Shown here piece by piece: positions 1 to 45,620 of a stretch of DNA of 45,620 nt. This DNA comes from an uncultured Gammaproteobacteria bacterium (GTDB lineage: Bacteria; Patescibacteriota; Microgenomatia; UBA10105; UBA927): positions 1-45,620 of the forward strand of contig CAYIXE010000003.1 of the NCBI GenBank assembly GCA_964367095.1, read 5' to 3'. How positions within the stretch are numbered: position 1 is the stretch's first letter; the number at the start of each line of letters is the position of its first letter. Under the pieces are notes generated by a model, which was given only the letters and a program-made list of their open reading frames with translations, ran no database searches and had not been told where the DNA came from. The position numbers and the translations under genes were made by a program.

Positions 1-54
1 TCAAACGAAAACTGAGAAATCAGAAACTCCCGAAAATTGAGAAGTCAGTTTACA
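1..54. mobile_element. Terminal end (...TTTACA) of an element related to the 36409-36601 MITE, truncated by the window edge
   Basis: AAACTGAGAAATCA (9-22) and AAATTGAGAAGTCA (34-47), 25 bp apart, then GTTTACA. Same architecture as the right end at 36557-36601. Confidence 0.7.
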
Positions 55-124
55 TCCCTCTACCAACAGTATGAAGCTTTTCGTAATTGGTAGACACTTA
101 TGGTCATTGACAAAGCCCGATTTC

Positions 125-153
125 TTGCGCAAGAATAGAAAGTAGGATATAAT
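125..153 (+). promoter_or_regulatory. Sigma70-type promoter for the first pilin gene
   Basis: TTGCGC-17 bp-TATAAT, 9 nt upstream of ATG 163. Confidence 0.6.
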
Positions 154-162
154 TTAGAAGAT

Positions 163-495
163 ATGGGAAAAATACTTGCTCAAGCCAAACTCGAAATCAA
201 ACAGCCAACGGACATAGTCAAAATTACTGACATCGGTCAACTCATCTCGGCTTTGGTTGGTACGACGCTTATCATCGCTTCACTTTTGGCATTTCTCTAT
301 CTTCTGATGGGCGGCATCAAATGGATTACATCAGGCGGCGATAAAGCAGGCATGGAAGAAGCGAGAAATAAAATCACGCACGCGATTGTAGGCCTTATCA
401 TCGTAGGAGCAGCATGGGCCATCATGAATCTGGTACAAAACTTCTTGGGTGTACAGATCATTGGTGGAAGCTTGAATTTTCCCAAACCCTACTAA
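163..495 (+). CDS. VirB2/TrbC-like T4SS pilin (CPR pilin family)
   Basis: 110 aa; two hydrophobic helices around GGIKWITSGGDK...ARNKITHAIVGLII, the typical pilin motif. Confidence 0.85.
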   Translation: MGKILAQAKLEIKQPTDIVKITDIGQLISALVGTTLIIASLLAFLYLLMGGIKWITSGGDKAGMEEARNKITHAIVGLIIVGAAWAIMNLVQNFLGVQIIGGSLNFPKPY

Positions 496-542
496 CACAA
501 ACGCTTCTTGAGTATTGAGAATACTTCTCTCATAATACATAT

Positions 543-884
543 ATGGCTGAATGGAGTAATTGTTTTGAGAAAATACTCATCGATGGAAAAGACGTTGCTG
601 AAAAAGTGCCAACTATCCGATGCTTAGAGCCTCTTTTTGCAAATATTGTATATGCCGTGACGGCATTTGGGGGTATCGCTCTCTTTCTCATGCTTTTGGT
701 CGGCGGATTTAACTTCCTTTTCTCGGCAGGCGATCCCAAAAAACTTGAGCAGGCCAGGGGGACCATAAGCCAAGCAATAGTGGGACTTCTCATCATGTCT
801 GCGGCGTATCTTATCATCAATCTCATTGGCAAATTCACAGGAATCGAGAGTATCACCACATTTTCTGTTCCTGAGTTTCAATAA
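543..884 (+). CDS. VirB2/TrbC-like T4SS pilin (CPR pilin family)
   Basis: 113 aa; GGFNFLFSAGDPKKLEQARGTISQAIVGLLI motif; paralog of the upstream gene; N-terminal Cys pair. Confidence 0.85.
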   Translation: MAEWSNCFEKILIDGKDVAEKVPTIRCLEPLFANIVYAVTAFGGIALFLMLLVGGFNFLFSAGDPKKLEQARGTISQAIVGLLIMSAAYLIINLIGKFTGIESITTFSVPEFQ

Positions 885-937
885 AAAGCGTTACGGTCAT
901 TGCGCCATACAAATGGTTTTGAGATAATAATTTTAGT

Positions 938-2650
938 ATGCCACGAATCATAAAATACCCTGTCACAACAATCTTTTTCGTATTTCTTGCCATAATTTCT
1001 CCTATCTCTTCAGTTTTCGCACAAGAAAATGAAGAATGCTCATGGATAGGTGAAACCATGTCGTGCTTTACGCAAGTTCTTAAAAAATCAAACGAGGGAA
1101 CGCTGAATAAAGAAGGGTCAGAATTTGCCACAACCAACAATAGTATCAACGCTCTCTCCATCATGATTGGCGGCGCGTGGGAGAAAACCAAAGAAGGAAC
1201 CGCTATACCCTTAAACTTTCAAAATGGTGCGTTAAGCGGCCTCGGAGGCTCAATGATCGCTATGTATGCTAATCCCCCAGCTTCAACGAAAGAGTATGCG
1301 ATAGATTTAGGAAAAACACTTGGCTTTATACCAAAATCCGCCATGGCTCAAGGCATCGGTTTTGCTGGTTTAGCGCCTCTTCTTCCTCTTTGGAAGGTGT
1401 TTCGTGATGTTTCCTACGGCATACTTGCAATAATTCTTATCGTCGTAGGCCTTATGGTTATGTTTCGCAAAAAAATCGATCCAAAGACGGTGGTCACGGT
1501 CCAAAACTCCATCCCCCGCATCGTGGTTGCATTACTTCTTGTCACTTTTTCATACTTAATCGTAGGTCTTATGATTGATGGCATGTATTTACTGATAACA
1601 CTCTCTATCTCAATGATAAGCTCAGCTACTGGAGAGACAATTGGACAAGCCCTAAGCTTTGCAAATGCTCCCAGAACCGTAGCAAGTGCCATAACTGGCA
1701 ATGATGATGGAACGGTTTATAAACTGTTAAATTGGGTAGTTAATGATAAATTTCCTACTACAGTAGGAAGTGCAGTAGAAAATTTACTTAATACTACATT
1801 AACTACTACCGGCCTAGGCTCATTTACCATTGACACTACTCATACCACAAAGGAGGTAACAGACTCGCTTTTTAATGGCGGGCTTTGGGGCATGACTAAA
1901 TTCTTTTTTGGAAGCGGATTGAATGCGTGGGACGATCTTAGTGCTAGCTTAACCCCGTCCCCGTCAAACAAGTTTGCGGTAAATGCCCTCACTGGGATTC
2001 TTGGATATTTTATTGGTGGTCCCAAGGGGTTTGCTGCAGGACTTACGATTTTTAGCGCACCGGGCCTTTTAGTTTTGATAATACTGTTAGTTTTACTTTT
2101 TGGCTTCGTGCGCATCGTCTTTATGCTCATTGATGCGTACATAAATATCATAATTTCTCTCCTAATCGCACCGTTTCAGTTGGTCCTTGAGGCAATTCCC
2201 GGATCTACTTCTTTTAGTTCGTGGATTCGTCACTTACTCTCTAAAATTATTGTCTTTCCAATTACCATCGTTCTCCTTTTAGTTTCAGCGATACTTACCT
2301 ATCAACCAAATGCCACCTCAATATGGGCGCCGCCGCTTCTTGCAGATGAAGGAGCGTACGGAATGGCCGGCCTCATTGGGCTTGGCATGATCCTTATTAT
2401 TCCAACGTTTGTCGCTGGTATTCAAAAATCTATGAAGGCTGAGCCCGCAATACCTGGAGGAGTCGGTACTATGCTAGGCCCTCTTGGCCAAGGAGTAGGA
2501 TCGCTCATGAATATCTTGTATCAAGGAAGTATGATCAAGAGCATGCTTCCAGGAAAACACGCATCGTCACCATCACACGTAGTTAGAAAGGGATCCCAAC
2601 AAGGATTTGGGGCACTCACTGGTGAAGGCCAAGGCGAGGAACACTCGTAG
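938..2650 (+). CDS. Polytopic membrane protein, VirB6/TrbL-like
   Basis: 570 aa; signal peptide and several TM segments (SIPRIVVALLLVTFSY; AYINIIISLLIAPF...WIRHLL); follows the pilins. Confidence 0.65.
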   Translation: MPRIIKYPVTTIFFVFLAIISPISSVFAQENEECSWIGETMSCFTQVLKKSNEGTLNKEGSEFATTNNSINALSIMIGGAWEKTKEGTAIPLNFQNGALSGLGGSMIAMYANPPASTKEYAIDLGKTLGFIPKSAMAQGIGFAGLAPLLPLWKVFRDVSYGILAIILIVVGLMVMFRKKIDPKTVVTVQNSIPRIVVALLLVTFSYLIVGLMIDGMYLLITLSISMISSATGETIGQALSFANAPRTVASAITGNDDGTVYKLLNWVVNDKFPTTVGSAVENLLNTTLTTTGLGSFTIDTTHTTKEVTDSLFNGGLWGMTKFFFGSGLNAWDDLSASLTPSPSNKFAVNALTGILGYFIGGPKGFAAGLTIFSAPGLLVLIILLVLLFGFVRIVFMLIDAYINIIISLLIAPFQLVLEAIPGSTSFSSWIRHLLSKIIVFPITIVLLLVSAILTYQPNATSIWAPPLLADEGAYGMAGLIGLGMILIIPTFVAGIQKSMKAEPAIPGGVGTMLGPLGQGVGSLMNILYQGSMIKSMLPGKHASSPSHVVRKGSQQGFGALTGEGQGEEHS

Positions 2651-2654
2651 AAAA

Positions 2655-5600
2655 TTAATGTCCTCCGCCGTCTTTTTTCCCTTCTTCGGTCACCGCCTGC
2701 GTGGCGGCGGTAGCAATGGTAATCGCAAAAAGCACAAACCAATATTTGCGAACGAGCGCCCATGTCCGAGATCCCAAGCGCGTCTTAAACTCGTTTCGCA
2801 AATCGTGTGCATACTCATGATGATTGATAAATAGACCCATTTGTTCCATGCCGGAGATAATTTCTTCCATCTTCGCCTCGTCATACGCATTGGCATGCGC
2901 ACCTGTGTAACGCACTGCATATGATATATATTCACCAAATGAATGCGGCCAGTGCGTCACTTTCTCATCCATCAATTTCTCCCACCGTTGTTTCCCTGCA
3001 GCAAATTTCAATGGTTTTAAAATCCATGCATCTTTCAACCATCGCAAGTCCCACTCAGCTATTCCTTTAATAGCCTTCGTTCCCAAATCAAATGGAATCC
3101 ATTCTAAATTAAGGTGCCTGTGTCTGTTCATCTCCAAAAATACACGGGCTAATTCTTTCACTGTCGCCTCAGCAGCATCCGCTCCGGAATAGTCTATAAT
3201 CGCTTCGCGCACCTCTTTAAACTTTTCAAGCGTCTTGAGGGGGTCGGTAGGTGACAATACCATTTCTTGGTTAGAAATGATAGCTAAAATTGCATCGCGT
3301 GCTCTCATCTGTCCGCCTACATCTCTAATCCTTCTGTGCATCGCCACAGTTCCCAACTGATAAAAATTTGTGTCTTTCCAATCAAAGTCAGTCAAAGACA
3401 TGGTAAGAGGAAGACTAAGTTCCGCAACAGCGTCCATTTTTGTATGAAAAGTTTTTCCGCCACCGGTTTCTACTTTTCTCTTTTCATACACAACAGATTG
3501 CATGTCTTCAAGCACTTTTCTCATCTGTTCTTGCCTGCCCGCATCTGTTACTCCAAGCGATGTCAAAAACGGAGACATGAGCGCGTCAAAGTCTTTCTTG
3601 TCTGCCATGTCAATTCTTGCAAATTGCCACTCTTTTTCATGTGCCGACTTTAATTCCGCCAAGGATAACGCCTCTTTAAAATGCCCCCACTCTTTATCGG
3701 TAATGCCGTGTTTTAACAATATTTTTTCTGAATCTTCCTGCAATAACTCCAAAAACTTCGAAGGATTTCTTCTCAGCATTCGGTCAAGAATAGGTTTTCT
3801 TTCCTCTGCGTTTTTAGCAGCCAGCAACTGAATTGATAATGCTTGATTATCCAAAAGCATCGCGTTCTCAGGCAACTTTTTCATATCCATCACTTTGTTT
3901 CGAAATTCATCAAACACACCCTTCTCAAGCCGCCATCCGGTGCCATCATAAAATCCGCCTGTTTTCATAAATCCAGGGCCCAATAATTCACTAAACGATA
4001 TACCGCTTATGTCTTCTGCAAATTCTGCCGTTTCCATGGCGGCTTTTTTTGCCGCGTCGTGCTCTCCATGCTTTGCTTCTCTCCATTCTTTCGTGTGACT
4101 CAACTTCCCGTGAGATTCTCCTCCACCACCAAACAATCCGCTGATTTTTCGCCGGACCCAACTCGTTTTTTTCTCATCTATTTTTTTTGTATTTAATAAA
4201 TTTTTGCGGAAGACATTTCGCGCTGCTTTTCCAAAGTCTCCACCTATACTAAAACGAGACGCAAACACTTCCGGATTAAAAATACGCTGCAGGTCTTCAA
4301 ACGCAGGCGCGCGCATTACGTCTTTTCCGGATGGAGACTCATGCCCCGACGTCCTGGGTGCAACAGACATCATCGCGCCAATCATCGCCATGCGGCCTGA
4401 TCCAATCATCGCAGTTCGGGCCGCCCACAAAGCCATACGCACTTCATACTCCGGCGGCTCTTTACCATTGTGTGTACTTTTATAGTACTCTGTAAGACGC
4501 TTGCGAACCTCAATGTCGACGGGTGACAATCCTCTGGTTTGAAGCAGTTTTTGAGTAAAATTATCGTCAATAGACAATTCTCGCTGAGCATAAATTTTAT
4601 AAAGCCTATTCACTTCCTGCAATTGATCCAATTCTTTTTCGGTTAGTTTCGTGCCATCCTGTTGTTTCTTTATAAGCCCATCGCGCTCGGCCTGAAGTTT
4701 GGTAAGCTTAATGTGCATCTCGGTATAGCTTTGTACATCATCATCCCACAGCATGACGCCCTCTGCCGCTAGATCATTTTGGGTTTGAATTTCATACATG
4801 AGCTTTTGATCCTCTACAGTGAGAGAACTTTGGGTTCTCTCTCCTTTCTCATTTACCCCTTCTTCACGCTGTTTGCTTTTTAATTTCTCAAGAAGCTCTT
4901 CGCGTGTTTTAAATTTCTCGTTGTTCCACTCAACAGGGCTCTCCATGTACTTAACTGCCTCGCCATACTTTCGTCGTTTTTCCGCCATCGTTTCAAACAT
5001 GACGTGTTCATATAGGTTATATGCAACGTTTGAGTTATCGAAGTTTTTATAGAGATGATCTAGGTCAGCGCCGGTCAAAAGCGACATGGCCTTTAAACGA
5101 TCTTTCACATCCCCCGGGTTATACATCAGACCCTTTACTGAATACTCAAATTGCCCTCGACTATCCCAGTGCTTCTGATACAGCTGAACTGCTAAATGAT
5201 ACTCATCGCCGTATTTCCATACCAAGTAATCCTTAAACTCCTGGAAACGCTGCTCGTGGGTTAAGCCCGGGCGCGACTCTTCCCGACCCATAGAATAAAT
5301 CTGATCGATAAAGTTAAAGTACCAATCCGCCTCTCCTTCTGCTCCTCGTTTGAAATATTTACTTATTTCATCTTTGGTGATATCCCGAAACATAAATGCT
5401 TGATTATCAACATGCTCAACCCCTTTGGGAGCATCATTTTTTACTTCCGACCATCGAATAATACCTCGCGTGTCTTCCGCCTCTAGTTTCTCCGCCACCC
5501 ACGCCTCAAGCGTACGCGCGCGGTTGACCGCCTCACGAACAATCTTAGGATCAAGATTGTCTTTCTGTCCTGCCTTCACAATCTCTTTCACCACATTATC

Positions 5601-6263
5601 AACCAAGTGCTGATCACGAAACAGTGAATTAGGATCAACTTCTAATCGAAACTGCAAATTCTGCAATTCTTTCCCGACAGATGTATCCTTTAACAGTGAT
5701 TCATTTGGTCCGTCGTAGAGCTGTTTGATTATTTCTTTATACTCAGGATCAGTGATGCCGGAGGACTCTTCCTGATCTGACAAGCCTGATCCACCTGAAA
5801 TTTCCGGCATTGCGCGAAGTCGTAAATCTGACAAGCTCGGATTTTGTTCAATAATGCGATTTAAATACTTACGGGCCTCAACTCCTGTTTCGCTAAAATA
5901 TCCCGCTTCTGCAGCGACATTTGCAAGACGTTCTCCAATTGAACGCATATAGGTAGCATCTTGTAACATCGCCTCATCTGCTACCAAAAGCGACTCAACT
6001 ATCGAAAATACTCGCTCATCTTTAGGATACTCGCCACTGCCGATGATTTTTTGTGCAGCCTCTTTCACTCCTTGAGATAATTTGTTGGTAAACTCAATCA
6101 TCCGCTCAGCGAACACCGAATGAACATCACTTGGGGCCACATTTTCTATTACTGGCCCCTCAGCTGGTTTTACTTCCTCTAGGTTTGGCTTTGGCTCCGC
6201 GGCCTGAGCTGCTGCTTTTTTCGCAGCCTCAGCAATTCTTCTGGATAATTCTTCTCCTGCCAT
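2655..6263 (-). CDS. Large hypothetical protein, charged and helical, with a C-terminal hydrophobic segment
   Basis: 1202-aa ORF; TAGAAT 6 nt upstream of ATG; no motif recognised. Confidence 0.85.
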   Translation of the reverse strand: MAGEELSRRIAEAAKKAAAQAAEPKPNLEEVKPAEGPVIENVAPSDVHSVFAERMIEFTNKLSQGVKEAAQKIIGSGEYPKDERVFSIVESLLVADEAMLQDATYMRSIGERLANVAAEAGYFSETGVEARKYLNRIIEQNPSLSDLRLRAMPEISGGSGLSDQEESSGITDPEYKEIIKQLYDGPNESLLKDTSVGKELQNLQFRLEVDPNSLFRDQHLVDNVVKEIVKAGQKDNLDPKIVREAVNRARTLEAWVAEKLEAEDTRGIIRWSEVKNDAPKGVEHVDNQAFMFRDITKDEISKYFKRGAEGEADWYFNFIDQIYSMGREESRPGLTHEQRFQEFKDYLVWKYGDEYHLAVQLYQKHWDSRGQFEYSVKGLMYNPGDVKDRLKAMSLLTGADLDHLYKNFDNSNVAYNLYEHVMFETMAEKRRKYGEAVKYMESPVEWNNEKFKTREELLEKLKSKQREEGVNEKGERTQSSLTVEDQKLMYEIQTQNDLAAEGVMLWDDDVQSYTEMHIKLTKLQAERDGLIKKQQDGTKLTEKELDQLQEVNRLYKIYAQRELSIDDNFTQKLLQTRGLSPVDIEVRKRLTEYYKSTHNGKEPPEYEVRMALWAARTAMIGSGRMAMIGAMMSVAPRTSGHESPSGKDVMRAPAFEDLQRIFNPEVFASRFSIGGDFGKAARNVFRKNLLNTKKIDEKKTSWVRRKISGLFGGGGESHGKLSHTKEWREAKHGEHDAAKKAAMETAEFAEDISGISFSELLGPGFMKTGGFYDGTGWRLEKGVFDEFRNKVMDMKKLPENAMLLDNQALSIQLLAAKNAEERKPILDRMLRRNPSKFLELLQEDSEKILLKHGITDKEWGHFKEALSLAELKSAHEKEWQFARIDMADKKDFDALMSPFLTSLGVTDAGRQEQMRKVLEDMQSVVYEKRKVETGGGKTFHTKMDAVAELSLPLTMSLTDFDWKDTNFYQLGTVAMHRRIRDVGGQMRARDAILAIISNQEMVLSPTDPLKTLEKFKEVREAIIDYSGADAAEATVKELARVFLEMNRHRHLNLEWIPFDLGTKAIKGIAEWDLRWLKDAWILKPLKFAAGKQRWEKLMDEKVTHWPHSFGEYISYAVRYTGAHANAYDEAKMEEIISGMEQMGLFINHHEYAHDLRNEFKTRLGSRTWALVRKYWFVLFAITIATAATQAVTEEGKKDGGGH

Positions 6264-6307
6264 ATATTTATTCTATCCTTTAGGGAAGGTGCATACAAGG
6301 CGAGGTG

Positions 6308-6871
6308 TCAGAGGAGTACATATAATCCATGCTCTTTCATGTAGTCTTCAATTCCCAAAGGGACAAACGTATCGTTGGGCAATCCTCGTTTGACACGTTC
6401 TCTAATTTTGGTTGATGAAATATCTGTTACGGTAAGAAGCGGATCAGAAACTACCGTCATTCCGCTTGGCAACGGCGCATACGAATACCCTTGTCTTGGG
6501 AAAATATAAAAAGGCAATTTTTTAAGGAGTGCTTTCCAATCTCCCCACTCGTCCATTCGCAAAATCCAATCACTCCCAATTAAAAAGTGATACACATGCT
6601 CTGGTGGTAAAAATCTAAGAAGTTCAACTGTATCTCCGGAGAGTTTGTGCACAATCTCAAAATCACATATTTTTATCCGTTTCGTCTCAAGCATTTTTGT
6701 CATGGCGAGGCGATCATTGGCAGGCGCCATGTCTGTTTTTGGTGGTATTTGTCCGTAATTGGGAAGAAGCCATACTTCATCCGTGGGAGTAAAATCCAAC
6801 ACCTGTTGTGCTATCTGAAGATGCCCTAAATGCGGCGGGTTAAACGCGCCACCAAACAATACAATGTTCAT
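6308..6871 (-). CDS. nadD: Nicotinate-nucleotide adenylyltransferase
   Basis: FGGAFNPPHLGH (HxGH), IGSD and ISSTKIR motifs. Confidence 0.93.
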   Translation of the reverse strand: MNIVLFGGAFNPPHLGHLQIAQQVLDFTPTDEVWLLPNYGQIPPKTDMAPANDRLAMTKMLETKRIKICDFEIVHKLSGDTVELLRFLPPEHVYHFLIGSDWILRMDEWGDWKALLKKLPFYIFPRQGYSYAPLPSGMTVVSDPLLTVTDISSTKIRERVKRGLPNDTFVPLGIEDYMKEHGLYVLL

Positions 6872-6891
6872 GGTATATCACTAAATTTTGT

Positions 6892-7287
6892 TTACGAATA
6901 CAACTTAATATCTGCAATTCTACTAAAATGCTTACGGTTTTTTGTAACTAATACAAGATCATTTACTAAAGCTGTCGCCCCAATGATTAAATCAAAATCT
7001 TCCAGCCTTGATCCTTGTTTTTCTAAACCAACTTTTAAATTAATAAAATTATCAGCTATTTTTTGATCAAATTCTACTACCGCAATATCTAGCTCAATGA
7101 GAAAATCAGTAAAGTATTTACGTGCTTTATCAGGGTTATTTGATCTTCGGATACCATAAACAATCTCAGACCACGTGATAACACTTATAAACAAATCATC
7201 TTTTGCGACGCTTACAATTGAAGAAAGATACTCACTCTTATTATTTAGATGATCAATAATGACATCGCTATCAAGAAGAAGTCCCAT
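6892..7287 (-). CDS. vapC: PIN-domain VapC toxin
   Basis: LLDSDVII, SE, DFDLIIGATA, LVTKNRKHF PIN motifs. Confidence 0.92.
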   Translation of the reverse strand: MGLLLDSDVIIDHLNNKSEYLSSIVSVAKDDLFISVITWSEIVYGIRRSNNPDKARKYFTDFLIELDIAVVEFDQKIADNFINLKVGLEKQGSRLEDFDLIIGATALVNDLVLVTKNRKHFSRIADIKLYS

Positions 7288-7288
7288 G

Positions 7289-7552
7289 TTAATTAAATAT
7301 CTTAAAACTTTTTCTAAAAGATTTAGAAGATTTTACTATTTCTTTTGAATCGTGCGCATCCCAGACTCCTGAATATTTCGCCATTATTTCAGATCGAGAT
7401 ACCGCTTTGTTTGTTGAATTTGCAACTTTAATAATTTTAATCATAGGTTTACCCATTTTTTCCACAATAATTTCATAATCTTTGTAATACGCTAGATTCA
7501 TTAGCTCCCCAAAATTTTTCCTCGCCTCGTATGCAGATATTGTTTTTAACAT
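7289..7552 (-). CDS. Phd/YefM-family antitoxin
   Basis: ISAYEARKNFGELMN...IIVEKMGKP; directly upstream of the PIN toxin. Confidence 0.88.
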   Translation of the reverse strand: MLKTISAYEARKNFGELMNLAYYKDYEIIVEKMGKPMIKIIKVANSTNKAVSRSEIMAKYSGVWDAHDSKEIVKSSKSFRKSFKIFN

Positions 7553-7558
7553 AACTAG

Positions 7559-7591
7559 TCAAATTGTACAATTTGATCAATCTGATGTCAA
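7559..7591 (-). promoter_or_regulatory. Toxin-antitoxin promoter with overlapping palindromic operator
   Basis: Minus strand TTGACA (7591-7586)-17 bp-TACAAT (7568-7563); perfect 18-bp palindrome TCAAATTGTACAATTTGA (7559-7576) covers the -10. Confidence 0.85.
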
Positions 7592-7598
7592 GAAGAAA

Positions 7599-9773
7599 TT
7601 ATATCGTTTTTGTATACCTCTCGCGGCTGCCGCGCACCACCTTCTCTCTGTTTTGGTTGACGGATCGGGGAAGCGGCAGGGTCGTCGCTGAAAACGGTGG
7701 TGACGTTTGATTATCGATAGAGAGCTTTAACACAATCTGATAGTTGCCAAGAGAAACCAACTCATCCTCCTTATACCGTTCTCCAAATTCGCGAGAAAGA
7801 AGCCTGCTATCGGCAGCTCCCACGGAAAATGAAATGAGTGAGCCTGCATTGCCAAAAATTGCTTTTTGCACCTCCTCATCTATTTGTCCCACATACTGAT
7901 TGGCAAGTGTTAAATCGAGGCGATACTTTCTGGCTTCTGATAAAATTTTGATAAATGATTGCGTCGCAAAATTTTGAAATTCATCGACATACAAATAAAA
8001 ATCTCTACGCTTTTCTTCTTCAATGTATACTCTGTTCATAGCGGCTAATTGAATTTTGGTGATAAGCATGGCACCCAAAAGGGCGCTGGTATCTTCTCCG
8101 AGCTTTCCTTGGGATAAATTGACGAGAATTATTTTCCCCTCGTTCATCATGCTTTCTAAATCAATTGTTGAATGCGGCTTGCCAACGATATTTCGAATAG
8201 TTTGAGACGACAAAAATTGTCCCACCTTGTTTAAAATTGATGAAATGGATTCACTGCGAAGTTGAGGTGATAATTTATTAAACTCATTTACCCAAAAACT
8301 CTTAAGCACTTTATCATCAAGATTTTCTATAGCCTTCATACGAAATTTTTCGTTTGTGAGAAGTTCCGGAATATCTAAAAACGTGGAGTCAGGTACGTGC
8401 GTCAACGTCAAAATCGTATTTCGCAAAATATACTCAAGTCTTGGGCCCCAGCTCATGTGGTAGAGTTTATAAAATATCGAGACGATGCCGGAGGCCACTA
8501 ACTCTCGATACGCTGGATTTTTCACTTCCAGGGGATTTAGATGAAACGGATGTTCTATGTCTGCCGGATCTAAATATACCACGTCATTTATCCTATGAGA
8601 CGGCACGTAGGTCAATAATATATCCGTAAGATCTCCGTGAGGGTCAATGACAGCAACCCCTTCACCGTTTTTCATATCATTTATTGCCATATTGGCTATA
8701 AGGGTGGATTTCCCTGTCCCTGTTTTTCCAATGATGTAGAGATGTTTACGCCTGTCTGTTCGTTCGACCCCAAATGTGGTTACCGTATTTTTAAATTCTG
8801 TACGTGCGAAAAAATTAATGTGTTTACGCGCCGTCTCATCTTCTGTGGCAATGGGAAGATTGGAAGGCGGCTCTCCCAAAAGTCGTGCTCCCCACCCAAT
8901 ATTTTTAATCATCGAAAGTCCCAACCCCTGAGGATGCCAAAGAGAAGCAAGTTCTGAATTTCCCAATATTTGTCCGACGGGAAACCCCCGAATACTTCTC
9001 TCTATAAACCCTTTCGCAAAAGCTTTTTTCTGCCAGAATGCTGGTTTTTGTACTAAAAAAGCATTTCCTTCACCCAGCGTATACACGCCAAGCGTCCCTG
9101 CGATACTTGAAAGAAGCCCCTCCGCTTCGCTCTCTGTTTGTCCGACGCAAAGCATGCGAAATGCCGTAGAGAATCCAACTTGTGCAAGTTTTTGTTCGAT
9201 GATACGGCTATGAGGATGTGATTTGGTTCTCCCAGTCGTTGATGATTGATCGGGAACACCTGCGGCTATAACGCTTGCCCCCTTTCTCTGCCAACTATTT
9301 CCAGCGGGTGAAATACAAAGCTGCAATGCAATTGCTTGAGTTTTTGGTAATTTTGCAATTTGTCCTAATACGCTTGCTAAAATATCTACATCTTTTAAGT
9401 CTTTGTACGTCTTTAGTGGATAATAGTAACTATTCCCCAACATGACGTTTCCCATCATGTGTGAAAGGGTAAAAAAGTGCTCTGCATAATCTGAAACAGG
9501 GGTCAACATTACTCTCGGGTATTGGGCGGTAAGCTGGCCCTCAATATATCCGCGCCTCGTCTCAAGAACACCGACAAAAAAATGAATTTGGCTGTTTACT
9601 GCTACTATTTCAAAACTAAACGATTCGTGGGTGTCGCGTTTGCCCATGAGCCACTCAATAATCCCAACATGAGATTTCCCACCTAGAGCGGCAAACACCT
9701 GTTCCATCGCAAGGGGCGACTCTTCGCTGTCGCGACTATTTGTCAATTCTAGAAGAACTCTCCCCTTTTCCAT
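7599..9773 (-). CDS. VirD4/TraG-like coupling ATPase (HerA/FtsK superfamily)
   Basis: Walker A GKTGTGKST, IDPHGD, Walker B YVDEFQNF, SEARKY, ANQY. Confidence 0.88.
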   Translation of the reverse strand: MEKGRVLLELTNSRDSEESPLAMEQVFAALGGKSHVGIIEWLMGKRDTHESFSFEIVAVNSQIHFFVGVLETRRGYIEGQLTAQYPRVMLTPVSDYAEHFFTLSHMMGNVMLGNSYYYPLKTYKDLKDVDILASVLGQIAKLPKTQAIALQLCISPAGNSWQRKGASVIAAGVPDQSSTTGRTKSHPHSRIIEQKLAQVGFSTAFRMLCVGQTESEAEGLLSSIAGTLGVYTLGEGNAFLVQKPAFWQKKAFAKGFIERSIRGFPVGQILGNSELASLWHPQGLGLSMIKNIGWGARLLGEPPSNLPIATEDETARKHINFFARTEFKNTVTTFGVERTDRRKHLYIIGKTGTGKSTLIANMAINDMKNGEGVAVIDPHGDLTDILLTYVPSHRINDVVYLDPADIEHPFHLNPLEVKNPAYRELVASGIVSIFYKLYHMSWGPRLEYILRNTILTLTHVPDSTFLDIPELLTNEKFRMKAIENLDDKVLKSFWVNEFNKLSPQLRSESISSILNKVGQFLSSQTIRNIVGKPHSTIDLESMMNEGKIILVNLSQGKLGEDTSALLGAMLITKIQLAAMNRVYIEEEKRRDFYLYVDEFQNFATQSFIKILSEARKYRLDLTLANQYVGQIDEEVQKAIFGNAGSLISFSVGAADSRLLSREFGERYKEDELVSLGNYQIVLKLSIDNQTSPPFSATTLPLPRSVNQNREKVVRGSRERYTKTI

Positions 9774-9898
9774 GTATCCATCTTATCATAATTTGAAAAA
9801 AATTCTCTGTCCGTGAAAACATTAAAACACGAGTTTTCACGGTCCTGATGCGCTTTGTACCCCTTGTCACACGACGCGCACCTTCCTACAATGGTTAT

Positions 9899-11143
9899 AT
9901 GGAGCAACATCCTGTCCCCCAAAACGTAACCACGTTTCAGTTTCGCTTAATCGGCGACATGACCCTCAAGCAATTCGGGTACTTGTGTGCTGGGAGCGTC
10001 TTGGCCATTATTTCATACAAGTTGCCTCTTCCCTTTTTCTTCACGTGGCCGCTTACAACTGCCTTTGCATTGCTCGGTGTTGGATTTGCGTTCGTTCCCA
10101 TAGAGGAACGACCGATGGATGTGTGGGTATTTTCTTTTTTCAAAAGCATTTATAGTCCAACCCAATATATTTGGCAAAAAGGACACGCGCCAAAAGTGCC
10201 CGCCTCTCGCGTCGCGCCTGCCCAACCGACAAAAACACTCGCGCCGCAATCACAACCGGCACAACAACCCGCCACCCCAAATCTTCCATCTGTCGCACAC
10301 ATTTATGCGCCACAAGTAATCTCAACACACAAGCCAAAAACGTTTTTAGATCAGATTATTAATTTTTTTACTTTACCCGCTAAGACCACAACGCAAGTCT
10401 CGCCTCTCAGGCCATCGCCCGCAGCCTCACCGATTGTAAAATCCGTCACGGGCGTGCGACCACCAGAAGCAGCTCCTGTGGTTTTGACCACCGCTCCCGT
10501 TGCGACACCTATAAATGACCATAAAATACAAGAACTGGAGTCTGCCATTTCGATGCTTCGTGCACAACTTTCTAACCAAAACATCGCGAGTGATCGCGTA
10601 CTTGAATTACAAAAGCAACTAACTGACGTGCTCAAAGACAAAACACGAACAGACGATGAGCTCGTCTCCCTCAAACGTCAGATAAATACTGCATCTTTAG
10701 AAAACGCAGCGAATCCGCCAGTGTCCCCGATTTCAAAACAACCAAACAGTGAGCCAACAGTCAAACCATTTAGCTCTATAGACGCTGGTGTACGAGCGGG
10801 AATTCCACGATTTACAAATGTTCCAAATGTTATAACAGGAATTGTCCAAGACGATACCGGGGCGTTTCTCCCGGCCATTCTTATAACCGTTACCAACGCT
10901 GATGGCATTCCTATGCGGGCGTTAAAAACCAATAAATTAGGCCAGCTTGCCGCATCTACTCCGCTTCCTAATGGCGTCTATGTTATCGAAGTAGAAGACC
11001 CGCGAGAACGATTTATTTTTGACCGCATACAAGTAACATTAAACGGATCCGTCGTACCGGCCCTAGAAATTAAAGCAAAAAGTCAAAAACAGGTATCGAG
11101 AGAGAAAATGGCACAAGATATTTTTGGCAAAGCACCAATGTAG
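9899..11143 (+). CDS. PrgI-family membrane protein with Pro-rich linker, coiled coil and C-terminal beta-sandwich (carboxypeptidase regulatory-like) domain
   Basis: MEQHPVPQNVT...LIGDMTLKQF PrgI motif and two TMs. Start set at 9899 because TTGTCA-17-TACAAT lies 6 nt upstream. Confidence 0.8.
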   Translation: MEQHPVPQNVTTFQFRLIGDMTLKQFGYLCAGSVLAIISYKLPLPFFFTWPLTTAFALLGVGFAFVPIEERPMDVWVFSFFKSIYSPTQYIWQKGHAPKVPASRVAPAQPTKTLAPQSQPAQQPATPNLPSVAHIYAPQVISTHKPKTFLDQIINFFTLPAKTTTQVSPLRPSPAASPIVKSVTGVRPPEAAPVVLTTAPVATPINDHKIQELESAISMLRAQLSNQNIASDRVLELQKQLTDVLKDKTRTDDELVSLKRQINTASLENAANPPVSPISKQPNSEPTVKPFSSIDAGVRAGIPRFTNVPNVITGIVQDDTGAFLPAILITVTNADGIPMRALKTNKLGQLAASTPLPNGVYVIEVEDPRERFIFDRIQVTLNGSVVPALEIKAKSQKQVSREKMAQDIFGKAPM

Positions 11144-11146
11144 ACT

Positions 11147-11812
11147 ATGGCAGACACAATTTCACCCATACGGTCCTCTACACAACTCTTCACAGAGATA
11201 GCTGATGTGGACCGCGACCTTGTTTTATTTTCCGACGGCTCGGTCGCACTCGTCATCGCAACTACTGCCGTAAACTTTGGCTTGTTGTCCGAAAAAGAAC
11301 AGGACGCGATTATCTATGCGTATGCCGGGCTTCTCAATTCTCTTTCTTTTCCAATCCAGCTTATTATACAAACCATACACAAAGACATATCCGCATACTT
11401 AGGACTATTAGAAGATAAAGAAAAAACACAAAAAAATCCTAAATTAGCCAAAAGCATACATAGCTATCGAGCCTTCGTGTCTTCTATGGTAAAAGAAAAG
11501 GTGGTCTTAGATAAAAAGTTTTATATTGTGCTTCCCTTTACGGCAATTGAGCTTGGTATTTCTGCCTCTCCGCTTTTTAATTCCAAGAAATCCGGACTCC
11601 CGTTTGATAAGTCTTATATCTTAGATCGTGCAGAAATAGTGTTGATCCCTAAGAAAGATCACTTGGTGCGACTTTTGGCGCGCGTTGGTCTTCGGGCATC
11701 ACAACTTTCCTCTGAACAACTTATCAAACTCTATTTTAACGCGTACAATGCGGGGTCGCCGTCGCCTGACGTATCGCATTTTGTCGCCAAAAAGGAAAAT
11801 CATGTCAAATAA
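11147..11812 (+). CDS. T4SS-associated protein resembling the TraC/VirB4 N-terminal part
   Basis: STQ...AVNFGLLSEKEQDAII..Y..LLNSLSFPIQ...KKFYIV; sits between prgI and virB4. Confidence 0.7.
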   Translation: MADTISPIRSSTQLFTEIADVDRDLVLFSDGSVALVIATTAVNFGLLSEKEQDAIIYAYAGLLNSLSFPIQLIIQTIHKDISAYLGLLEDKEKTQKNPKLAKSIHSYRAFVSSMVKEKVVLDKKFYIVLPFTAIELGISASPLFNSKKSGLPFDKSYILDRAEIVLIPKKDHLVRLLARVGLRASQLSSEQLIKLYFNAYNAGSPSPDVSHFVAKKENHVK

Positions 11813-14800
11813 TCAACTTTTATCATCTCTTATCGGTACATTTACAAAAGCGCCGGTTGACCAAAAGACTTCCGTCACCTCAAGTGTGGTCGGAGGGCCA
11901 ATATCAATATTAGATGTCATATCTCCTCCTGCAATCGAAGTAGACTTTAACGAAGTAACTATTGGCGACTGGCACTACAGAACGCTTTTTACTGCAGGGT
12001 ATCCAAGGTTTGTTTCTGCTAATTGGCTTGAGCCGCTTATTTCGTTTAACCACACATTAAATATTTCCATGTATATCTACCCCACCCGATCAGAAGAAGT
12101 GCTTGAGAGTTTAAAACGTAAAGTGGGAGAAATGGAAGCCACTATACAATCAGATCTAAAGCGCGGCCGCGTCATCGAGCCGTCTATTCAAGTCGCTCTT
12201 GAAGACGCGCTCGGTCTACAGCAAGAATTGGCAAAAGGGTCGGAACGATTTTTCCAATTTGCTCTCTACGTCACTATACCCGCCAAATCGCGCGAGGATC
12301 TTGATAAAACAACCAATCAGGTAGAGGCAACCTTGGGATCACTTCTTATCGTCACCAAAAAGGCAGTGCTTCAAATGGAGGAAGGATTTAAAACAACGCT
12401 TCCCATGGGAAAAGACAGGCTGGTCATCACACGAAACATGGACACGACGTCTCTTGCGACAACGTTTCCCTTTACCACCTCTGAACTCACCGCAAATGAG
12501 GGAATTTTGTATGGGCTAAACGAACATAATGATTCTTTAATAATTTTTGACCGCTTCACTTTAGAGAATGCAAACGCAGTTGTTTTTGGTAAGTCTATAG
12601 CTGGCTGGGAAAACGTGCTTATGCGAACCAACAATCGTGTGCAGCTTATTTCAATTGGGACCCTTGTGGATCAATTAATCAAGCAGGATGGTATTACATA
12701 TCAAGACAACAACCTAGAGGGCGTTAAGAATCCAAACATAGAAATTTATTCTTTCGGAAAAGCGCTGCAGGGAGGATGGTCTCGTGTTCGCGTAGCCGCC
12801 CGCAAACCATTTACAAAACGGGAACAATTATATGAAGTCACTACAAAAAGCGGTCGCTCAATCACGGTCACAGCAGACCACTGTCTCGTTACGCTACGCG
12901 ACGGAAAAATAATTGCGACTCGCGGCCAAAGAGTGATGGCGGGAGACTGTCTTCCTGTGCCGCGCCACTTACCAAATTCAATACAAACGCCAAAATTTAT
13001 TGAACCAAAAGAGCTTGTCGCTAATTGGCCAGCAACCCTACCCCGAAAAATTGCCATAGACGCGCCGCTTCTCACACTTCTTGGCCTTGCCACAAGTGAG
13101 GGGCTCGTGCGTACGGACACACTAAACATCTACAATATCGACCCCACCGTTCTTGACGCTATCACCCAAAATGCACACGCAGTAGGCGCTCACGTGGCGC
13201 CAAGATTCGATGCGTCTCACCGAATGTGTGGATATAATATCCAACCTAACGCATACGCCAAATTATTTGTTGCATTGGGAGATGGAGGATTATCGGGCGA
13301 TAAGCGCGTTCCGCCGTTTCTTTTTACGGCCTCTAACGAACAAATCGCTCTCTACTTACGCGCATACTTTGAAGGTGACGGCACTGTGTCTGAAAAATCA
13401 GTCTCTTGTACGTCTAAATCACACGAACTCATGTCTGATATCGCATACCTCCTGCTTCGATTTAATATCATCGGACGCATCAAGCCCAAATACAAACGGG
13501 CAACCAATTCACAAAGCATGGGAGGAACATACTGGGAACTAACAATATCTGGGGCTGATGCAATCTCTTCGTATGCTAAAAATATCGGCTTCCTCACTCA
13601 AAGAAAAAACAAAAAAACAGACGCGCTCTTGGGAAAATTATCAAACACCAATGTAGACGTCATTTCTGGGCTTGCGCCTATTCTTACAAAGCTCTATCAA
13701 ATGCTCTATCAGGGTGATGATATAAAAGCGCCTGCTAATCTTTCACCACTTAAACGCGGCATATTTTCTCCTTCGCCACAACAACTAGCACACATTGTTC
13801 TGGCAGCTGAGGCTCGCATTGAAACGCTTGAAAAACAACGCTCACACATCAAATTTCTTAATCAACTCCCAGACTTGGACGCCCTCATTATGAGAGGCAA
13901 AAAAAATAGACGCCTCAACCACCTCCTCTGGTCAGAGCTTGGCTATTCTTGGCAACTTATGAAACAAAAACAAGTCATTCCTGGTGCGATAAATGTGCTT
14001 CGTGCATATAAAACCATCACAGGAGAAACCATAGCATTGTCTGAAATAAAACACATCCTTTATGAATCATTTAAAGAAACCGGCATGTCGCTTCTTCAAT
14101 ATAACAAAGGCCTCTGGACCTCTCTGACCCAAGAAGGCAGGAAAGATAGTGATGTTCGTTATCCCACCATTGTTGAAGCGGTGAACGTAATAAAAAAGCG
14201 CCACAAATCATTACAAACTACTATACGTCACGCAAAGAATATTTTGAAGAAATTGAAACTTCTGGCAACTGCTGATCTTTTTTGGGACCCAGTAGTTTCA
14301 AAAAAATCCATCAAGCATAGTGAGAAATATGTCTACGATCTTATTGTGGATAGTGGAACCTTCTTAACAGGGTCGGGCGGACTTTTTGTGCACAACTCCG
14401 GCGGAGGAAAGTCATATATGGTCAAGCTCGAGGTCATGCGGTCTATGATGTTTGACACTGAAGTTATCATTCTTGATCCTGAAAATGAATATGAAACGTT
14501 AGCGCTTGCAATGGGGGGCGAATATGTGCGATTTCGTTTTGGCTCAGAAACAAAGATAAATCCGTTTGATTTGGCCCTTCTCTCAGGCCAAGATGCAAAT
14601 GCCGGCGAGCTTAGTCAAAAAATATTATCCCTTCATGGATTTTTCCGTGTCGTCATGGGCACGCTCACACCTTCTGAAGACGCGCTGCTTGATCGAGCAC
14701 TCATTCTTACATACAAACAAAAAGGAATTACCCCTGATCCTTTAACTCACAGCAAAGAACCTCCTTTGATGGAAGATTTATACAAAACACTCGTTGGCAT

Positions 14801-15515
14801 GGAAGAAGCGCTTGCTAAGGGCCTAGCTGATCGGATAGAAAAATTTGTACGCGGAAGTTTGGTGGGCATCTTTGACCAACAAACCAATATTGCCATACGA
14901 AACCAGCTCACTGTTTTCTCCATACGCGATCTTGAGGACGAATTGCGGCCTATCGCTATGTTTCTTATATTAGATTTCATCTGGAATAAAATAAGGCACG
15001 ACAAAAGAAGGCGCCTTCTTATCGTTGACGAGGCGTGGTATCTGATGAAATATCAAGATTCTGCACAATTTCTCTATAGCATCGCTAAGCGTGCCCGCAA
15101 ATACTACCTTGGGATGACGACCATTACCCAAGATGTCGAAGATTTTTTGGCGACAGACATGGGTACTGCCATTATTCAAAACAGCAGTATGCAGATACTT
15201 CTTAAACAATCAACCGCAGCTATAGAAAAAATCGCAGACGTATTTTTCTTGTCTGAAGGAGAGAAACACCTTTTGTTGTCTTCAGACGTTGGTCAAGGAT
15301 TATTCTTTGCCGGTCCTGCACACGCGGCAATGCGCGTAGTAGCAAGCCCTGAAGAACATGCGCTTGCCACCACAAGGCCGCAAGACGCACCTATAAAACC
15401 GCCGATTCATGAACCAATTGCCCCTGTGGTAATCCCTACACAAACTACTCCAGAGCATATTCCCGCCACACCTTCAACGAATCGCCCCGTATTTACTGTC
15501 GAGACTGTCACATAA
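11802..15515 (+). CDS. VirB4/TraC-like ATPase, intein-containing
   Basis: After splicing, Walker A reads FGKSGGGKS; DPENEY, INPFD, Walker B IVDEAW, RARKY, ITQD. Probable start ATG 11802 after AAGGAAA. Confidence 0.88.
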   Translation: MSNNQLLSSLIGTFTKAPVDQKTSVTSSVVGGPISILDVISPPAIEVDFNEVTIGDWHYRTLFTAGYPRFVSANWLEPLISFNHTLNISMYIYPTRSEEVLESLKRKVGEMEATIQSDLKRGRVIEPSIQVALEDALGLQQELAKGSERFFQFALYVTIPAKSREDLDKTTNQVEATLGSLLIVTKKAVLQMEEGFKTTLPMGKDRLVITRNMDTTSLATTFPFTTSELTANEGILYGLNEHNDSLIIFDRFTLENANAVVFGKSIAGWENVLMRTNNRVQLISIGTLVDQLIKQDGITYQDNNLEGVKNPNIEIYSFGKALQGGWSRVRVAARKPFTKREQLYEVTTKSGRSITVTADHCLVTLRDGKIIATRGQRVMAGDCLPVPRHLPNSIQTPKFIEPKELVANWPATLPRKIAIDAPLLTLLGLATSEGLVRTDTLNIYNIDPTVLDAITQNAHAVGAHVAPRFDASHRMCGYNIQPNAYAKLFVALGDGGLSGDKRVPPFLFTASNEQIALYLRAYFEGDGTVSEKSVSCTSKSHELMSDIAYLLLRFNIIGRIKPKYKRATNSQSMGGTYWELTISGADAISSYAKNIGFLTQRKNKKTDALLGKLSNTNVDVISGLAPILTKLYQMLYQGDDIKAPANLSPLKRGIFSPSPQQLAHIVLAAEARIETLEKQRSHIKFLNQLPDLDALIMRGKKNRRLNHLLWSELGYSWQLMKQKQVIPGAINVLRAYKTITGETIALSEIKHILYESFKETGMSLLQYNKGLWTSLTQEGRKDSDVRYPTIVEAVNVIKKRHKSLQTTIRHAKNILKKLKLLATADLFWDPVVSKKSIKHSEKYVYDLIVDSGTFLTGSGGLFVHNSGGGKSYMVKLEVMRSMMFDTEVIILDPENEYETLALAMGGEYVRFRFGSETKINPFDLALLSGQDANAGELSQKILSLHGFFRVVMGTLTPSEDALLDRALILTYKQKGITPDPLTHSKEPPLMEDLYKTLVGMEEALAKGLADRIEKFVRGSLVGIFDQQTNIAIRNQLTVFSIRDLEDELRPIAMFLILDFIWNKIRHDKRRRLLIVDEAWYLMKYQDSAQFLYSIAKRARKYYLGMTTITQDVEDFLATDMGTAIIQNSSMQILLKQSTAAIEKIADVFFLSEGEKHLLLSSDVGQGLFFAGPAHAAMRVVASPEEHALATTRPQDAPIKPPIHEPIAPVVIPTQTTPEHIPATPSTNRPVFTVETVT
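12594..14396 (+). mobile_element. Intein (601 aa) with LAGLIDADG homing endonuclease
   Basis: Starts at Ser (GK|SIAG), block B ITVTADH, endonuclease motifs LLGLATSEG and YLRAYFEGDG, block F YVYDL, ends FVHN|S. Confidence 0.93.
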
Positions 15516-15522
15516 ATAATCT

Positions 15523-17676
15523 ATGGCAAACGAACAACTATTGGGCGAATTTGTTACCAACCTGCTTGACGATTTGCAATCAGGCGCTATTACTGCTGAA
15601 GAGGCGATTATAGCGTCTTCTCAATATGAATATGTCCGCTCTTTGTTCTCACAACGCGCTCAAGATTTGGCAGAGGCAACCGCCAGTGGCGATGAAGCGC
15701 TAAAAAATTCTCTTGTGTCCATGTTTTCTCAAACGAAAGGTCGCCTCGCCGAACTACCTGCTTTTTCTTCACAAACACCCGACATTTTGCGGGATGAAAA
15801 ACAAACACGTGATACTGCAACCCTTGAGCGCGCTGCTTTTGCAGCGATACGGAAAGAAACAAAAATAAAAATCTCCTCGCGCAAACAGACGCGGCGAGAA
15901 TTCATACACGCTCTTGTAAATCAGTACAGCGCACGAACCAACAGCCCTATTTCTGAAGCAAAAATGGATTCTTTGGTAGATTCAGCGCTTGCTGGTGCAT
16001 CAAAAGAACAATCTTCTCAAGGAGCAAAACAACACTTCATAAAAGACCTCTCGCAAAAATTTGGGGCTTCTGATTCAACGTTTGAAAAAACTCTTGGGTC
16101 TTTGGTCTCCGAAGACGCCACTGATGCTATCGCGGGGTCATGGAAAGATGTTCAAATTGAAAAAGAAGCACTTGTCACCCTGTTTACCCACTCTGATTTG
16201 TCTCGTCCGGATGTGATCGCTGACGTGTTTATTCACGCAAGCGACAAAGAAAATCTCTCTGACGTCTCGGCACATGCCACAAAACTAGCACAAACTGCGG
16301 GTGCAATTTCGGCTCTTGGCACAAAACATCCAACGATAAAAGGGTCTTTTTTTTCAAGCTCAAACACAAAAGGCGTAGTTAAGGGTCTGCAGCAAGCGGC
16401 CGATGGAATACTCTCTCTTGTCGGAGAACCGCTTCGAGAAATAATTATTAAAGAAAAAATAAACGGGGTAATTCGTTCTATCTTAACAAATACTAATCAG
16501 CTGGCGGACAAATTAGGAGAACAATTTGTCCAATCGTCAGTATTTGGATTTATCTCGCAAAATATCCTTAAAAATACTAACGAAAAACCTTCAATGTCCC
16601 AGTCCACGGCAGTATTTGGCGATGTGTTTTCAAGTATATTTCGCGGGCCCCTTAATATTGCCACGGCGCGGGGCGCTCAAAACCACGTCTATGATTACTT
16701 GGTACTTGCAAGAGCAAGTAGCAACGCGCCAAAAGGCTTTTCTTTTTTAGGCACAAACATTATGCCCTGGCACCTTGGTTCTTTGCACGCTGAATACTTG
16801 CTGGCAACAAAAAGAGGGGCGGCTGGTCGGGGGAGCTGGCGTCCATCATTTGTATTACAAAGCCTGCAAGGCCTTACTTCTCTTGCTGGCAACACTCTCA
16901 CTACTGTTTTTGACCGGTTCGTAGGCTTTGTGTTTTCTGGCTCTTCACTTTCGCGACAAATCCATGCGTCTCGGAGAGCCGCAGCTATGCCCCTCCCACT
17001 TTCTGAAGATCTTCCGCTTCTTCTTGCAATCGTTGTCGTTGCAACGATAGTTCTTCTCTACGTTTTCCCAACATTTTTTAATATCCCCCACCTCTCAATG
17101 ACCCAAAAAATGAGTGCTCTTTTAGCGTCTCTTAATAACGGAAAAGGAGGCGTGGATAACGAACCGAGAAGCCCCAATGTTGCAGCAACAACTTTTACAT
17201 GCTCGTGGTCTGGGCCAAATCCCCCTCCTTCTCCAATAAGCGTGTGCCCCGCACACGCACCAATAAGCCAAGGCCCTTTTAGCGCTAGCGGCTCACACAA
17301 GAATCTAAACGCGTATGATCTTGCCGCCCCGCAGGGAACTTCCGTGCTTGCAGCGCACGGGGGCTATGTCGTGTCATATTATAATGCGTATGCCCCAAAC
17401 CAATTTGTCGACAAAAGCTATGGAAATAATGTTGTTCTCATAGGGACAAATCCCGCAACAGGAAAAACTTTTTGTACAAACTACGCACATTTACTTGGCG
17501 TATCTCCTCTCGTAGTAAGTAATGCAGGAAAACCAATTTTTGTCCCGGCCGGAGAAATTCTTGGTTATGTTGATACAACGGGATATACTTATGGATATGC
17601 GGGCAAAGGAACAGGAACACATTTACATTTTGGTTATAATCAGTCTGGGCCATTTTTGCCCCCAGGGTGTCCATAA
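15523..17676 (+). CDS. Membrane-anchored protein with C-terminal M23 peptidase domain
   Basis: SHKNLNAYDL (HxxxD-like), YGNNV, YAHL, TGTHLHF (HxH); one TM before the peptidase domain. Confidence 0.82.
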   Translation: MANEQLLGEFVTNLLDDLQSGAITAEEAIIASSQYEYVRSLFSQRAQDLAEATASGDEALKNSLVSMFSQTKGRLAELPAFSSQTPDILRDEKQTRDTATLERAAFAAIRKETKIKISSRKQTRREFIHALVNQYSARTNSPISEAKMDSLVDSALAGASKEQSSQGAKQHFIKDLSQKFGASDSTFEKTLGSLVSEDATDAIAGSWKDVQIEKEALVTLFTHSDLSRPDVIADVFIHASDKENLSDVSAHATKLAQTAGAISALGTKHPTIKGSFFSSSNTKGVVKGLQQAADGILSLVGEPLREIIIKEKINGVIRSILTNTNQLADKLGEQFVQSSVFGFISQNILKNTNEKPSMSQSTAVFGDVFSSIFRGPLNIATARGAQNHVYDYLVLARASSNAPKGFSFLGTNIMPWHLGSLHAEYLLATKRGAAGRGSWRPSFVLQSLQGLTSLAGNTLTTVFDRFVGFVFSGSSLSRQIHASRRAAAMPLPLSEDLPLLLAIVVVATIVLLYVFPTFFNIPHLSMTQKMSALLASLNNGKGGVDNEPRSPNVAATTFTCSWSGPNPPPSPISVCPAHAPISQGPFSASGSHKNLNAYDLAAPQGTSVLAAHGGYVVSYYNAYAPNQFVDKSYGNNVVLIGTNPATGKTFCTNYAHLLGVSPLVVSNAGKPIFVPAGEILGYVDTTGYTYGYAGKGTGTHLHFGYNQSGPFLPPGCP

Positions 17677-17679
17677 AAT

Positions 17680-18672
17680 ATGAACAAAAAAAAATTTATG
17701 ATCATAATCATGGTGGTTATTGCATCGCTGCTGACTTGGGCGTTTTTTGGTCGCTCAACTAAGCCTCCTGTAAACACGGCTGTCCCACCCTCGATAATCC
17801 TGTCGCCAATCGACGCGCCTTTTTTGCCTACTGTCCCCAACGGTGGAAATGAGCAATATACAAACATCCCAAGACTTACATTTCAGACAACTATGCCTGG
17901 GTACACTTTCGAAAAATCAAACTTTGTAGGAAAAAACATAAATACCGTTGTCTCTGCGTTTAATTATAATAAACCACTAACAACTATTGAGGGGGCAAAG
18001 ACTAAATATCATTTTGGAAACTCTGGGCTGCAATCCGTCATTATTAGTGATCAGCCCCCAACGTTCTCATATGATGTCGCAACTCTTTCAGGAAAAACAG
18101 TTTCTTCGGACATTCCTTGGTATGAAAACTCTGTGTCTTCACTTGTGTACGAAAAAAATATTATTCCCTCAATATTTAAATTAGAACACCCTACTGTTTC
18201 ATATATTTCACCAATAGACAGCACTCCACACAGGGCCACTCCTCAATCCGCAACTGTTATACAATTGGATTTTGAGCTTTCCCTCAATGGCTTTCCCGTG
18301 TTTGTAAACAACGCTGCGGCTTCGCCTTTAACGGCGCGTTTTGATGGAGACAGGTCCCTATTACAACTTCGTGGTTATTTGTTTCCTTCAGTGAGCACGA
18401 CCCAGTCTATTGTTGGGTTAATTTCATATGAAGAGGCGGTAAACCGGCTAACGTCAAACAGTGGGGTTCTTACGAGCGCAACCACTACAAGCAACGAAAA
18501 TATTGCCTCTGAACAAGCGCCGAAACAAATAGAAGTATCAAGGGTTCGGCTTGGATATCTCTATGAATATTCCTTACAACAGTTTTCGCCTGTGTTTGTC
18601 TTTTTGGGTTCGGGCGTACTTGACAACAAAGACGTTGTTATTACAACAACCGTTGTTTCTGCTCTTCCGTGA
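17680..18672 (+). CDS. Hypothetical exported or membrane-anchored protein
   Basis: 330 aa; N-terminal TM; last gene of the virB4 operon. Confidence 0.75.
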   Translation: MNKKKFMIIIMVVIASLLTWAFFGRSTKPPVNTAVPPSIILSPIDAPFLPTVPNGGNEQYTNIPRLTFQTTMPGYTFEKSNFVGKNINTVVSAFNYNKPLTTIEGAKTKYHFGNSGLQSVIISDQPPTFSYDVATLSGKTVSSDIPWYENSVSSLVYEKNIIPSIFKLEHPTVSYISPIDSTPHRATPQSATVIQLDFELSLNGFPVFVNNAAASPLTARFDGDRSLLQLRGYLFPSVSTTQSIVGLISYEEAVNRLTSNSGVLTSATTTSNENIASEQAPKQIEVSRVRLGYLYEYSLQQFSPVFVFLGSGVLDNKDVVITTTVVSALP

Positions 18673-18674
18673 CA

Positions 18675-19781
18675 CTACCCGCTAATTCTCACTGGCATTA
18701 TGATATGAATTTGACCCTCGTCTTTGGGTGACTTAAAAACCCCAGGGTTTAGAGCGCCGGTCATTTCAAAAAGCACGTCTTCTTCCATGATGTTTGAAAG
18801 ATACTCGATAAGAAACCTTGAATTAAATGCGATTTCTCCCCCGTCTCCATCTATTTTCGCATCTACGTCTACAGTATTTCCTCCTGTTTGGGGAGCGTTT
18901 GCCGAGACGGTAATTTTTTGCTTGGCAAAGCTTAGTTTTATGATGTTTGCGTTGTCCCGGGCAAAAATAGCTGCGGACTTGGCCGCATGTAAAAGCAATT
19001 CTTTGTCGACCAGGGTTCTTGTTGTGAAGTTTTTTGGGATAATTCTTTCAAAAGATGGATATTCTCCGGAAAGAAGACGGGTAAAAAGAGAGGTTTCTCC
19101 TATCTTAAACCCTATTTGCTTGTCGGTCAGGTTGCTTACAACAAGCTCTTGATCCTCTTTCTCTTCCTGACACATTTTAACAACTTCAAAAAGCGCCTTT
19201 GCCGGAATTACCACCCCCTCTTCAAGTGCTAATGCCGTGTGGACGTGTCGCACAGAAAGTCTGTACCCGTCCGTTGCCGCAAGAATTATTCCTTCTTCAT
19301 CTTTTTTTACCTTAACCCCGGTTAGCACGGGGCGCCCTTCGTCTGTCGCTGCTGCAAATAACACGGAAGATATTGCCTCTATAAACGCCTTTTTGTCTGT
19401 TTTAGCACTCCCTTTTTCTTCAAAGCTTGGTGTTTGTGGAAACTCTGCCACTGGGGCCGTAGGGATGTTGGCTTTGTACGTTCCACAAGACACGGTGAGG
19501 CTTCCGTCTTCAAACGTCATTGTGACTGTCGACTGGGGAAGCGTCGCGACAAACTCTGTCAATAATCGTGCAGGCACACATACTTCTCCTTCTTTTTGTA
19601 TTTTTCCTCCGGCCCACATGGATATTGTTGTCTCCATGTTTGTGGCGGTCATCTCGATGCCGTCTTTGGTGGCCTTCATTTTAATATTTTGGAGGATTGG
19701 TAGTTGTGGACGGGGAGGAATTATTCTTCCCACCCGTGTTAAGGCCCTCATAAAATTTTCTTGAAGTATTTGTGTGTTCAT
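18675..19781 (-). CDS. dnaN: DNA polymerase III beta clamp
   Basis: RPVLTGV, ATDGYRL, IAFNSRFL, IIMPVR; downstream of dnaA. Confidence 0.97.
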   Translation of the reverse strand: MNTQILQENFMRALTRVGRIIPPRPQLPILQNIKMKATKDGIEMTATNMETTISMWAGGKIQKEGEVCVPARLLTEFVATLPQSTVTMTFEDGSLTVSCGTYKANIPTAPVAEFPQTPSFEEKGSAKTDKKAFIEAISSVLFAAATDEGRPVLTGVKVKKDEEGIILAATDGYRLSVRHVHTALALEEGVVIPAKALFEVVKMCQEEKEDQELVVSNLTDKQIGFKIGETSLFTRLLSGEYPSFERIIPKNFTTRTLVDKELLLHAAKSAAIFARDNANIIKLSFAKQKITVSANAPQTGGNTVDVDAKIDGDGGEIAFNSRFLIEYLSNIMEEDVLFEMTGALNPGVFKSPKDEGQIHIIMPVRISG

Positions 19782-19789
19782 TTGCTTGG

Positions 19790-19988
19790 TTGTTTAATAA
19801 ATTATTTTAATAGTAGTAGTAAATAGAAATAGGTGTGGAAAAGTGTATGGTTTTTATGATTGCGTGTCAATGACGGGAAAAAACACACTTTTTAAGTGTG
19901 GAAAAGGCTACAAAAAGAAGCAATAATTGTGGATAAAAATGTGGATAAAAAGAGGTTAATTGTGGAAAAGTGGAAAAGAGAAAAGTAG
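19790..19988. other. Replication origin oriC
   Basis: Perfect DnaA boxes TGTGGATAA at 19928 and 19940; one-mismatch TGTGGAAAA at 19834, 19897 and 19961; DnaA-trio run TAATAGTAGTAG from 19808; AT-rich stretch next to dnaN. Confidence 0.9.
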
Positions 19989-21347
19989 TTAGACCCATAG
20001 TTTTTGTTTTATCCCCAACATCGCGTTTCGAAGGTGTTCATTTGTGGACAAATCCTTTGTAATGGTTTCTACACCATGCATGATGGTTGTGTGGTCGCGT
20101 CCACCCAAAAGGCCACCGATGTCTTGGTACGTAAGGCCAAGTTCTGTTTTTGCTATATACATAAATATCTGTCGCGGCCTTGCTATGGGCCTGTCGCGTT
20201 TCGGGCCCCGAAGTTGTGTGCTTTTGATTTCGTAATACGCTGCTACCGCATCCAAAACCTCCTGCGGATTTACGCGCCTGGTTGATTTGTTTGCTTGGCC
20301 CGCGGAAAGAGGCTTGGTGTTTAGGATTGCCGAGATGAGTTCTGGAGTAATTGGTTCGTTTTTTGAGGCACTTACTGTGGTAAGGCGGCGCAGGAATCCC
20401 TCTATGGCCCGCGCGTCCATGATGTTGGCGGCGATTAGCTGGGAACAATCATTGGGTACAACAAGCCCAAGCATCACGGCTTTAATGTTTATAATTGCCG
20501 CCCGAAGCTCAAAGTCCGGCTGGGAAATGTCTACAATAAGTCCCCCCTCAAACCGGCTTCGCAGCCTATCTTCAAGCTTTGATATTTCGTGCGGCGGCCT
20601 GTCTGACGTAAGAAGAATTTGTCCGCCTTCACGAAGCACCGCATTGAACGTGTGGAAAAATTCTTCTTGTGCCGTTTGTTTACCAGCTATAAATTGCACG
20701 TCGTCAACCATCAAAAGTTGGGCGCTTCTATATTTTTGTTTAAATTGACGGGCTGTTTTCGTTTGAATTGCTTCAATAATTTCGTTTAAAAATTCTTCTC
20801 CCATGCAATAAACGACCCGAAGGTTGCCCCTTGCAAGCATATTGTTTGCGATGGCGTGCATAAGATGCGTTTTCCCCACCCCCACCCCGCCATAAAGAAA
20901 AAGCGGGTTATATGCAGTTCCCGGACTTTTGGCGACGGCGGTTGCGGCAGCATACGCCAACTGATTGCTGGTTGATACTGCAAAATGATCAAAAGAGAGG
21001 TCCGGGCTTATATGATATCTTCGGGCCACAGAGGCGGCACTCGGTGTTTCAGACGTTGCCGTTTGAGAAAAAAGTGGCCCCAAAGAGGAAGAAGTTTCTT
21101 TTTTGGGGAGCACGGAAAAGACAAGACTCGTATTGCGGCCCGTTTTGTTGTCTAAAATGCTTTTAATCAAGCTGTAATAGCGGGTTTCGGCCAACGTGCG
21201 CATAATAGGACTTGGAAATCCAACAGAGACAACGTCGCCATCCGTTGAGAGAAGCAGAGAGTTTGCAAAATGAGTTTGATACGTGGCTTTTGAAACAGAA
21301 AGCTCTATTTCAGCCAGTACAGATTTCCAAAGTCGAGTAATGTCCAT
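19989..21347 (-). CDS. dnaA: Chromosomal replication initiator
   Basis: YNPLFLYGGVGVGKTHL, DDVQF, RLRSRF, GGRDHTTI. Confidence 0.98.
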   Translation of the reverse strand: MDITRLWKSVLAEIELSVSKATYQTHFANSLLLSTDGDVVSVGFPSPIMRTLAETRYYSLIKSILDNKTGRNTSLVFSVLPKKETSSSLGPLFSQTATSETPSAASVARRYHISPDLSFDHFAVSTSNQLAYAAATAVAKSPGTAYNPLFLYGGVGVGKTHLMHAIANNMLARGNLRVVYCMGEEFLNEIIEAIQTKTARQFKQKYRSAQLLMVDDVQFIAGKQTAQEEFFHTFNAVLREGGQILLTSDRPPHEISKLEDRLRSRFEGGLIVDISQPDFELRAAIINIKAVMLGLVVPNDCSQLIAANIMDARAIEGFLRRLTTVSASKNEPITPELISAILNTKPLSAGQANKSTRRVNPQEVLDAVAAYYEIKSTQLRGPKRDRPIARPRQIFMYIAKTELGLTYQDIGGLLGGRDHTTIMHGVETITKDLSTNEHLRNAMLGIKQKLWV

Positions 21348-21367
21348 AATATTGGGGCAAGAAGCAG

Positions 21368-21414
21368 TGTGGAAAAGTTATCCACATCCTACGGAATCAG
21401 CAATGTTTTGTCAA
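21368..21414 (-). promoter_or_regulatory. dnaA promoter with two adjacent DnaA boxes (autoregulation)
   Basis: Minus strand TTGACA (21414-21409)-17 bp-TAGGAT (21391-21386); boxes TGTGGAAAA 21368-21376 and TTATCCACA 21378-21386. Confidence 0.85.
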
Positions 21415-21455
21415 GAAGATGACCAGACGATCGCAGATGCGGTATAATACTCTAT

Positions 21456-21776
21456 ATGAATGATGTCACATTGCCAGACCGAATTCCCCCTTCTCTCTAT
21501 CGATTTTTCTGGGATGTAGATTCGGCAAAAGTGAATCCGCGCACTTCTCCAGACTATGTCATCAATCGGCTTTTAGACAAAGGAAATCTTGAAGCTGCGC
21601 GGTGGGTCTTGCATGCCATGCCGCGTCAGATTGTTATTGATGTGTTTAAAAAACGACGTGATTTTTCACCGCGTACTGGCGTGTTTTGGGCGCGGTATTT
21701 AGAAATTTCTGAAAAGGAGGTCGCATGTTTGAATCCGTCTTACCTCAAGGCGCGCAGACAGCACTGGCCGTATTAG
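21456..21776 (+). CDS. DUF6922-like putative antitoxin
   Basis: FFWDVD...YVINRLLDKG...FW pattern; overlaps the downstream nucleotidyltransferase gene. Confidence 0.75.
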   Translation: MNDVTLPDRIPPSLYRFFWDVDSAKVNPRTSPDYVINRLLDKGNLEAARWVLHAMPRQIVIDVFKKRRDFSPRTGVFWARYLEISEKEVACLNPSYLKARRQHWPY

Positions 21777-22360
21777 GCAAAAGCGGTATCGTACAGGATG
21801 GATATTTGGCCGGTGGCACGGCGTTAGCACTTCAAATGGGGCATCGGCAATCGGTGGACTTTGATTTTTTTTCTGAGAAAGCCTTTGATGCGCTAGAAAT
21901 GAGCCGCTCTTTACAGGCGCTCGGTTCGTTTAAAGAGGATACGGTAGAAAAAAATACGCTCCTAGGTACGTTCAATTCTGTTAAATATAGTTATTTTTAT
22001 TACCCGTACCCGATGATTCAGGCCACAGTGAAATATGTAGAAGTTTCACTTGCACACATACACGATATTGCAGCCATGAAGCTTGTTGCGATAACTGATC
22101 GGAATACAAAAAAGGACTTTATTGATTTGTATACATTGGTGAACCACGGTGTTTCGATAGACAAGATGTTTTCTCTTTACGACAAAAAATATCATGTATT
22201 TGACGCAAATACATTTACGCTGATAAAAAGTATGACGTTTTTTCTTGATGCAGACACTGATGATATGCCAGCTATGCTTACGCCCGTATCGTGGGAAGAG
22301 ATAAAGAAATTTTTTTCTGCAGAAGCTGTTCGGTTGGGGAAGAAATATTTAGAAGATTAA
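21725..22360 (+). CDS. AbiEii/AbiGii-family nucleotidyltransferase toxin
   Basis: YLAGGTALAL..GHRQSVDFDFF, IAAMKL.A..R...KDFIDLY. Confidence 0.88.
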   Translation: MFESVLPQGAQTALAVLGKSGIVQDGYLAGGTALALQMGHRQSVDFDFFSEKAFDALEMSRSLQALGSFKEDTVEKNTLLGTFNSVKYSYFYYPYPMIQATVKYVEVSLAHIHDIAAMKLVAITDRNTKKDFIDLYTLVNHGVSIDKMFSLYDKKYHVFDANTFTLIKSMTFFLDADTDDMPAMLTPVSWEEIKKFFSAEAVRLGKKYLED

Positions 22361-22372
22361 TACATTGCATTT

Positions 22373-23743
22373 ATGAGCATTGAAGAATTGCGTTTCAAAC
22401 ATCCACGCTTGGTATACCGTTCATACGATATTTTGTCTCATGAGGGAGGGACGACTATAACCTATGATTTTCTTCTTGAACCTGATATTTGGTTTCATCC
22501 CACAATAACAATTCCCCATAATGAAGCGTTTGATTCCAAACTATTTGAAAATTTTATTTTCCATATGGGTCTTTTAGAGGCCATGAGCTATTGGAAGCTT
22601 GCCTGTCCCAGAGAGCTGGTTATTGATGCGGGTCCTCTAGGCCCCACGGGAAAAAGATTTATTGAGGATCTCTTTCTTCATGGGCTTGGAGAATTTTATT
22701 ATACAAACGGAATAGATTTTACGATAGAAAACTTTGTTACTATTCTTTCAACGAGTGAAAAAGAAAAACCAGCTATTGATATAGCGACAAAACCTATTGA
22801 CCTTGTGTTGGTAGGAGGCGGTAAAGACTCGGCACTTCTTCTGTCCCTTTTGGCAAAAAGCGGCAGAATGATTAAGCCACTCGTGGTAAACCCGTCCACA
22901 GCAGCGTTAGAAATAATCCGTTCTTTATGCCTGTCTGATCCAATCGTGGTTACCCGAACACTCGATCCAAAACTTCTTGAATTAAATAAGAACGGTTATT
23001 TAAACGGACACACTCCATTCTCAGCTCTCTTGTCTTTCGTTGGCGTGACGGTTGCAGTGCTTTTTGGGTATGAAAATGTGATTGTAGCAAACGAACAAAG
23101 CGCAAATGAAGGAAATGTTATGTATAAAGGTATCGAGATAAACCATCAGTATTCTAAGTCATTGCGATATGAAAATCTGTTTCGTGAATATCTGCACAAA
23201 GCATTGACGCCGTCCATTTCATATTTTAGTGCCATGCGGCCATTTCATGATATTCAAATGAGCAAGATGTTTTCTCGTGTACCGGAACTCTTGCCGGTTT
23301 TTCGAAGTTGTAATACGCTGCGTGCTGTCAATATGTGGTGCGGCAATTGCGCCAAATGTGCATTTACATATCTTACCCTTTTTCCATTTGTTGCATATGA
23401 AAAAATGATGCAAATATTTGGTGATGATTATTATAAAAGACCCGCAATACTTCAATTTATTCGGGAGCTCGTAGGTGTAATACCCATAAAGCCGTTTGAA
23501 TGTGTGGGGACACGAGAAGAAGCGAAATTAGCGCTACTTCTTTCTTTGAAATCATATGAACAAGTAGGCAGAGAGATTCCGGAGGGACTCTTGCGTATAA
23601 AGACAGAGGCGGGATTTCAAGATGGCGACGCGGCGCAATTATCTCTGCATTTTTTTGATCACACAAGCGATATGCACAATGTGCCTGATGAGCACTTGAC
23701 ACTTATCATGGATGCGTGGATCAAATCACAGGAGAAGCAATGA
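22373..23743 (+). CDS. murL: UDP-MurNAc-L-Ala-L-Glu epimerase
   Basis: SYWK, GGGKDS (PP-loop), NGHTPFSA, NHQYSKS, FRSCN, WCGNCAKC, KPFECVG; translationally coupled to a murD homolog. Confidence 0.8.
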   Translation: MSIEELRFKHPRLVYRSYDILSHEGGTTITYDFLLEPDIWFHPTITIPHNEAFDSKLFENFIFHMGLLEAMSYWKLACPRELVIDAGPLGPTGKRFIEDLFLHGLGEFYYTNGIDFTIENFVTILSTSEKEKPAIDIATKPIDLVLVGGGKDSALLLSLLAKSGRMIKPLVVNPSTAALEIIRSLCLSDPIVVTRTLDPKLLELNKNGYLNGHTPFSALLSFVGVTVAVLFGYENVIVANEQSANEGNVMYKGIEINHQYSKSLRYENLFREYLHKALTPSISYFSAMRPFHDIQMSKMFSRVPELLPVFRSCNTLRAVNMWCGNCAKCAFTYLTLFPFVAYEKMMQIFGDDYYKRPAILQFIRELVGVIPIKPFECVGTREEAKLALLLSLKSYEQVGREIPEGLLRIKTEAGFQDGDAAQLSLHFFDHTSDMHNVPDEHLTLIMDAWIKSQEKQ

Positions 23744-25041
23744 AAAAAATTTTGCACCATGAAAGTGAAATACGCGGAAGCGATATTCTTATAGTGGGTT
23801 ACGGACGTGAAGGAGAAAGCGTTCATCGTTATATCATAAAAAATTATCCAAAGATGCGTGTGTCAATTGCAGATCAAAATTCAGTTGCCCCTTTGTTTCC
23901 TGTAGTAAAGATGTATAGCGGTAAACAGTGGTTATCCTCTCTTGACAATTTTCAAACCGTGGTGCGGTCTCCTGGAGTCCCAGACACTATTCTTGAGTTG
24001 GTGTCCTATAAAGCGAAAGGAGGGTTTGTCACAAGTTCAGCAAATATATTTTTTTCGCGGACAAAACAGATGGTAATCGGGGTGACGGGTACGAAAGGCA
24101 AAAGCACCACAACAAGTCTTATTGCTCATCTTTTGTCACAGAAAATGGCAGACGTTCGGGTAGTTGGAAATATAGGGAAACCAGTTCTTGATTATATTGA
24201 GGACGAAACAAAGGAAACGATTTATGTATTTGAAATGTCGAGTCACCAGCTTGCTGATATTCGATACAGCCCCCAGATTGCCATAATTCTTCCTGTAGTT
24301 TCAGAACATTTGGATTATTATGGTTCGTTTGAAAAATATTATGAGGCAAAGGCGCGCATAGTTTTATTTCAAACGAAAAAAGACAGCGTGATATACAACA
24401 AGGACGATAAAACAGCCAGGGAAATTGCGCAACGGTCTCTGGCCCGTAAAATAGCATACAACACAGAAAGTGGAAAGACGTATGCCAACGCTCCCCTTTT
24501 GGGGAATAAAGAAAATATTATGGCAGCATTTGCCTGTTGCGCCATTTTTTCTCTTTCATCGAAAGACATTGAAAAAGGGCTTTTTACGTTTGTGCCTCTT
24601 CCTCACAGACTCGAATTTGTCGGCAAATACAAAGGCATACGGTTTTATAACGATAGTCTCGCCACAATTCCGGAAGCTACTATACATGCCATACAGTCTC
24701 TTGGTGATAAGACGGAAACGCTTATTGCAGGCGGATTTGATCGCGGTGTTTCTTATGAAAAGCTTGTGGAATTTCTTGTTCACTCGTCTATAAAAACAAT
24801 AATTCTTATGGGGCAGACGGGGAAAAAGCTTGCCATTATGTTGAGATCAAATAAAGAGAGTCATATGAATATAATAGAAGCCTCCTCTATGGAAGCGGCT
24901 ATTCGTGCGGCATACAAAAACACTAAAGAGGGTAAAATCTGTGTGCTTTCCCCCGCCGCAACGAGTTTTGATCAATATAAGGATTATAAAGACAGAGGTG
25001 AACAGTTTGCCACTTGGGTAAGACGGGTTGCGGCCGAGTGA
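23740..25041 (+). CDS. murD: MurD-family ligase, probably the L-Glu-adding MurD2
   Basis: [55 protein letters not shown]; ATGA overlap with the murL stop. Confidence 0.88.
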
Positions 25042-25063
25042 AATTATCTGGTATACTACACAC

Positions 25064-25201
25064 ATGCCAAAACGCGTCTATCAACCAAAAAAGCTAAAAA
25101 GGAAACGAGTACACGGGTTTTTAAATCGCATGAAGTCGGCAATAAGCCGAAAAGTGTTAAAGCGCCGCAGGCTTACGGGTCGCAAGCGTCTTACCGTATA
25201 A
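25064..25201 (+). CDS. rpmH: 50S ribosomal protein L34 (absent from the ORF track)
   Basis: Own translation: [45 protein letters not shown]; stop overlaps the rnpA start (TAATG). Confidence 0.95.
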
Positions 25202-25545
25202 TGCTTCCAAAACAGTACAGGATTTCTTCAAAAGACATGCGTCTTGTGTTGCAGCGTGGTAGATTTGTGCGTTTCAAGAGCTTGAAATTTGTCGTTCTTT
25301 CTTTGCCCATGAATGATTCCCCAAAGATTGGGTTTATTGTTTTGATGCGAACTGAGAAGAAGGCCGTTGCGCGTCATAAAATAAAGAGATGTTTGCGACA
25401 AGCCGCAATGTCTTTACTCCAAGAATTTTTGCCACCCTACGGATATGTAATAGTCGTTGATCAAAAAATAGTCTCCCCTTCGACAAAAACACTCATCCCT
25501 ATTTTGAAACAAACAGTCGCCTTATTGAATATGCCGAAGACATGA
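25201..25545 (+). CDS. rnpA: RNase P protein component
   Basis: [25 protein letters not shown] (RNR-motif variant); synteny with rpmH and yidD. Confidence 0.88.
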
Positions 25546-25802
25546 AAAAACTTGTCCTTTCAAGCATTCTTTTTTATCAACGATTTTTATCCCTTGATAC
25601 TGGGATACTTGCGCCGCTATTTCACCGACTAACAGGTACTGCGAAGGGATCTTTTTGTAGATTTACACCAAGATGCAGTCAATACTCATATGAGGCAGTC
25701 AACAGCTATGGTATACTATACGGATTGTATTTGGGGGTGAGGCGAATAATGAAGTGTCATCCGCTTGGAAGATCTGGGTTTGACCCTGTGCCGCTAAAGT
25801 AA
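25542..25802 (+). CDS. yidD: Membrane protein insertion efficiency factor
   Basis: [10 protein letters not shown]...RIMKCHP...GFDPVP. Confidence 0.93.
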
Positions 25803-25827
25803 ATTGTTTAATATTACTATGGTAGAA

Positions 25828-26646
25828 ATGACATTTTGGAATCAATTTTTTGTTTGGCCGATCATTAATTTGTTAATGGTTTTTTATAAAGCATTTGAAA
25901 CCATACACGTGCCGGGGCCATTGGGGTTTGCCGTTATAGCACTTACCATCACTATTCGTTTTCTTCTCTACCCTCTTACACGCGCGCAACTGCGGTCCGC
26001 CAAGCAAATGGCAGGATTAAAACCGCACCTTGATGCACTTACCACAAGACACAAAGGTGATAAACCCGCTTTGCAGAAAGCACAAATGGATTTATATAAA
26101 CAACACGGAGTCAATCCTGCTGCCGGTTGTTTGCCGCTTATCGTTCAAATGCCGGTACTTATAGCGCTTTACAATGTGTTTTATCAAGTGCTGCAAAATG
26201 GAAATATGGAGAAGCTTGTCTCAGATATCAACACGGTGGTGTACCTTCCTGCGTTACGCATCCAATCATTTGATCTTTCGTTTTTTGGGGTAAGCCTTGG
26301 TTTGAAACCATCGTTATGGCAGACGCACGGTTGGTGGCTGCTTTCGATTCCCATAATCACCGCAGCACTACAGTTTTGGCAGAGTAAGTTGATGATGCCC
26401 TCCGTGAAGCCATCAGTCGTCAGCAGTCAGTCATCAGATAAAAAGAATCTGAAAGCTGAAGACGGAAAGCTGAAGACTGAGGAGCCAAAGACTGACACGG
26501 CGGCGGAGATGCAAAAACAAATGATGCTTATAACCCCCATTATGTTTGGCATGTTTGCCTTTCAGTTTCCCTTGGGATTATCTCTTTACTGGAACATATT
26601 TGGTCTTTTTGGTATCATGCAGCAATTGCGTGTAAATAAGGAATAA
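25828..26646 (+). CDS. yidC: Membrane protein insertase YidC/Oxa1 (short form)
   Basis: TIRFLLYPL, GVNPAAGCLPLIVQMP, GLSLYW. Start could be 25804, 25819 or 25828. Confidence 0.92.
   Translation: MTFWNQFFVWPIINLLMVFYKAFETIHVPGPLGFAVIALTITIRFLLYPLTRAQLRSAKQMAGLKPHLDALTTRHKGDKPALQKAQMDLYKQHGVNPAAGCLPLIVQMPVLIALYNVFYQVLQNGNMEKLVSDINTVVYLPALRIQSFDLSFFGVSLGLKPSLWQTHGWWLLSIPIITAALQFWQSKLMMPSVKPSVVSSQSSDKKNLKAEDGKLKTEEPKTDTAAEMQKQMMLITPIMFGMFAFQFPLGLSLYWNIFGLFGIMQQLRVNKE
26413..26483. repeat. Inverted heptamer tandem arrays inside yidC
   Basis: TCAGTCG TCAGCAG TCAGTCA TCAGATA ... CTGAAAG CTGAAGA CGGAAAG CTGAAGA CTGAGGA. Confidence 0.65.
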
Positions 26647-26651
26647 CACAT

Positions 26652-27122
26652 ATGGAAGACTCTATTGTGATTCAACACATCATTGAGACAATCTTAGAGA
26701 AGCTTGAGCTAATCGGATCAGTCGTTGTGACCACTGACGAAACAGGATCATTTCGCGCTGCAATTGAAACTGAAGAAACAGGGCTTCTTATCGGGTATCA
26801 TGGGAAAACACTTGAAAGCATGCAGGCTATAATTGGAATTATTGCCTCAAAAGAATTGGGAAGATGGGTAAAGATTTATGTAAACGTCGGCGACTATAGA
26901 GAAAAAAGAGAGGAAGCGCTTATGCATATGGCGCTAAGAGCTGCTGACCGTGCAATTTCTATGGGTCGAGAGGTAGATCTTCCTCGCTTGTCCCCATCTG
27001 AGAGGCGTATCGTTCACTTGACTCTTTCGGGAGATGATCGGGTTGAGACAGAATCAACCGGCGACGGCGACAACAGAACGCTTCTGGTAAGGCCAAGAGC
27101 AAAGACAGAGAGTACTATGTGA
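26652..27122 (+). CDS. jag: Jag/KhpB RNA-binding protein (KH + R3H)
   Basis: GLLIGYHGKTL KH motif; ERRIVH R3H motif; downstream of yidC. Confidence 0.88.
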   Translation: MEDSIVIQHIIETILEKLELIGSVVVTTDETGSFRAAIETEETGLLIGYHGKTLESMQAIIGIIASKELGRWVKIYVNVGDYREKREEALMHMALRAADRAISMGREVDLPRLSPSERRIVHLTLSGDDRVETESTGDGDNRTLLVRPRAKTESTM

Positions 27123-28435
27123 GTATGTGGGCAGAACGACTATCCGTGTATTTGATGCGTGTTCTTGTTTTTTGTATTCCGATTCAACTAGGGCTTCATT
27201 TTTGGCCGCAATGGGCACTCTTTTTAGGAAGGCGCATCGATTATCTGTCCCCCACTCTCTATCTTACCGATTGCCTGGCGTTTTCTGCCATGATTTTTTA
27301 TGCGTTCGCACGGGTGCGTTTCCAAAAGTTCAAGCGCCTACGGTCTAAAAAAAACATAGTGTATGGCGTACTTATTTTGATTGTTTTTTCTATAGCAGTA
27401 CTTAATATATTCAATGCTATCTCGTGGCAGGTTTCCGTTTATCGATGGATCAAAGTCGCGTTGTTTGGTTTTGTTACGTTTTATGTAGCAACCCACAAGA
27501 GTGAGGCGAAGCACTATCTTCAGGCGCTTGTAGCAGGAGCATTGTTTTCATCCGTGTTGGCGGTAGCACAGTTTGTGAAACAACAATCAATAGGTAGTAT
27601 TTTTTGGTTTGTAGGAGAACGTCTCTTTAGTATTAATACACCTCTTATTGCACGCGGCCACGTATGCATGCCGTTTACAGAGTCGTGTACATTAATGCTT
27701 CGTCCGTATGCGACATTTGCTCACCCGAATCTTTTGGGTGGGTATCTTTCAGTAGCATTATTTCTTTTGATTGCAAAAATACGAAAGAACCGTGTGCATA
27801 TTTTTACAATAGCAGCAATGATTTTTTTGGGCATTGCCCTTCTTCTTACCATGAGTCGTGCGGCGATTGTTGTCGCGTCTCTGCTTTTTATTTGGCGATA
27901 CGCATTTTTTATTCGCGATACGCCTCATTTGTTCACAAAGTGGATTGTGGTCGTGCCCTTTTTTATGATTATTGTGTCTTTATTTTTTGTGCTGCCGTTT
28001 AGCAGTACAGACGAAAGTATTCTTGTAAGAACGAATCTTAATTTTGCCGCGACACGAGTCATTGCCAATCACTGGGCGCTTGGCGTGGGCTTGGGAAATT
28101 TTGTTTTGTCGCTTAAGGGAATTCAAAGTGGTGTATTTTTTGCTACTATTCAACCCGTGCACAACGTCTATTTATTAGCACTAGCAGAATTAGGGCTTGT
28201 TGGGATTGTTGGACTGATTGGTGCTGCAGGAACATTATGGAGAACCATAAAACACAAAATGATACGTATGAATAAAGATGCATCTCTCTATGCCGCATCG
28301 CTTGCTGCCCTTGGTGCAATCGGTTTATTTGATCACTATATGTGGACGCTTCAGCAGGGACAATTGTTGACGTCAGTTTTTATTGGTCTTTATATTTCTT
28401 CACGCGTTCCGTCCGAGTATAACAATTGCAAATGA
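27119..28435 (+). CDS. O-antigen ligase/Wzy-family membrane protein
   Basis: RPYATFAHPN, SRAA, GVGLGNF, PVHNVYLLALAELG. Confidence 0.85.
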   Translation: MSMWAERLSVYLMRVLVFCIPIQLGLHFWPQWALFLGRRIDYLSPTLYLTDCLAFSAMIFYAFARVRFQKFKRLRSKKNIVYGVLILIVFSIAVLNIFNAISWQVSVYRWIKVALFGFVTFYVATHKSEAKHYLQALVAGALFSSVLAVAQFVKQQSIGSIFWFVGERLFSINTPLIARGHVCMPFTESCTLMLRPYATFAHPNLLGGYLSVALFLLIAKIRKNRVHIFTIAAMIFLGIALLLTMSRAAIVVASLLFIWRYAFFIRDTPHLFTKWIVVVPFFMIIVSLFFVLPFSSTDESILVRTNLNFAATRVIANHWALGVGLGNFVLSLKGIQSGVFFATIQPVHNVYLLALAELGLVGIVGLIGAAGTLWRTIKHKMIRMNKDASLYAASLAALGAIGLFDHYMWTLQQGQLLTSVFIGLYISSRVPSEYNNCK

Positions 28436-28439
28436 TACA

Positions 28440-29708
28440 ATGATGAGCATGAGCGTTTGGTTTAAAAAATCCTCCCCAATAGTGGCGCAAATTTCCGCAA
28501 ATGTTTTGTTTCAGCTTGCAGGGAAAATTGTTGGCGCAGGGACCACCTTTTTTATCACGCTCTATCTTGCGCGATTATTGGGCCCTTACGGGTATGGGGA
28601 CATTGTAAAGGTCATAACGTATGTGAGCGCCTTTTTTATAATTGCAGATTTTGGATTTAACGCTGTCTATTTAGTGGATTCACAAAAATCATACACACTT
28701 TCCTCTTTGTTTTTATTGCGACTAGCGTGGTCCTTAGTATTGCTTATCATAGCGTATGCATTTCTTCGTTTTCTGCCGATTGGCGTTTATGATGGGTATA
28801 CGACAGCGGTTCGATTGGGAATTTTTTTGTATGCGCCATCTATTATATTTCAATCAATTATAACGACTGCAAATGCGGTGTTTCAGAAATACCTGCGCTA
28901 CGATTATTCGTTTTATGCTGTGAGCCTCGGAAGCTTCGTAGGTCTTGTTTCTTTGTATGTTTTGTCGCGCGTCCCCTACTCGCCATCTTTTATCGGTGCT
29001 GGCGTGTATCTGAGCGCGAGCCTTAGCACAGCTCTTGTTGCGTTTTTTTATATGCGTAGACTCGAGAATATTTCGACGCGATATAGATTTTCATATATGA
29101 AAAAATTATTCGTCACTTCACTACCCATCGGCATTACGCTGGTCGCCAACCTTTTCTATGCACATGCCGATAGTTTCGTCTTGACACTTACTCGTTCAAC
29201 TGCTGAAGTGGGCACGTATGGGTTTGCGTATCGATTTTTTGAAACACTTTTGGTTGTCCCCACATTTATCATGAACGCGTCATATCCCGTACTTTTGGCG
29301 TCTAAAAAACGTTCAGTGGTGTCTTTTATGAATCAATACAGAAAACTTTTTACTTCTATGATTATTTTATCTATCACAATTGCGGTTGGGGTGTGGTTTA
29401 TGGCGCCGCTTCTTTCGATTGTGCGTCCAGAGTTTATAGAAAGCAGCAACTTTATACGAATTCTTGTACTGTCTTTGCCATTATTTTTTTTGTCTTCGCT
29501 TGTTATGTGGATGCTTCTTGTTTTTAACAAGCGATGGGAGTTGGCTTTTATTTACGCAATTGCAATGGTGATAAATATTGGCGCAAACGTGTTGCTGGTG
29601 CCGATTCATGGAGCACGTGCTTCAGCATGGATTACACTTTGTTCAGAAGCCCTTGTATTGGCGGCAACATATTCGGTATTATGGGCAGCATGGAGAGAAA
29701 ACTCTTGA
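28440..29708 (+). CDS. Wzx-type polysaccharide flippase (MOP superfamily)
   Basis: ARLLGPYGYG, ADFG, D..VL....VGTY..AYR; about 12 TMs. Start among 28440, 28443 and 28449. Confidence 0.85.
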   Translation: MMSMSVWFKKSSPIVAQISANVLFQLAGKIVGAGTTFFITLYLARLLGPYGYGDIVKVITYVSAFFIIADFGFNAVYLVDSQKSYTLSSLFLLRLAWSLVLLIIAYAFLRFLPIGVYDGYTTAVRLGIFLYAPSIIFQSIITTANAVFQKYLRYDYSFYAVSLGSFVGLVSLYVLSRVPYSPSFIGAGVYLSASLSTALVAFFYMRRLENISTRYRFSYMKKLFVTSLPIGITLVANLFYAHADSFVLTLTRSTAEVGTYGFAYRFFETLLVVPTFIMNASYPVLLASKKRSVVSFMNQYRKLFTSMIILSITIAVGVWFMAPLLSIVRPEFIESSNFIRILVLSLPLFFLSSLVMWMLLVFNKRWELAFIYAIAMVINIGANVLLVPIHGARASAWITLCSEALVLAATYSVLWAAWRENS

Positions 29709-30148
29709 AACACTACATTGTTCACACAGATGGCGGATCAAGAGGAAACCCAGGGAAGGCCGCAGTTGGCATCATCATTGATGAAAAAACTCCCGACGGG
29801 AATATTGTACGCGTTGAAAGCCATGGCGAGTATATAGGGGTTGCTACTAATAATGTTGCAGAATATTTTGCCGTTTCAGTCGCTCTTTCCCATTTGATTG
29901 CACTTGAGAGTAATTTGAAACACGATGAAAAGATATATGAATTTTATCTTGATTCGCTTCTTGTGGTACAGCAATTAAACGGCGTATACAAAGTAAAAGA
30001 CGCAACACTTCGTTCATTTGTGGTGTCTATCCGAACGCTCGAGCAAACACTGGGTGGAACAGTGCAGTACAAAGCGGTCCGTCGAGCATTAAATACTGAT
30101 GCAGATGCAGAGGTAAACAAAGTTTTGGATACAAGAGCTTCTGATTAG
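29690..30148 (+). CDS. rnhA: Ribonuclease HI family protein
   Basis: TDGGSRGNPG, TNNVAEY, DSLLVVQQLNG.YKVK, N.DAD. Confidence 0.88.
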   Translation: MERKLLKHYIVHTDGGSRGNPGKAAVGIIIDEKTPDGNIVRVESHGEYIGVATNNVAEYFAVSVALSHLIALESNLKHDEKIYEFYLDSLLVVQQLNGVYKVKDATLRSFVVSIRTLEQTLGGTVQYKAVRRALNTDADAEVNKVLDTRASD

Positions 30149-30255
30149 ACCCCTTTTAGGTCTTGCTCATGTCGCGTTACCATCTGTTGCAGAGATCACT
30201 ATGATTTTTTCTGTTGTTTTCGGTCATAGCCTCATGCATAATGTATAGTGGAAAT

Positions 30256-32685
30256 ATGCACCCCCCAACAGCACTGATTCAAACGCAAGATGCTTTTTTT
30301 ATAGAACCACTGCGGGAATACCTCTCCCGGCATGGTTGTGTAACTCATATAAATAGTCAAACAATATATGAGGTTACCTATTTGATTATCGTTGGTGATA
30401 GTGAGTTTGTGAAAGGTATCATTGCAAGCGAAAAAACGCGTGGAGAAAAAACGCTGGCAATTATCTATGAAGGGGGAGAGAATGACACAGCTTCGTATAT
30501 AGCAAAAAACATACACGTTGCTATCATTGATCCAAGCCCTTTAAACGAAGATTCATTGCGTGCACTTCTTCTTTTGTTGTTTACCGGATCAGCCCGATCA
30601 TTAATTTCCCGAAAAGCGCATACTTTCAAAAGATCACAAAGTGCAATCCCGTCACCATCGAGACGTGAGCCTTCAAAATCCGTCATCGAAAATATCTCTG
30701 ACCAAACAAGAGTCACGGAAATAATGCGTCAGATATTTATAACGACCGGAAATAATAAAACTATCAAAGGTAAATCAGTATTTTATCGACTAAAGATATT
30801 TACCGTAAGCTTCATTTTTATTATTTTCGTTTTTTTCTTATCATATTATGCGTCGATTATGACAGCGGGGGCAGGTTTGTATGTTTCGTCTCGATTCATT
30901 GTGTCTTCAAAAACGCAATTTGCAGGAAGAAGTCTTCTTATGGCCGAGAGCGGCATTCAAGCCGCGGCTATGTTTGTTCGCATTATGGCGCCCATGAGCA
31001 TGTTTACCGCAACAGATGAGATGATTCGTGATCAAGAACGGATTATAGTGCTTTTGACAAATTTGTTGTTCGCCGAAAAAAGTGCGCTATCCATTGTTGT
31101 TTCCGGCAAAGAGGTGGTTTCGGGATTTTTAAACCCGCAGGATGGGAGTCAATCTCACATCGGGCTTGTCGATGTTATAGCGCTTCGGTCGGAAGTGGTG
31201 CAGCTTGATCAAAGCTTGGCACTTGTGCAAGCGCAACTTACCACACTTATAGATACTCGCCACATACCCCTTAGTATCCCAATGGTGTACGGGATTGCAA
31301 AGCAGTCGCGTGAAAGGCTGGAAAAAATGCGAATAAAACTTTCCTATTTCGATCGATTGTTTACACTCTATCCGCAACTTGCGGGGTATCGCAAGAAGCA
31401 AACCTATTTGGTGTTGCTGCAAAATAGTATGGAATTGCGTCCCACAGGCGGCTTTATCGGAAGCGTTGCTCTTGTGACATTTATTGATGGTAAAGTTACC
31501 AACATAGAGGTGCAAGACGTTTATACGGCAGATGGTCAGCTTAAGGGGCACGTAGATCCACCCTTACCGATTCGAGAGATATTAGGTCAAGAGCATTGGT
31601 ATTTGCGAGATAGTAATTGGGATCCTAATTTTATGCGTTCAGGAACACAAGCCGCATGGTTTTATGAAAAAGAAATGGGAGTTGCGGTTGACGGCGTTGT
31701 CGGTATTAGTGTTCCCTTTATAACAAAGCTTCTTGAGGCGACCGGTCCTTTGGAACTTACGGAATATAATGATCGTATTTCCTCAACAAACTTTTTTGCA
31801 AAATCACTTTTTTATACGCAGGCTGATTTTTTTCCTGGATCCACACAAAAAAAAGATTTTTTAGGAAGTCTGACAACTGCACTTGTTTCCCGTATAACGA
31901 CGGATAGGACCATCTCCATGGGCAAGCTTATAACAGTTATAAGTGATGCGCTTGACGCTAAAGATATACAATTTTATGTGCCAAATAAAGACGTGTCTTT
32001 AATTCTTGAAAACTGGGGTTGGTCAGGAGGGATAGGGAGCACGGGGTGTGTGCAAATTGAAAAAGATGCACCCTGCACGACAGAGCATATAGAAGTGGTT
32101 GAGGCAAATCTTGGGGTAAATAAGGTGAATTATTTTATAACCAGAGAAGCAGAGTCTGAAGTCTCAGTTTCAGAAACAGGAACAATCACACACTCTCTTT
32201 CCTATAGTATCGTCAATAATTCATCAGATCGCCTGCTTGAAGGAGGGGGAGTCTACCGTTCGTATATACGGCTTTATTATCCGCAGCTTACCAATCTTTC
32301 GTCTATCGAAGTTGATGGCATTGCAGTTTCTCAAAAAGATACTAATGCAAAAATTCCACAACAGGCCCCGTATTATGAAGTGAGCTTGGAAGGGGACAAG
32401 ATGGTGGTTGGACTCTCTCTTGTCATTGACCCACTTACTGCCAAAAGATTTTTTGTAAAAACCACGCGGCTTAAAGCCTTATCATTTAATCATAAAGCGG
32501 TATTAAATATTGTCATAGGAAAGCAAGCGGGGATAGAGAAAATTCCTTGGCGTATGACATTTCGTTATCCGGTTAGTTGGACTGCTGTGTCAGAGGGCGC
32601 TCTTGCAAAGCAGGGGGAGCTTTTGTACAATACAACTCTTAGGAAAAATGAGCGAAAGTCAATATTATTTGAGAAAATACCATGA
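30256..32685 (+). CDS. DUF4012-domain membrane protein
   Basis: YLVLLQNSMELRPTGGFIGS, LRDSNWDPNF, NLGVNKVN. Start set by TATAGT 6 nt upstream of ATG 30256. Confidence 0.82.
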   Translation: MHPPTALIQTQDAFFIEPLREYLSRHGCVTHINSQTIYEVTYLIIVGDSEFVKGIIASEKTRGEKTLAIIYEGGENDTASYIAKNIHVAIIDPSPLNEDSLRALLLLLFTGSARSLISRKAHTFKRSQSAIPSPSRREPSKSVIENISDQTRVTEIMRQIFITTGNNKTIKGKSVFYRLKIFTVSFIFIIFVFFLSYYASIMTAGAGLYVSSRFIVSSKTQFAGRSLLMAESGIQAAAMFVRIMAPMSMFTATDEMIRDQERIIVLLTNLLFAEKSALSIVVSGKEVVSGFLNPQDGSQSHIGLVDVIALRSEVVQLDQSLALVQAQLTTLIDTRHIPLSIPMVYGIAKQSRERLEKMRIKLSYFDRLFTLYPQLAGYRKKQTYLVLLQNSMELRPTGGFIGSVALVTFIDGKVTNIEVQDVYTADGQLKGHVDPPLPIREILGQEHWYLRDSNWDPNFMRSGTQAAWFYEKEMGVAVDGVVGISVPFITKLLEATGPLELTEYNDRISSTNFFAKSLFYTQADFFPGSTQKKDFLGSLTTALVSRITTDRTISMGKLITVISDALDAKDIQFYVPNKDVSLILENWGWSGGIGSTGCVQIEKDAPCTTEHIEVVEANLGVNKVNYFITREAESEVSVSETGTITHSLSYSIVNNSSDRLLEGGGVYRSYIRLYYPQLTNLSSIEVDGIAVSQKDTNAKIPQQAPYYEVSLEGDKMVVGLSLVIDPLTAKRFFVKTTRLKALSFNHKAVLNIVIGKQAGIEKIPWRMTFRYPVSWTAVSEGALAKQGELLYNTTLRKNERKSILFEKIP

Positions 32686-33392
32686 AAAAATATACTTTGA
32701 CCGGAATACTGAGAGAGCAAAAGGGGAGAAAAGTCAAAAATCTTCGATCAAAAGGAACGCTTCCCGCAACGGTGTATGGAAAAGGACTTGAAAGTATTTC
32801 AATTTCTGTAGATGCCGCCGCATTTAAATCTGTGTTTGCCCACGCAGGTGAAACAGGAGTCGTTGAGTTAGAAATTGATAAAAATCTTAAACCCGTTCTC
32901 ATTCACAATATCCAGATAGATCCAGTGACTTCTCAAATACTGCACGTTGAATTTTATCAAGTCGACCTGAAGCAAAAAGTAAAAACGAACGTCCCAATAG
33001 TATTTGTCGGTGAATCGCCGATTGTACTTTCAAAGACTGCTGTCCTTTTAACACTCTTGTCTGAGGTGGAAGTAGAAGCACTACCCAATGATCTTCCCGA
33101 AAAAATTGAAGTTGATGTCTCGGTATTGACCGACCTTAATCAGGAAGTGCTCGTTTCAGATCTTTCCGTCTTACCAGGCGTTGTCATAGTGACCGATGCT
33201 TCAGTAGGCGTGGTAAAAGCTACAGCTATAGTGAGTAAAGAAGCGCAAGAGCAGGAAAAAGAAGAAGCGGAAAAGGCTGCCCAACTAGCAGCGGCTGAAG
33301 GAGCGGCAGCTGTTGACGCGCAAGTTAAACCAAAGGAGGGTGAACCCGAGAAAGTATCGGCACCAAAAACTCCTGAAGAGAAAAAAGAGTAG
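32682..33392 (+). CDS. rplY: 50S ribosomal protein L25/Ctc (long form)
   Basis: LR..G.LPATVYG, Q.DPV...ILHVEFY, EALPNDLPE.IEVDV. Confidence 0.93.
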   Translation: MKKYTLTGILREQKGRKVKNLRSKGTLPATVYGKGLESISISVDAAAFKSVFAHAGETGVVELEIDKNLKPVLIHNIQIDPVTSQILHVEFYQVDLKQKVKTNVPIVFVGESPIVLSKTAVLLTLLSEVEVEALPNDLPEKIEVDVSVLTDLNQEVLVSDLSVLPGVVIVTDASVGVVKATAIVSKEAQEQEKEEAEKAAQLAAAEGAAAVDAQVKPKEGEPEKVSAPKTPEEKKE

Positions 33393-33395
33393 CTT

Positions 33396-33803
33396 CTATT
33401 CTTCTCTATTTATTTCAATAAGTCCCATAAGCGTCTTTAATTGTCTGTGGTTTGGATTGAGTTTTTGAAGTTCTTCTATGTAGAGTACTACGTCGTTGTT
33501 ATTTCCTAATTGATATGAGAGAGTGATAAGTTGTATATAGCCGTCTTCATAGTCTGGATGAGCGGCAATTGTTTGTTTCCAAAAATCGCGTGAATTTTCA
33601 AGCATCAGAAGATCTTTGGATGACTCTGGTATATTTGCGCCCAGCACATCTTTATTAGGGCATGTTGTGTTTGGAAAATAACACCGTGCTGAAACAAAAA
33701 AAATAAAACTCATTATTGCAATGGCACCAACAGAGATAACGATAGAGAATATCTTAATAATTTGTGTGCGCCACGTAATAATGCGCGAAAGATACTTGTT
33801 CAT
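33396..33803 (-). CDS. Hypothetical membrane-anchored protein with a TPR-like motif
   Basis: TM segment followed by W....AHPDYEDGY.QL...Y.LG...LNPN. Start uncertain; the ORF extends to 33914. Confidence 0.65.
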   Translation of the reverse strand: MNKYLSRIITWRTQIIKIFSIVISVGAIAIMSFIFFVSARCYFPNTTCPNKDVLGANIPESSKDLLMLENSRDFWKQTIAAHPDYEDGYIQLITLSYQLGNNNDVVLYIEELQKLNPNHRQLKTLMGLIEINREE

Positions 33804-33939
33804 ACGATATATTGCCAGCATTGATGGGAACGGTGCATCAATAGTATGACTATAGAATATTGTAATGAAAATGTGAAGGGCTCGGGTGAACAATTGTAGC
33901 TTGCTCTTTGGCATTCTTTTATGATATCCTTTAAAACAT

Positions 33940-34593
33940 ATGAAAAAGAAAAAAAATGTTTTGCCTAAACTTTCTGTGGTTTCTGATGCTATTCAAAAAG
34001 AGTACGTGGCCGCGAGTTCTTCCAAAAAACGTTTCGTTCGTATAGTTCCCATTCTTCTTGTTGTTTTGCTTCTCGTACTTTTGGGCATGAACAAGGGAAT
34101 GTTGGTTGCATCACTGGTCAATGGTAAGCCCATATTTACATGGCAGTTTCATGGTGTTTTACGTGATCGATTTGGTCAACAAACCCTGGAGGGCATGATC
34201 GGTGAGATGCTTATTAAAGATGAAGCGAAAAAAGCGAAGATAGTCGTAACAAAAGAAGAAATATCAGCAAAGGAAAATGAAATTGTTGCAAGTCTTGGGG
34301 CAAACGTGTCGCTTGATGATTTATTAAAATTTCAAGGATTGTCCAAAAGCGATTTTGAAAAACAAGTGACGCTGCAGCTGACAGTAGAAAAATTATTATC
34401 TAAAGATCTTGTTGTTTCTGAAACAGACATAGATATGTTTATTGCAACAAGCGGCGCCACGCTGGTAGCTACGGATCCGGCGGCACTTCGTACAGAAGCT
34501 AAACAAGCAATCATCGCAGGGAGCGTGTCGGAAAAACTACAGGAATGGTTTGCAGAACTTCGGCAAAAAGCGAAAGTACTTCGTTTCTTATAA
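33940..34593 (+). CDS. SurA N-terminal/PrsA-like chaperone
   Basis: TM, then ASLVNGKPI, LEGMIGE.LI..EA.K, W..ELR.KAKV; no PPIase domain evident. Confidence 0.78.
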   Translation: MKKKKNVLPKLSVVSDAIQKEYVAASSSKKRFVRIVPILLVVLLLVLLGMNKGMLVASLVNGKPIFTWQFHGVLRDRFGQQTLEGMIGEMLIKDEAKKAKIVVTKEEISAKENEIVASLGANVSLDDLLKFQGLSKSDFEKQVTLQLTVEKLLSKDLVVSETDIDMFIATSGATLVATDPAALRTEAKQAIIAGSVSEKLQEWFAELRQKAKVLRFL

Positions 34594-34596
34594 CCT

Positions 34597-34851
34597 ATGC
34601 GTAACGCGTGGTGGTTGGGTCAAACAAACGATGCGTCTCCAATGATGATTGGTATTATATTGCTAGTACTCTGGTCGGTGTTTTGGACGGGTTTTTCTTT
34701 GTGGTATGCGGCAAAACGAGGAGATAAGGGATGGTTTATTTTTTTCTTAGTCGTTCACACTGCTGGAATCATTGAGTTTTTATATTTATTTTTTGTTGTA
34801 CGAGTATTTGAAAATACGCCTGTTCATAAATCCATACGACGTCATAAATGA
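34597..34851 (+). CDS. DUF5652-like small membrane protein
   Basis: WS.FW.G.SLW.AAKR..K.WF.......T.GI.E..Y. Confidence 0.78.
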   Translation: MRNAWWLGQTNDASPMMIGIILLVLWSVFWTGFSLWYAAKRGDKGWFIFFLVVHTAGIIEFLYLFFVVRVFENTPVHKSIRRHK

Positions 34852-35909
34852 AAACGTGGCAGAAATTAATAAAGAATCCTTCACTGTGGCAGCAGTATTT
34901 TGTACGTGAAAGAGTGCTTCAAGCCATACGATTATTTTTTGAAGGGCAAGGATTTCATGAAGTGGAAACCCCGCTTCTTATAAGACACCCAGCGGCAGAA
35001 AGTTATTTGGAAGTATTTGAGACAACGCTTCTTGATAGAAATAGAAATAAGACCTCTTTATATCTCTCAACTTCCCCAGAAGTGCCGCTTAAGAAATTAT
35101 TAGTGGCAGGTATAGGCAATTGCTTTAGTGTGACGAAAAGTTTTCGCAATATGGAAACGCACAGCGAAACGCATAACCCTGAATTTACCATCTTAGAGTG
35201 GTATCGCGTGGGGGTACCGTACACCGAGGTTATGAAGGATTGTGAAGATCTTTTGCTTTTTATAAATACGTATTTATTGCGTTCCCTAGATACATCCGAC
35301 GGAAGAACAACAAAAGACCTTTTGTATCAAGATGCGCATGTTAATTTATCAAAGCCTTGGGAGCGACTTACGGTAGCTGAAGCATTTTTGAAATGGGGAA
35401 AGATTAATTTTGATGATTTTTTGAATAGAGATAAAGCGAAAAAAATTGCATCAGAAAAAGGATATACGGTTGAGGATCATACGACATGGGAAGAATTATT
35501 TAACCAAATATTTTTAAATGAAATAGAACCGCATCTTGGGCGGGGGAGGCCAACAATTCTTTATGAATTCCCAAGCGCTATGGGAGCTCTTGCAAGAAAG
35601 AAAGATTCTGACCCACGGTTTGCAGAGAGATTCGAATTTTATGTAGAGGGTTTGGAGCTTGGCGATTGTTATGGAGAGCTTACTGATTGGAAAGAACAAG
35701 AGGCGCGATTTGAAGAAGAGTTGCGTGTCATAAAAAATGCGGGAAGAACGACCTATGATTATGATCATAATTTCATAGAAGCATTAAAAGTGGGCATGCC
35801 TGCCACCAGTGGCATAGCGGTGGGGGTGGATAGGCTGATTATGCTTTTTGCCAACACGAAAAAAATTCAAGACACGTTGTTTTTTCCTATTGAGGAATTA
35901 CTTTCATAA
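34848..35909 (+). CDS. epmA: EF-P lysine aminoacylase (EpmA/GenX)
   Basis: Class II LysRS catalytic domain only: EVETP, YLSTSPE, FRN.E....HNPEFTILEWY, ERFEFY, GIAVGVDRL; efp is nearby. Confidence 0.88.
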   Translation: MKTWQKLIKNPSLWQQYFVRERVLQAIRLFFEGQGFHEVETPLLIRHPAAESYLEVFETTLLDRNRNKTSLYLSTSPEVPLKKLLVAGIGNCFSVTKSFRNMETHSETHNPEFTILEWYRVGVPYTEVMKDCEDLLLFINTYLLRSLDTSDGRTTKDLLYQDAHVNLSKPWERLTVAEAFLKWGKINFDDFLNRDKAKKIASEKGYTVEDHTTWEELFNQIFLNEIEPHLGRGRPTILYEFPSAMGALARKKDSDPRFAERFEFYVEGLELGDCYGELTDWKEQEARFEEELRVIKNAGRTTYDYDHNFIEALKVGMPATSGIAVGVDRLIMLFANTKKIQDTLFFPIEELLS

Positions 35910-35915
35910 ATCTTT

Positions 35916-36374
35916 GTGACTATACGACTCGCTACAAAATTTGATTGTGACCAAGTGCTTCATCTTTTAAATCAATTAGGAGAGATAGTAAATGAGCTTG
36001 TGTGCTTTGATCCTGACAATGTGAGAGCGCACGAAATTGGACGTATAAATTATTTGGAGGCAATCAAAAGGGAGGATAGAAAAGTATTTGTTGTAGACGA
36101 GAATGGCAGGATTATCGCAGCGGCAACATTTTTTATCCTGCATGATTTCATTACGGGAAAGCCATTTGCCCATCTTGATGATTTTATCGTTGAGAAAACG
36201 TTGAGGGGCAAGGGCATTGGCACAAAGCTTTTAGAGTTTATTAAACAGTTTGCGAAAGATCACAATATCCACACAATTGAATTAACATCGAGCTTGCCAC
36301 TTACTCGTGCTCACAAATTTTATGAAAAGCGCGGCGGCACGTATGCGCGTAAAGTAATTAAATTTTTAGTGTAA
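35916..36374 (+). CDS. GNAT N-acetyltransferase
   Basis: V...RGKGIGTKLL acetyl-CoA motif A; AHKFYEKRG. Confidence 0.88.
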   Translation: MTIRLATKFDCDQVLHLLNQLGEIVNELVCFDPDNVRAHEIGRINYLEAIKREDRKVFVVDENGRIIAAATFFILHDFITGKPFAHLDDFIVEKTLRGKGIGTKLLEFIKQFAKDHNIHTIELTSSLPLTRAHKFYEKRGGTYARKVIKFLV

Positions 36375-36408
36375 GTTTGGGTACACATTTTAGATATATG
36401 ATATACTT

Positions 36409-36601
36409 TGTAAAGTGATCTCTCAATTTACGTCGTTTTTTGATTTCTCAATTTGCACGGTTTAAATTCTTATAGGCAAAAAGCCTACAACCTGCTCATT
36501 GAGCTTTGTATTTACGTTACAATCAGTCAAGCATACTAAAGGTCTTGCTGATGTGAAAATTGAGAAATCATCTTTTAGGAAAATTGAGAGATCATCTTAC
36601 A
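36409..36601. mobile_element. 193-bp MITE-like element with TGT...ACA ends and a 16-bp target site duplication
   Basis: Left end TGTAAAGTGATCTCTCAATTT versus reverse-complemented right end TGTAAGATGATCTCTCAATTT; inner perfect 14-bp inverted repeat (36441-36454 / 36557-36570); flanking direct repeat GATATATGATATACTT at 36393-36408 and 36602-36617. Confidence 0.85.
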
Positions 36602-36628
36602 GATATATGATATACTTTAGTCATAAAT

Positions 36629-37120
36629 ATGGGAGATAATATTTCTGAATTATTGCAGCCAGGACAAGAAATCCTATCTAAAGAACACCCTGCTCGAAAA
36701 TCAGGAGAATTTCTGCTTGGAGGTATTAATGAGATTGTTCAAAGAGAAGAGATATTAAATAGAGAAGCAAGGAAAAAATTACCATCTAAGATAGGAGTAA
36801 TGAAACAAGTTGGATATGGTGCACTTCTTTATCCGATTACAATATTAGGCGGGAGAATTGGAAGTATGTTATTTCCAGTCGTTGGAGGCTTAGTGGGTCG
36901 TGCTGTGGGCGCTGAAGTTTCTGGAGTGATATATAATCAAGTATTGCGTAGGTTTGACAAAGATTTACCCGCTCTCGAAGGAAAAGATTATCTCGTTGGT
37001 GCCCTCGTTGGTAATCCCGCTATCGCAGGAGGACTTAGGGAAACCTACAATGGCTTCCGATTACTCGCTAATCCTGATGCAATAAGTCACTTAAAGCCAG
37101 CAATAACATTTACTAAATAA
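36629..37120 (+). CDS. Hypothetical protein with Gly-rich hydrophobic segments
   Basis: 163-aa ORF downstream of an extended -10; glycine-zipper-like GGLVGRAVGAEVSG. Confidence 0.7.
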   Translation: MGDNISELLQPGQEILSKEHPARKSGEFLLGGINEIVQREEILNREARKKLPSKIGVMKQVGYGALLYPITILGGRIGSMLFPVVGGLVGRAVGAEVSGVIYNQVLRRFDKDLPALEGKDYLVGALVGNPAIAGGLRETYNGFRLLANPDAISHLKPAITFTK

Positions 37121-37121
37121 T

Positions 37122-37406
37122 ATGGATGTTAAACAAAAAGTTCAGAAAACGTATCTATTTGATCCAAATGAAAAAATTGATCTTTTAGTTCGATGGAATA
37201 GTTTTTCTCAAGAAGAGATTGTACAACTTGGAAAAGTGATTGATGAGTATGATGAGAATTGTAAAATAAATATCGGAGAGTTTCAACAAAAATTTATTTC
37301 GTATATTGATAAAGAGAAGATTCAGTTACAAAACGCTAAAAAAATGAAATCTGTTTATGCAATTGACAAGATTAGAAACGGAATAGTGCCTCTTTTTGAA
37401 GCCTAA
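37122..37406 (+). CDS. Hypothetical protein
   Basis: 94-aa AT-rich ORF starting 1 nt after the previous stop. Confidence 0.65.
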   Translation: MDVKQKVQKTYLFDPNEKIDLLVRWNSFSQEEIVQLGKVIDEYDENCKINIGEFQQKFISYIDKEKIQLQNAKKMKSVYAIDKIRNGIVPLFEA

Positions 37407-37463
37407 CAATCCTTGTGACAAAAGGCCAAACGTGTGATAATTAGCCATTGTTAGGAATTTGTT

Positions 37464-38027
37464 ATGTCATCTATTACCACCGCACAATTTAAGAAGGGAA
37501 TGTTTATCGAGTTTCGTGGAGAGCCAAACCTTCTTACCGACATGACCTTTGTAAATCCGGGAAAAGGATCGGCGTTTGTACGAACAAAGTTAAAGTCGTT
37601 GACAAGCGGGAAGGTAATAGAGTTTACTTTCAAATCTGGGGAATCTGCCAAAGAACTCGACGTCGTGACACGAGAGATGCAGTTTCTCTATAAAGAAAAC
37701 GATGCGTATGTATTTATGGATAACACGTCTTTTGAGCAGTACAATATCAAAGACGCACTTCTTTCGGACTTCGTAAAATATTTGCGTTCCAATGACACCT
37801 ATCAAGTGCTCGTCCTCAATGATGAAGCAGTAGGCGTGCGATTCCCAAAAAAAGTTTGGTTAAAAGTAACCGAGAGTTCTGAAGGTATCAAAGGAAATTC
37901 ATCCTCTGGAGCTACCAAAACCGTGGTGACAGAAACTGGTGCTATCGTGACCGTTCCACTTTTTATTAAAGAAGGGGATACGATAGGTATAGATCCTGAA
38001 ACCGGATCGTATCTTGAACGCGGATAG
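37464..38027 (+). CDS. efp: Elongation factor P
   Basis: VNPGKGSAFVRTKLK, MQFLY, FMD...FEQ, VPLFIKEG...Y..R. Confidence 0.96.
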   Translation: MSSITTAQFKKGMFIEFRGEPNLLTDMTFVNPGKGSAFVRTKLKSLTSGKVIEFTFKSGESAKELDVVTREMQFLYKENDAYVFMDNTSFEQYNIKDALLSDFVKYLRSNDTYQVLVLNDEAVGVRFPKKVWLKVTESSEGIKGNSSSGATKTVVTETGAIVTVPLFIKEGDTIGIDPETGSYLERG

Positions 38028-38044
38028 TGTACAATAAAATTGTC

Positions 38045-38944
38045 ATGGTTGACACCATAAACGAAGAAAAAACAGCAGCACAAAAAGCTCAAGAGGCAGG
38101 CTTAACATTTGAAGAAGCGCCTGTGCTACCTTCCTCGCCAACGCCAACGCCAACGCCAACGCCAACACAATCAATTCCAACAGCAGAATCTCACCATTTA
38201 TTAGATGCGCCGCATTCAATACCCAAAAAACCCCGTCGATTTAAATGGTTAGGAACGTTGATTTTTGTCGCGTTACTTTTTGGTCTTGGCGTTTGGCTTA
38301 GTTCACAGCTTCGTTTTTTTGTTGCACCAGAAACTACATTGGATGAGGTGAGCAATTCATTTTCCCTTACTCCATCGCCATTTCTGTTTGTGACACCGAC
38401 TAGTAGTACCAGTGGAAAGCTCGCAACGGGATTACAAACCGTGTCCGTGTCTGCAATCGGCTCACTCCTTCGGTCCGTGACGTATCAATTGCCCAATACC
38501 ATACTACTTCCTGTGTGTGATGGTGGTGGATGTCCATCGTCTGGGACGAATCTAACGGGAGGCACACGATTTACCGTAGCTGCTCGTGGGAAAGGTGAGC
38601 GTTTACCTGATTTTCGTGGCGCAATACTCACAGATGTGAATGGCAAAGAATTTACTATGCGCCAAACCCGTGTAAGTGGTAAAGATGTATATGAATACAT
38701 CGGAGATTTTGTTGGCAGAACTGGTGGCGGATTTCAATTTACAAAAATGCGCGGTGTGCTAGTGCCCGTGACCGATGCATTATCCGTGGAGTTTAACCAT
38801 TTTTCTCCCGCAGGTACCGTATCTGATTTTGCGGCAGACGATAGAGTGTTTGATCAAATAATTGCTTCGGTGAAAATTCCGACTACGGCATCATTGACTC
38901 CAACGATCAAGCCAACATTATCCGCATCGCAATCAGCAAACTAA
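38045..38944 (+). CDS. Hypothetical single-pass membrane protein with Pro/Thr linkers
   Basis: TM WLGTLIFVALLFGLGVWL; PT repeat. Start could be 38027. Confidence 0.75.
   Translation: MVDTINEEKTAAQKAQEAGLTFEEAPVLPSSPTPTPTPTPTQSIPTAESHHLLDAPHSIPKKPRRFKWLGTLIFVALLFGLGVWLSSQLRFFVAPETTLDEVSNSFSLTPSPFLFVTPTSSTSGKLATGLQTVSVSAIGSLLRSVTYQLPNTILLPVCDGGGCPSSGTNLTGGTRFTVAARGKGERLPDFRGAILTDVNGKEFTMRQTRVSGKDVYEYIGDFVGRTGGGFQFTKMRGVLVPVTDALSVEFNHFSPAGTVSDFAADDRVFDQIIASVKIPTTASLTPTIKPTLSASQSAN
38137..38166 (+). repeat. (GCCAAC)x5 coding microsatellite (PT repeat)
   Basis: Five exact 6-bp units. Confidence 0.85.
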
Positions 38945-38946
38945 AG

Positions 38947-38997
38947 TCTGGCGAAGCCAGATCCCGCCCTGCCTTGCCGGCAGGCAGGTTCGCGGGA
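38947..38997. repeat. Nested REP-like palindromes between convergent genes; possible bidirectional terminator
   Basis: TCTGGC-GAA-GCCAGA hairpin, then TCCCGC[CCTGCCTTGCCGGCAGGCAGG]TTCGCGGGA. Confidence 0.7.
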
Positions 38998-39011
38998 GAT
39001 TTTAAATATTT

Positions 39012-41237
39012 TTATTTCGTTATAGTGGGCCAGGGAGAAATAATAAGCGGCGTTTTTGTTTTCTTTGGCAACTCATTCCAAAGGTGTTCTGTGACAAACG
39101 GCATGAAGGGATGAAGGAGCTTCAAGATGGTTAAAAATACATGCCGCAAGACCGCAAGCGCTTGGACGTCTCCATTTTTGAATCTCTCTTTATTTTTTTC
39201 TAGATGAACGTCTGCAAGCCTGTGCCACGCAAATTCGTATATTGATAATGAAGCGTCAGAGAAACGATAGGTTTCCATTTGTTTGGTAACTTTGGCTGTG
39301 AGCATGTTGAGTTCGCTAAGAATACGCTTGTCGTTCGGGGAAGTAAGGGAGCTGTGGGAAGTAGGAGAATAAAAGGGTATAGGTGTTTTTGTCTGGTCAA
39401 AATTCATCAAAATAAATCGTCCAATATTCCAGAGTTTATTGGCAAAGTTTCTCATACTTCTAATTTTATCTTCTGAAAGCGCTTGATCATTGCCGGCCCC
39501 CGTGCCAAAAACGAGCGCCATGCGAATCGCATCAGCGCCATACTTTTCAATCATTTCGAGGGGATTGATGACGTTGCCTTTACTTTTGCTCATTTTTTGG
39601 CCTTTGGCGTCGCGCACTAATCCATGAAGATAAACCGTCTTAAACGGGACATCATCTGTTAAATACGTACCAAGCATAAGCATACGACAAACCCACCACG
39701 GCAAAATGTCGTAGCCCGTTTCCATAACGGACGTAGGATAAAAGCGCTTATAGTCCTCTGGACTAGTCGCCTGCAGTGTCGCAAATGGCCATTGGCCAGA
39801 AGAAAACCATGTATCAAACGTATCGGTGTCTTGTTCTAAATTTGTTCCTCCACAGGTTACACAAGTTTGAGGAGTTTTACCATCAGTTACAATCCAATTT
39901 TCATTGGTGTTATTGGTTATATTGGTCGGATTGGTCAAATTTGTTTGGATACAATTTAAACAGCGCCATGCTGGTATTCGTATCCCCCAGACATTTTGGC
40001 GACTGATGTTCCAGTCGTGAAAGTTTTTGAGCCACATGAGCGCTGCCTTTTCAAATCGTTTCGGAACAAATGTAACCGTTTTCTTTTTGATAGAGTCTTT
40101 TGCTTTTGCAGCAAGAGGCGCAACCTTTACATACCATTGTTCAAGTGGTAGCGGCTCAACAGCTGTGCCACATTTCCAACATGTTCCTACGCGGTGTGTG
40201 TATTGTTCATCAATTTTTATTATCAATCCATCTGCTTTTAAATCCTCAACCATGAGTTGACGAGCGATGGCTACTTTTTTGCCGTGGTAGTTTTCGGCCC
40301 TAGATTTATATTTTGGATCAATATTTTTTTGCGATAAAAACCAGGAGAAGTCCATCTTCCCGCGAAAATCGATAATAGGGGTTACCGGAAGATTAAATTT
40401 TTTTCCTAATTCAAAATCATGAGGATCATGGGCAGGAGTTACTTTCATAATGCCGGTGCCAAATTTGGGATCTACTTCCGGGTCGGGGATGATGGTCATT
40501 TTTATAGGGCCTAATAACCCCATAATTTCCATGGTTTGGCCTATATATTTTTTATAGCGTTTGTCTTTGGGATTGACGGCGAGAGCGGTGTCTTTAAACT
40601 TTGTTTCTGGTCTGGCTGTCGCTATCGTAAATGGACCGTATTTTAGGTAATACATCGGATCATTCCGCTCCACATATAATACTTCCAAGTCAGAAAATCC
40701 AGTGCCATCTTTCGTGCAGTAATTGACGAGGCGATTGGTTCTGTATACCAACCCTTCATCAAAGAGTCGTTTAAACGAAGCATATACGGTAGTAACGACA
40801 CTTGGGTCAAGCGTAAAAATATTCCTACTCCAATCCAGAGAAAATCCTAAACGACGCAACTGATTTTCCATCTTCCCGCGATTTTCGTGCACAAAGGCCC
40901 AAATATCTTTGTATAGCGTCTCGCGATCAAAGTCAAAACGGCTCATGCCTTTTTTGGCAAGATGCTTCTCATACACAAATTGCGTCTCAAATCCTGCATG
41001 GTCAGCACCCGCTAACCAGAGAGAGGCATCGCCCAACATGCGATGATAGCGAATCATAATATCTTCAATCACATACATCGCGTGGCCTGCATGAAGGTCT
41101 GCGTTGGCGTTTGGGGGAGGGAGAAGAATACTAAATGTTTTTGCCTTCGGATTATCTGTAGGTTTAAAATATCCGCCATCTTCCCACATTTTGTATATGG
41201 GTTCTTCAACGTCTTTAGGTTGATAATTTTTGTCCAT
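39012..41237 (-). CDS. valS: Valine--tRNA ligase (short, 741 aa)
   Basis: PPPN...LHAGH, DHAG, DWNISRQ..WG.RIP, DTFDTWFSS, TGYDIL, KMSKSKGN. Confidence 0.95.
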   Translation of the reverse strand: MDKNYQPKDVEEPIYKMWEDGGYFKPTDNPKAKTFSILLPPPNANADLHAGHAMYVIEDIMIRYHRMLGDASLWLAGADHAGFETQFVYEKHLAKKGMSRFDFDRETLYKDIWAFVHENRGKMENQLRRLGFSLDWSRNIFTLDPSVVTTVYASFKRLFDEGLVYRTNRLVNYCTKDGTGFSDLEVLYVERNDPMYYLKYGPFTIATARPETKFKDTALAVNPKDKRYKKYIGQTMEIMGLLGPIKMTIIPDPEVDPKFGTGIMKVTPAHDPHDFELGKKFNLPVTPIIDFRGKMDFSWFLSQKNIDPKYKSRAENYHGKKVAIARQLMVEDLKADGLIIKIDEQYTHRVGTCWKCGTAVEPLPLEQWYVKVAPLAAKAKDSIKKKTVTFVPKRFEKAALMWLKNFHDWNISRQNVWGIRIPAWRCLNCIQTNLTNPTNITNNTNENWIVTDGKTPQTCVTCGGTNLEQDTDTFDTWFSSGQWPFATLQATSPEDYKRFYPTSVMETGYDILPWWVCRMLMLGTYLTDDVPFKTVYLHGLVRDAKGQKMSKSKGNVINPLEMIEKYGADAIRMALVFGTGAGNDQALSEDKIRSMRNFANKLWNIGRFILMNFDQTKTPIPFYSPTSHSSLTSPNDKRILSELNMLTAKVTKQMETYRFSDASLSIYEFAWHRLADVHLEKNKERFKNGDVQALAVLRHVFLTILKLLHPFMPFVTEHLWNELPKKTKTPLIISPWPTITK
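39903..39947. repeat. 9-bp degenerate tandem repeat inside valS
   Basis: ATTGGTGTT ATTGGTTAT ATTGGTCGG ATTGGTCAA ATTTGTTTG; encodes QTNLTNPTNITNNTN. Confidence 0.7.
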
Positions 41238-41285
41238 GTGATTATTCTAATCTAGTTAGGAGTATGGGGGCAAGCTTGAAGGGTA

Positions 41286-41501
41286 TTAAGCTTTTTCTGG
41301 TCGTCCACTAAAAACTTCAGGAATTATTCGACCCTCACGACGATTGCGAACAAAATAACGTCCCAAATCTTTTTTAGTAATGCCAAGACCATAGTCGCCA
41401 AGAATATCAAAAAGCATTCCAGCAATATGATATTCAGCATTAATGATACGACGAACTGCTCGTTCTTGGAAATTATATTTTTTTGTGATTGTAGGTATCA
41501 T
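41286..41501 (-). CDS. Small hypothetical protein
   Basis: 71-aa ORF starting 3 nt after the recombinase stop, same strand. Confidence 0.45.
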   Translation of the reverse strand: MIPTITKKYNFQERAVRRIINAEYHIAGMLFDILGDYGLGITKKDLGRYFVRNRREGRIIPEVFSGRPEKA

Positions 41502-41504
41502 AAA

Positions 41505-42377
41505 CTATAGTTCCTCAAGCTTGACGTGTTCAATGTGTTTGTCTTTGATAAATTCAAGATATTTTTCTGTGGTGGAGAGTCGTTTGTGACCGACGAGTTT
41601 ACTAATTGTTGTAATGGCGGTTCCTGACATGAGGTGGTGAACAATAAAGGTGTGACGAAGGTCGTTTACTTTGGCGTCTTCAATGCCGGCAATTTTAAAG
41701 AATCGATCAATTGCCGTGCGGATGTTTCGGATGAGAAGCGGTCTGCCTGTTTTGGTGATAAAGAGTGCAGTTGACTTTCCAGTGCCAGCGAGAGTATTGC
41801 CGCGGGCAACGAGCCAAGTATTGACGGCATCTTTGCCCGCTTTGTTTAATGGGACAGATCGTTGCTCGTGACCTTCTTGTGATGCGATATGAAGCTCTGT
41901 TTCTCGGACGTCATCAAGCATGAGGTTAGCGAGTTCTCCTATGCGGATGCCGGTTTGTAAAAATAGTTCAACTATGGCATAGGTGCGTATGTCTCCTCTG
42001 CACGCATCGCGAAGTGCCCGATATTCTAATTTTGAGAGAATACGAGGAGGCTTTACTTCATATTTGGGATGTTCGATGTCTGCAGCGGGGTCAGTGTTGA
42101 TAATTCCTGTGGTTTTTAGGAATCGATAAAATGTTTTCATGGAGTTGATTTTTCTGGAAATAGATTTGGGGGTATAATTATCGGCTGCTAATTTTTTCAA
42201 AAAAGCCTCAAGCTCTTCTTTTGAGATGACCGCGATATCTTTCTTACCTGCGTCTGTCAAAAAGCTTAAAAGCTGCTCGATGTCTTTACTATATGCTACG
42301 ATAGTGGCGTGAGCGCGTTTACGGCTCTGGAGCTGTTTTACAAACTGTGTATGGGCGTTTTTGAGATCAGTGATCAT
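41505..42377 (-). CDS. XerC/XerD-like tyrosine recombinase
   Basis: N-terminal SAM-like domain (TIVAYSKD, SISRK..S...FY.FL), TGIRIGEL, DLRHTF, GH....TTEKY. Confidence 0.88.
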   Translation of the reverse strand: MITDLKNAHTQFVKQLQSRKRAHATIVAYSKDIEQLLSFLTDAGKKDIAVISKEELEAFLKKLAADNYTPKSISRKINSMKTFYRFLKTTGIINTDPAADIEHPKYEVKPPRILSKLEYRALRDACRGDIRTYAIVELFLQTGIRIGELANLMLDDVRETELHIASQEGHEQRSVPLNKAGKDAVNTWLVARGNTLAGTGKSTALFITKTGRPLLIRNIRTAIDRFFKIAGIEDAKVNDLRHTFIVHHLMSGTAITTISKLVGHKRLSTTEKYLEFIKDKHIEHVKLEEL

Positions 42378-42455
42378 ATTCTATGAGGTTCTTAAGAAAG
42401 AGGCGGCAGCAATCAATCTGAACCAGAAGCCTATAATAACACTATTAAGACTATT

Positions 42456-42812
42456 ATGCAAGAAGATGTACATATCAAAAACGTTTGGATGGGAGGGCTG
42501 ATCATGCTTCTTAGCCTGATTTTGAGCGTGCGGGCTGTCGCTACCATTATCGATCTTCGCGCGAGGAAATACACCGTTACTGAAAGAAGAGAGGCGGTTG
42601 AAGCTGTGAAAAAAGAGAATGAAGTCTTGCAAAAGCAGATTGAGGCTGTGGGGAGCGAAGAATATGTCGAAAAAATAGCTAGAGACAAGCTTGGGATGGT
42701 AAAAGAAGGGGAGTCTATAGTATTACTGCCCGATGAAGCAAAAGGCGGGAGTAAAAAAGAAGAGCTTTTAAAGCGCACGAATTGGCAGCAATGGTGGGGA
42801 TTGTTTTTTTAG
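42456..42812 (+). CDS. ftsB: Septum formation initiator FtsB/DivIC
   Basis: TM plus coiled coil, then EYVEKIARDKLGMVKEGE. Confidence 0.8.
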   Translation: MQEDVHIKNVWMGGLIMLLSLILSVRAVATIIDLRARKYTVTERREAVEAVKKENEVLQKQIEAVGSEEYVEKIARDKLGMVKEGESIVLLPDEAKGGSKKEELLKRTNWQQWWGLFF

Positions 42813-42884
42813 TGCCAGCGGCAGGGATCGGACCTGCTACCAATGCTTTATGATAGCATCGCTCTACCAATGAGCTACGCTGGC
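42813..42884 (-). tRNA. tRNA with CAU anticodon, probably elongator Met (Ile2 not excluded); no encoded CCA
   Basis: Manual fold: GCCAGCG/CGCTGGC acceptor, GCTC/GAGC D stem, ATGCT-ATCATAA-AGCAT anticodon arm, GCAGG-TCCGATC-CCTGC T arm, discriminator A. Confidence 0.9.
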
Positions 42885-43561
42885 GTTTTTGCTGTAGATA
42901 AACCATCAATAAGCCCAAGAACCTCGTAATACAATTGTGCGGGTTGTTTTACTTTTACTGTGAATGTTCCAAAGTGCTGATAAAAATTCTCATATACTTT
43001 TTTGTTTTGCACTTTTTTAAAACTTGTTTTACTGAATTGATTCAATGGTATATGAGTCACATCTGACCAATATGTTTTTACATCCTCTTCTCTTGATCTG
43101 TGAATTTCATTTATTCCTACATAACAACGCAATCTTTGAATAGGTATATCGAAACATTGATACAGCCAAGTAAGCATAAATTGTACTAGTTTTGGGTCTG
43201 AGTTGCAAAAGGTAAGCTCTCGTTTCTTTTTTGTTCCCTCTGCCCAATAAAGTGCAATGCCCGCAATAAAAAGTTCTCGTTTGGAAATAATTGGAAAAGC
43301 ATTTTTCCCTTTTTGTATTCCATCGTCGATACGTTTTAGTCTGTCTTGTTTTTGCTTCATAGCCCCAAGCAAGCGACCTCGCTCTGAGCCTTTTAAACTG
43401 CATTTTCGTAATGTTTCGAGTTGTTCTATGGATAGGATAATATCCCGCACCCACAGACTGGCGGTGCTTCTTGACACATGAAGTTGTTGAGCAATCGTTC
43501 GAACACTTATTCCCTTTGCTCTCATTTTTCTTGCTTCTAGATTGAGTTGAGATTTGGCCAT
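42875..43561 (-). CDS. HTH protein with a C-terminal LAGLIDADG-like domain
   Basis: HTH ARKMRAKGISVRTIAQQLHVSRSTASLWVR; GIALYWAEG.K...FCNSDP motif. Start ATG 43561. Confidence 0.75.
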   Translation of the reverse strand: MAKSQLNLEARKMRAKGISVRTIAQQLHVSRSTASLWVRDIILSIEQLETLRKCSLKGSERGRLLGAMKQKQDRLKRIDDGIQKGKNAFPIISKRELFIAGIALYWAEGTKKKRELTFCNSDPKLVQFMLTWLYQCFDIPIQRLRCYVGINEIHRSREEDVKTYWSDVTHIPLNQFSKTSFKKVQNKKVYENFYQHFGTFTVKVKQPAQLYYEVLGLIDGLSTAKTPA

Positions 43562-43562
43562 A

Positions 43563-43613
43563 TTTCGAACCAACCAATAGTACAAATAATAATACTATTT
43601 TAGTGGTTCGAAA
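43563..43613. promoter_or_regulatory. Long imperfect inverted repeat upstream of the HTH gene (candidate operator)
   Basis: TTTCGAACCA (43563-43572) / TGGTTCGAAA (43604-43613) with inner AATAGTA / TACTATT. Confidence 0.55.
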
Positions 43614-43630
43614 GATTTAAATCAAGATGA

Positions 43631-44203
43631 TCATTGTGTGGTTATGTGAACGCGGGATTGATTGAGGTTAGTAAGGCCTTTAAGTTGTGACTTCATTTGA
43701 ACTTGATAGAGCTTGTTTCCTTTATCCAGAGTTATAGTAGGGGAGGTGAGAAGTTGTGCGCCAGACGTATCGGTAGTTACTTCTGAATACCACACGGGAT
43801 GCTTGTCTGTGGCGTTAAAGAGACGTACCCATACGCGTTGACTTCCCGCTGGGGTGACGACTGTTGCTTCAAATCGAGCCTCTTTAATTTTCCCATACGA
43901 GGAAGTATCAATATACGCACTCGCGCCAGCTACATCGGTCCAGTCGTCGGTTGCGTTTGTGCCAGATCCTAATGGCACGTAATATTCTTTAGCACTGCTT
44001 GTTACTGTTTTCCCCGTTGCTTGATTGATGCGGGCGATGCAGGCGGTGGGACACGTGTCGTTTGTGGTGGTGCCAAGCACGGTTCCGCCGTAGAAAAGTT
44101 TACTCACGACAATGATATCTAAAACGAGAATGTTTATCGCAAGAAACAAAAGAAGCCAAGGTGTGTAGTTGGGAGATTTTTTGGAAGATCGAGAAGCTGT
44201 CAT
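43631..44203 (-). CDS. Hypothetical membrane-anchored protein with a beta-rich domain
   Basis: N-terminal TM, CPTAC motif. Start could be 44221. Confidence 0.75.
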   Translation of the reverse strand: MTASRSSKKSPNYTPWLLLFLAINILVLDIIVVSKLFYGGTVLGTTTNDTCPTACIARINQATGKTVTSSAKEYYVPLGSGTNATDDWTDVAGASAYIDTSSYGKIKEARFEATVVTPAGSQRVWVRLFNATDKHPVWYSEVTTDTSGAQLLTSPTITLDKGNKLYQVQMKSQLKGLTNLNQSRVHITTQ

Positions 44204-44356
44204 GTATATATAGTGTAGCACTTTTTTTATATTTAATGCCTTCAGTTGTGGGGCTACGAGAAAGTAAAACCTAAGTTCTCACAAAGCCGTACTTGCATAC
44301 GCAACAGTAATATGGTATAGATAAAATATCATGTTATACCATATTAGATTGGCCAT

Positions 44357-45313
44357 ATGATATTAGATACCCAGCTTGCATCTCGCATAGACGATAAGCT
44401 AAAAAAGCTTAACTCCCTTCGTCCGCTGCCATCGTCTATTATCATAAAACTCAAGCAGCAATTTGCTATTGAAATGACGTATAACTCAAATGCAATAGAG
44501 GGTAATTCGCTCACACTCAAAGAAACCACGTGGGTTATACAGGATGGTTTAACTATCAAAGGGAAATCGCTCAAAGATCATTTAGAGGCGAAAGATCACT
44601 ATGACGCATTGGAATTTTTGTATGAAACCGTTGAACATAACACGCAACAAACGATTTCTGAAGTATTTATACGAACGCTTCATCAGCTGGTGGTTCGAGA
44701 AACCGAGAGAGAAGATGCGGGAAAGTATAGAGCGGTCAACGTCATGATTATGGGAGCTGACCATACACCGCCGGATGTAAGTGAAGTTTCTTTAAGAATG
44801 CATGATTTTATTCAGTGGATTAAAATGAATCAGAAAAAGCTTCATCCAATCGAGCTTGCGGCGCTCATTCACCATACATTGGTTTATATTCATCCATTTG
44901 CTGACGGAAACGGACGAACCGCCCGCCTTATTATGAACCTTACACTTATGCATGTGGGGTATCCGCTTGTTATTATACTAAAAAATGATAGACGGAAATA
45001 TTATCGTGCGTTATCACAAGCAGATAAGACCAATTATCAACCACTTGTGCGCTTTATCGCTCAAGCCATTGAACGATCGCTGAATATTTATCTTAAAGTG
45101 TTAGTTCCTGCTAAAACTGATGAAGGGAGATACGTTTCATTATCAACGCTTGCAAAAGAAACACGATTTTCAGATAAATATCTCAATTTGCTTGCCCGAT
45201 ACGGCAAGATTGAAGCACATAAAGAAAAACGGATCTGGGTGACGACAAAAGACGCGATAGAGCGATATATACAAAATCGCCAAAGAAACCGAAAAATAAA
45301 TAGCCCGTATTGA
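44357..45313 (+). CDS. Fic-domain protein with a probable C-terminal HTH
   Basis: Catalytic HPFADGNGRTAR; SNAIEGN inhibitory-helix motif; C-terminal SLSTLAK...YLNLLARYGKI.A.K...W. Confidence 0.9.
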   Translation: MILDTQLASRIDDKLKKLNSLRPLPSSIIIKLKQQFAIEMTYNSNAIEGNSLTLKETTWVIQDGLTIKGKSLKDHLEAKDHYDALEFLYETVEHNTQQTISEVFIRTLHQLVVRETEREDAGKYRAVNVMIMGADHTPPDVSEVSLRMHDFIQWIKMNQKKLHPIELAALIHHTLVYIHPFADGNGRTARLIMNLTLMHVGYPLVIILKNDRRKYYRALSQADKTNYQPLVRFIAQAIERSLNIYLKVLVPAKTDEGRYVSLSTLAKETRFSDKYLNLLARYGKIEAHKEKRIWVTTKDAIERYIQNRQRNRKINSPY

Positions 45314-45339
45314 CGGAATAAATTTGTTTGTTGCGGGGG

Positions 45340-45567
45340 TTACAAGAAATCAGAACCTGGTACTTTTCTCTGATTTCTTTTCCTCTTTAAACATGCTTCA
45401 TACTGGGGATCTAAGGCAGCTCTGAGCCCAGACTCTATTTCTTTCGCTTTCTCTGGAGGTATCTTTTGTTTGACGGCAGAGAGTTCGTTCTCAGCTTCCG
45501 TCAACATCCGATAGGCCTCTTCTCCTTGGCCTGTAGCTATTTTAATATGATATACAGGCACTATCAT
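45340..45567 (-). CDS. Small hypothetical protein
   Basis: 75-aa ORF convergent on fic; start preceded by a TAATG overlap. Confidence 0.45.
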   Translation of the reverse strand: MIVPVYHIKIATGQGEEAYRMLTEAENELSAVKQKIPPEKAKEIESGLRAALDPQYEACLKRKRNQRKVPGSDFL

Positions 45568-45620
45568 TAGACCTGTTGCTAATTAACCCTCATTAGCCTC
45601 ATACTGGACACATGACTATT

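What the first reader, a model, noticed from the sequence alone, without database searches (positions are those of the whole stretch)
163..18672. Chromosomal T4SS-like cluster directly beside oriC, with no relaxase or integrase
Seen: two pilins, VirB6-like, VirD4-like, PrgI, TraC-like, VirB4 and M23 peptidase genes; the cluster ends 2 bp from the dnaN stop. No relaxase, integrase or att repeat is visible, and housekeeping nadD sits inside it. Known: this set resembles monoderm conjugation modules, and related clusters have been noted in Patescibacteria, though their function is unresolved. Inference: a domesticated core apparatus for host attachment, effector delivery or DNA/nucleotide uptake rather than an ICE.
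Basis: partly seen in the sequence, partly recalled or inferred. Interest (0 to 1): 0.7.

Follow-up and report, generated by a model that had tools for sequence, protein, structure and literature searches.

The report
Known Patescibacteria secretion system beside oriC
This is a real, intact, vertically inherited type IV secretion gene cluster next to the replication origin of an ultra-small groundwater bacterium. This arrangement, including the missing relaxase, was already described for Patescibacteria in 2025.

Summary
Window 163-18672 encodes two VirB2-like pilins, a polytopic membrane protein, a 1202-aa unknown protein, nadD, a VapC/Phd pair, a VirD4-like coupling protein, PrgI-like and TrsD-like proteins, VirB4, a membrane M23 hydrolase and a PepSY-like protein. 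It ends 2 bp from the dnaN stop. DnaA boxes cluster about 1.2 kb further on.

It is not an ICE:
- No relaxase, integrase or att repeat lies in or beside it.
- The core VirB4 has an ortholog in 37 of 40 relatives, and dnaN lies beside it in 32 of 37 fetched loci.
- The VirB4 tree follows genus, family and order.

All of this, with the "co-opted, non-conjugative, near dnaA" reading, is in print (PMC12102498; essentiality in Saccharibacteria, PMC10633639). The function remains unknown.

Corrections and additions:
- The window is a whole contig. The cluster continues onto contig C13, which adds four pilins, six in all, with a housekeeping left flank.
- "TraC-like + VirB4" is one VirB4 gene split by a 601-aa LAGLIDADG intein in the Walker A loop.
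- The genome does encode two Replic_Relax (MOBC-type) proteins, each beside a coupling-protein paralog. They belong with a second, patchily distributed, phylogenetically incongruent T4SS on other contigs.

The parts
163..495 (+). VirB2-like T4SS pilin 1 (110 aa, two TM segments)
   Evidence: PF18895 T4SS_pilin, 39.2 bits; hydropathy. It is the fifth gene of a six-pilin array that starts on contig C13.
543..884 (+). VirB2-like T4SS pilin 2 (113 aa)
   Evidence: PF18895, 36.5 bits; 47% identical to pilin 1 over 57 aa.
938..2650 (+). Polytopic membrane protein (570 aa) in the VirB6 position; homology not demonstrable
   Evidence: N-terminal signal/TM segment plus about 5-6 TM segments. No Pfam, NCBIfam or PHROG hit. 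No hit with a PDB profile. The AF2 model has pLDDT 45. Orthologs are present in 12 of 14 same-genus loci.
2655..6263 (-). 1202-aa protein of unknown family, with no signal peptide and a hydrophobic C-terminal tail; last gene of the T4CP-nadD strand
   Evidence: No Pfam, NCBIfam or PHROG hit. Word-index search: 49 homologs, all about 1180-1280 aa. Profile search: 118 cluster representatives in 1.84 billion proteins. None of 23 distant members has a Pfam domain. The same slot in G018 holds a non-homologous 1365-aa protein.
6308..6871 (-). nadD (nicotinate-nucleotide adenylyltransferase), single copy in the genome
   Evidence: TIGR00482, 116.2 bits against a cut-off of 112.45. tblastn finds only one place in the genome. 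It lies inside the cluster in 14/14 genus, 6/7 family and 5/6 order loci.
6892..7552 (-). VapC (PIN) toxin 6892-7287 and Phd-type antitoxin 7289-7552; a strain-level insertion
   Evidence: PF01850 58.3 bits and PF02604; NF047863 and TIGR01552. Present in 1 of 37 relative loci (G007).
7599..9773 (-). VirD4-like coupling protein (T4CP, 724 aa), no TM segment predicted
   Evidence: PF10412, PF12696 and PF01935; NF045973 CD1115 family, below the cut-off; hydropathy. Adjacent in 14/14 genus and 6/7 family loci. Three paralogs lie elsewhere in the genome.
9848..11143 (+). PrgI/VirB3-like membrane protein fused to a C-terminal CarboxypepD_reg-like domain (431 aa)
   Evidence: PF12666, 26.1 bits (cut-off 27), and PF13620. 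Conserved before TrsD-VirB4 in all genus, family and order loci.
11147..11812 (+). TrsD-like protein (221 aa; resembles the VirB4 N-terminal domain)
   Evidence: NF041427 TrsD, E 9e-6, below the cut-off; also matches positions 128-233 of NF045975. An ortholog lies beside VirB4 in 37 of 37 loci.
11802..15515 (+). VirB4 ATPase gene (the longest ORF starts at 11685; the likely start is the ATG at 11802). 1237 aa with the intein, about 636 aa after splicing
   Evidence: NF045971, 371 bits against a cut-off of 325; PF19044 and PF12846. Intein-free orthologs match the two halves and break at query residues 304 and 905.
12594..14396 (+). 601-aa intein with a LAGLIDADG homing endonuclease, inserted in the Walker A loop (FGK|S...HN|SGGGKS)
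   Evidence: PF14890 52.7 bits and PF14528 59.4 bits. Ser1, the TADH block B, the terminal HN and the +1 Ser can be read. Absent from all 14 same-genus orthologs and present in 2 of 37 relatives.
15523..17676 (+). Bitopic protein: conserved about 490-aa N-terminal domain, TM at about 499-517, extracellular M23 peptidase domain (VirB1-type role)
   Evidence: PF01551, 38 bits, residues 596-709; hydropathy. Residues 1-539 are 65% identical to G004, but the ectodomain is unrelated there. The ectodomain varies among relatives.
17680..18672 (+). Membrane-anchored protein with three PepSY/YycI/YpeB-like domains (330 aa); last gene of the cluster
   Evidence: AF2 pLDDT 82.8. Foldseek: 5coz E 7e-7, YycI E 2e-6. 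VIA-align: 5coz Z 14.1, YycI 10.2, YpeB 10.2, YycH 9.9.
18675..19781 (-). dnaN, convergent with the cluster (2-bp gap)
   Evidence: PF00712, PF02767 and PF02768; sequence.
19834..19969 (.). DnaA-box cluster (5 boxes, 2 perfect) in the dnaN-dnaA spacer: the probable oriC
   Evidence: GC-skew minimum.
19989..21347 (-). dnaA
   Evidence: PF00308, 208 bits, and PF08299.

Best explanation
[quoted passage not shown] That system derives from monoderm MPF_FATA conjugation machinery. Here it occurs in a groundwater member of the Microgenomates group (Gottesmanbacteria-like).

Shown:
- An intact gene set comprising a six-gene VirB2-like pilin array, a polytopic membrane protein, a PrgI/VirB3-like protein, a TrsD-like protein, VirB4, a VirD4-like coupling protein and a membrane-anchored cell-wall hydrolase.
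- The set is fixed beside dnaN-oriC-dnaA, has no relaxase or integrase, and is inherited with the species tree.
- VirB4 can be made only after a LAGLIDADG intein splices out of its Walker A loop.

Inferred:
- The ATPases energise a cytoplasmic-membrane channel, and the M23 protein opens peptidoglycan.
- The variable pilins form a pilus that contacts the host cell on which such bacteria live.
- The machine moves macromolecules between symbiont and host rather than conjugating DNA.

Direction and substrate are open. My odds are about 40% for coupling-protein-dependent export of protein(s), about 30% for import of host nucleic acids, and the rest for adhesion or other roles. The position beside oriC fits high gene dosage and stable inheritance, as proposed in print.
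For: Gene content.

No relaxase:
- PF03432, PF08751, PF02486, PF01076, PF03389 and PF07514 each give 0 hits in the genome, which is 98.6% complete.
- The only relaxase-like genes (PF13814) lie on contigs C69 and C72.

No integrase:
- Only two tyrosine recombinases exist in the genome, and neither flanks the cluster.
- There are no att-like repeats.

Left border:
- In G004, G011, G014 and G017 the DNA upstream of pilin 1 is syntenic with the end of contig C13 (four pilins, a sigma-70 factor, Yip1, HMG-CoA reductase).

Vertical inheritance:
- The core VirB4 is present in 37 of 40 relatives.
- dnaN lies in 32 of 37 fetched loci. In 30 it is convergent, 0.6-4.4 kb downstream of VirB4.
- In the VirB4 tree the genus (15 rows, SH-aLRT 99), family (22 rows, 100), sister family (6 rows, 96) and order (28 rows, 99) are each monophyletic.
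- Composition is not island-like.

Literature:
- PMC12102498 (abstract, sections 12-14) describes the same system, its lack of relaxases and its proximity to dnaA/dnaN in Microgenomatia and Paceibacteria.
- PMC10633639 (passages) shows the T4SS and its pilin genes are essential for epibiotic growth of a Saccharibacterium.
- PMC12857230 (passages) states that its pilin array has six genes.

Weak hint of expression: contigs with 0 differences to six cluster genes occur in a metatranscriptome library of another study. DNA carry-over is not excluded.
Against: - No experiment exists for any Microgenomates organism, and the host is unknown.
- VirB6 and VirB8 equivalents could not be identified by homology.
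- PrgI scores 0.9 bits under the Pfam cut-off, and TrsD scores far under its NCBIfam cut-off.
- Against protein export: in S. epibionticum the coupling protein is reported as non-essential while the rest of the system is essential (PMC12102498, section 13).
- Three relatives gave no VirB4 match: G002 (84% complete), G003 (93%) and G006 (90%).
- In two class-level relatives, G037 and G033, dnaN was not beside VirB4 although DNA was available.
- I did not place this VirB4 in a global tree with reference MPF classes.
Confidence: 0.85

Rival explanations
1. The cluster is, or recently was, an integrative conjugative element or integrated plasmid whose relaxase and integrase lie just off the contig.
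For: - The cluster starts 163 bp from a contig end.
- It keeps a coupling protein.
- The genome holds Replic_Relax genes and a second T4SS.
Against: - The off-contig flank, reconstructed from four relatives, is four pilins followed by housekeeping genes.
- Synteny with dnaN and nadD holds through genus, family and order.
- The tree is congruent with taxonomy.
- The Replic_Relax genes are linked to the other T4SS paralog. They lie 6-21 kb from it in G011, G013, G014 and G021.
Confidence: 0.03
2. The apparatus is an uptake machine. Pilus and channel import host DNA, RNA or nucleotides, as in the ComB system of Helicobacter, to feed an organism that cannot make nucleotides.
For: - PMC11665869 (passages) names the T4SS as a candidate nucleotide-acquisition route, because ComEC is dispensable in S. 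epibionticum.
- The preprint 10.64898/2026.06.21.733656 (passages) reports uptake of host RNA and tubular structures that may be T4SS pili in a cultivated relative.
- There is no relaxase.
Against: - A coupling protein, normally a receptor for exported substrates, is kept in the locus through genus and family.
- No nuclease or nucleic-acid-binding gene was recognised in the cluster.
- Nothing in the sequence shows direction.
Confidence: 0.3
3. The system mainly builds an adhesive, antigenically variable pilus for host attachment, with no substrate transfer.
For: - A six-gene array of divergent pilins.
- Pilin arrays are reported as common and variable in Microgenomatia (PMC12102498, section 13).
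Against: - A coupling protein and a full set of channel and ATPase genes are conserved.
- Type IV pili are the known adhesion organelle in Saccharibacteria (PMC12857230, passages).
Confidence: 0.1

Closest known systems
Patescibacteria-clade T4SS (Quinonero-Coronel et al. 2025, PMC12102498), with the S. epibionticum ML1 locus SEML1_0006-0019 as the experimental example (Wang et al. 2023, PMC10633639)
   Same: - VirB4 of MPF_FATA type with TrsD and PrgI beside it.
- A VirB2-like pilin array, six genes here and in ML1.
- A peptidoglycan hydrolase downstream of virB4.
- No relaxase.
- Chromosomal, close to dnaA/dnaN.
   Different: - The coupling protein lies inside the locus here. The paper finds only 148 of 5,713 T4CP genes near virB4.
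- VirB4 carries an intein, which the paper's main text does not mention (0 occurrences of the word).
- nadD and a toxin-antitoxin pair are embedded.
- The organism belongs to the Microgenomates, which have no cultivated representative known to me (recalled).
MPF_FATA conjugative T4SSs of Firmicutes (pCF10 Prg, pGO1 Trs, C. difficile CTn CD1110/CD1115 families)
   Same: - VirB4 passes the NCBIfam CD1110 family model.
- PrgI-like, TrsD-like and VirD4-like proteins and a membrane-bound cell-wall hydrolase.
- No outer-membrane core.
   Different: - No relaxase, oriT or integrase.
- It has VirB2-like pilins, which Gram-positive systems lack (PMC12857230).
- It is fixed at oriC and inherited vertically.
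The second T4SS of the same genome (contig C60) with Replic_Relax/T4CP modules (C69, C72)
   Same: Same gene order: pilin, pilin fusion, PrgI, TrsD-like, VirB4, M23. VirB4 is 39% identical.
   Different: - Compact (5 kb) and intein-free.
- Found in 7 of 40 relatives.
- Its tree is incongruent with taxonomy: the copies in two different genera sit on end branches of 0.012 changes per column each.
- It is linked to a MOBC-type Replic_Relax gene and its own coupling protein in four relatives.
Inteins in P-loop ATPases, including the five VirB4 inteins listed for Firmicutes and Proteobacteria by Novikova et al. 2016 (PMC4760082, one passage read)
   Same: A class 1 intein with a LAGLIDADG endonuclease, sited in the nucleotide-binding loop and sporadic among close relatives.
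   Different: - The host is the Patescibacteria core VirB4.
- Homologous inteins occupy two sites five residues apart: 36 at K|SGxGKS, 79 at GxGK|S and 5 unclassified, out of the 120 listed homologs.
PepSY-domain regulators of cell-wall enzymes (YpeB with SleB; YycH/YycI with WalK)
   Same: The protein at 17680-18672 has an N-terminal anchor and three domains of this fold, and it follows a cell-wall hydrolase gene.
   Different: No sequence similarity is detectable. A partnership with the M23 domain is not shown.

Membership tests
Patescibacteria-clade T4SS (MPF_FATA-derived) | VirB4 ATPase of the MPF_FATA type | tested here: met
   NF045971 (CD1110 family), 371.1 bits against a cut-off of 325; PF19044 and PF12846 above their cut-offs. 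Placement inside the published clade in a global tree was not done.
Patescibacteria-clade T4SS (MPF_FATA-derived) | VirB2-like pilin genes near virB4, often as an array | tested here: met
   Two PF18895 hits above the cut-off in the window. Four more lie at the abutting end of C13.
Patescibacteria-clade T4SS (MPF_FATA-derived) | PrgI/VirB3-like protein beside virB4 | tested here: inconclusive
   PF12666, 26.1 bits against a cut-off of 27, E 1.3e-5. Position and one TM segment fit. The paralog on C60 passes with 34.2 bits.
Patescibacteria-clade T4SS (MPF_FATA-derived) | TrsD-like protein directly upstream of virB4 | tested here: inconclusive
   NF041427, E 9e-6 but 25.6 bits against a cut-off of 200. 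An ortholog lies beside VirB4 in 37 of 37 loci.
Patescibacteria-clade T4SS (MPF_FATA-derived) | No relaxase associated with the cluster | tested here: met
   None in the window ORFs. Six MOB Pfam families give 0 hits genome-wide. The PF13814 hits lie on other contigs.
Patescibacteria-clade T4SS (MPF_FATA-derived) | Chromosomal, near dnaA/dnaN, inherited within classes | tested here: met
   2-bp gap to dnaN. dnaN lies in 32 of 37 relative loci. The tree is congruent with taxonomy.
Integrative conjugative element / conjugative plasmid | Relaxase (MOB) gene in the element | tested here: not met
Integrative conjugative element / conjugative plasmid | Integrase and flanking att repeats | tested here: not met
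   No recombinase flanks the locus. No repeats beyond short AT-rich chance matches. The left end lies on another contig, so repeats across the join could not be scanned.
Integrative conjugative element / conjugative plasmid | Patchy distribution and a gene tree incongruent with the species tree | tested here: not met
   37 of 40 relatives have it. Genus, family and order are monophyletic.
Class 1 intein with LAGLIDADG homing endonuclease | Splicing motifs: Ser/Cys at position 1, TxxH block B, terminal HN, Ser/Cys/Thr at +1 | tested here: met
   S304, TADH, H903-N904 and S905 in the 1276-aa frame. PF14890 52.7 bits and TIGR01445 35.9 bits are above their cut-offs.
Class 1 intein with LAGLIDADG homing endonuclease | Precise absence from orthologous alleles, leaving an intact host motif | tested here: met
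   In all 14 same-genus orthologs the matches break at query residues 304 and 905. The 8 intein-free core orthologs in the 12-row subset alignment read FGK/FAK followed by SGxGKS without interruption.
Class 1 intein with LAGLIDADG homing endonuclease | Protein splicing and endonuclease activity | not testable with these tools
   Needs expression of the precursor.
VirB6/PrgH family (for 938-2650) | Sequence or structural homology to VirB6 | tested here: inconclusive
   No hit in Pfam or NCBIfam, and none with a PDB profile. The AF2 model is too poor to search. Only the polytopic topology and the position fit.
MOBC-type relaxase (for C69 2968-3741 and C72 2273-3046) | Replic_Relax domain | tested here: met
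   PF13814, 56.9 and 46.4 bits against a cut-off of 25.3. Nicking activity is not testable here.

The most novel reading that the evidence does not exclude
Two slots in this otherwise rigid, oriC-anchored locus are exchangeable cassettes tuned to the host.

1. A giant, signal-less protein is co-oriented with the coupling protein. It is 1202 aa here and an unrelated 1365-aa protein in a sister genus. It may be the system's translocated substrate, which would make this a coupling-protein-dependent effector exporter.

2. The extracellular enzymatic head of the VirB4-adjacent hydrolase swaps together with its downstream partner gene. The observed pairs are M23 with a PepSY protein, a lysozyme-like domain with a 138-aa protein, and an unknown domain with a 185-aa protein. 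This resembles polymorphic toxin/immunity pairs and may be aimed at the host cell wall.

Separately, relaxase-linked conjugation in this lineage would be carried out by a distinct, mobile VirB4 paralog.
Probability: 0.15. Interest if true: 0.7.

Novelty: already known. Interest (0 to 1): 0.3.

Why it matters
The Patescibacteria T4SS is the only T4SS reported to be essential for its bearer (PMC12857230, passages), and its substrate is unknown. This locus adds nothing to the published concept, but it is a clean and complete example from the uncultivated Microgenomates.

Its useful features are:
- It keeps the coupling protein in the locus.
- It sits in a genome that also carries a mobile, relaxase-linked paralog. 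The 'domesticated' and 'conjugative' forms can therefore be compared side by side.
- Its variable slots (giant protein, hydrolase head and partner) are concrete candidates for host-specific parts.
- The intein in the Walker A loop means VirB4 activity depends on protein splicing.

Tried and rejected
- **VirB6 test for 938-2650.** Pfam on all 15 orthologs found nothing relevant. A PDB profile search gave 0 hits at E<=10. The AF2 model reached pLDDT 45 and was not searched.
- **VirB8 test for 17680-18672.** Foldseek and VIA-align listed PepSY/YycI-type folds and no VirB8-like chain. This does not exclude one.
- **The 1202-aa protein.** The ESM Atlas gave no usable hit. The PDB profile search gave only chance-level hits. 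There is no Pfam domain in it or in 23 distant relatives. hhalign against the positional counterpart in G018 gave probability 3%.
- **Complex prediction of the M23 ectodomain with the PepSY protein.** The result was 'no answer': scores 0.01, 0.62 and 0.21, with the median under the mark. It counts neither for nor against binding.
- **Read laying.** One joint, 12526->15115 in one DNA contig with a 26-letter side, matches no intein boundary and was disregarded. No intein-free allele was seen in the four runs. All runs were contigs, so depth and absence say nothing.
- **Earlier notes of this scan.** None were found for this place.
- **Not available or not done.** CONJscan/MacSyFinder and a global VirB4 tree with MPF references were not available or not run. 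The supplements of PMC12102498 (Tables S3, S4) were not opened; they may already list this genome, T4CP-linked loci or double-VirB4 genomes.
- **Literature searches for the intein.** 'intein'+'VirB4' returned 8 papers, of which only PMC4760082 was relevant. 'intein'+'Candidate Phyla Radiation' returned 6 papers, none on VirB4 judging by title and abstract start.

Full report
**1. What is in the window**

The window is the whole 45,620-bp contig C3 of a metagenome-assembled genome. The genome has 1.155 Mb in 129 contigs, is 98.6% complete and 0.2% contaminated.

Pfam and NCBIfam scans of the ORFs give this gene order:
- pilin (163-495)
- pilin (543-884)
- a 570-aa polytopic membrane protein (938-2650)
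- on the other strand: a 1202-aa protein of no known family (2655-6263), nadD (6308-6871), VapC (6892-7287), a Phd-type antitoxin (7289-7552) and a VirD4-like coupling protein (7599-9773)
- on the plus strand again: a PrgI-like fusion protein (9848-11143), a TrsD-like protein (11147-11812), VirB4 (11802-15515), a 717-aa protein with a C-terminal M23 peptidase (15523-17676) and a 330-aa anchored protein (17680-18672)

The last stop codon ends at 18672, and the dnaN stop on the other strand is at 18675-18677, so the 2-bp gap is exact. dnaA follows at 19989-21347.

Two lines of evidence place oriC about 1.2 kb from the cluster:
- Five DnaA boxes, two of them perfect, lie in the dnaN-dnaA spacer. 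The window holds 28 matches against 12.4 expected.
- The cumulative GC skew turns at 18-19 kb.

**2. Corrections to the observation**

- The cluster begins 163 bp from a contig end, so its left border could not be seen. In four relatives with longer contigs (G004, G011, G014, G017) the DNA upstream of pilin 1 is syntenic, gene for gene, with the 3' end of contig C13 of this genome. That end carries four more pilins running off the contig, preceded by a sigma-70 factor, a Yip1 protein and HMG-CoA reductase. The real locus is therefore a six-pilin array plus the genes above, about 20 kb in all, with a housekeeping left flank.
- 'TraC-like' and 'VirB4' are one VirB4 gene. Its frame holds a 601-aa intein (residues 304-904 of the 1276-aa ORF; nt 12594-14396) with a LAGLIDADG endonuclease domain.
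- 'VirB6-like' for 938-2650 rests only on topology and position. Pfam, NCBIfam, PHROGs, a PDB profile search and a structure prediction (pLDDT 45) gave nothing.

**3. Is it an ICE?**

No.
- Six relaxase Pfam families (Relaxase, TrwC, Rep_trans, Mob_Pre, MobA_MobL, TraI_2) give no hit in the genome. Each family was found in control genomes.
- Only two tyrosine recombinases exist. One is on C11, and one is a Xer-like gene at 41505-42377, 23 kb away across oriC.
- No att-like repeats were found, and base composition is uniform.

Among 40 relatives, 37 have the orthologous VirB4 at 57-94% identity. The three without a match are 84, 93 and 90% complete.

I fetched up to 20 kb around all 37 orthologs and compared the window's proteins with them:
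- dnaN lies in the locus in 32 of 37. In 30 it is convergent, 0.6-4.4 kb downstream of VirB4. In two it is part of a dnaA-dnaN pair upstream.
- Of the five loci without dnaN, three contigs end within 2.7 kb, and two (G037, G033) had room.
- nadD sits inside the cluster in 14/14 genus, 6/7 family, 5/6 order and 0/10 class-level loci.
- The coupling protein is adjacent in 14/14 genus, 6/7 family and 1/6 order loci.
- The VapC/Phd pair occurs in 1 of 37 loci.

I built a VirB4 tree of 46 rows: 38 core copies including the window and 8 second copies. The truncated G001 second copy was left out. The method was quick IQ-TREE with SH-aLRT support only. It recovers the genus (15 rows, 99), the family (22 rows, 100), the sister family (6 rows, 96) and the order (28 rows, 99) as single groups. 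This is vertical inheritance.

**4. The genome is not free of conjugation genes**

The Replic_Relax family (PF13814, the MOBC-type family) hits two genes above the cut-off, on contigs C69 and C72. Each lies beside a coupling-protein paralog.

Contig C60 holds a second, compact T4SS in the same gene order: pilin, pilin fusion, PrgI, TrsD-like, an intein-free VirB4 of 599 aa, and a 206-aa M23 protein. Its VirB4 is 39% identical to the core one.

This paralog behaves differently from the core system:
- It occurs in 7 of 40 relatives.
- It forms its own clade on a long branch, and its tree ignores taxonomy. The copies from two different genera sit on end branches of 0.012 changes per column each.
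- Replic_Relax occurs in 5 of 40 relatives, and four of these also have the second VirB4. In those four (G011, G013, G014, G021) the two genes lie 6-21 kb apart on one contig.
- In G013 the paralog is contiguous with DUF2958, Replic_Relax, T4CP and defence-like cargo (AAA_13, NERD, PLD).

So a candidate conjugative element coexists with the oriC-proximal system. The contrast strengthens the non-ICE reading of the latter.

**5. The intein**

All 14 same-genus orthologs lack it, and their matches break at query residues 304 and 905. The 8 intein-free core orthologs in my 12-row subset alignment read FGK/FAK followed by SGxGKS without interruption. The element has Ser1, a TADH block B, a terminal HN and Ser+1.

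Only two relatives carry an intein there: G028 (same order) and G031 (same class).

A search with the intein alone found 219 proteins. Of the 120 listed, 118 also carry the VirB4 P-loop domain. The named sources are Gottesman-, Shapiro-, Davies-, Ames- and Chisholmbacteria, with some Parcubacteria.

These inteins use two insertion points five residues apart in the Walker A loop. By pattern matching, 36 are at K|SGxGKS (as here), 79 are at GxGK|S, and 5 are unclassified.

VirB4 inteins are on record for Firmicutes and Proteobacteria (five cases; PMC4760082, one passage). The Patescibacteria T4SS paper does not mention inteins, and two literature searches found no report.

**6. Other anatomy**

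- The 330-aa last gene folds with confidence (pLDDT 82.8). It has an N-terminal anchor and three PepSY/YycI/YpeB-like domains (5coz Z 14.1; YycI and YpeB 10.2; YycH 9.9).
- The protein before it has a conserved N-terminal part: residues 1-539 are 65% identical to the closest relative, G004. The ectodomain, however, is unrelated there.
- Across relatives the ectodomain is M23 in most. In these it is usually followed by a protein of about 316-341 aa; the partner gene was not found in every M23 locus. It is lysozyme-like (weak SLT_3 hits) in three members of the sister family. No domain is recognisable in others, which have different downstream genes.
- The 1202-aa protein belongs to a small family: 49 proteins by word search and 118 cluster representatives by profile search. 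No domain is recognisable even in distant members.
- In other genera of the family, the same slot holds large proteins that are not detectably related.

These two variable slots are the basis of my most novel reading. They remain inference.

**7. Known or new**

Names attached to the nearest database relatives place the organism in the Microgenomates group.

Quinonero-Coronel et al. 2025 (PMC12102498; abstract and sections 12-14 read) describe exactly this system:
- a monophyletic Patescibacteria VirB4 clade nested in MPF_FATA
- TrsD, PrgI and pilin arrays near virB4
- relaxases in only 103 genomes, mostly MOBC and often next to t4cp
- dnaA/dnaN close to virB4 in Microgenomatia and Paceibacteria
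- the conclusion that the system was co-opted for a non-conjugative role, with gene dosage at the origin as the rationale

Other literature:
- Wang et al. 2023 (PMC10633639, passages) showed that the T4SS and its pilin genes are essential for epibiotic growth of a Saccharibacterium. A later review states that its pilin array has six genes (PMC12857230, passages).
- Later texts call its role unknown and discuss effector delivery or nucleic-acid uptake (PMC11665869 and PMC12857230, passages).
- A 2026 preprint links possible T4SS pili to feeding on host RNA.

The finding as given is therefore already known. This locus is an ordinary member, with the coupling protein in the locus (the minority case in the paper) and an intein-bearing VirB4.

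**8. Expression and occurrence**

Near-identical DNA is assembled in groundwater metagenomes of several studies.

One metatranscriptome library of another study holds short contigs with no differences to six cluster genes, including the intein. The tool warns that DNA may be present in such libraries, so this is only a hint.

**9. Verdict**

This is a real, complete, vertically inherited Patescibacteria T4SS at oriC, and it is not an ICE. The function is unresolved. I lean slightly towards coupling-protein-dependent protein export over nucleic-acid import. Interest is low for the finding itself and moderate for the side observations.

Noticed in passing
window 12594-14396: A LAGLIDADG intein interrupts the Walker A loop of VirB4. 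Homologous inteins in Patescibacteria VirB4 genes use two insertion sites five residues apart (36, 79 and 5 unclassified of the 120 listed). The intein is absent from all 14 same-genus orthologs.
   Followed up: yes
G000 contigs C60 (L003), C69 (L005), C72 (L006), C31 (L004): A second compact T4SS, two Replic_Relax (MOBC-type) genes each beside a T4CP paralog, and a fourth T4CP paralog. The second VirB4 is patchy (7 of 40 relatives), its tree is incongruent with taxonomy, and it is linked to Replic_Relax in four relatives. This is a candidate conjugative element.
   Followed up: yes
window 15523-18672 and loci L038-L074: The hydrolase after VirB4 keeps its N-terminal 540 aa but swaps its extracellular head (M23, lysozyme-like or unknown) together with the downstream gene (PepSY-like of about 330 aa, 138 aa, or 185 aa). 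It behaves like a cassette.
   Followed up: partly
window 2655-6263; L056:1864-5961: The slot between the polytopic membrane protein and nadD holds a giant signal-less protein. It belongs to a small unknown family here and is not detectably related in a sister genus.
   Followed up: partly
window 6892-7552: A VapC/Phd toxin-antitoxin pair is inserted between nadD and the coupling protein. It is shared with only one relative (G007).
   Followed up: yes
window 21456-22360: A DUF6922/AbiEii toxin-antitoxin-like pair lies directly upstream of dnaA. In the closest relatives (G004, G007) dnaA is followed at once by the next gene, so this is a strain-level insertion at the origin.
   Followed up: partly
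window 22373-25041: A MurL-like epimerase (NF041275, 231.8 bits, under its cut-off of 700) lies next to a MurD-like ligase. This suggests the alternative L-Glu-then-epimerise route of peptidoglycan synthesis.
   Followed up: no
window 41505-45313: A Xer-like tyrosine recombinase, tRNA-Met (42812-42884), an HTH protein and a Fic-domain protein lie together. This may be a small integrated element or housekeeping Xer.
   Followed up: no
window 7599-9773: The coupling protein matches a phage protein family of unknown function strongly (phrog_5156, E 2.9e-72). No transmembrane segment is predicted, unlike classical VirD4.
   Followed up: no
G000 C13:11310-11836 (L007 2948-3876): Two further T4SS_pilin genes lie next to a SpoIID-like protein, about 9 kb upstream of the main pilin array.
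   Followed up: no

Follow-up and report, generated by a model that had tools for sequence, protein, structure and literature searches.

Insertions of an insertion-sequence family found in Gottesmanbacteria and other Microgenomatia (ultra-small CPR bacteria) preferentially lie seven bases upstream of TTGACA -35 boxes, with the element in a set orientation. The stretch of DNA analyzed here (the window, 45,620 nucleotides) belongs to the 1.15-Mb genome of a groundwater bacterium and carries a 193-bp element that is in all probability one of ten miniature elements (MITEs) derived from an IS481/IS1202-type element, with the family's insertion machinery anchoring on the motif (T)TGTCAA at a distance of 7 bp. 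In the literature searched, we found no description of insertion sequences that target promoter -35 boxes.

A preliminary description of the window had proposed a miniature element with TGT...ACA termini, two 14-bp motifs at each end, and exact flanking 16-mers, and the same structure was recovered by a renewed reading of the sequence and a repeat search. The locus contains the following features.

36393 to 36408, no strand: left copy of the 16-bp target duplication GATATATGATATACTT, with the extended -10-like string TGATATACT.
36409 to 36601, plus strand: MITE of 193 bp, TGT...ACA, delimited by sequence reading, repeat search, and comparison of copies.
36409 to 36454, plus strand: left end, consisting of the TGT terminus and two direct 14-mer sites, putatively bound by the transposase.
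36416 to 36429 and 36441 to 36454, plus strand: left-end 14-mers TGATCTCTCAATTT and TGATTTCTCAATTT, respectively, 25 nt apart from start to start.
36553 to 36601, minus strand: right end, consisting of the ACA terminus and two 14-mer sites (36557 to 36570 and 36581 to 36594) with a spacing of 24 nt.
36602 to 36617, no strand: right copy of the target duplication GATATATGATATACTT, in which TATACT (36611 to 36616) ends 12 nt 5' of the ATG at 36629.

The 14-mers, two per end, are of the form TGATYTCTCAATTT, and the terminal inverted repeats span 21 nt with 90% complementarity (36409 to 36429 and 36581 to 36601). Judged alone, the window copy is surrounded by a direct repeat of 18 nt (36392 to 36409 and 36601 to 36618) because the adjacent bases happen to match the last A and the first T of the element; nine other MITE copies fix the termini as TGT/ACA and the duplication as 16 bp. 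The element is small, has terminal inverted repeats, and contains no transposase gene; the sole open reading frame (ORF) of at least 40 amino acids that begins within it (36499 to 36639, 46 amino acids) leaves through the right end, in agreement with the non-autonomous status assigned to it earlier. Its interior has no similarity to the interior of the parent element described below, and an outward-facing TTGAGA is present in its right end (36584 to 36589); across a 16-nt spacer this hexamer is followed by TATGAT, a candidate hybrid promoter at 36584 to 36611. The MITE folds into a single long hairpin (z of -7.3), as expected from its inverted repeats, and matched no Rfam family. Three other identities of the 193-bp element, namely a Tn7-like element, an att site for recombination, and an RNA gene, were rejected on the evidence presented in this report.

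The host genome contains ten MITE copies that are 100% identical over 193 bp, and every one of them is bounded by an exact 16-bp duplication, each of a different sequence. This ten-copy pattern far exceeds chance, and the further copies with target duplications that had been anticipated are thus present. For all three copies examined (on contigs C54, C28, and C2), the relatives G067 and G068 have empty sites that contain the 16-mer once, with 56 of 56 positions identical for the C2 site in G067, and the MITE was not found in any of the 17 other genomes of the same genus. The expectation of an empty allele was therefore borne out for other copies and not for the window copy, whose surroundings are themselves strain specific.

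36367 to 37463, plus strand: strain-specific segment of 1,097 bp with the MITE and two ORFs.
36629 to 37120 and 37122 to 37406: the two ORFs of this segment (163 and 94 amino acids), without a Pfam match.

The segment sits between a GNAT acetyltransferase gene (35916 to 36374) and efp (37464 to 38027) and is missing from 80 other genomes of the family; in two genomes of the same genus, the GNAT gene is followed by 45 to 50 bp and then by efp. Among the contigs of four sequencing runs, none bridges the window site. In run X8 the contig depth was 51.8 for the MITE and 4.7 for its flanks, which fits roughly ten copies and is not a measure of copy number. The MITE was also seen in contigs of one RNA library (X14), a presence that is no sign of transcription.

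The parent element is an insertion sequence of 1,294 bp with TGT...ACA termini, a pair of subterminal 14-mer sites at either end, and a single gene encoding a transposase of 358 amino acids. Full-length copies of 1,294 to 1,296 bp were found at L059, L099, L105, L109, L114, L117, L128, and L134. In the host genome, parent-type ends occur at six contig edges, and one of these edges is the start of the window.

1 to 54, minus strand: terminal 54 nt of a parent-element left end, cut at the contig edge, with the TGT (minus strand) at base 54.
55 to 70, no strand: 16 nt adjoining this end, presumably one copy of a target duplication.

No partner of the presumed duplication was found, nor does a TGTCAA-type motif follow it at a distance of 7 nt. 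Positions 1 to 54 are identical to the first 54 nt of L109, a stand-alone contig of 1,294 bp, which agrees with the edge sequences of the host genome over 54 and 51 nt; the identification of the resident element with L109 is based on these 105 nt, the resident interior being absent from the host assembly. Two of the contig edges (C49 and C54) share one 16-bp duplication. Linking the contig-edge ends to further contigs met with no success in G000, G041, and G032. The only rve-domain matches in the host genome were an IS3-type element (C34) and a gene of the IS481 type encoding 344 amino acids (C9), neither of which has these ends; in G041, the same search recovered only an IS3-type gene. An exact 43-nt left-end pattern had no match in the contig collection, whereas a degenerate pattern did.

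Over 46 nt, the left end of the MITE matches its counterpart in the G041 element at 91% identity, that of L059 at 87%, and that of the resident element at 78%, and it resembles the parent end located upstream of the transposase gene. A transposase-bearing copy with related ends, as the preliminary description had supposed, thus exists. The transposase of the resident element probably moves the MITE: three of the four resident sites are within 0 to 1 base of the MITE 14-mers, and the ten substitution-free copies, together with additional flanks from other sequencing runs, suggest that the MITE moved recently or is still moving. It is possible, if rather doubtful, that the MITE was spread by another variant of the G041 or L059 kind that has since been lost, with the resident element not moving a MITE that is now stranded; the higher end identity to these variants from other genera speaks for this, as does the right outer site of the resident element, TAACCTCTGAACTT, which differs from that of the MITE.

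In the transposase, Pfam detected an rve domain (E value of 1.9e-11), along with HTH_28, HTH_32, and Mu-transpos_C_2, the N-terminal HTH region covering about residues 1 to 110 and the C-terminal Mu-type barrel being a weak match. Residues D133, D153-D154, D193, E233, and Q240 are invariant across seven sequences with 42 to 100% identity, the DD pair lying between D133 and D193 and Q240 seven residues past E233. Of 20 paired events, 18 have a duplication of 16 bp; in the two others it measures 17 and 15 bp. The rve and HTH domains, the 16-bp duplications, and the IS1202 signature residues uphold the suggestion of a long-duplication DDE transposase of the IS481/IS1202 kind. A profile search of PDB sequences gave weak matches (E values of 0.007 to 0.03) to retroviral integrases and to the transposase of the IS21-family element IS5376, and an AlphaFold model computed from the seven-sequence alignment was poor (mean pLDDT of 53, pTM of 0.31). 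The best-scoring NCBIfam model was IS481 (NF033577; 151.5 bits), and the ISNCY_2 model (NF033594), which we take to stand for the IS1202 group, reached just 90.1 bits, a point of difference from IS1202; the curated cut-offs of 224 and 250 bits, respectively, were both missed. The closest annotated plasmid relatives carry the IS481 family label, with identities of at most 29%.

By these sequence properties, the parent element fits into the IS481/IS1202 superfamily and appears nearest to the ISTde1 subgroup of IS1202, a likeness judged from published descriptions of that subgroup. [quoted passage not shown] The parent element has in common with this subgroup the TGT...ACA termini, the second, more internal transposase site at the ends, the 15- to 17-bp duplications, the HTH and DDE domains, the Q after the E, and the DD pair, whereas its transposase is shorter, at 358 amino acids compared to the 394 to 507 given in PMC10132070. 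Like IS481 elements, it has a single HTH-plus-rve ORF, a length of about 1 to 1.3 kb, and TGT ends; unlike them, it scores under the IS481 cut-off and has a Q where, according to PMC10132070, K or R is usual seven residues after the E. Duplications of IS481 elements fall into discrete classes near 4 to 6, 15, and 25 bp, and those of the eukaryotic IS481EU elements measure about 15 bp, as stated in PMC10045372; a 16-bp duplication is just past the IS481 range of 2 to 15 bp (mostly 6 bp) given there and inside the class of about 15 bp.

The sequence TGTCAA stands 7 nt outside the duplication, in exact form, at 18 of 27 distinct left-end flanks and, with one mismatch allowed, at 21 of them; at the same position of the right-end flanks, it is exact in 1 of 31 and present with one mismatch in 3 of 31. 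Only the last 40 nt of each flank served for de-duplication, and orthologous old insertions in related genomes may therefore count more than once among those called distinct. Given a per-position background of 3.1e-4, 16 matches among 27 flanks at a single set position have a binomial P value of 9e-50. The orientation of the element is fixed, the left (transposase-proximal) end facing the motif, and the flanks are unrelated to each other outside the hexamer. The unoccupied sites in G067 and G068 already contain the hexamer, which is therefore part of the target, not of the element. Its opposite strand reads TTGACA, the sigma-70 -35 hexamer, with the promoter firing away from the element. In the relatives L136 to L138 (59 to 67% identity), TGTCAA is followed by 7 nt and then by 15 to 17 nt up to the left end, with no duplication seen; in L141 (44% identity), the 7-nt offset is kept next to a 5-bp duplication, GAAGG. 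One extra MITE flank, known from one sequencing run alone, has TGTCAA plus 23 nt.

The host genome itself follows this pattern least. At the MITE flanks, the motif is exact at 3 of 10 left ends (5 of 10 with one mismatch) and 1 of 10 right ends (2 of 10). The window copy has GGTACA at the motif position, with three mismatches, and neither it nor the MITE copies on C8 and C79 show the motif on either side with one mismatch allowed; of the resident full-length left-end flanks, three of four (window start, C12, and C120) are likewise without it. Targeting is thus a strong preference and not a rule. Such motif-less copies, together with the 87% of the host genome that lies inside ORFs of at least 120 amino acids, might suggest that insertion is random and that the link to promoters comes only from the loss of gene-disrupting insertions in a gene-dense genome. 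We regard this as very improbable, since selection cannot yield an exact 7-nt offset, a single hexamer, and so lopsided a distribution between the two ends, with the binomial P value given above; the offset moreover stays constant with duplications of 5, 15, 16, or 17 bp.

Among the 29 motif-bearing events, 24 have at least four of six matches to TATAAT downstream of the hexamer, and 17 have TAnnnT at 16 to 18 nt. For all 712 genomic TTGACA sequences, the corresponding backgrounds are 25% and 14%; for the 140 outside long ORFs, they are 51% and 38% (Fisher P values of 0.002 and 0.06, respectively). This excess of -10 boxes relative to TTGACA in intergenic DNA is modest and could reflect the loss of harmful insertions, not promoter recognition. 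An ORF starts at most 300 nt downstream in 23 of 29 events, and 30 to 46 nt from the first base of the hexamer in 10 of 29.

The preliminary description had seen the promoter link elsewhere, in the duplication itself. The string TGATATACT (TGnTAnnnT) is indeed in both 16-mers of the window copy (TG at 36399 to 36400 and 36608 to 36609; TATACT at 36402 to 36407 and 36611 to 36616), and its position so close before the ATG at 36629, along with the short leaders common at promoters of these genomes, would suit an element that targets -10 boxes and leaves two copies of the promoter, of which one continues to drive the downstream gene while its twin reads into the element. Across the family this is quite unlikely: an extended -10 occurs in 1 of 20 duplications, that of the window copy (2% in random 16-mers), TAnnnT on either strand occurs in 6 of 20, which is chance level (29% of random 16-mers from the host genome), and the conserved signal lies outside the duplication. 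A promoter scan of 36250 to 36750 gave 4 sites compared to 2.3 ± 1.6 in shuffled sequences, which is not significant. The duplication as a promoter copy is therefore abandoned as a general account, and promoter targeting survives in a changed form: the family selects the -35 hexamer 7 nt beyond the duplication and not -10 boxes, and the window copy is without that motif. With the hexamer in this position, insertion leaves the core promoter whole and makes no second copy of it.

We lean slightly toward the view that a clade of IS481/IS1202-type elements of CPR bacteria picks its targets via the sigma-70 -35 sequence, either by the HTH of the transposase or by promoter-bound RNA polymerase, with one strand-transfer site anchored 7 bp upstream and the other 5 or 16 bp further. 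The hexamer is one base off the TCTCAA core of the element's own end sites and runs in the same direction as the left-end sites, which suggests that the transposase's own DNA-binding domain reads it. A less probable possibility is that the element senses not the bare hexamer but a promoter held by the RNA polymerase holoenzyme, through sigma region 4, the alpha subunits, or the DNA bend upstream of -35, in which case exact TTGACA would mirror strong, highly occupied promoters. The -10 excess over intergenic TTGACA is in line with this, and many targets are short-leader or leaderless. In sigma-70 promoters, the UP-element region lies upstream of -35, and the duplicated stretch coincides with it. 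IS1202 relatives, according to PMC10132070, insert 5 bp from a site bound by XerC. Sensing of the polymerase is harder to reconcile with a hexamer far better conserved than usual -35 boxes, a loosely conserved -10 that is poor in 5 of the 29 events, and the resemblance of the motif to the end sites, which fits reading by the transposase.

Under the preferred account, transposase supplied in trans would bind the 14-mers at the MITE ends, and strand transfer into the target with a 16-bp stagger, followed by repair, would leave the 16-bp duplication. The machinery would recognize the heptamer (T)TGTCAA and set the duplication so that its closer edge is exactly 7 bp away, with the left end toward the motif, so that insertions would fall about 7 to 23 bp upstream of the -35 box and leave the core promoter and the gene intact. 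The window copy would be one of three MITEs that landed without the motif, and the -10-like string in its duplication a coincidence beside an ORF with a short leader.

By itself, the 193-bp element is ordinary, a new MITE in a known superfamily. The family to which it belongs is a simple one-protein transposon whose insertion is specific for sequence, distance, and orientation beside the commonest bacterial regulatory signal. If the transposase reads TTGACA, this would be a compact system for studying how site recognition is coupled to a fixed cut position in DDE transposases, and it would bear on the steps of about 11 bp in the duplications of IS481/IS1202 elements. If RNA polymerase is the landmark, the transposon would be tethered to the bacterial transcription machinery, of which we know of no earlier case. 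Either way, mobile DNA would have a route to persist in the ultra-small genomes of CPR bacteria while sparing their genes, and its insertions would mark real promoters in uncultured organisms. Promoter-proximal insertion is probably a safe-site strategy in a gene-dense genome; if the -35 reading is true, it would explain the persistence of transposons in 1-Mb genomes of this density and give bacteria an equivalent of the way in which yeast Ty elements target safe sites near promoters. Ty1 and Ty3 of yeast, like some other retrotransposons, integrate upstream of genes transcribed by RNA polymerase III. The logic, which the family described here would share, is that in a compact genome the region around a transcription start offers a safe landing place free of genes. 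The enzymes are unrelated, theirs being an integrase tethered to transcription factors in eukaryotic hosts, and a protein tether here is hypothetical.

Tn7-type insertion is likewise site and orientation specific and occurs beside a gene feature instead of within it. The parent element resembles Tn7 and Tn7-like elements in its TGT...ACA termini and several subterminal transposase sites and differs from Tn7 in having one ORF in 1,294 bp, without TnsA, TnsC, or TniQ, and a duplication of 16 bp instead of 5 bp. IS1202 transposases have been modelled as TnsB-like (PMC10132070). Within IS1202, the available text (bioRxiv 10.1101/2022.12.17.520857; PMC10132070) ascribes target specificity solely to the subgroup with 5- to 6-bp duplications (ISAba32/ISAjo2) and none to the ISTde1 subgroup; members of the former are found 5 bp from a short dif/pdif site bound by the host protein XerC, always in the same orientation (PMC10132070). 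The family described here shares with them a fixed orientation and a fixed short distance from a site of a host protein, TGT/ACA ends, and a related type of transposase. It differs in its target, which is TTGACA and not a XerC/XerD site, in its offset of 7 bp, in its mostly 16-bp duplication, and in its hosts, which are CPR bacteria and not Proteobacteria. Targeting of the dif/pdif type does not fit the information profile over 60 nt of flank, which shows only the hexamer and a weak -10 region and no longer conserved site. The distant relative L141 resembles the ISAjo2/ISAba32 subgroup in that its duplication is also 5 bp. The second strand-transfer positions, at 5 and 16 bp, differ by about one helical turn.

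The 193-bp miniature element (36409-36601) begins with TGT, ends with ACA, and has terminal inverted repeats of 21 nt that are 90% complementary. Reading of the sequence from 36000 to 37000, together with a repeat finder, confirmed the architecture given in the preliminary description, with two 14-mer sites per end and an exact 16-bp repeat on both sides:

36393-36408 and 36602-36617: exact 16-mer duplication GATATATGATATACTT, one copy on each side of the element
36416-36429 and 36441-36454, plus strand: 14-mer sites TGATYTCTCAATTT of the left end (repeat finder)
36557-36570 and 36581-36594, minus strand: 14-mer sites TGATYTCTCAATTT of the right end (repeat finder)

Taken in isolation, the direct repeat at this copy is 18 nt, because one base per side coincides with the element's own terminus; the boundaries were fixed by comparison with other copies. 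The window is contig C3 of assembly G000 (1,154,749 bp, 129 contigs, 41% G+C), which contains 10 copies, all 100% identical over 193 bp, and each of the 10 has its own exact 16-bp duplication, so that the further copies with target duplications sought as a check are present. The element is absent from two genomes of the same genus, G067 and G068, and for all three copies tested (contigs C54, C28, and C2) both genomes carry the uninterrupted site with a single 16-mer (56 of 56 bases match at the C2 site in G067), which is the empty-site allele that the preliminary description had proposed to look for. No copy was found in any of the 17 other genomes of the genus. These observations identify it as a mobile element that was amplified recently, as opposed to a conserved structure.

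For the window copy, no empty allele was found among relatives, 80 family genomes, and contigs of four sequencing runs, and no contig from these runs bridged the site. In G067 (97.7% identical to the window over 34201-36366) and the more distant G068, 45-50 bp separate a GNAT gene (window 35916-36374) from efp downstream of it (window 37464-38027). Between these genes, G000 has 1097 extra bases (36367-37463) containing the miniature element and two ORFs, of 163 aa (with a glycine-rich hydrophobic stretch) and 94 aa, neither with a Pfam match. This segment is missing from the two closest relatives and had no DNA match among 80 other family genomes.

A sensitive BLAST search with the 193 bp also returned 46-nt matches (78% identity) at six contig edges of G000, of two types:

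Window 1-54 (minus strand) and ends of C12, C49, and C120: first end type
Ends of C54 and C70: second end type

Identical 16 nt adjoin the two types at the C49 and C54 edges, so that these edges belong to opposite sides of a single insertion and its 16-bp duplication. The assembly stops 51-54 nt into every full-length copy of this parent element, whose interior is not assembled in G000, and thus at least four parent copies are present with their interiors missing. The window start itself lies within the left end of one of them. A degenerate pattern derived from the parent ends, applied to a species-genome collection and to metagenome contigs, recovered 25 loci and 50 contigs, respectively. The 25 loci are by title mostly Candidatus Gottesmanbacteria, with a few Roizmanbacteria or Parcubacteria; 11 contig-edge ends (L038, L039, L043, L049, L051, L053, L055-L057, L060, and L061) belong to one assembly titled "uncultured Gammaproteobacteria," and all carriers outside that assembly are titled as CPR bacteria. 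Eight loci have the complete element (1294-1296 bp), among them L109, a stand-alone 1294-bp contig that matches the G000 edges exactly over 54 nt at one end and 51 nt at the other. The parent has a single gene (703-1779 in locus L059) encoding a transposase of 358 aa (P0001), and a transposase-bearing element with related ends thus exists; we define the left end as the one upstream of this gene. Similarity between miniature element and parent is limited to the ∼46- to 50-nt ends, with none to the parent interior. The miniature left end is 91% identical to that of the variant in genome G041, 87% to that of L059, and 78% to that of the resident G000 variant. A 208-bp miniature derivative, unrelated to the 193-bp element, lies in another genus (L018, 1501-1708; G055 contig C29) and carries sequences of both the right and the left end of the full element, with the 16-bp duplication CTGCTCAAGCACATAA. 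G000 has two other, unrelated transposase genes, an IS3-type two-ORF element on C34 (about 1734-2808) and an IS481-type gene of 344 aa on C9 (200-1234).

The transposase matched Pfam rve (E value of 1.9e-11), with HTH_28, HTH_32, and the Mu transposase C-terminal domain under the Pfam cutoffs. In NCBIfam, IS481 scored highest (151.5 bits; cutoff, 224), followed by ISNCY_2 (90.1 bits; cutoff, 250), and the nearest annotated plasmid genes (≤29% identity) are labeled IS481 family or generic DDE transposase. Among seven aligned relatives (42-100% identity), the catalytic residues D133, D193, and E233 are invariant, as are D153-D154 and Q240, seven residues past the E. Two descriptions of the IS1202 family give a DD pair and a Q as signatures, and 15- to 17-bp repeats with TGT ends for its ISTde1 subgroup (bioRxiv 10.1101/2022.12.17.520857, PMC10132070), all shared by the present element, whereas the transposase is shorter than the members listed there (358 versus 394-507 aa). 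IS481 members and eukaryotic IS481EU also include a class with ∼15-bp duplications (PMC10045372). Because of its short length relative to all listed IS1202 members, we assign the transposase to the IS481/IS1202 superfamily, with properties closest to ISTde1, and do not claim that it belongs to either of the curated families. A structure model was too poor for use, and PDB sequence matches were weak. The observation holds, and the 193-bp element is a MITE derived from an IS481/IS1202-type element, so that the preliminary description was correct in its guess of the family and in its reasoning from the long duplication.

Outside the left end, (T)TGTCAA is nearly always present, separated by 7 nt from the duplication. 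Ends were pooled and de-duplicated by their last 40 nt (112 ends, 78 distinct), and flanks were scored for TGTCAA 7 nt beyond a 15- to 17-nt duplication.

Occurrence of the target motif in distinct flanks
Full-length left end: 27 flanks; exact TGTCAA, 18; one mismatch allowed, 21
Full-length right end: 31 flanks; exact TGTCAA, 1; one mismatch allowed, 3
Miniature left end: 10 flanks; exact TGTCAA, 3; one mismatch allowed, 5
Miniature right end: 10 flanks; exact TGTCAA, 1; one mismatch allowed, 2

Given a TGTCAA background of 3.1e-4 per position in G000, its occurrence at one fixed position in 16 of 27 flanks has a binomial P value of 9e-50. Among 20 insertions with both flanks known, the duplication is 16 bp in 18, 17 bp in one, and 15 bp in one, in keeping with the long duplications first proposed, and the spacer is 7 nt in every motif-bearing case. 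The hexamer is also seen in the G067 and G068 empty sites and is therefore part of the target. In the flank information profile, nothing stands out except the hexamer and, ∼17 nt further out, a weaker A/T-rich block. Hexamer, offset, and orientation are all selected by the parent family; selection alone, as a source of the promoter link described below, cannot account for the fixed spacing or the orientation.

On the complementary strand, the target motif reads TTGACA, a −35 box. In 24 of 29 motif-bearing events, a hexamer with ≥4 of 6 matches to TATAAT follows at a spacing of 16-18 nt, and TAnnnT does so in 17; several targets are consensus promoters (e.g., TTGACA-16-TATAAT). The corresponding background is 25% and 14% for all 712 TTGACA in G000, and 51% and 38% for the 140 outside ORFs of ≥120 aa (Fisher P values of 0.002 and 0.06). 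A downstream ORF starts within 300 nt in 23 of the 29 events. In 10, the distance from the hexamer's first base to the start codon is 30-46 nt (flanks of L041, L050, L057, L089, L091, L117, and L124 and of G000 C7, C41, and C54), a leaderless or short-leader arrangement. This suggests frequent use of leaderless or very short-leader mRNAs in these CPR genomes. The targeted promoter is directed away from the element, with transposase and target genes divergent, so that insertion, at ∼7-23 bp upstream of the −35 box, spares both core promoter and gene.

Transposase relatives occur in 7 of the 401 genomes of the class covered by our protein search. In three full-length relatives of 1282-1289 bp (L136-L138, 59-67% identity), TGTCAA is followed by 7 nt, a further 15-17 nt, and the left end; no duplication was recognizable at their right ends, possibly because copies have recombined or because the assembly is chimeric across the repeat. 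L141 (44% identity, 1267 bp) has TGTCAA plus 7 nt again, with a 5-bp duplication, GAAGG, and in L140, which is missing its right end, TGTCAA lies 14 nt from the left end. The duplication is thus anchored by its near edge, at 7 bp from the hexamer, and its far edge is another 5 or about 16 bp away. These two lengths differ by about one helical turn, which resembles the discrete duplication classes known in the IS481/IS1202 superfamily.

The hexamer is most likely read by the transposase's own DNA-binding domain. TGTCAA and TCTCAA, the core of the 14-mers in the element ends, differ by a single base, and the hexamer has the same direction as the left-end sites. The identity of the outer site may set insertion orientation; this fits the miniature element, in which the outer sites are near-identical at both ends and the bias is weaker (5 left versus 2 right, one mismatch allowed). 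The main alternative is that promoter-bound RNA polymerase, or a bend made by it, is what the element recognizes. This reading draws support from the extra enrichment for full promoters among targets and from the precedent of some IS1202-family elements that sit 5 bp from XerC sites (PMC10132070). Hexamers resembling TGTCAA (TGTAAA, TGTCAT, and TGTAAT) occur in inverted orientation 7 nt past the other edge of the duplication at the paired flanks L123/L126 and L043/L039 and at G000 C70, which could mean that promoters lie back to back there or that target recognition has a weak two-fold symmetry.

The preliminary description had the duplication copying a promoter. The window 16-mer contains TGATATACT, which is separated by 12 nt from the ATG at 36629 and may well be the −10 box of that gene, since short leaders are seen elsewhere. 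When duplication length and −10 content were tabulated for the 20 paired insertions, an extended −10 was found in 1 (2% of random 16-mers) and TAnnnT in 6 (29% of random 16-mers), so that the claim holds for this copy at most, and the −10 string within its duplication is a local accident. The window copy has no target motif on either side (GGTACA has 3 mismatches). Two further miniature copies likewise lack it, as do three of the four full-length copies resident in G000. Of the suggested promoter targeting, what stands is the precise, oriented insertion of the parent family, a site-specific insertion sequence, 7 bp upstream of TTGACA. Our partial coverage of the literature on IS1202/ISTde1, IS481 target selection, promoter-upstream insertion, and insertion sequences of Patescibacteria/Gottesmanbacteria yielded no report of an insertion sequence targeting −35 hexamers.

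Each end of the miniature element also has an outward-facing TTGAGA within a 14-mer site, and at the window copy these form −35/−10-like pairs with the flanking duplication, TTGAGA-16-TATGAT (36584-36611, plus strand) at the right end and TTGAGA-17-TATCAT (36426-36398, minus strand). Hybrid outward promoters are possible; the promoter scan overall was not above chance. One miniature copy lies 108 bp upstream of the start of a single ORF of 16,234 codons that runs off the start of contig C2 (3-48707, minus strand) and would be a giant gene for a 1.15-Mb genome.

Follow-up and report, generated by a model that had tools for sequence, protein, structure and literature searches.

A probably selfish gene family with a LAGLIDADG-like domain at the 5' edge of bacterial tRNA genes

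The window, meaning the whole 45,620-nucleotide stretch of DNA that we analysed, contains an open reading frame (ORF) that runs into a tRNA gene (Table 1). The tRNA is an intron-less elongator tRNA-Met and, by ARAGORN, the only non-initiator CAT tRNA in this assembly; the other CAT tRNA, on contig C93, has the C1-A72 initiator mismatch. The first ten nucleotides of the tRNA serve as the last base of ACG, followed by CCA, GCG and the TAG stop, which corresponds to U8 A9 G10. An earlier sequence-only reading of this DNA had given the same ending and was correct in placing the stop inside the tRNA gene.

Table 1. Features of the locus, in coordinates of the window
Feature	Coordinates	Strand	Basis or remark
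ORF, 228 aa plus stop	42875..43561	minus	open-frame call; ATG at 43561, TAG at 42877-42875
HTH domain, residues about 1-42	43436..43561	minus	Pfam HTH_23
Linker, single long helix, residues 45-88	43298..43429	minus	secondary structure of model
LAGLIDADG-like domain, residues 89-228	42878..43297	minus	domain-only model, structural matches
Motif ALYWAEGTK, residues 103-111, LAGLIDADG-helix equivalent	43229..43255	minus	profile alignment, conservation
Elongator tRNA-Met(CAT) gene	42812..42884	minus	ARAGORN; Rfam tRNA 62.1 bits, E 1.8e-12
ORF/tRNA overlap, 10 nt	42875..42884	minus	tRNA nt 1-10 read as codons
Imperfect palindrome/hairpin, 51 nt	43563..43613	minus	right arm ends 2 nt before ATG
Sigma-70-like promoter match, TTGATT-17 nt-TAAAAT	43597..43625	minus	consensus match only, 9/12
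Upstream neighbour U196, 196-aa hypothetical protein	43631..44221	minus	open-frame call
Segment missing from near-identical metagenomic allele, 753 nt (ORF, palindrome, promoter)	42885..43637	minus	one contig, run X18

The protein is laid out as an N-terminal HTH, a long helix and a single C-terminal LAGLIDADG-like domain, and an AF2 model of the entire chain reached a pLDDT of 86.8. The N-terminal HTH had been predicted by the sequence-only reading, and it is borne out by a match to Pfam HTH_23 (E 7.7e-6, 26 bits with a cut-off of 24.6), a family matched by all 32 aligned relatives. Structural matches of the HTH in VIA were a resolvase HTH and SIRV1 ORF55 (Z 6.3-6.8), those of the linker helix were of the coiled-coil type only, and NCBIfam and PHROGs matches of the protein were confined to the HTH. 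Pfam gave no GIY-YIG match, phmmer with the single protein against PDB sequences returned only chance-level MOB1 rows, and residues 89-228 as a query found no usable match among the named clusters of the ESM Atlas. At E<=0.001, 600 candidates yielded 298 relatives of the protein, and the family comprises 5,697 sequence clusters at the same threshold. Source annotations of relatives read 'transcriptional regulator' or 'hypothetical', and full-text literature searches found no published description of the family.

The C-terminal domain appears, at moderate scores, to have a LAGLIDADG-like fold. A VIA search with the domain modelled alone (pLDDT 93.8) placed 10 of 48,161 chains at Z of at least 5, and seven of the ten listed are LAGLIDADG-fold proteins. 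The best score, 7.0 for WhiA, falls below the VIA caution line of Z 8; it was followed by the TliVMA intein endonuclease (6.9), E-DreI (6.4) and I-DmoI (6.4). I-Vdi141I and intein endonuclease II (5.1) also reached Z 5, I-CeuI came just below (4.9), and WhiA appears three times among the chains above that line. The LAGLIDADG-fold matches span residues 1-139 of the domain model, over an alpha-beta-beta-alpha-beta-beta-alpha core fold, and the whole-protein search led to the same structural families. Foldseek against the PDB, with the whole protein or the domain alone, gave nothing at E<=0.001; its top rows were OmpA-like (YfiB/MotB) and IspF structures (TM about 0.4, high rmsd), and I-DmoI was listed from rank 17.

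A helix containing GIALYWAEG had been likened to a single LAGLIDADG motif, and the family profile points the same way: its best PDB match is I-DmoI residues 97-144, the second LAGLIDADG motif, at an E of 0.23-0.29 that is not significant taken alone. In this alignment E108 and K111 pair with E117 and K120 of I-DmoI (YVAEGDK; numbering counted from the alignment start), and I-DmoI variants E117A and K120M are named in PDB titles. In LAGLIDADG enzymes the motif helix closes on a conserved acid that binds the catalytic metal, a position that E108 would match here. All 78 intact ORFs examined (78 of 78) share Y105, W106, E108, G109 and K111. No Pfam LAGLIDADG model matched the 228-aa protein at E<=1, where only HTH families appeared, and none is among the 25 most-matched of the 71 Pfam families recorded in the 32 members scanned.

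The link of the ORF to a tRNA gene exceeds chance: at 61 of 79 homolog loci a tRNA on the same strand begins between -31 and +99 nt from the stop, whereas only 8 of 989 open frames of at least 150 codons in the ORF's own genome adjoin a same-strand tRNA; the enrichment next to tRNA genes that the sequence-only reading had made a test of its proposal is thus present. By a stricter measure of adjacency the count is 59 of 79 (50 Met-CAT and 9 Gln-TTG). More distant paralogs in relatives adjoin tRNA-Trp, Gly-GCC, Arg-GCG, Arg-TCT, Ala-GGC, Tyr, Ile-TAT and Gln, and all ten Streptomyces loci adjoin tRNA-Gln(TTG). In a tree of 104 rows the tRNA species is clade-specific, with nine label changes, and members of the Gln clade stand beside that one tRNA in Patescibacteria as well as in Streptomyces. 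Several paralogs, the own-genome copy on contig C76 among them, lie beside tRNA genes with group I introns (13 intron matches in 18 loci searched); most family members adjoin intron-less tRNAs. Frames of the own genome that end in or near tRNAs on C2, C21, C13 and C54 were considered as family members and rejected; with its filters switched off, hmmsearch scored three of them at E 0.3-0.6 and reported nothing for C54.

The exact position of the stop varies between loci. It occupies nt 8-10 of the tRNA in 22 of the 59 tRNA-adjacent homologs and lies entirely upstream of the tRNA in another 22. The last conserved residue is 1-54 nt from the tRNA (median about 17), and the frame therefore continues to the conserved TAG of the tRNA at nt 8-10, or to a later TAG or TAA; the overlap is a by-product of this tight fit. 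Stripping of the stop codon by RNase P is mechanistically possible in this genome, which has both RnpA and tmRNA. Searches with RF00010 and RF00011 turned up no RNase P RNA among the 129 contigs of the assembly, a result that we do not take as absence because RnpA is present. Stop-stripping is not conserved across the family, since the stop is fully upstream in those 22 homologs. Pieces of the locus occur in two metatranscriptome runs, on contigs at a depth of 2-4 that cannot show transcription, 5' ends or processing.

Comparison of relatives, which the sequence-only reading had proposed, showed the same locus occupied in some genomes and empty in others. It is occupied in the present genome (G000) and in the syntenic, same-genus G002. 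In three further genomes of the genus (G009, G011 and G012) U196 is directly followed by a tRNA promoter and tRNA-Met, the order being U196, a spacer of about 48 nt with the promoter TTGTTT...TAAAAT directly before the tRNA, tRNA-Met, an FtsB-like gene and Xer. A near-identical allele on one low-depth contig from metagenomic run X18 joins 42884 to 43638, with 54 other letters in place of the segment, so that the boundary of the indel is exactly tRNA nt 1; this empty allele could as well be a deletion. One contig from run X9 carries the ORF unit and tRNA on a different downstream flank.

The family is patchily distributed. Members occur in 42 of 201 Patescibacteria genomes, with up to five matches each, some containing internal stops, and in 22 of 41 relatives and 8 of 17 same-genus genomes. 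Among Streptomyces genomes 73 of 101 have matches and about 60 of the 101 carry a single full-length copy; about ten matches are short fragments and several full-length ones have internal stops. Most family copies are intact, and the motif does not vary from phylum to phylum. Two peptide patterns searched in IMG/VR viral contigs, with limited sensitivity, gave 20 pattern matches, none of them a relative by tblastn. The closest ORF, L001, has 67% identity (96* support) and that of the same-genus G002 has 56%; the Xer of L001 is 70% identical, compared with 79-86% within the genus. We found no trace of co-transfer or co-conversion of the tRNA with the ORF, as the tRNA of this locus is of the host-genus type (66/73 positions like same-genus empty-site tRNAs, 58/73 like the tRNA beside the closest ORF).

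The region upstream of the ORF contains the 51-bp imperfect palindrome that had been noticed from the sequence. Its RNA hairpin, 43613..43563, folds at -20.4 kcal/mol (z -5.3), and 0 of 200 shuffles fold as well; the outer arms, 43560-43572 and 43604-43616, are 13 nt long, 92% complementary and 31 nt apart. Both arms contain TTCGAACC/GGTTCGAA, which the sequence-only reading had equated with the T-loop consensus of tRNAs. The resemblance of GGTTCGAA to that consensus stands, but the T-arm of the adjacent tRNA itself reads GGTCCGATCC, and for a tRNA origin of the arms we found nothing. The left arm falls within the spacer of the sigma-70-like match and the -10 box lies between the arms, which therefore places the expected transcription start inside the palindrome. 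Three sigma-70-like sites occur in the region, with 2.6 expected by chance. There is no T-run after the stem and no terminator-like site, so that we rejected a role as terminator.

The same architecture recurs in G002 and a subset of relatives, amounting to about a quarter of loci or less. GAAC...GTTC arms at fixed positions were found in 11 of 80 upstream regions, compared with 0.23 in shuffles, while a general palindrome scan, noisy in this AT-rich DNA, scored at least 9 in 19 of 80 regions and in 8.5% of shuffles. The palindrome may serve as an operator, or as a hairpin hiding the ribosome-binding site, and autoregulation through it would be plausible, given the -10 box between its arms and its recurrence in relatives. 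An operator resembling the cleavage target is unsupported: local alignments of the palindrome region with three empty-site junctions, made on both strands, reached scores of 12-14, and the means of shuffled controls were 13.5-14.3. For the tRNA itself, no promoter-like site was found within 75 nt upstream of tRNA-Met at this locus, and in G002 one lies inside the 3' end of the ORF. Such sites precede 14 of 59 family-adjacent tRNAs and 8 of 44 own-genome tRNAs, in a strict scan that missed the visible empty-site promoters of L112 and L116.

We regard it as reasonably probable that the locus is a free-standing, tRNA-anchored, homing-endonuclease-like selfish cassette. The sequence-only reading had offered such a cassette as one of two options, and the LAGLIDADG-like fold, the tRNA enrichment and the presence and absence at one locus speak for it. 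The cassette would comprise a promoter embedded in a palindrome and one HTH-linker-LAGLIDADG gene, wedged between the gene next to it and the first nucleotide of the elongator tRNA-Met gene. Its protein is predicted to act as a homodimeric site-specific endonuclease that would cut alleles lacking the cassette, within the tRNA gene or close to it; repair of the cut allele would copy the cassette in, a form of 'intronless homing', with the conserved tRNA gene as a slowly changing target and homology arm. The palindrome may keep expression low, either as an operator for the dimer, with autorepression as for I-TevI, or as a hairpin hiding the ribosome site of read-through transcripts; under the latter option, for which I-TevI, segB and mobE are precedents (PMC2988022), transcripts from the internal promoter would lack the left arm. 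Presence and absence at one site, sporadic distribution, several copies per genome and pseudogenes together form the signature of a selfish element, and the genes are probably selfish members of a large unnamed family whose presence varies between close relatives.

The intact copies and the motif that is invariant across phyla also fit a domesticated host function. The protein might be a LAGLIDADG-derived DNA-binding factor that, like WhiA, has ceased to cut DNA; it would bind the palindrome over its own promoter and, with the tRNA downstream in the same transcription unit, would govern the amount of that one tRNA as a tRNA-specific transcription factor. WhiA, the top structural match at Z 7.0, likewise joins a LAGLIDADG-like domain to an HTH and binds its own promoter (PMC3240954). 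The palindrome is centred on the -10/start region, the tRNA here has no promoter-like site in the 75 nt before it although empty sites have TTGTTT...TAAAAT, Streptomyces copies are mostly intact and single, and the source annotations include 'transcriptional regulator'. Nevertheless, the gene is absent from about half of the genus and about four fifths of the phylum sample, and the tRNA at empty sites has its own promoter and therefore does not need the protein. Had catalysis been lost, one would not expect the equivalents of I-DmoI E117 and K120 to be invariant; pseudogenes and multiple paralogs in a genome fit poorly, and G002 has its promoter-like tRNA site within the ORF. We thus judge a domesticated regulator unlikely, though it is the alternative to be taken most seriously.

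The selfish cassette might also control the essential tRNA-Met, a fuller proposal that we find improbable. The cassette would separate the single elongator tRNA-Met gene from its transcription signals, so that transcription of the tRNA would begin at the promoter that the cassette carries inside the palindrome. The HTH would read T-loop-like GGTTCGA half-sites both in tRNA genes, as the cutting target, in the way that SegB recognises the T-arm, and in its own palindrome, with autorepression as the outcome. Processing of the tRNA 5' end would remove the stop codon and leave a non-stop mRNA to be handled by tmRNA, tying the dose of nuclease to tRNA maturation. Each protein clade would partner one tRNA species, including the Streptomyces tRNA-Gln(UUG), the reader of CAA codons.

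An ordinary vertically inherited gene, with conserved synteny, repeated loss and an incidental overlap, would account for the tRNA-Met/FtsB-like/Xer neighbourhood, which is widely conserved in the class along with the position of the ORF in it, and for protein clades that broadly follow large taxonomic groups in the tree. Synteny fails, however, to explain why paralogous clades each stand beside a different tRNA species or why Patescibacteria and Streptomyces share the Gln partner, and the nearest relative of the ORF (L001) is outside the genus; we consider this explanation quite improbable. LAGLIDADG maturases exist and some paralogs do lie beside tRNA introns, but a maturase-like factor that binds precursor tRNA or tRNA introns and aids processing or splicing is very improbable indeed, given the intron-less tRNA-Met here, the intron-less tRNAs beside most members, the DNA-type HTH and the empty sites, which show that the tRNA can mature in the absence of the protein.

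If its members are active homing endonucleases, the family would constitute a large free-standing lineage of LAGLIDADG type at the 5' edge of bacterial tRNA genes, a position for which full-text searches found no free-standing elements described in bacterial chromosomes. It could explain why spacing and gene order near the tRNA genes of ultra-small bacteria vary, supply a possible mobility partner for tRNA introns without ORFs, and provide further long-target nucleases, new in kind, that have an HTH module in addition. The Streptomyces tRNA-Gln(TTG) branch shows the family crossing phyla with its tRNA partner kept, and it opens the question to experiment in a host that is cultivable and genetically tractable.

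Among known systems, the LAGLIDADG homing endonucleases I-DmoI, E-DreI, I-Vdi141I, I-CeuI and those of inteins share the C-terminal fold (Z 4.9-6.9 over 79-88 aligned residues), and the motif helix ending in AEGxK aligns with that of I-DmoI. Unlike these enzymes, the family has no Pfam LAGLIDADG match and adds an N-terminal HTH and a 44-residue linker helix. Active LAGLIDADG enzymes have two LAGLIDADG domains, supplied by a homodimer in single-motif proteins, and with its one domain the present protein would need to pair in this way. It is also free-standing in a bacterial chromosome, outside any intron or intein, and placed 5' of a tRNA gene at 59-61 of 79 homolog loci. WhiA differs in having two degenerate LAGLIDADG-like domains and a C-terminal HTH, against one domain and an N-terminal HTH here; it is a conserved host regulator, present throughout its clade and not known to have the catalytic acid, whereas the present family is patchy, tied to tRNA genes and keeps both E and K. 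The combination of a LAGLIDADG-like fold with an HTH is nonetheless common to both (PDB 8dy9_I, 3hyi, 3hyj; PMC3240954).

I-TevI, as presented in PMC2988022, is autorepressed at an operator over its own late promoter and has an RBS-sequestering hairpin. Like the protein encoded here, I-TevI bears an HTH; the palindrome or hairpin likewise overlaps promoter and ribosome site, and its own promoter is set so that transcripts omit the 5' arm. I-TevI is, however, an intron-encoded GIY-YIG enzyme and its operator resembles the homing site, whereas the palindrome here resembles the empty site no better than shuffled sequence does. From phage tRNA clusters the tRNA-gene niche is already known: SegB of phage T4 is a GIY-YIG homing endonuclease whose gene stands free in the tRNA gene cluster of that phage (PMC2330249; PMC2988022), and PMC2988022 counts segB with the genes whose promoter is set within an RNA structure that masks the RBS. 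The two differ in nuclease class (GIY-YIG as opposed to LAGLIDADG-like) and in host, one being a phage gene and the other cellular; cleavage and homing by SegB are demonstrated, whereas here they are predicted. Both are genes, for a predicted endonuclease in our case, that stand free among tRNA genes. The SegB recognition site includes a conserved T-psi-C stem-loop motif, by the description in PMC2330249, and the palindrome arms carry the T-loop-like GGTTCGA, a resemblance to a T-loop-type recognition motif that, by analogy with this precedent, offers a lead.

The ORF and the elongator tRNA-Met that it abuts, with the neighbouring features, are placed in the table below. Each element listed by the sequence-only reading (the ORF, its stop inside a tRNA gene, the HTH and the palindrome) was recovered at its position. 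The last codons of the ORF, ACG CCA GCG TAG, are nucleotides 1-10 of the tRNA, whose U8-A9-G10 is the stop. The convergent FtsB-like gene has its own stop codon (42810-42812) touching the tRNA 3' end, so that the tRNA is enclosed by coding sequence at either end. Because the second CAT tRNA that ARAGORN detects in the genome (contig C93) carries a C1-A72 mismatch typical of an initiator, and because tRNA-Ile(TAT) and tRNA-Ile(GAT) are also present, the tRNA in the window is the sole elongator tRNA-Met found in the 98.6%-complete assembly.

Positions of the ORF, its tRNA and other features of the window
Feature	Coordinates	Strand	Basis
ORF, 228 aa	ATG 43561 to TAG 42877-42875	minus	frame reading
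tRNA, anticodon CAT	42884..42812	minus, same as ORF	ARAGORN; Rfam tRNA model, 62.1 bits
Sigma-70-like match, TTGATT-17-TAAAAT	43625..43597	coding strand of ORF	consensus match only
FtsB-like gene	42456..42812	plus	
RnpA gene	25204-25500		
318-aa ORF	44357-45313	plus	

The family comprises 298 close relatives among 600 candidates, at least 554 confirmed matches in one-genome-per-species contigs, and 5,697 clusters (50% identity) at E<=0.001. At 61 of the 79 best loci a same-strand tRNA starts between -31 and +99 nt from the stop. Under strict adjacency, defined as a tRNA start no more than 80 nt from the codon aligned with residue 221, 59 of these 79 loci adjoin a tRNA, Met-CAT in 50 cases and Gln-TTG in 9, with a gap of -10 to 54 nt (median about 17); two further loci abut Lys-CTT (L072) and Arg-TCG (L073). 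As a baseline, 8 of 989 open frames of at least 150 codons in the window's own genome end equally near a same-strand tRNA start, the ORF included. Four of the other such frames were checked and are not family members. On a maximum-likelihood tree of 104 rows the tRNA species are clade-specific, with 9 label changes overall and a Met clade of 76 rows (support 98).

Distant paralogs in related genomes adjoin tRNA-Trp, Gly-GCC, Arg-GCG, Arg-TCT, Ala-GGC, Tyr, Ile-TAT and Gln. Where no tRNA was detected, the paralog in most cases neighbours a group I intron that probably sits in a tRNA gene; the 18 loci searched gave 13 intron matches, including one at the own-genome copy on contig C76. This own-genome paralog, L081 (C76:570-4220), 33% identical to the ORF, is separated by about 150 nt from the downstream group I intron (Rfam, 64.4 bits), which apparently splits a tRNA gene. 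On another contig of this genome, a 192-codon frame (C2:49456-50203) occupies the space from tRNA-Ala(CGC) to tRNA-Ala(GGC), its stop falling at nucleotide 19 of the second tRNA; it proved not to be a family member. The tRNA-Ala(GGC) site hosts family members in relatives.

Two of the best 79 loci come from Streptomyces. Matches were found in 73 of 101 sampled Streptomyces genomes and none in the other 28: about 60 are single copies of full length (51-67% identity to the query), about ten are short fragments, and several are full-length with internal stops. In their source records they are called 'hypothetical protein', 'helix-turn-helix domain-containing protein' or similar. At each of the 10 Streptomyces loci examined, tRNA-Gln(TTG) follows directly, the same partner as in the Gln clade of Patescibacteria.

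Of the 59 tRNA-adjacent homologs, 37 have a stop that overlaps the tRNA or falls within it, and 22 have one entirely upstream. The stop stands at nucleotide 8 in 22 homologs, 9 in one, 13 in two, 19-21 in four, 36-37 in four and beyond in three. The C-terminal tails of relatives (PA, MAG, SG, VAQW and others) are translated tRNA 5' ends; the overlap thus results from the tight press of the gene against the tRNA, whose conserved TAG and TAA triplets halt whichever frame runs in. The excess of the nucleotide-8 frame may reflect common ancestry or a preference for short tails, the rows being non-independent. RNase P cleavage had been proposed to strip the stop codon from the message, and as a family-wide requirement this fails on the stops that lie fully upstream. 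In the window itself, co-transcription of ORF and tRNA followed by 5' processing that leaves a non-stop message is possible, since RnpA and, in the genome, tmRNA are encoded and no promoter-like site occurs in the 75 nt preceding the tRNA. Farther upstream, about 295 nt from the tRNA and within the ORF, there is another promoter-like match. Neither RF00010 nor RF00011 detected an RNase P RNA in the fragmented assembly; its gene may be unassembled or divergent.

The distribution of the family is patchy: some member occurs in 22 of 41 relatives, in 8 of 17 same-genus genomes, and in 42 of 201 genomes (38 of 170 genera) of an evenly drawn phylum sample, with up to 5 matches each and some copies containing stops. 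The window's own genome has three copies. The orthologous tRNA-Met was located in 15 of 18 genus genomes. Three of them (G009, G011 and G012) show the order U196 (the upstream 196-aa hypothetical protein gene), tRNA-Met, FtsB-like gene and Xer without the ORF, leaving about 48 nt, which hold TTGTTT...TAAAAT, from the U196 stop to the tRNA. A fourth, G002, has the same flanks with the site occupied by an ORF 56% identical to that of the window and a matching promoter and palindrome layout (TTGATT-17-TAGACT, arms TCGAACC/GGTTCGA). Other genus members carry a second CAT tRNA upstream of tRNA-Met, adjacent or about 1 kb off. In two of these with the CAT tRNA about 1 kb upstream (G008, L113:2265-2510; G005, L114:569-814), the interval encodes a glycine-rich RNA-binding-type protein and an 81-aa ORF that we take, by eye, to be GIY-YIG nuclease domain-like; it looks like another nuclease-like gene beside the same tRNA-Met.

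Public sequencing runs hold alternative forms of the locus. One metatranscriptomic contig (X18) joins nucleotide 1 of the tRNA (42884) to position 43638 at the end of U196, omitting 753 nt and placing 54 other letters in between; its tRNA matches 73/73, and a single mismatch falls in the 32 nt of U196 end that it covers. A contig from a DNA run (X9) is identical to the window over ORF and tRNA and differs past the tRNA 3' end (window 42812). As single low-depth contigs, these establish that the forms exist and give no direction or frequency. The X18 contig likewise has a foreign flank. The tRNA edges look like recombination junctions. The ORF groups with its closest relative L001, from outside the genus (67% identity, support 96), ahead of same-genus G002 (56%, support 95), whereas Xer of L001 reaches 70% identity, compared with 79-86% inside the genus; the conflict is modest. 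The window tRNA matches the empty-site tRNAs at 66/73 positions and the L001 tRNA at 58/73. It is therefore of host genus type, with no sign of co-conversion in this comparison, and the cassette boundary falls at its first base. The 318-aa ORF of the window contains HPFADGNGRTAR, which we take to resemble a Fic-domain motif, and L001 carries a pair of related copies close to its own cassette.

Pfam recognized only the N-terminal HTH (HTH_23, E 7.7e-6; the same match in 32/32 aligned relatives), and NCBIfam and PHROGs matches were confined to that region. An AlphaFold model built with 32 relatives (pLDDT 86.8) comprises the HTH (1-40), a single long helix (45-88) and an alpha/beta domain (94-223). 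Foldseek, run on the whole protein and on the domain by itself, gave no match at E<=0.001. In an independent structure search with the domain-only model (pLDDT 93.8), 10 of 48,161 chains reached Z>=5, seven of those ten being LAGLIDADG-fold proteins: WhiA (7.0, 5.7, 5.7), TliVMA intein endonuclease (6.9), E-DreI (6.4), I-DmoI (6.4), I-Vdi141I (5.3) and intein endonuclease II (5.1), followed by I-CeuI (4.9), all values lying below the caution line of Z 8 and each weak taken singly. With WhiA at the top, the main rival reading is of a domesticated regulator, akin to WhiA, that would act on its own promoter and on the tRNA; we judge it unlikely. The best PDB match of the family profile is the second LAGLIDADG motif of I-DmoI (E 0.23-0.29), where lyWaEGtK aligns with LYVAEGDK. 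Counted from the alignment start (residue 97), the motif's E and K correspond to I-DmoI E117 and K120, which are named in the PDB titles of the variants E117A and Q42A/K120M (nicking). Y105, W106, E108, G109 and K111 are invariant in all 78 intact ORFs from the 79 loci, and N120, S121 and D122 are shared by 74-75 of them. From model and alignment we conclude that the C-terminal domain has a LAGLIDADG-like fold retaining the motif's acidic residue and lysine; by these searches it lies outside every existing curated sequence family. A tRNA-anchored, free-standing, homing-endonuclease-like selfish cassette is the best reading of the locus, and a reasonably probable one. No account of such a family beside bacterial tRNA genes turned up in a full-text literature search.

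The ATG is preceded by an imperfect palindrome with 13-nt outer arms (92% complementary) and inner arms AATAGTA/TACTATT; its RNA fold (-20.4 kcal/mol, z -5.3) was equalled by 0/200 shuffles. Its left arm falls within the promoter spacer and its right arm stops 2 nt short of the ATG, with the -10 box between the two. Many relatives share this arrangement, in the order -35 box, (Y)GAACC with a variable stretch, -10 box, some 20 nt, the complement of that stretch with GGTTC(R), and ATG. The strict GAAC...GTTC pair occupies these positions in 11/80 upstream regions against 0.23 in shuffles (maximum 2 in 500), and GGTTCR stands just before the start in 9/80 against 0.30; a general palindrome scan (19/80 against 8.5%) was noisier. 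The element thus recurs in the Met and Gln clades without being universal. Similarity between palindrome and empty-site junction did not exceed chance. The likeness of the arms to the T-loop consensus, pointed out in the sequence-only reading, holds, but the T-arm of the adjacent tRNA itself reads GGTCCGATCC. This unusual T-loop, with C at position 55, replaces GGTTCGAATCC throughout the genus elongator tRNA-Met (window and L112-L124); that of the L001 tRNA is GGCTCGATCC.

Known endonuclease genes offer parallels for this layout. I-TevI represses itself through an operator over its own promoter, and in I-TevI, II, III, segB and mobE read-through transcripts have their ribosome site masked by an RNA structure, and transcripts from a promoter inside that structure can be translated, as passages of PMC2988022 describe. 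By analogy, the palindrome may be either an autorepression operator or a ribosome-site-masking RNA structure. The recognition site of SegB includes a T-psi-C stem-loop motif, according to the abstract of PMC2330249, which, given the T-loop likeness of the arms, leaves it conceivable that the HTH reads such a motif.
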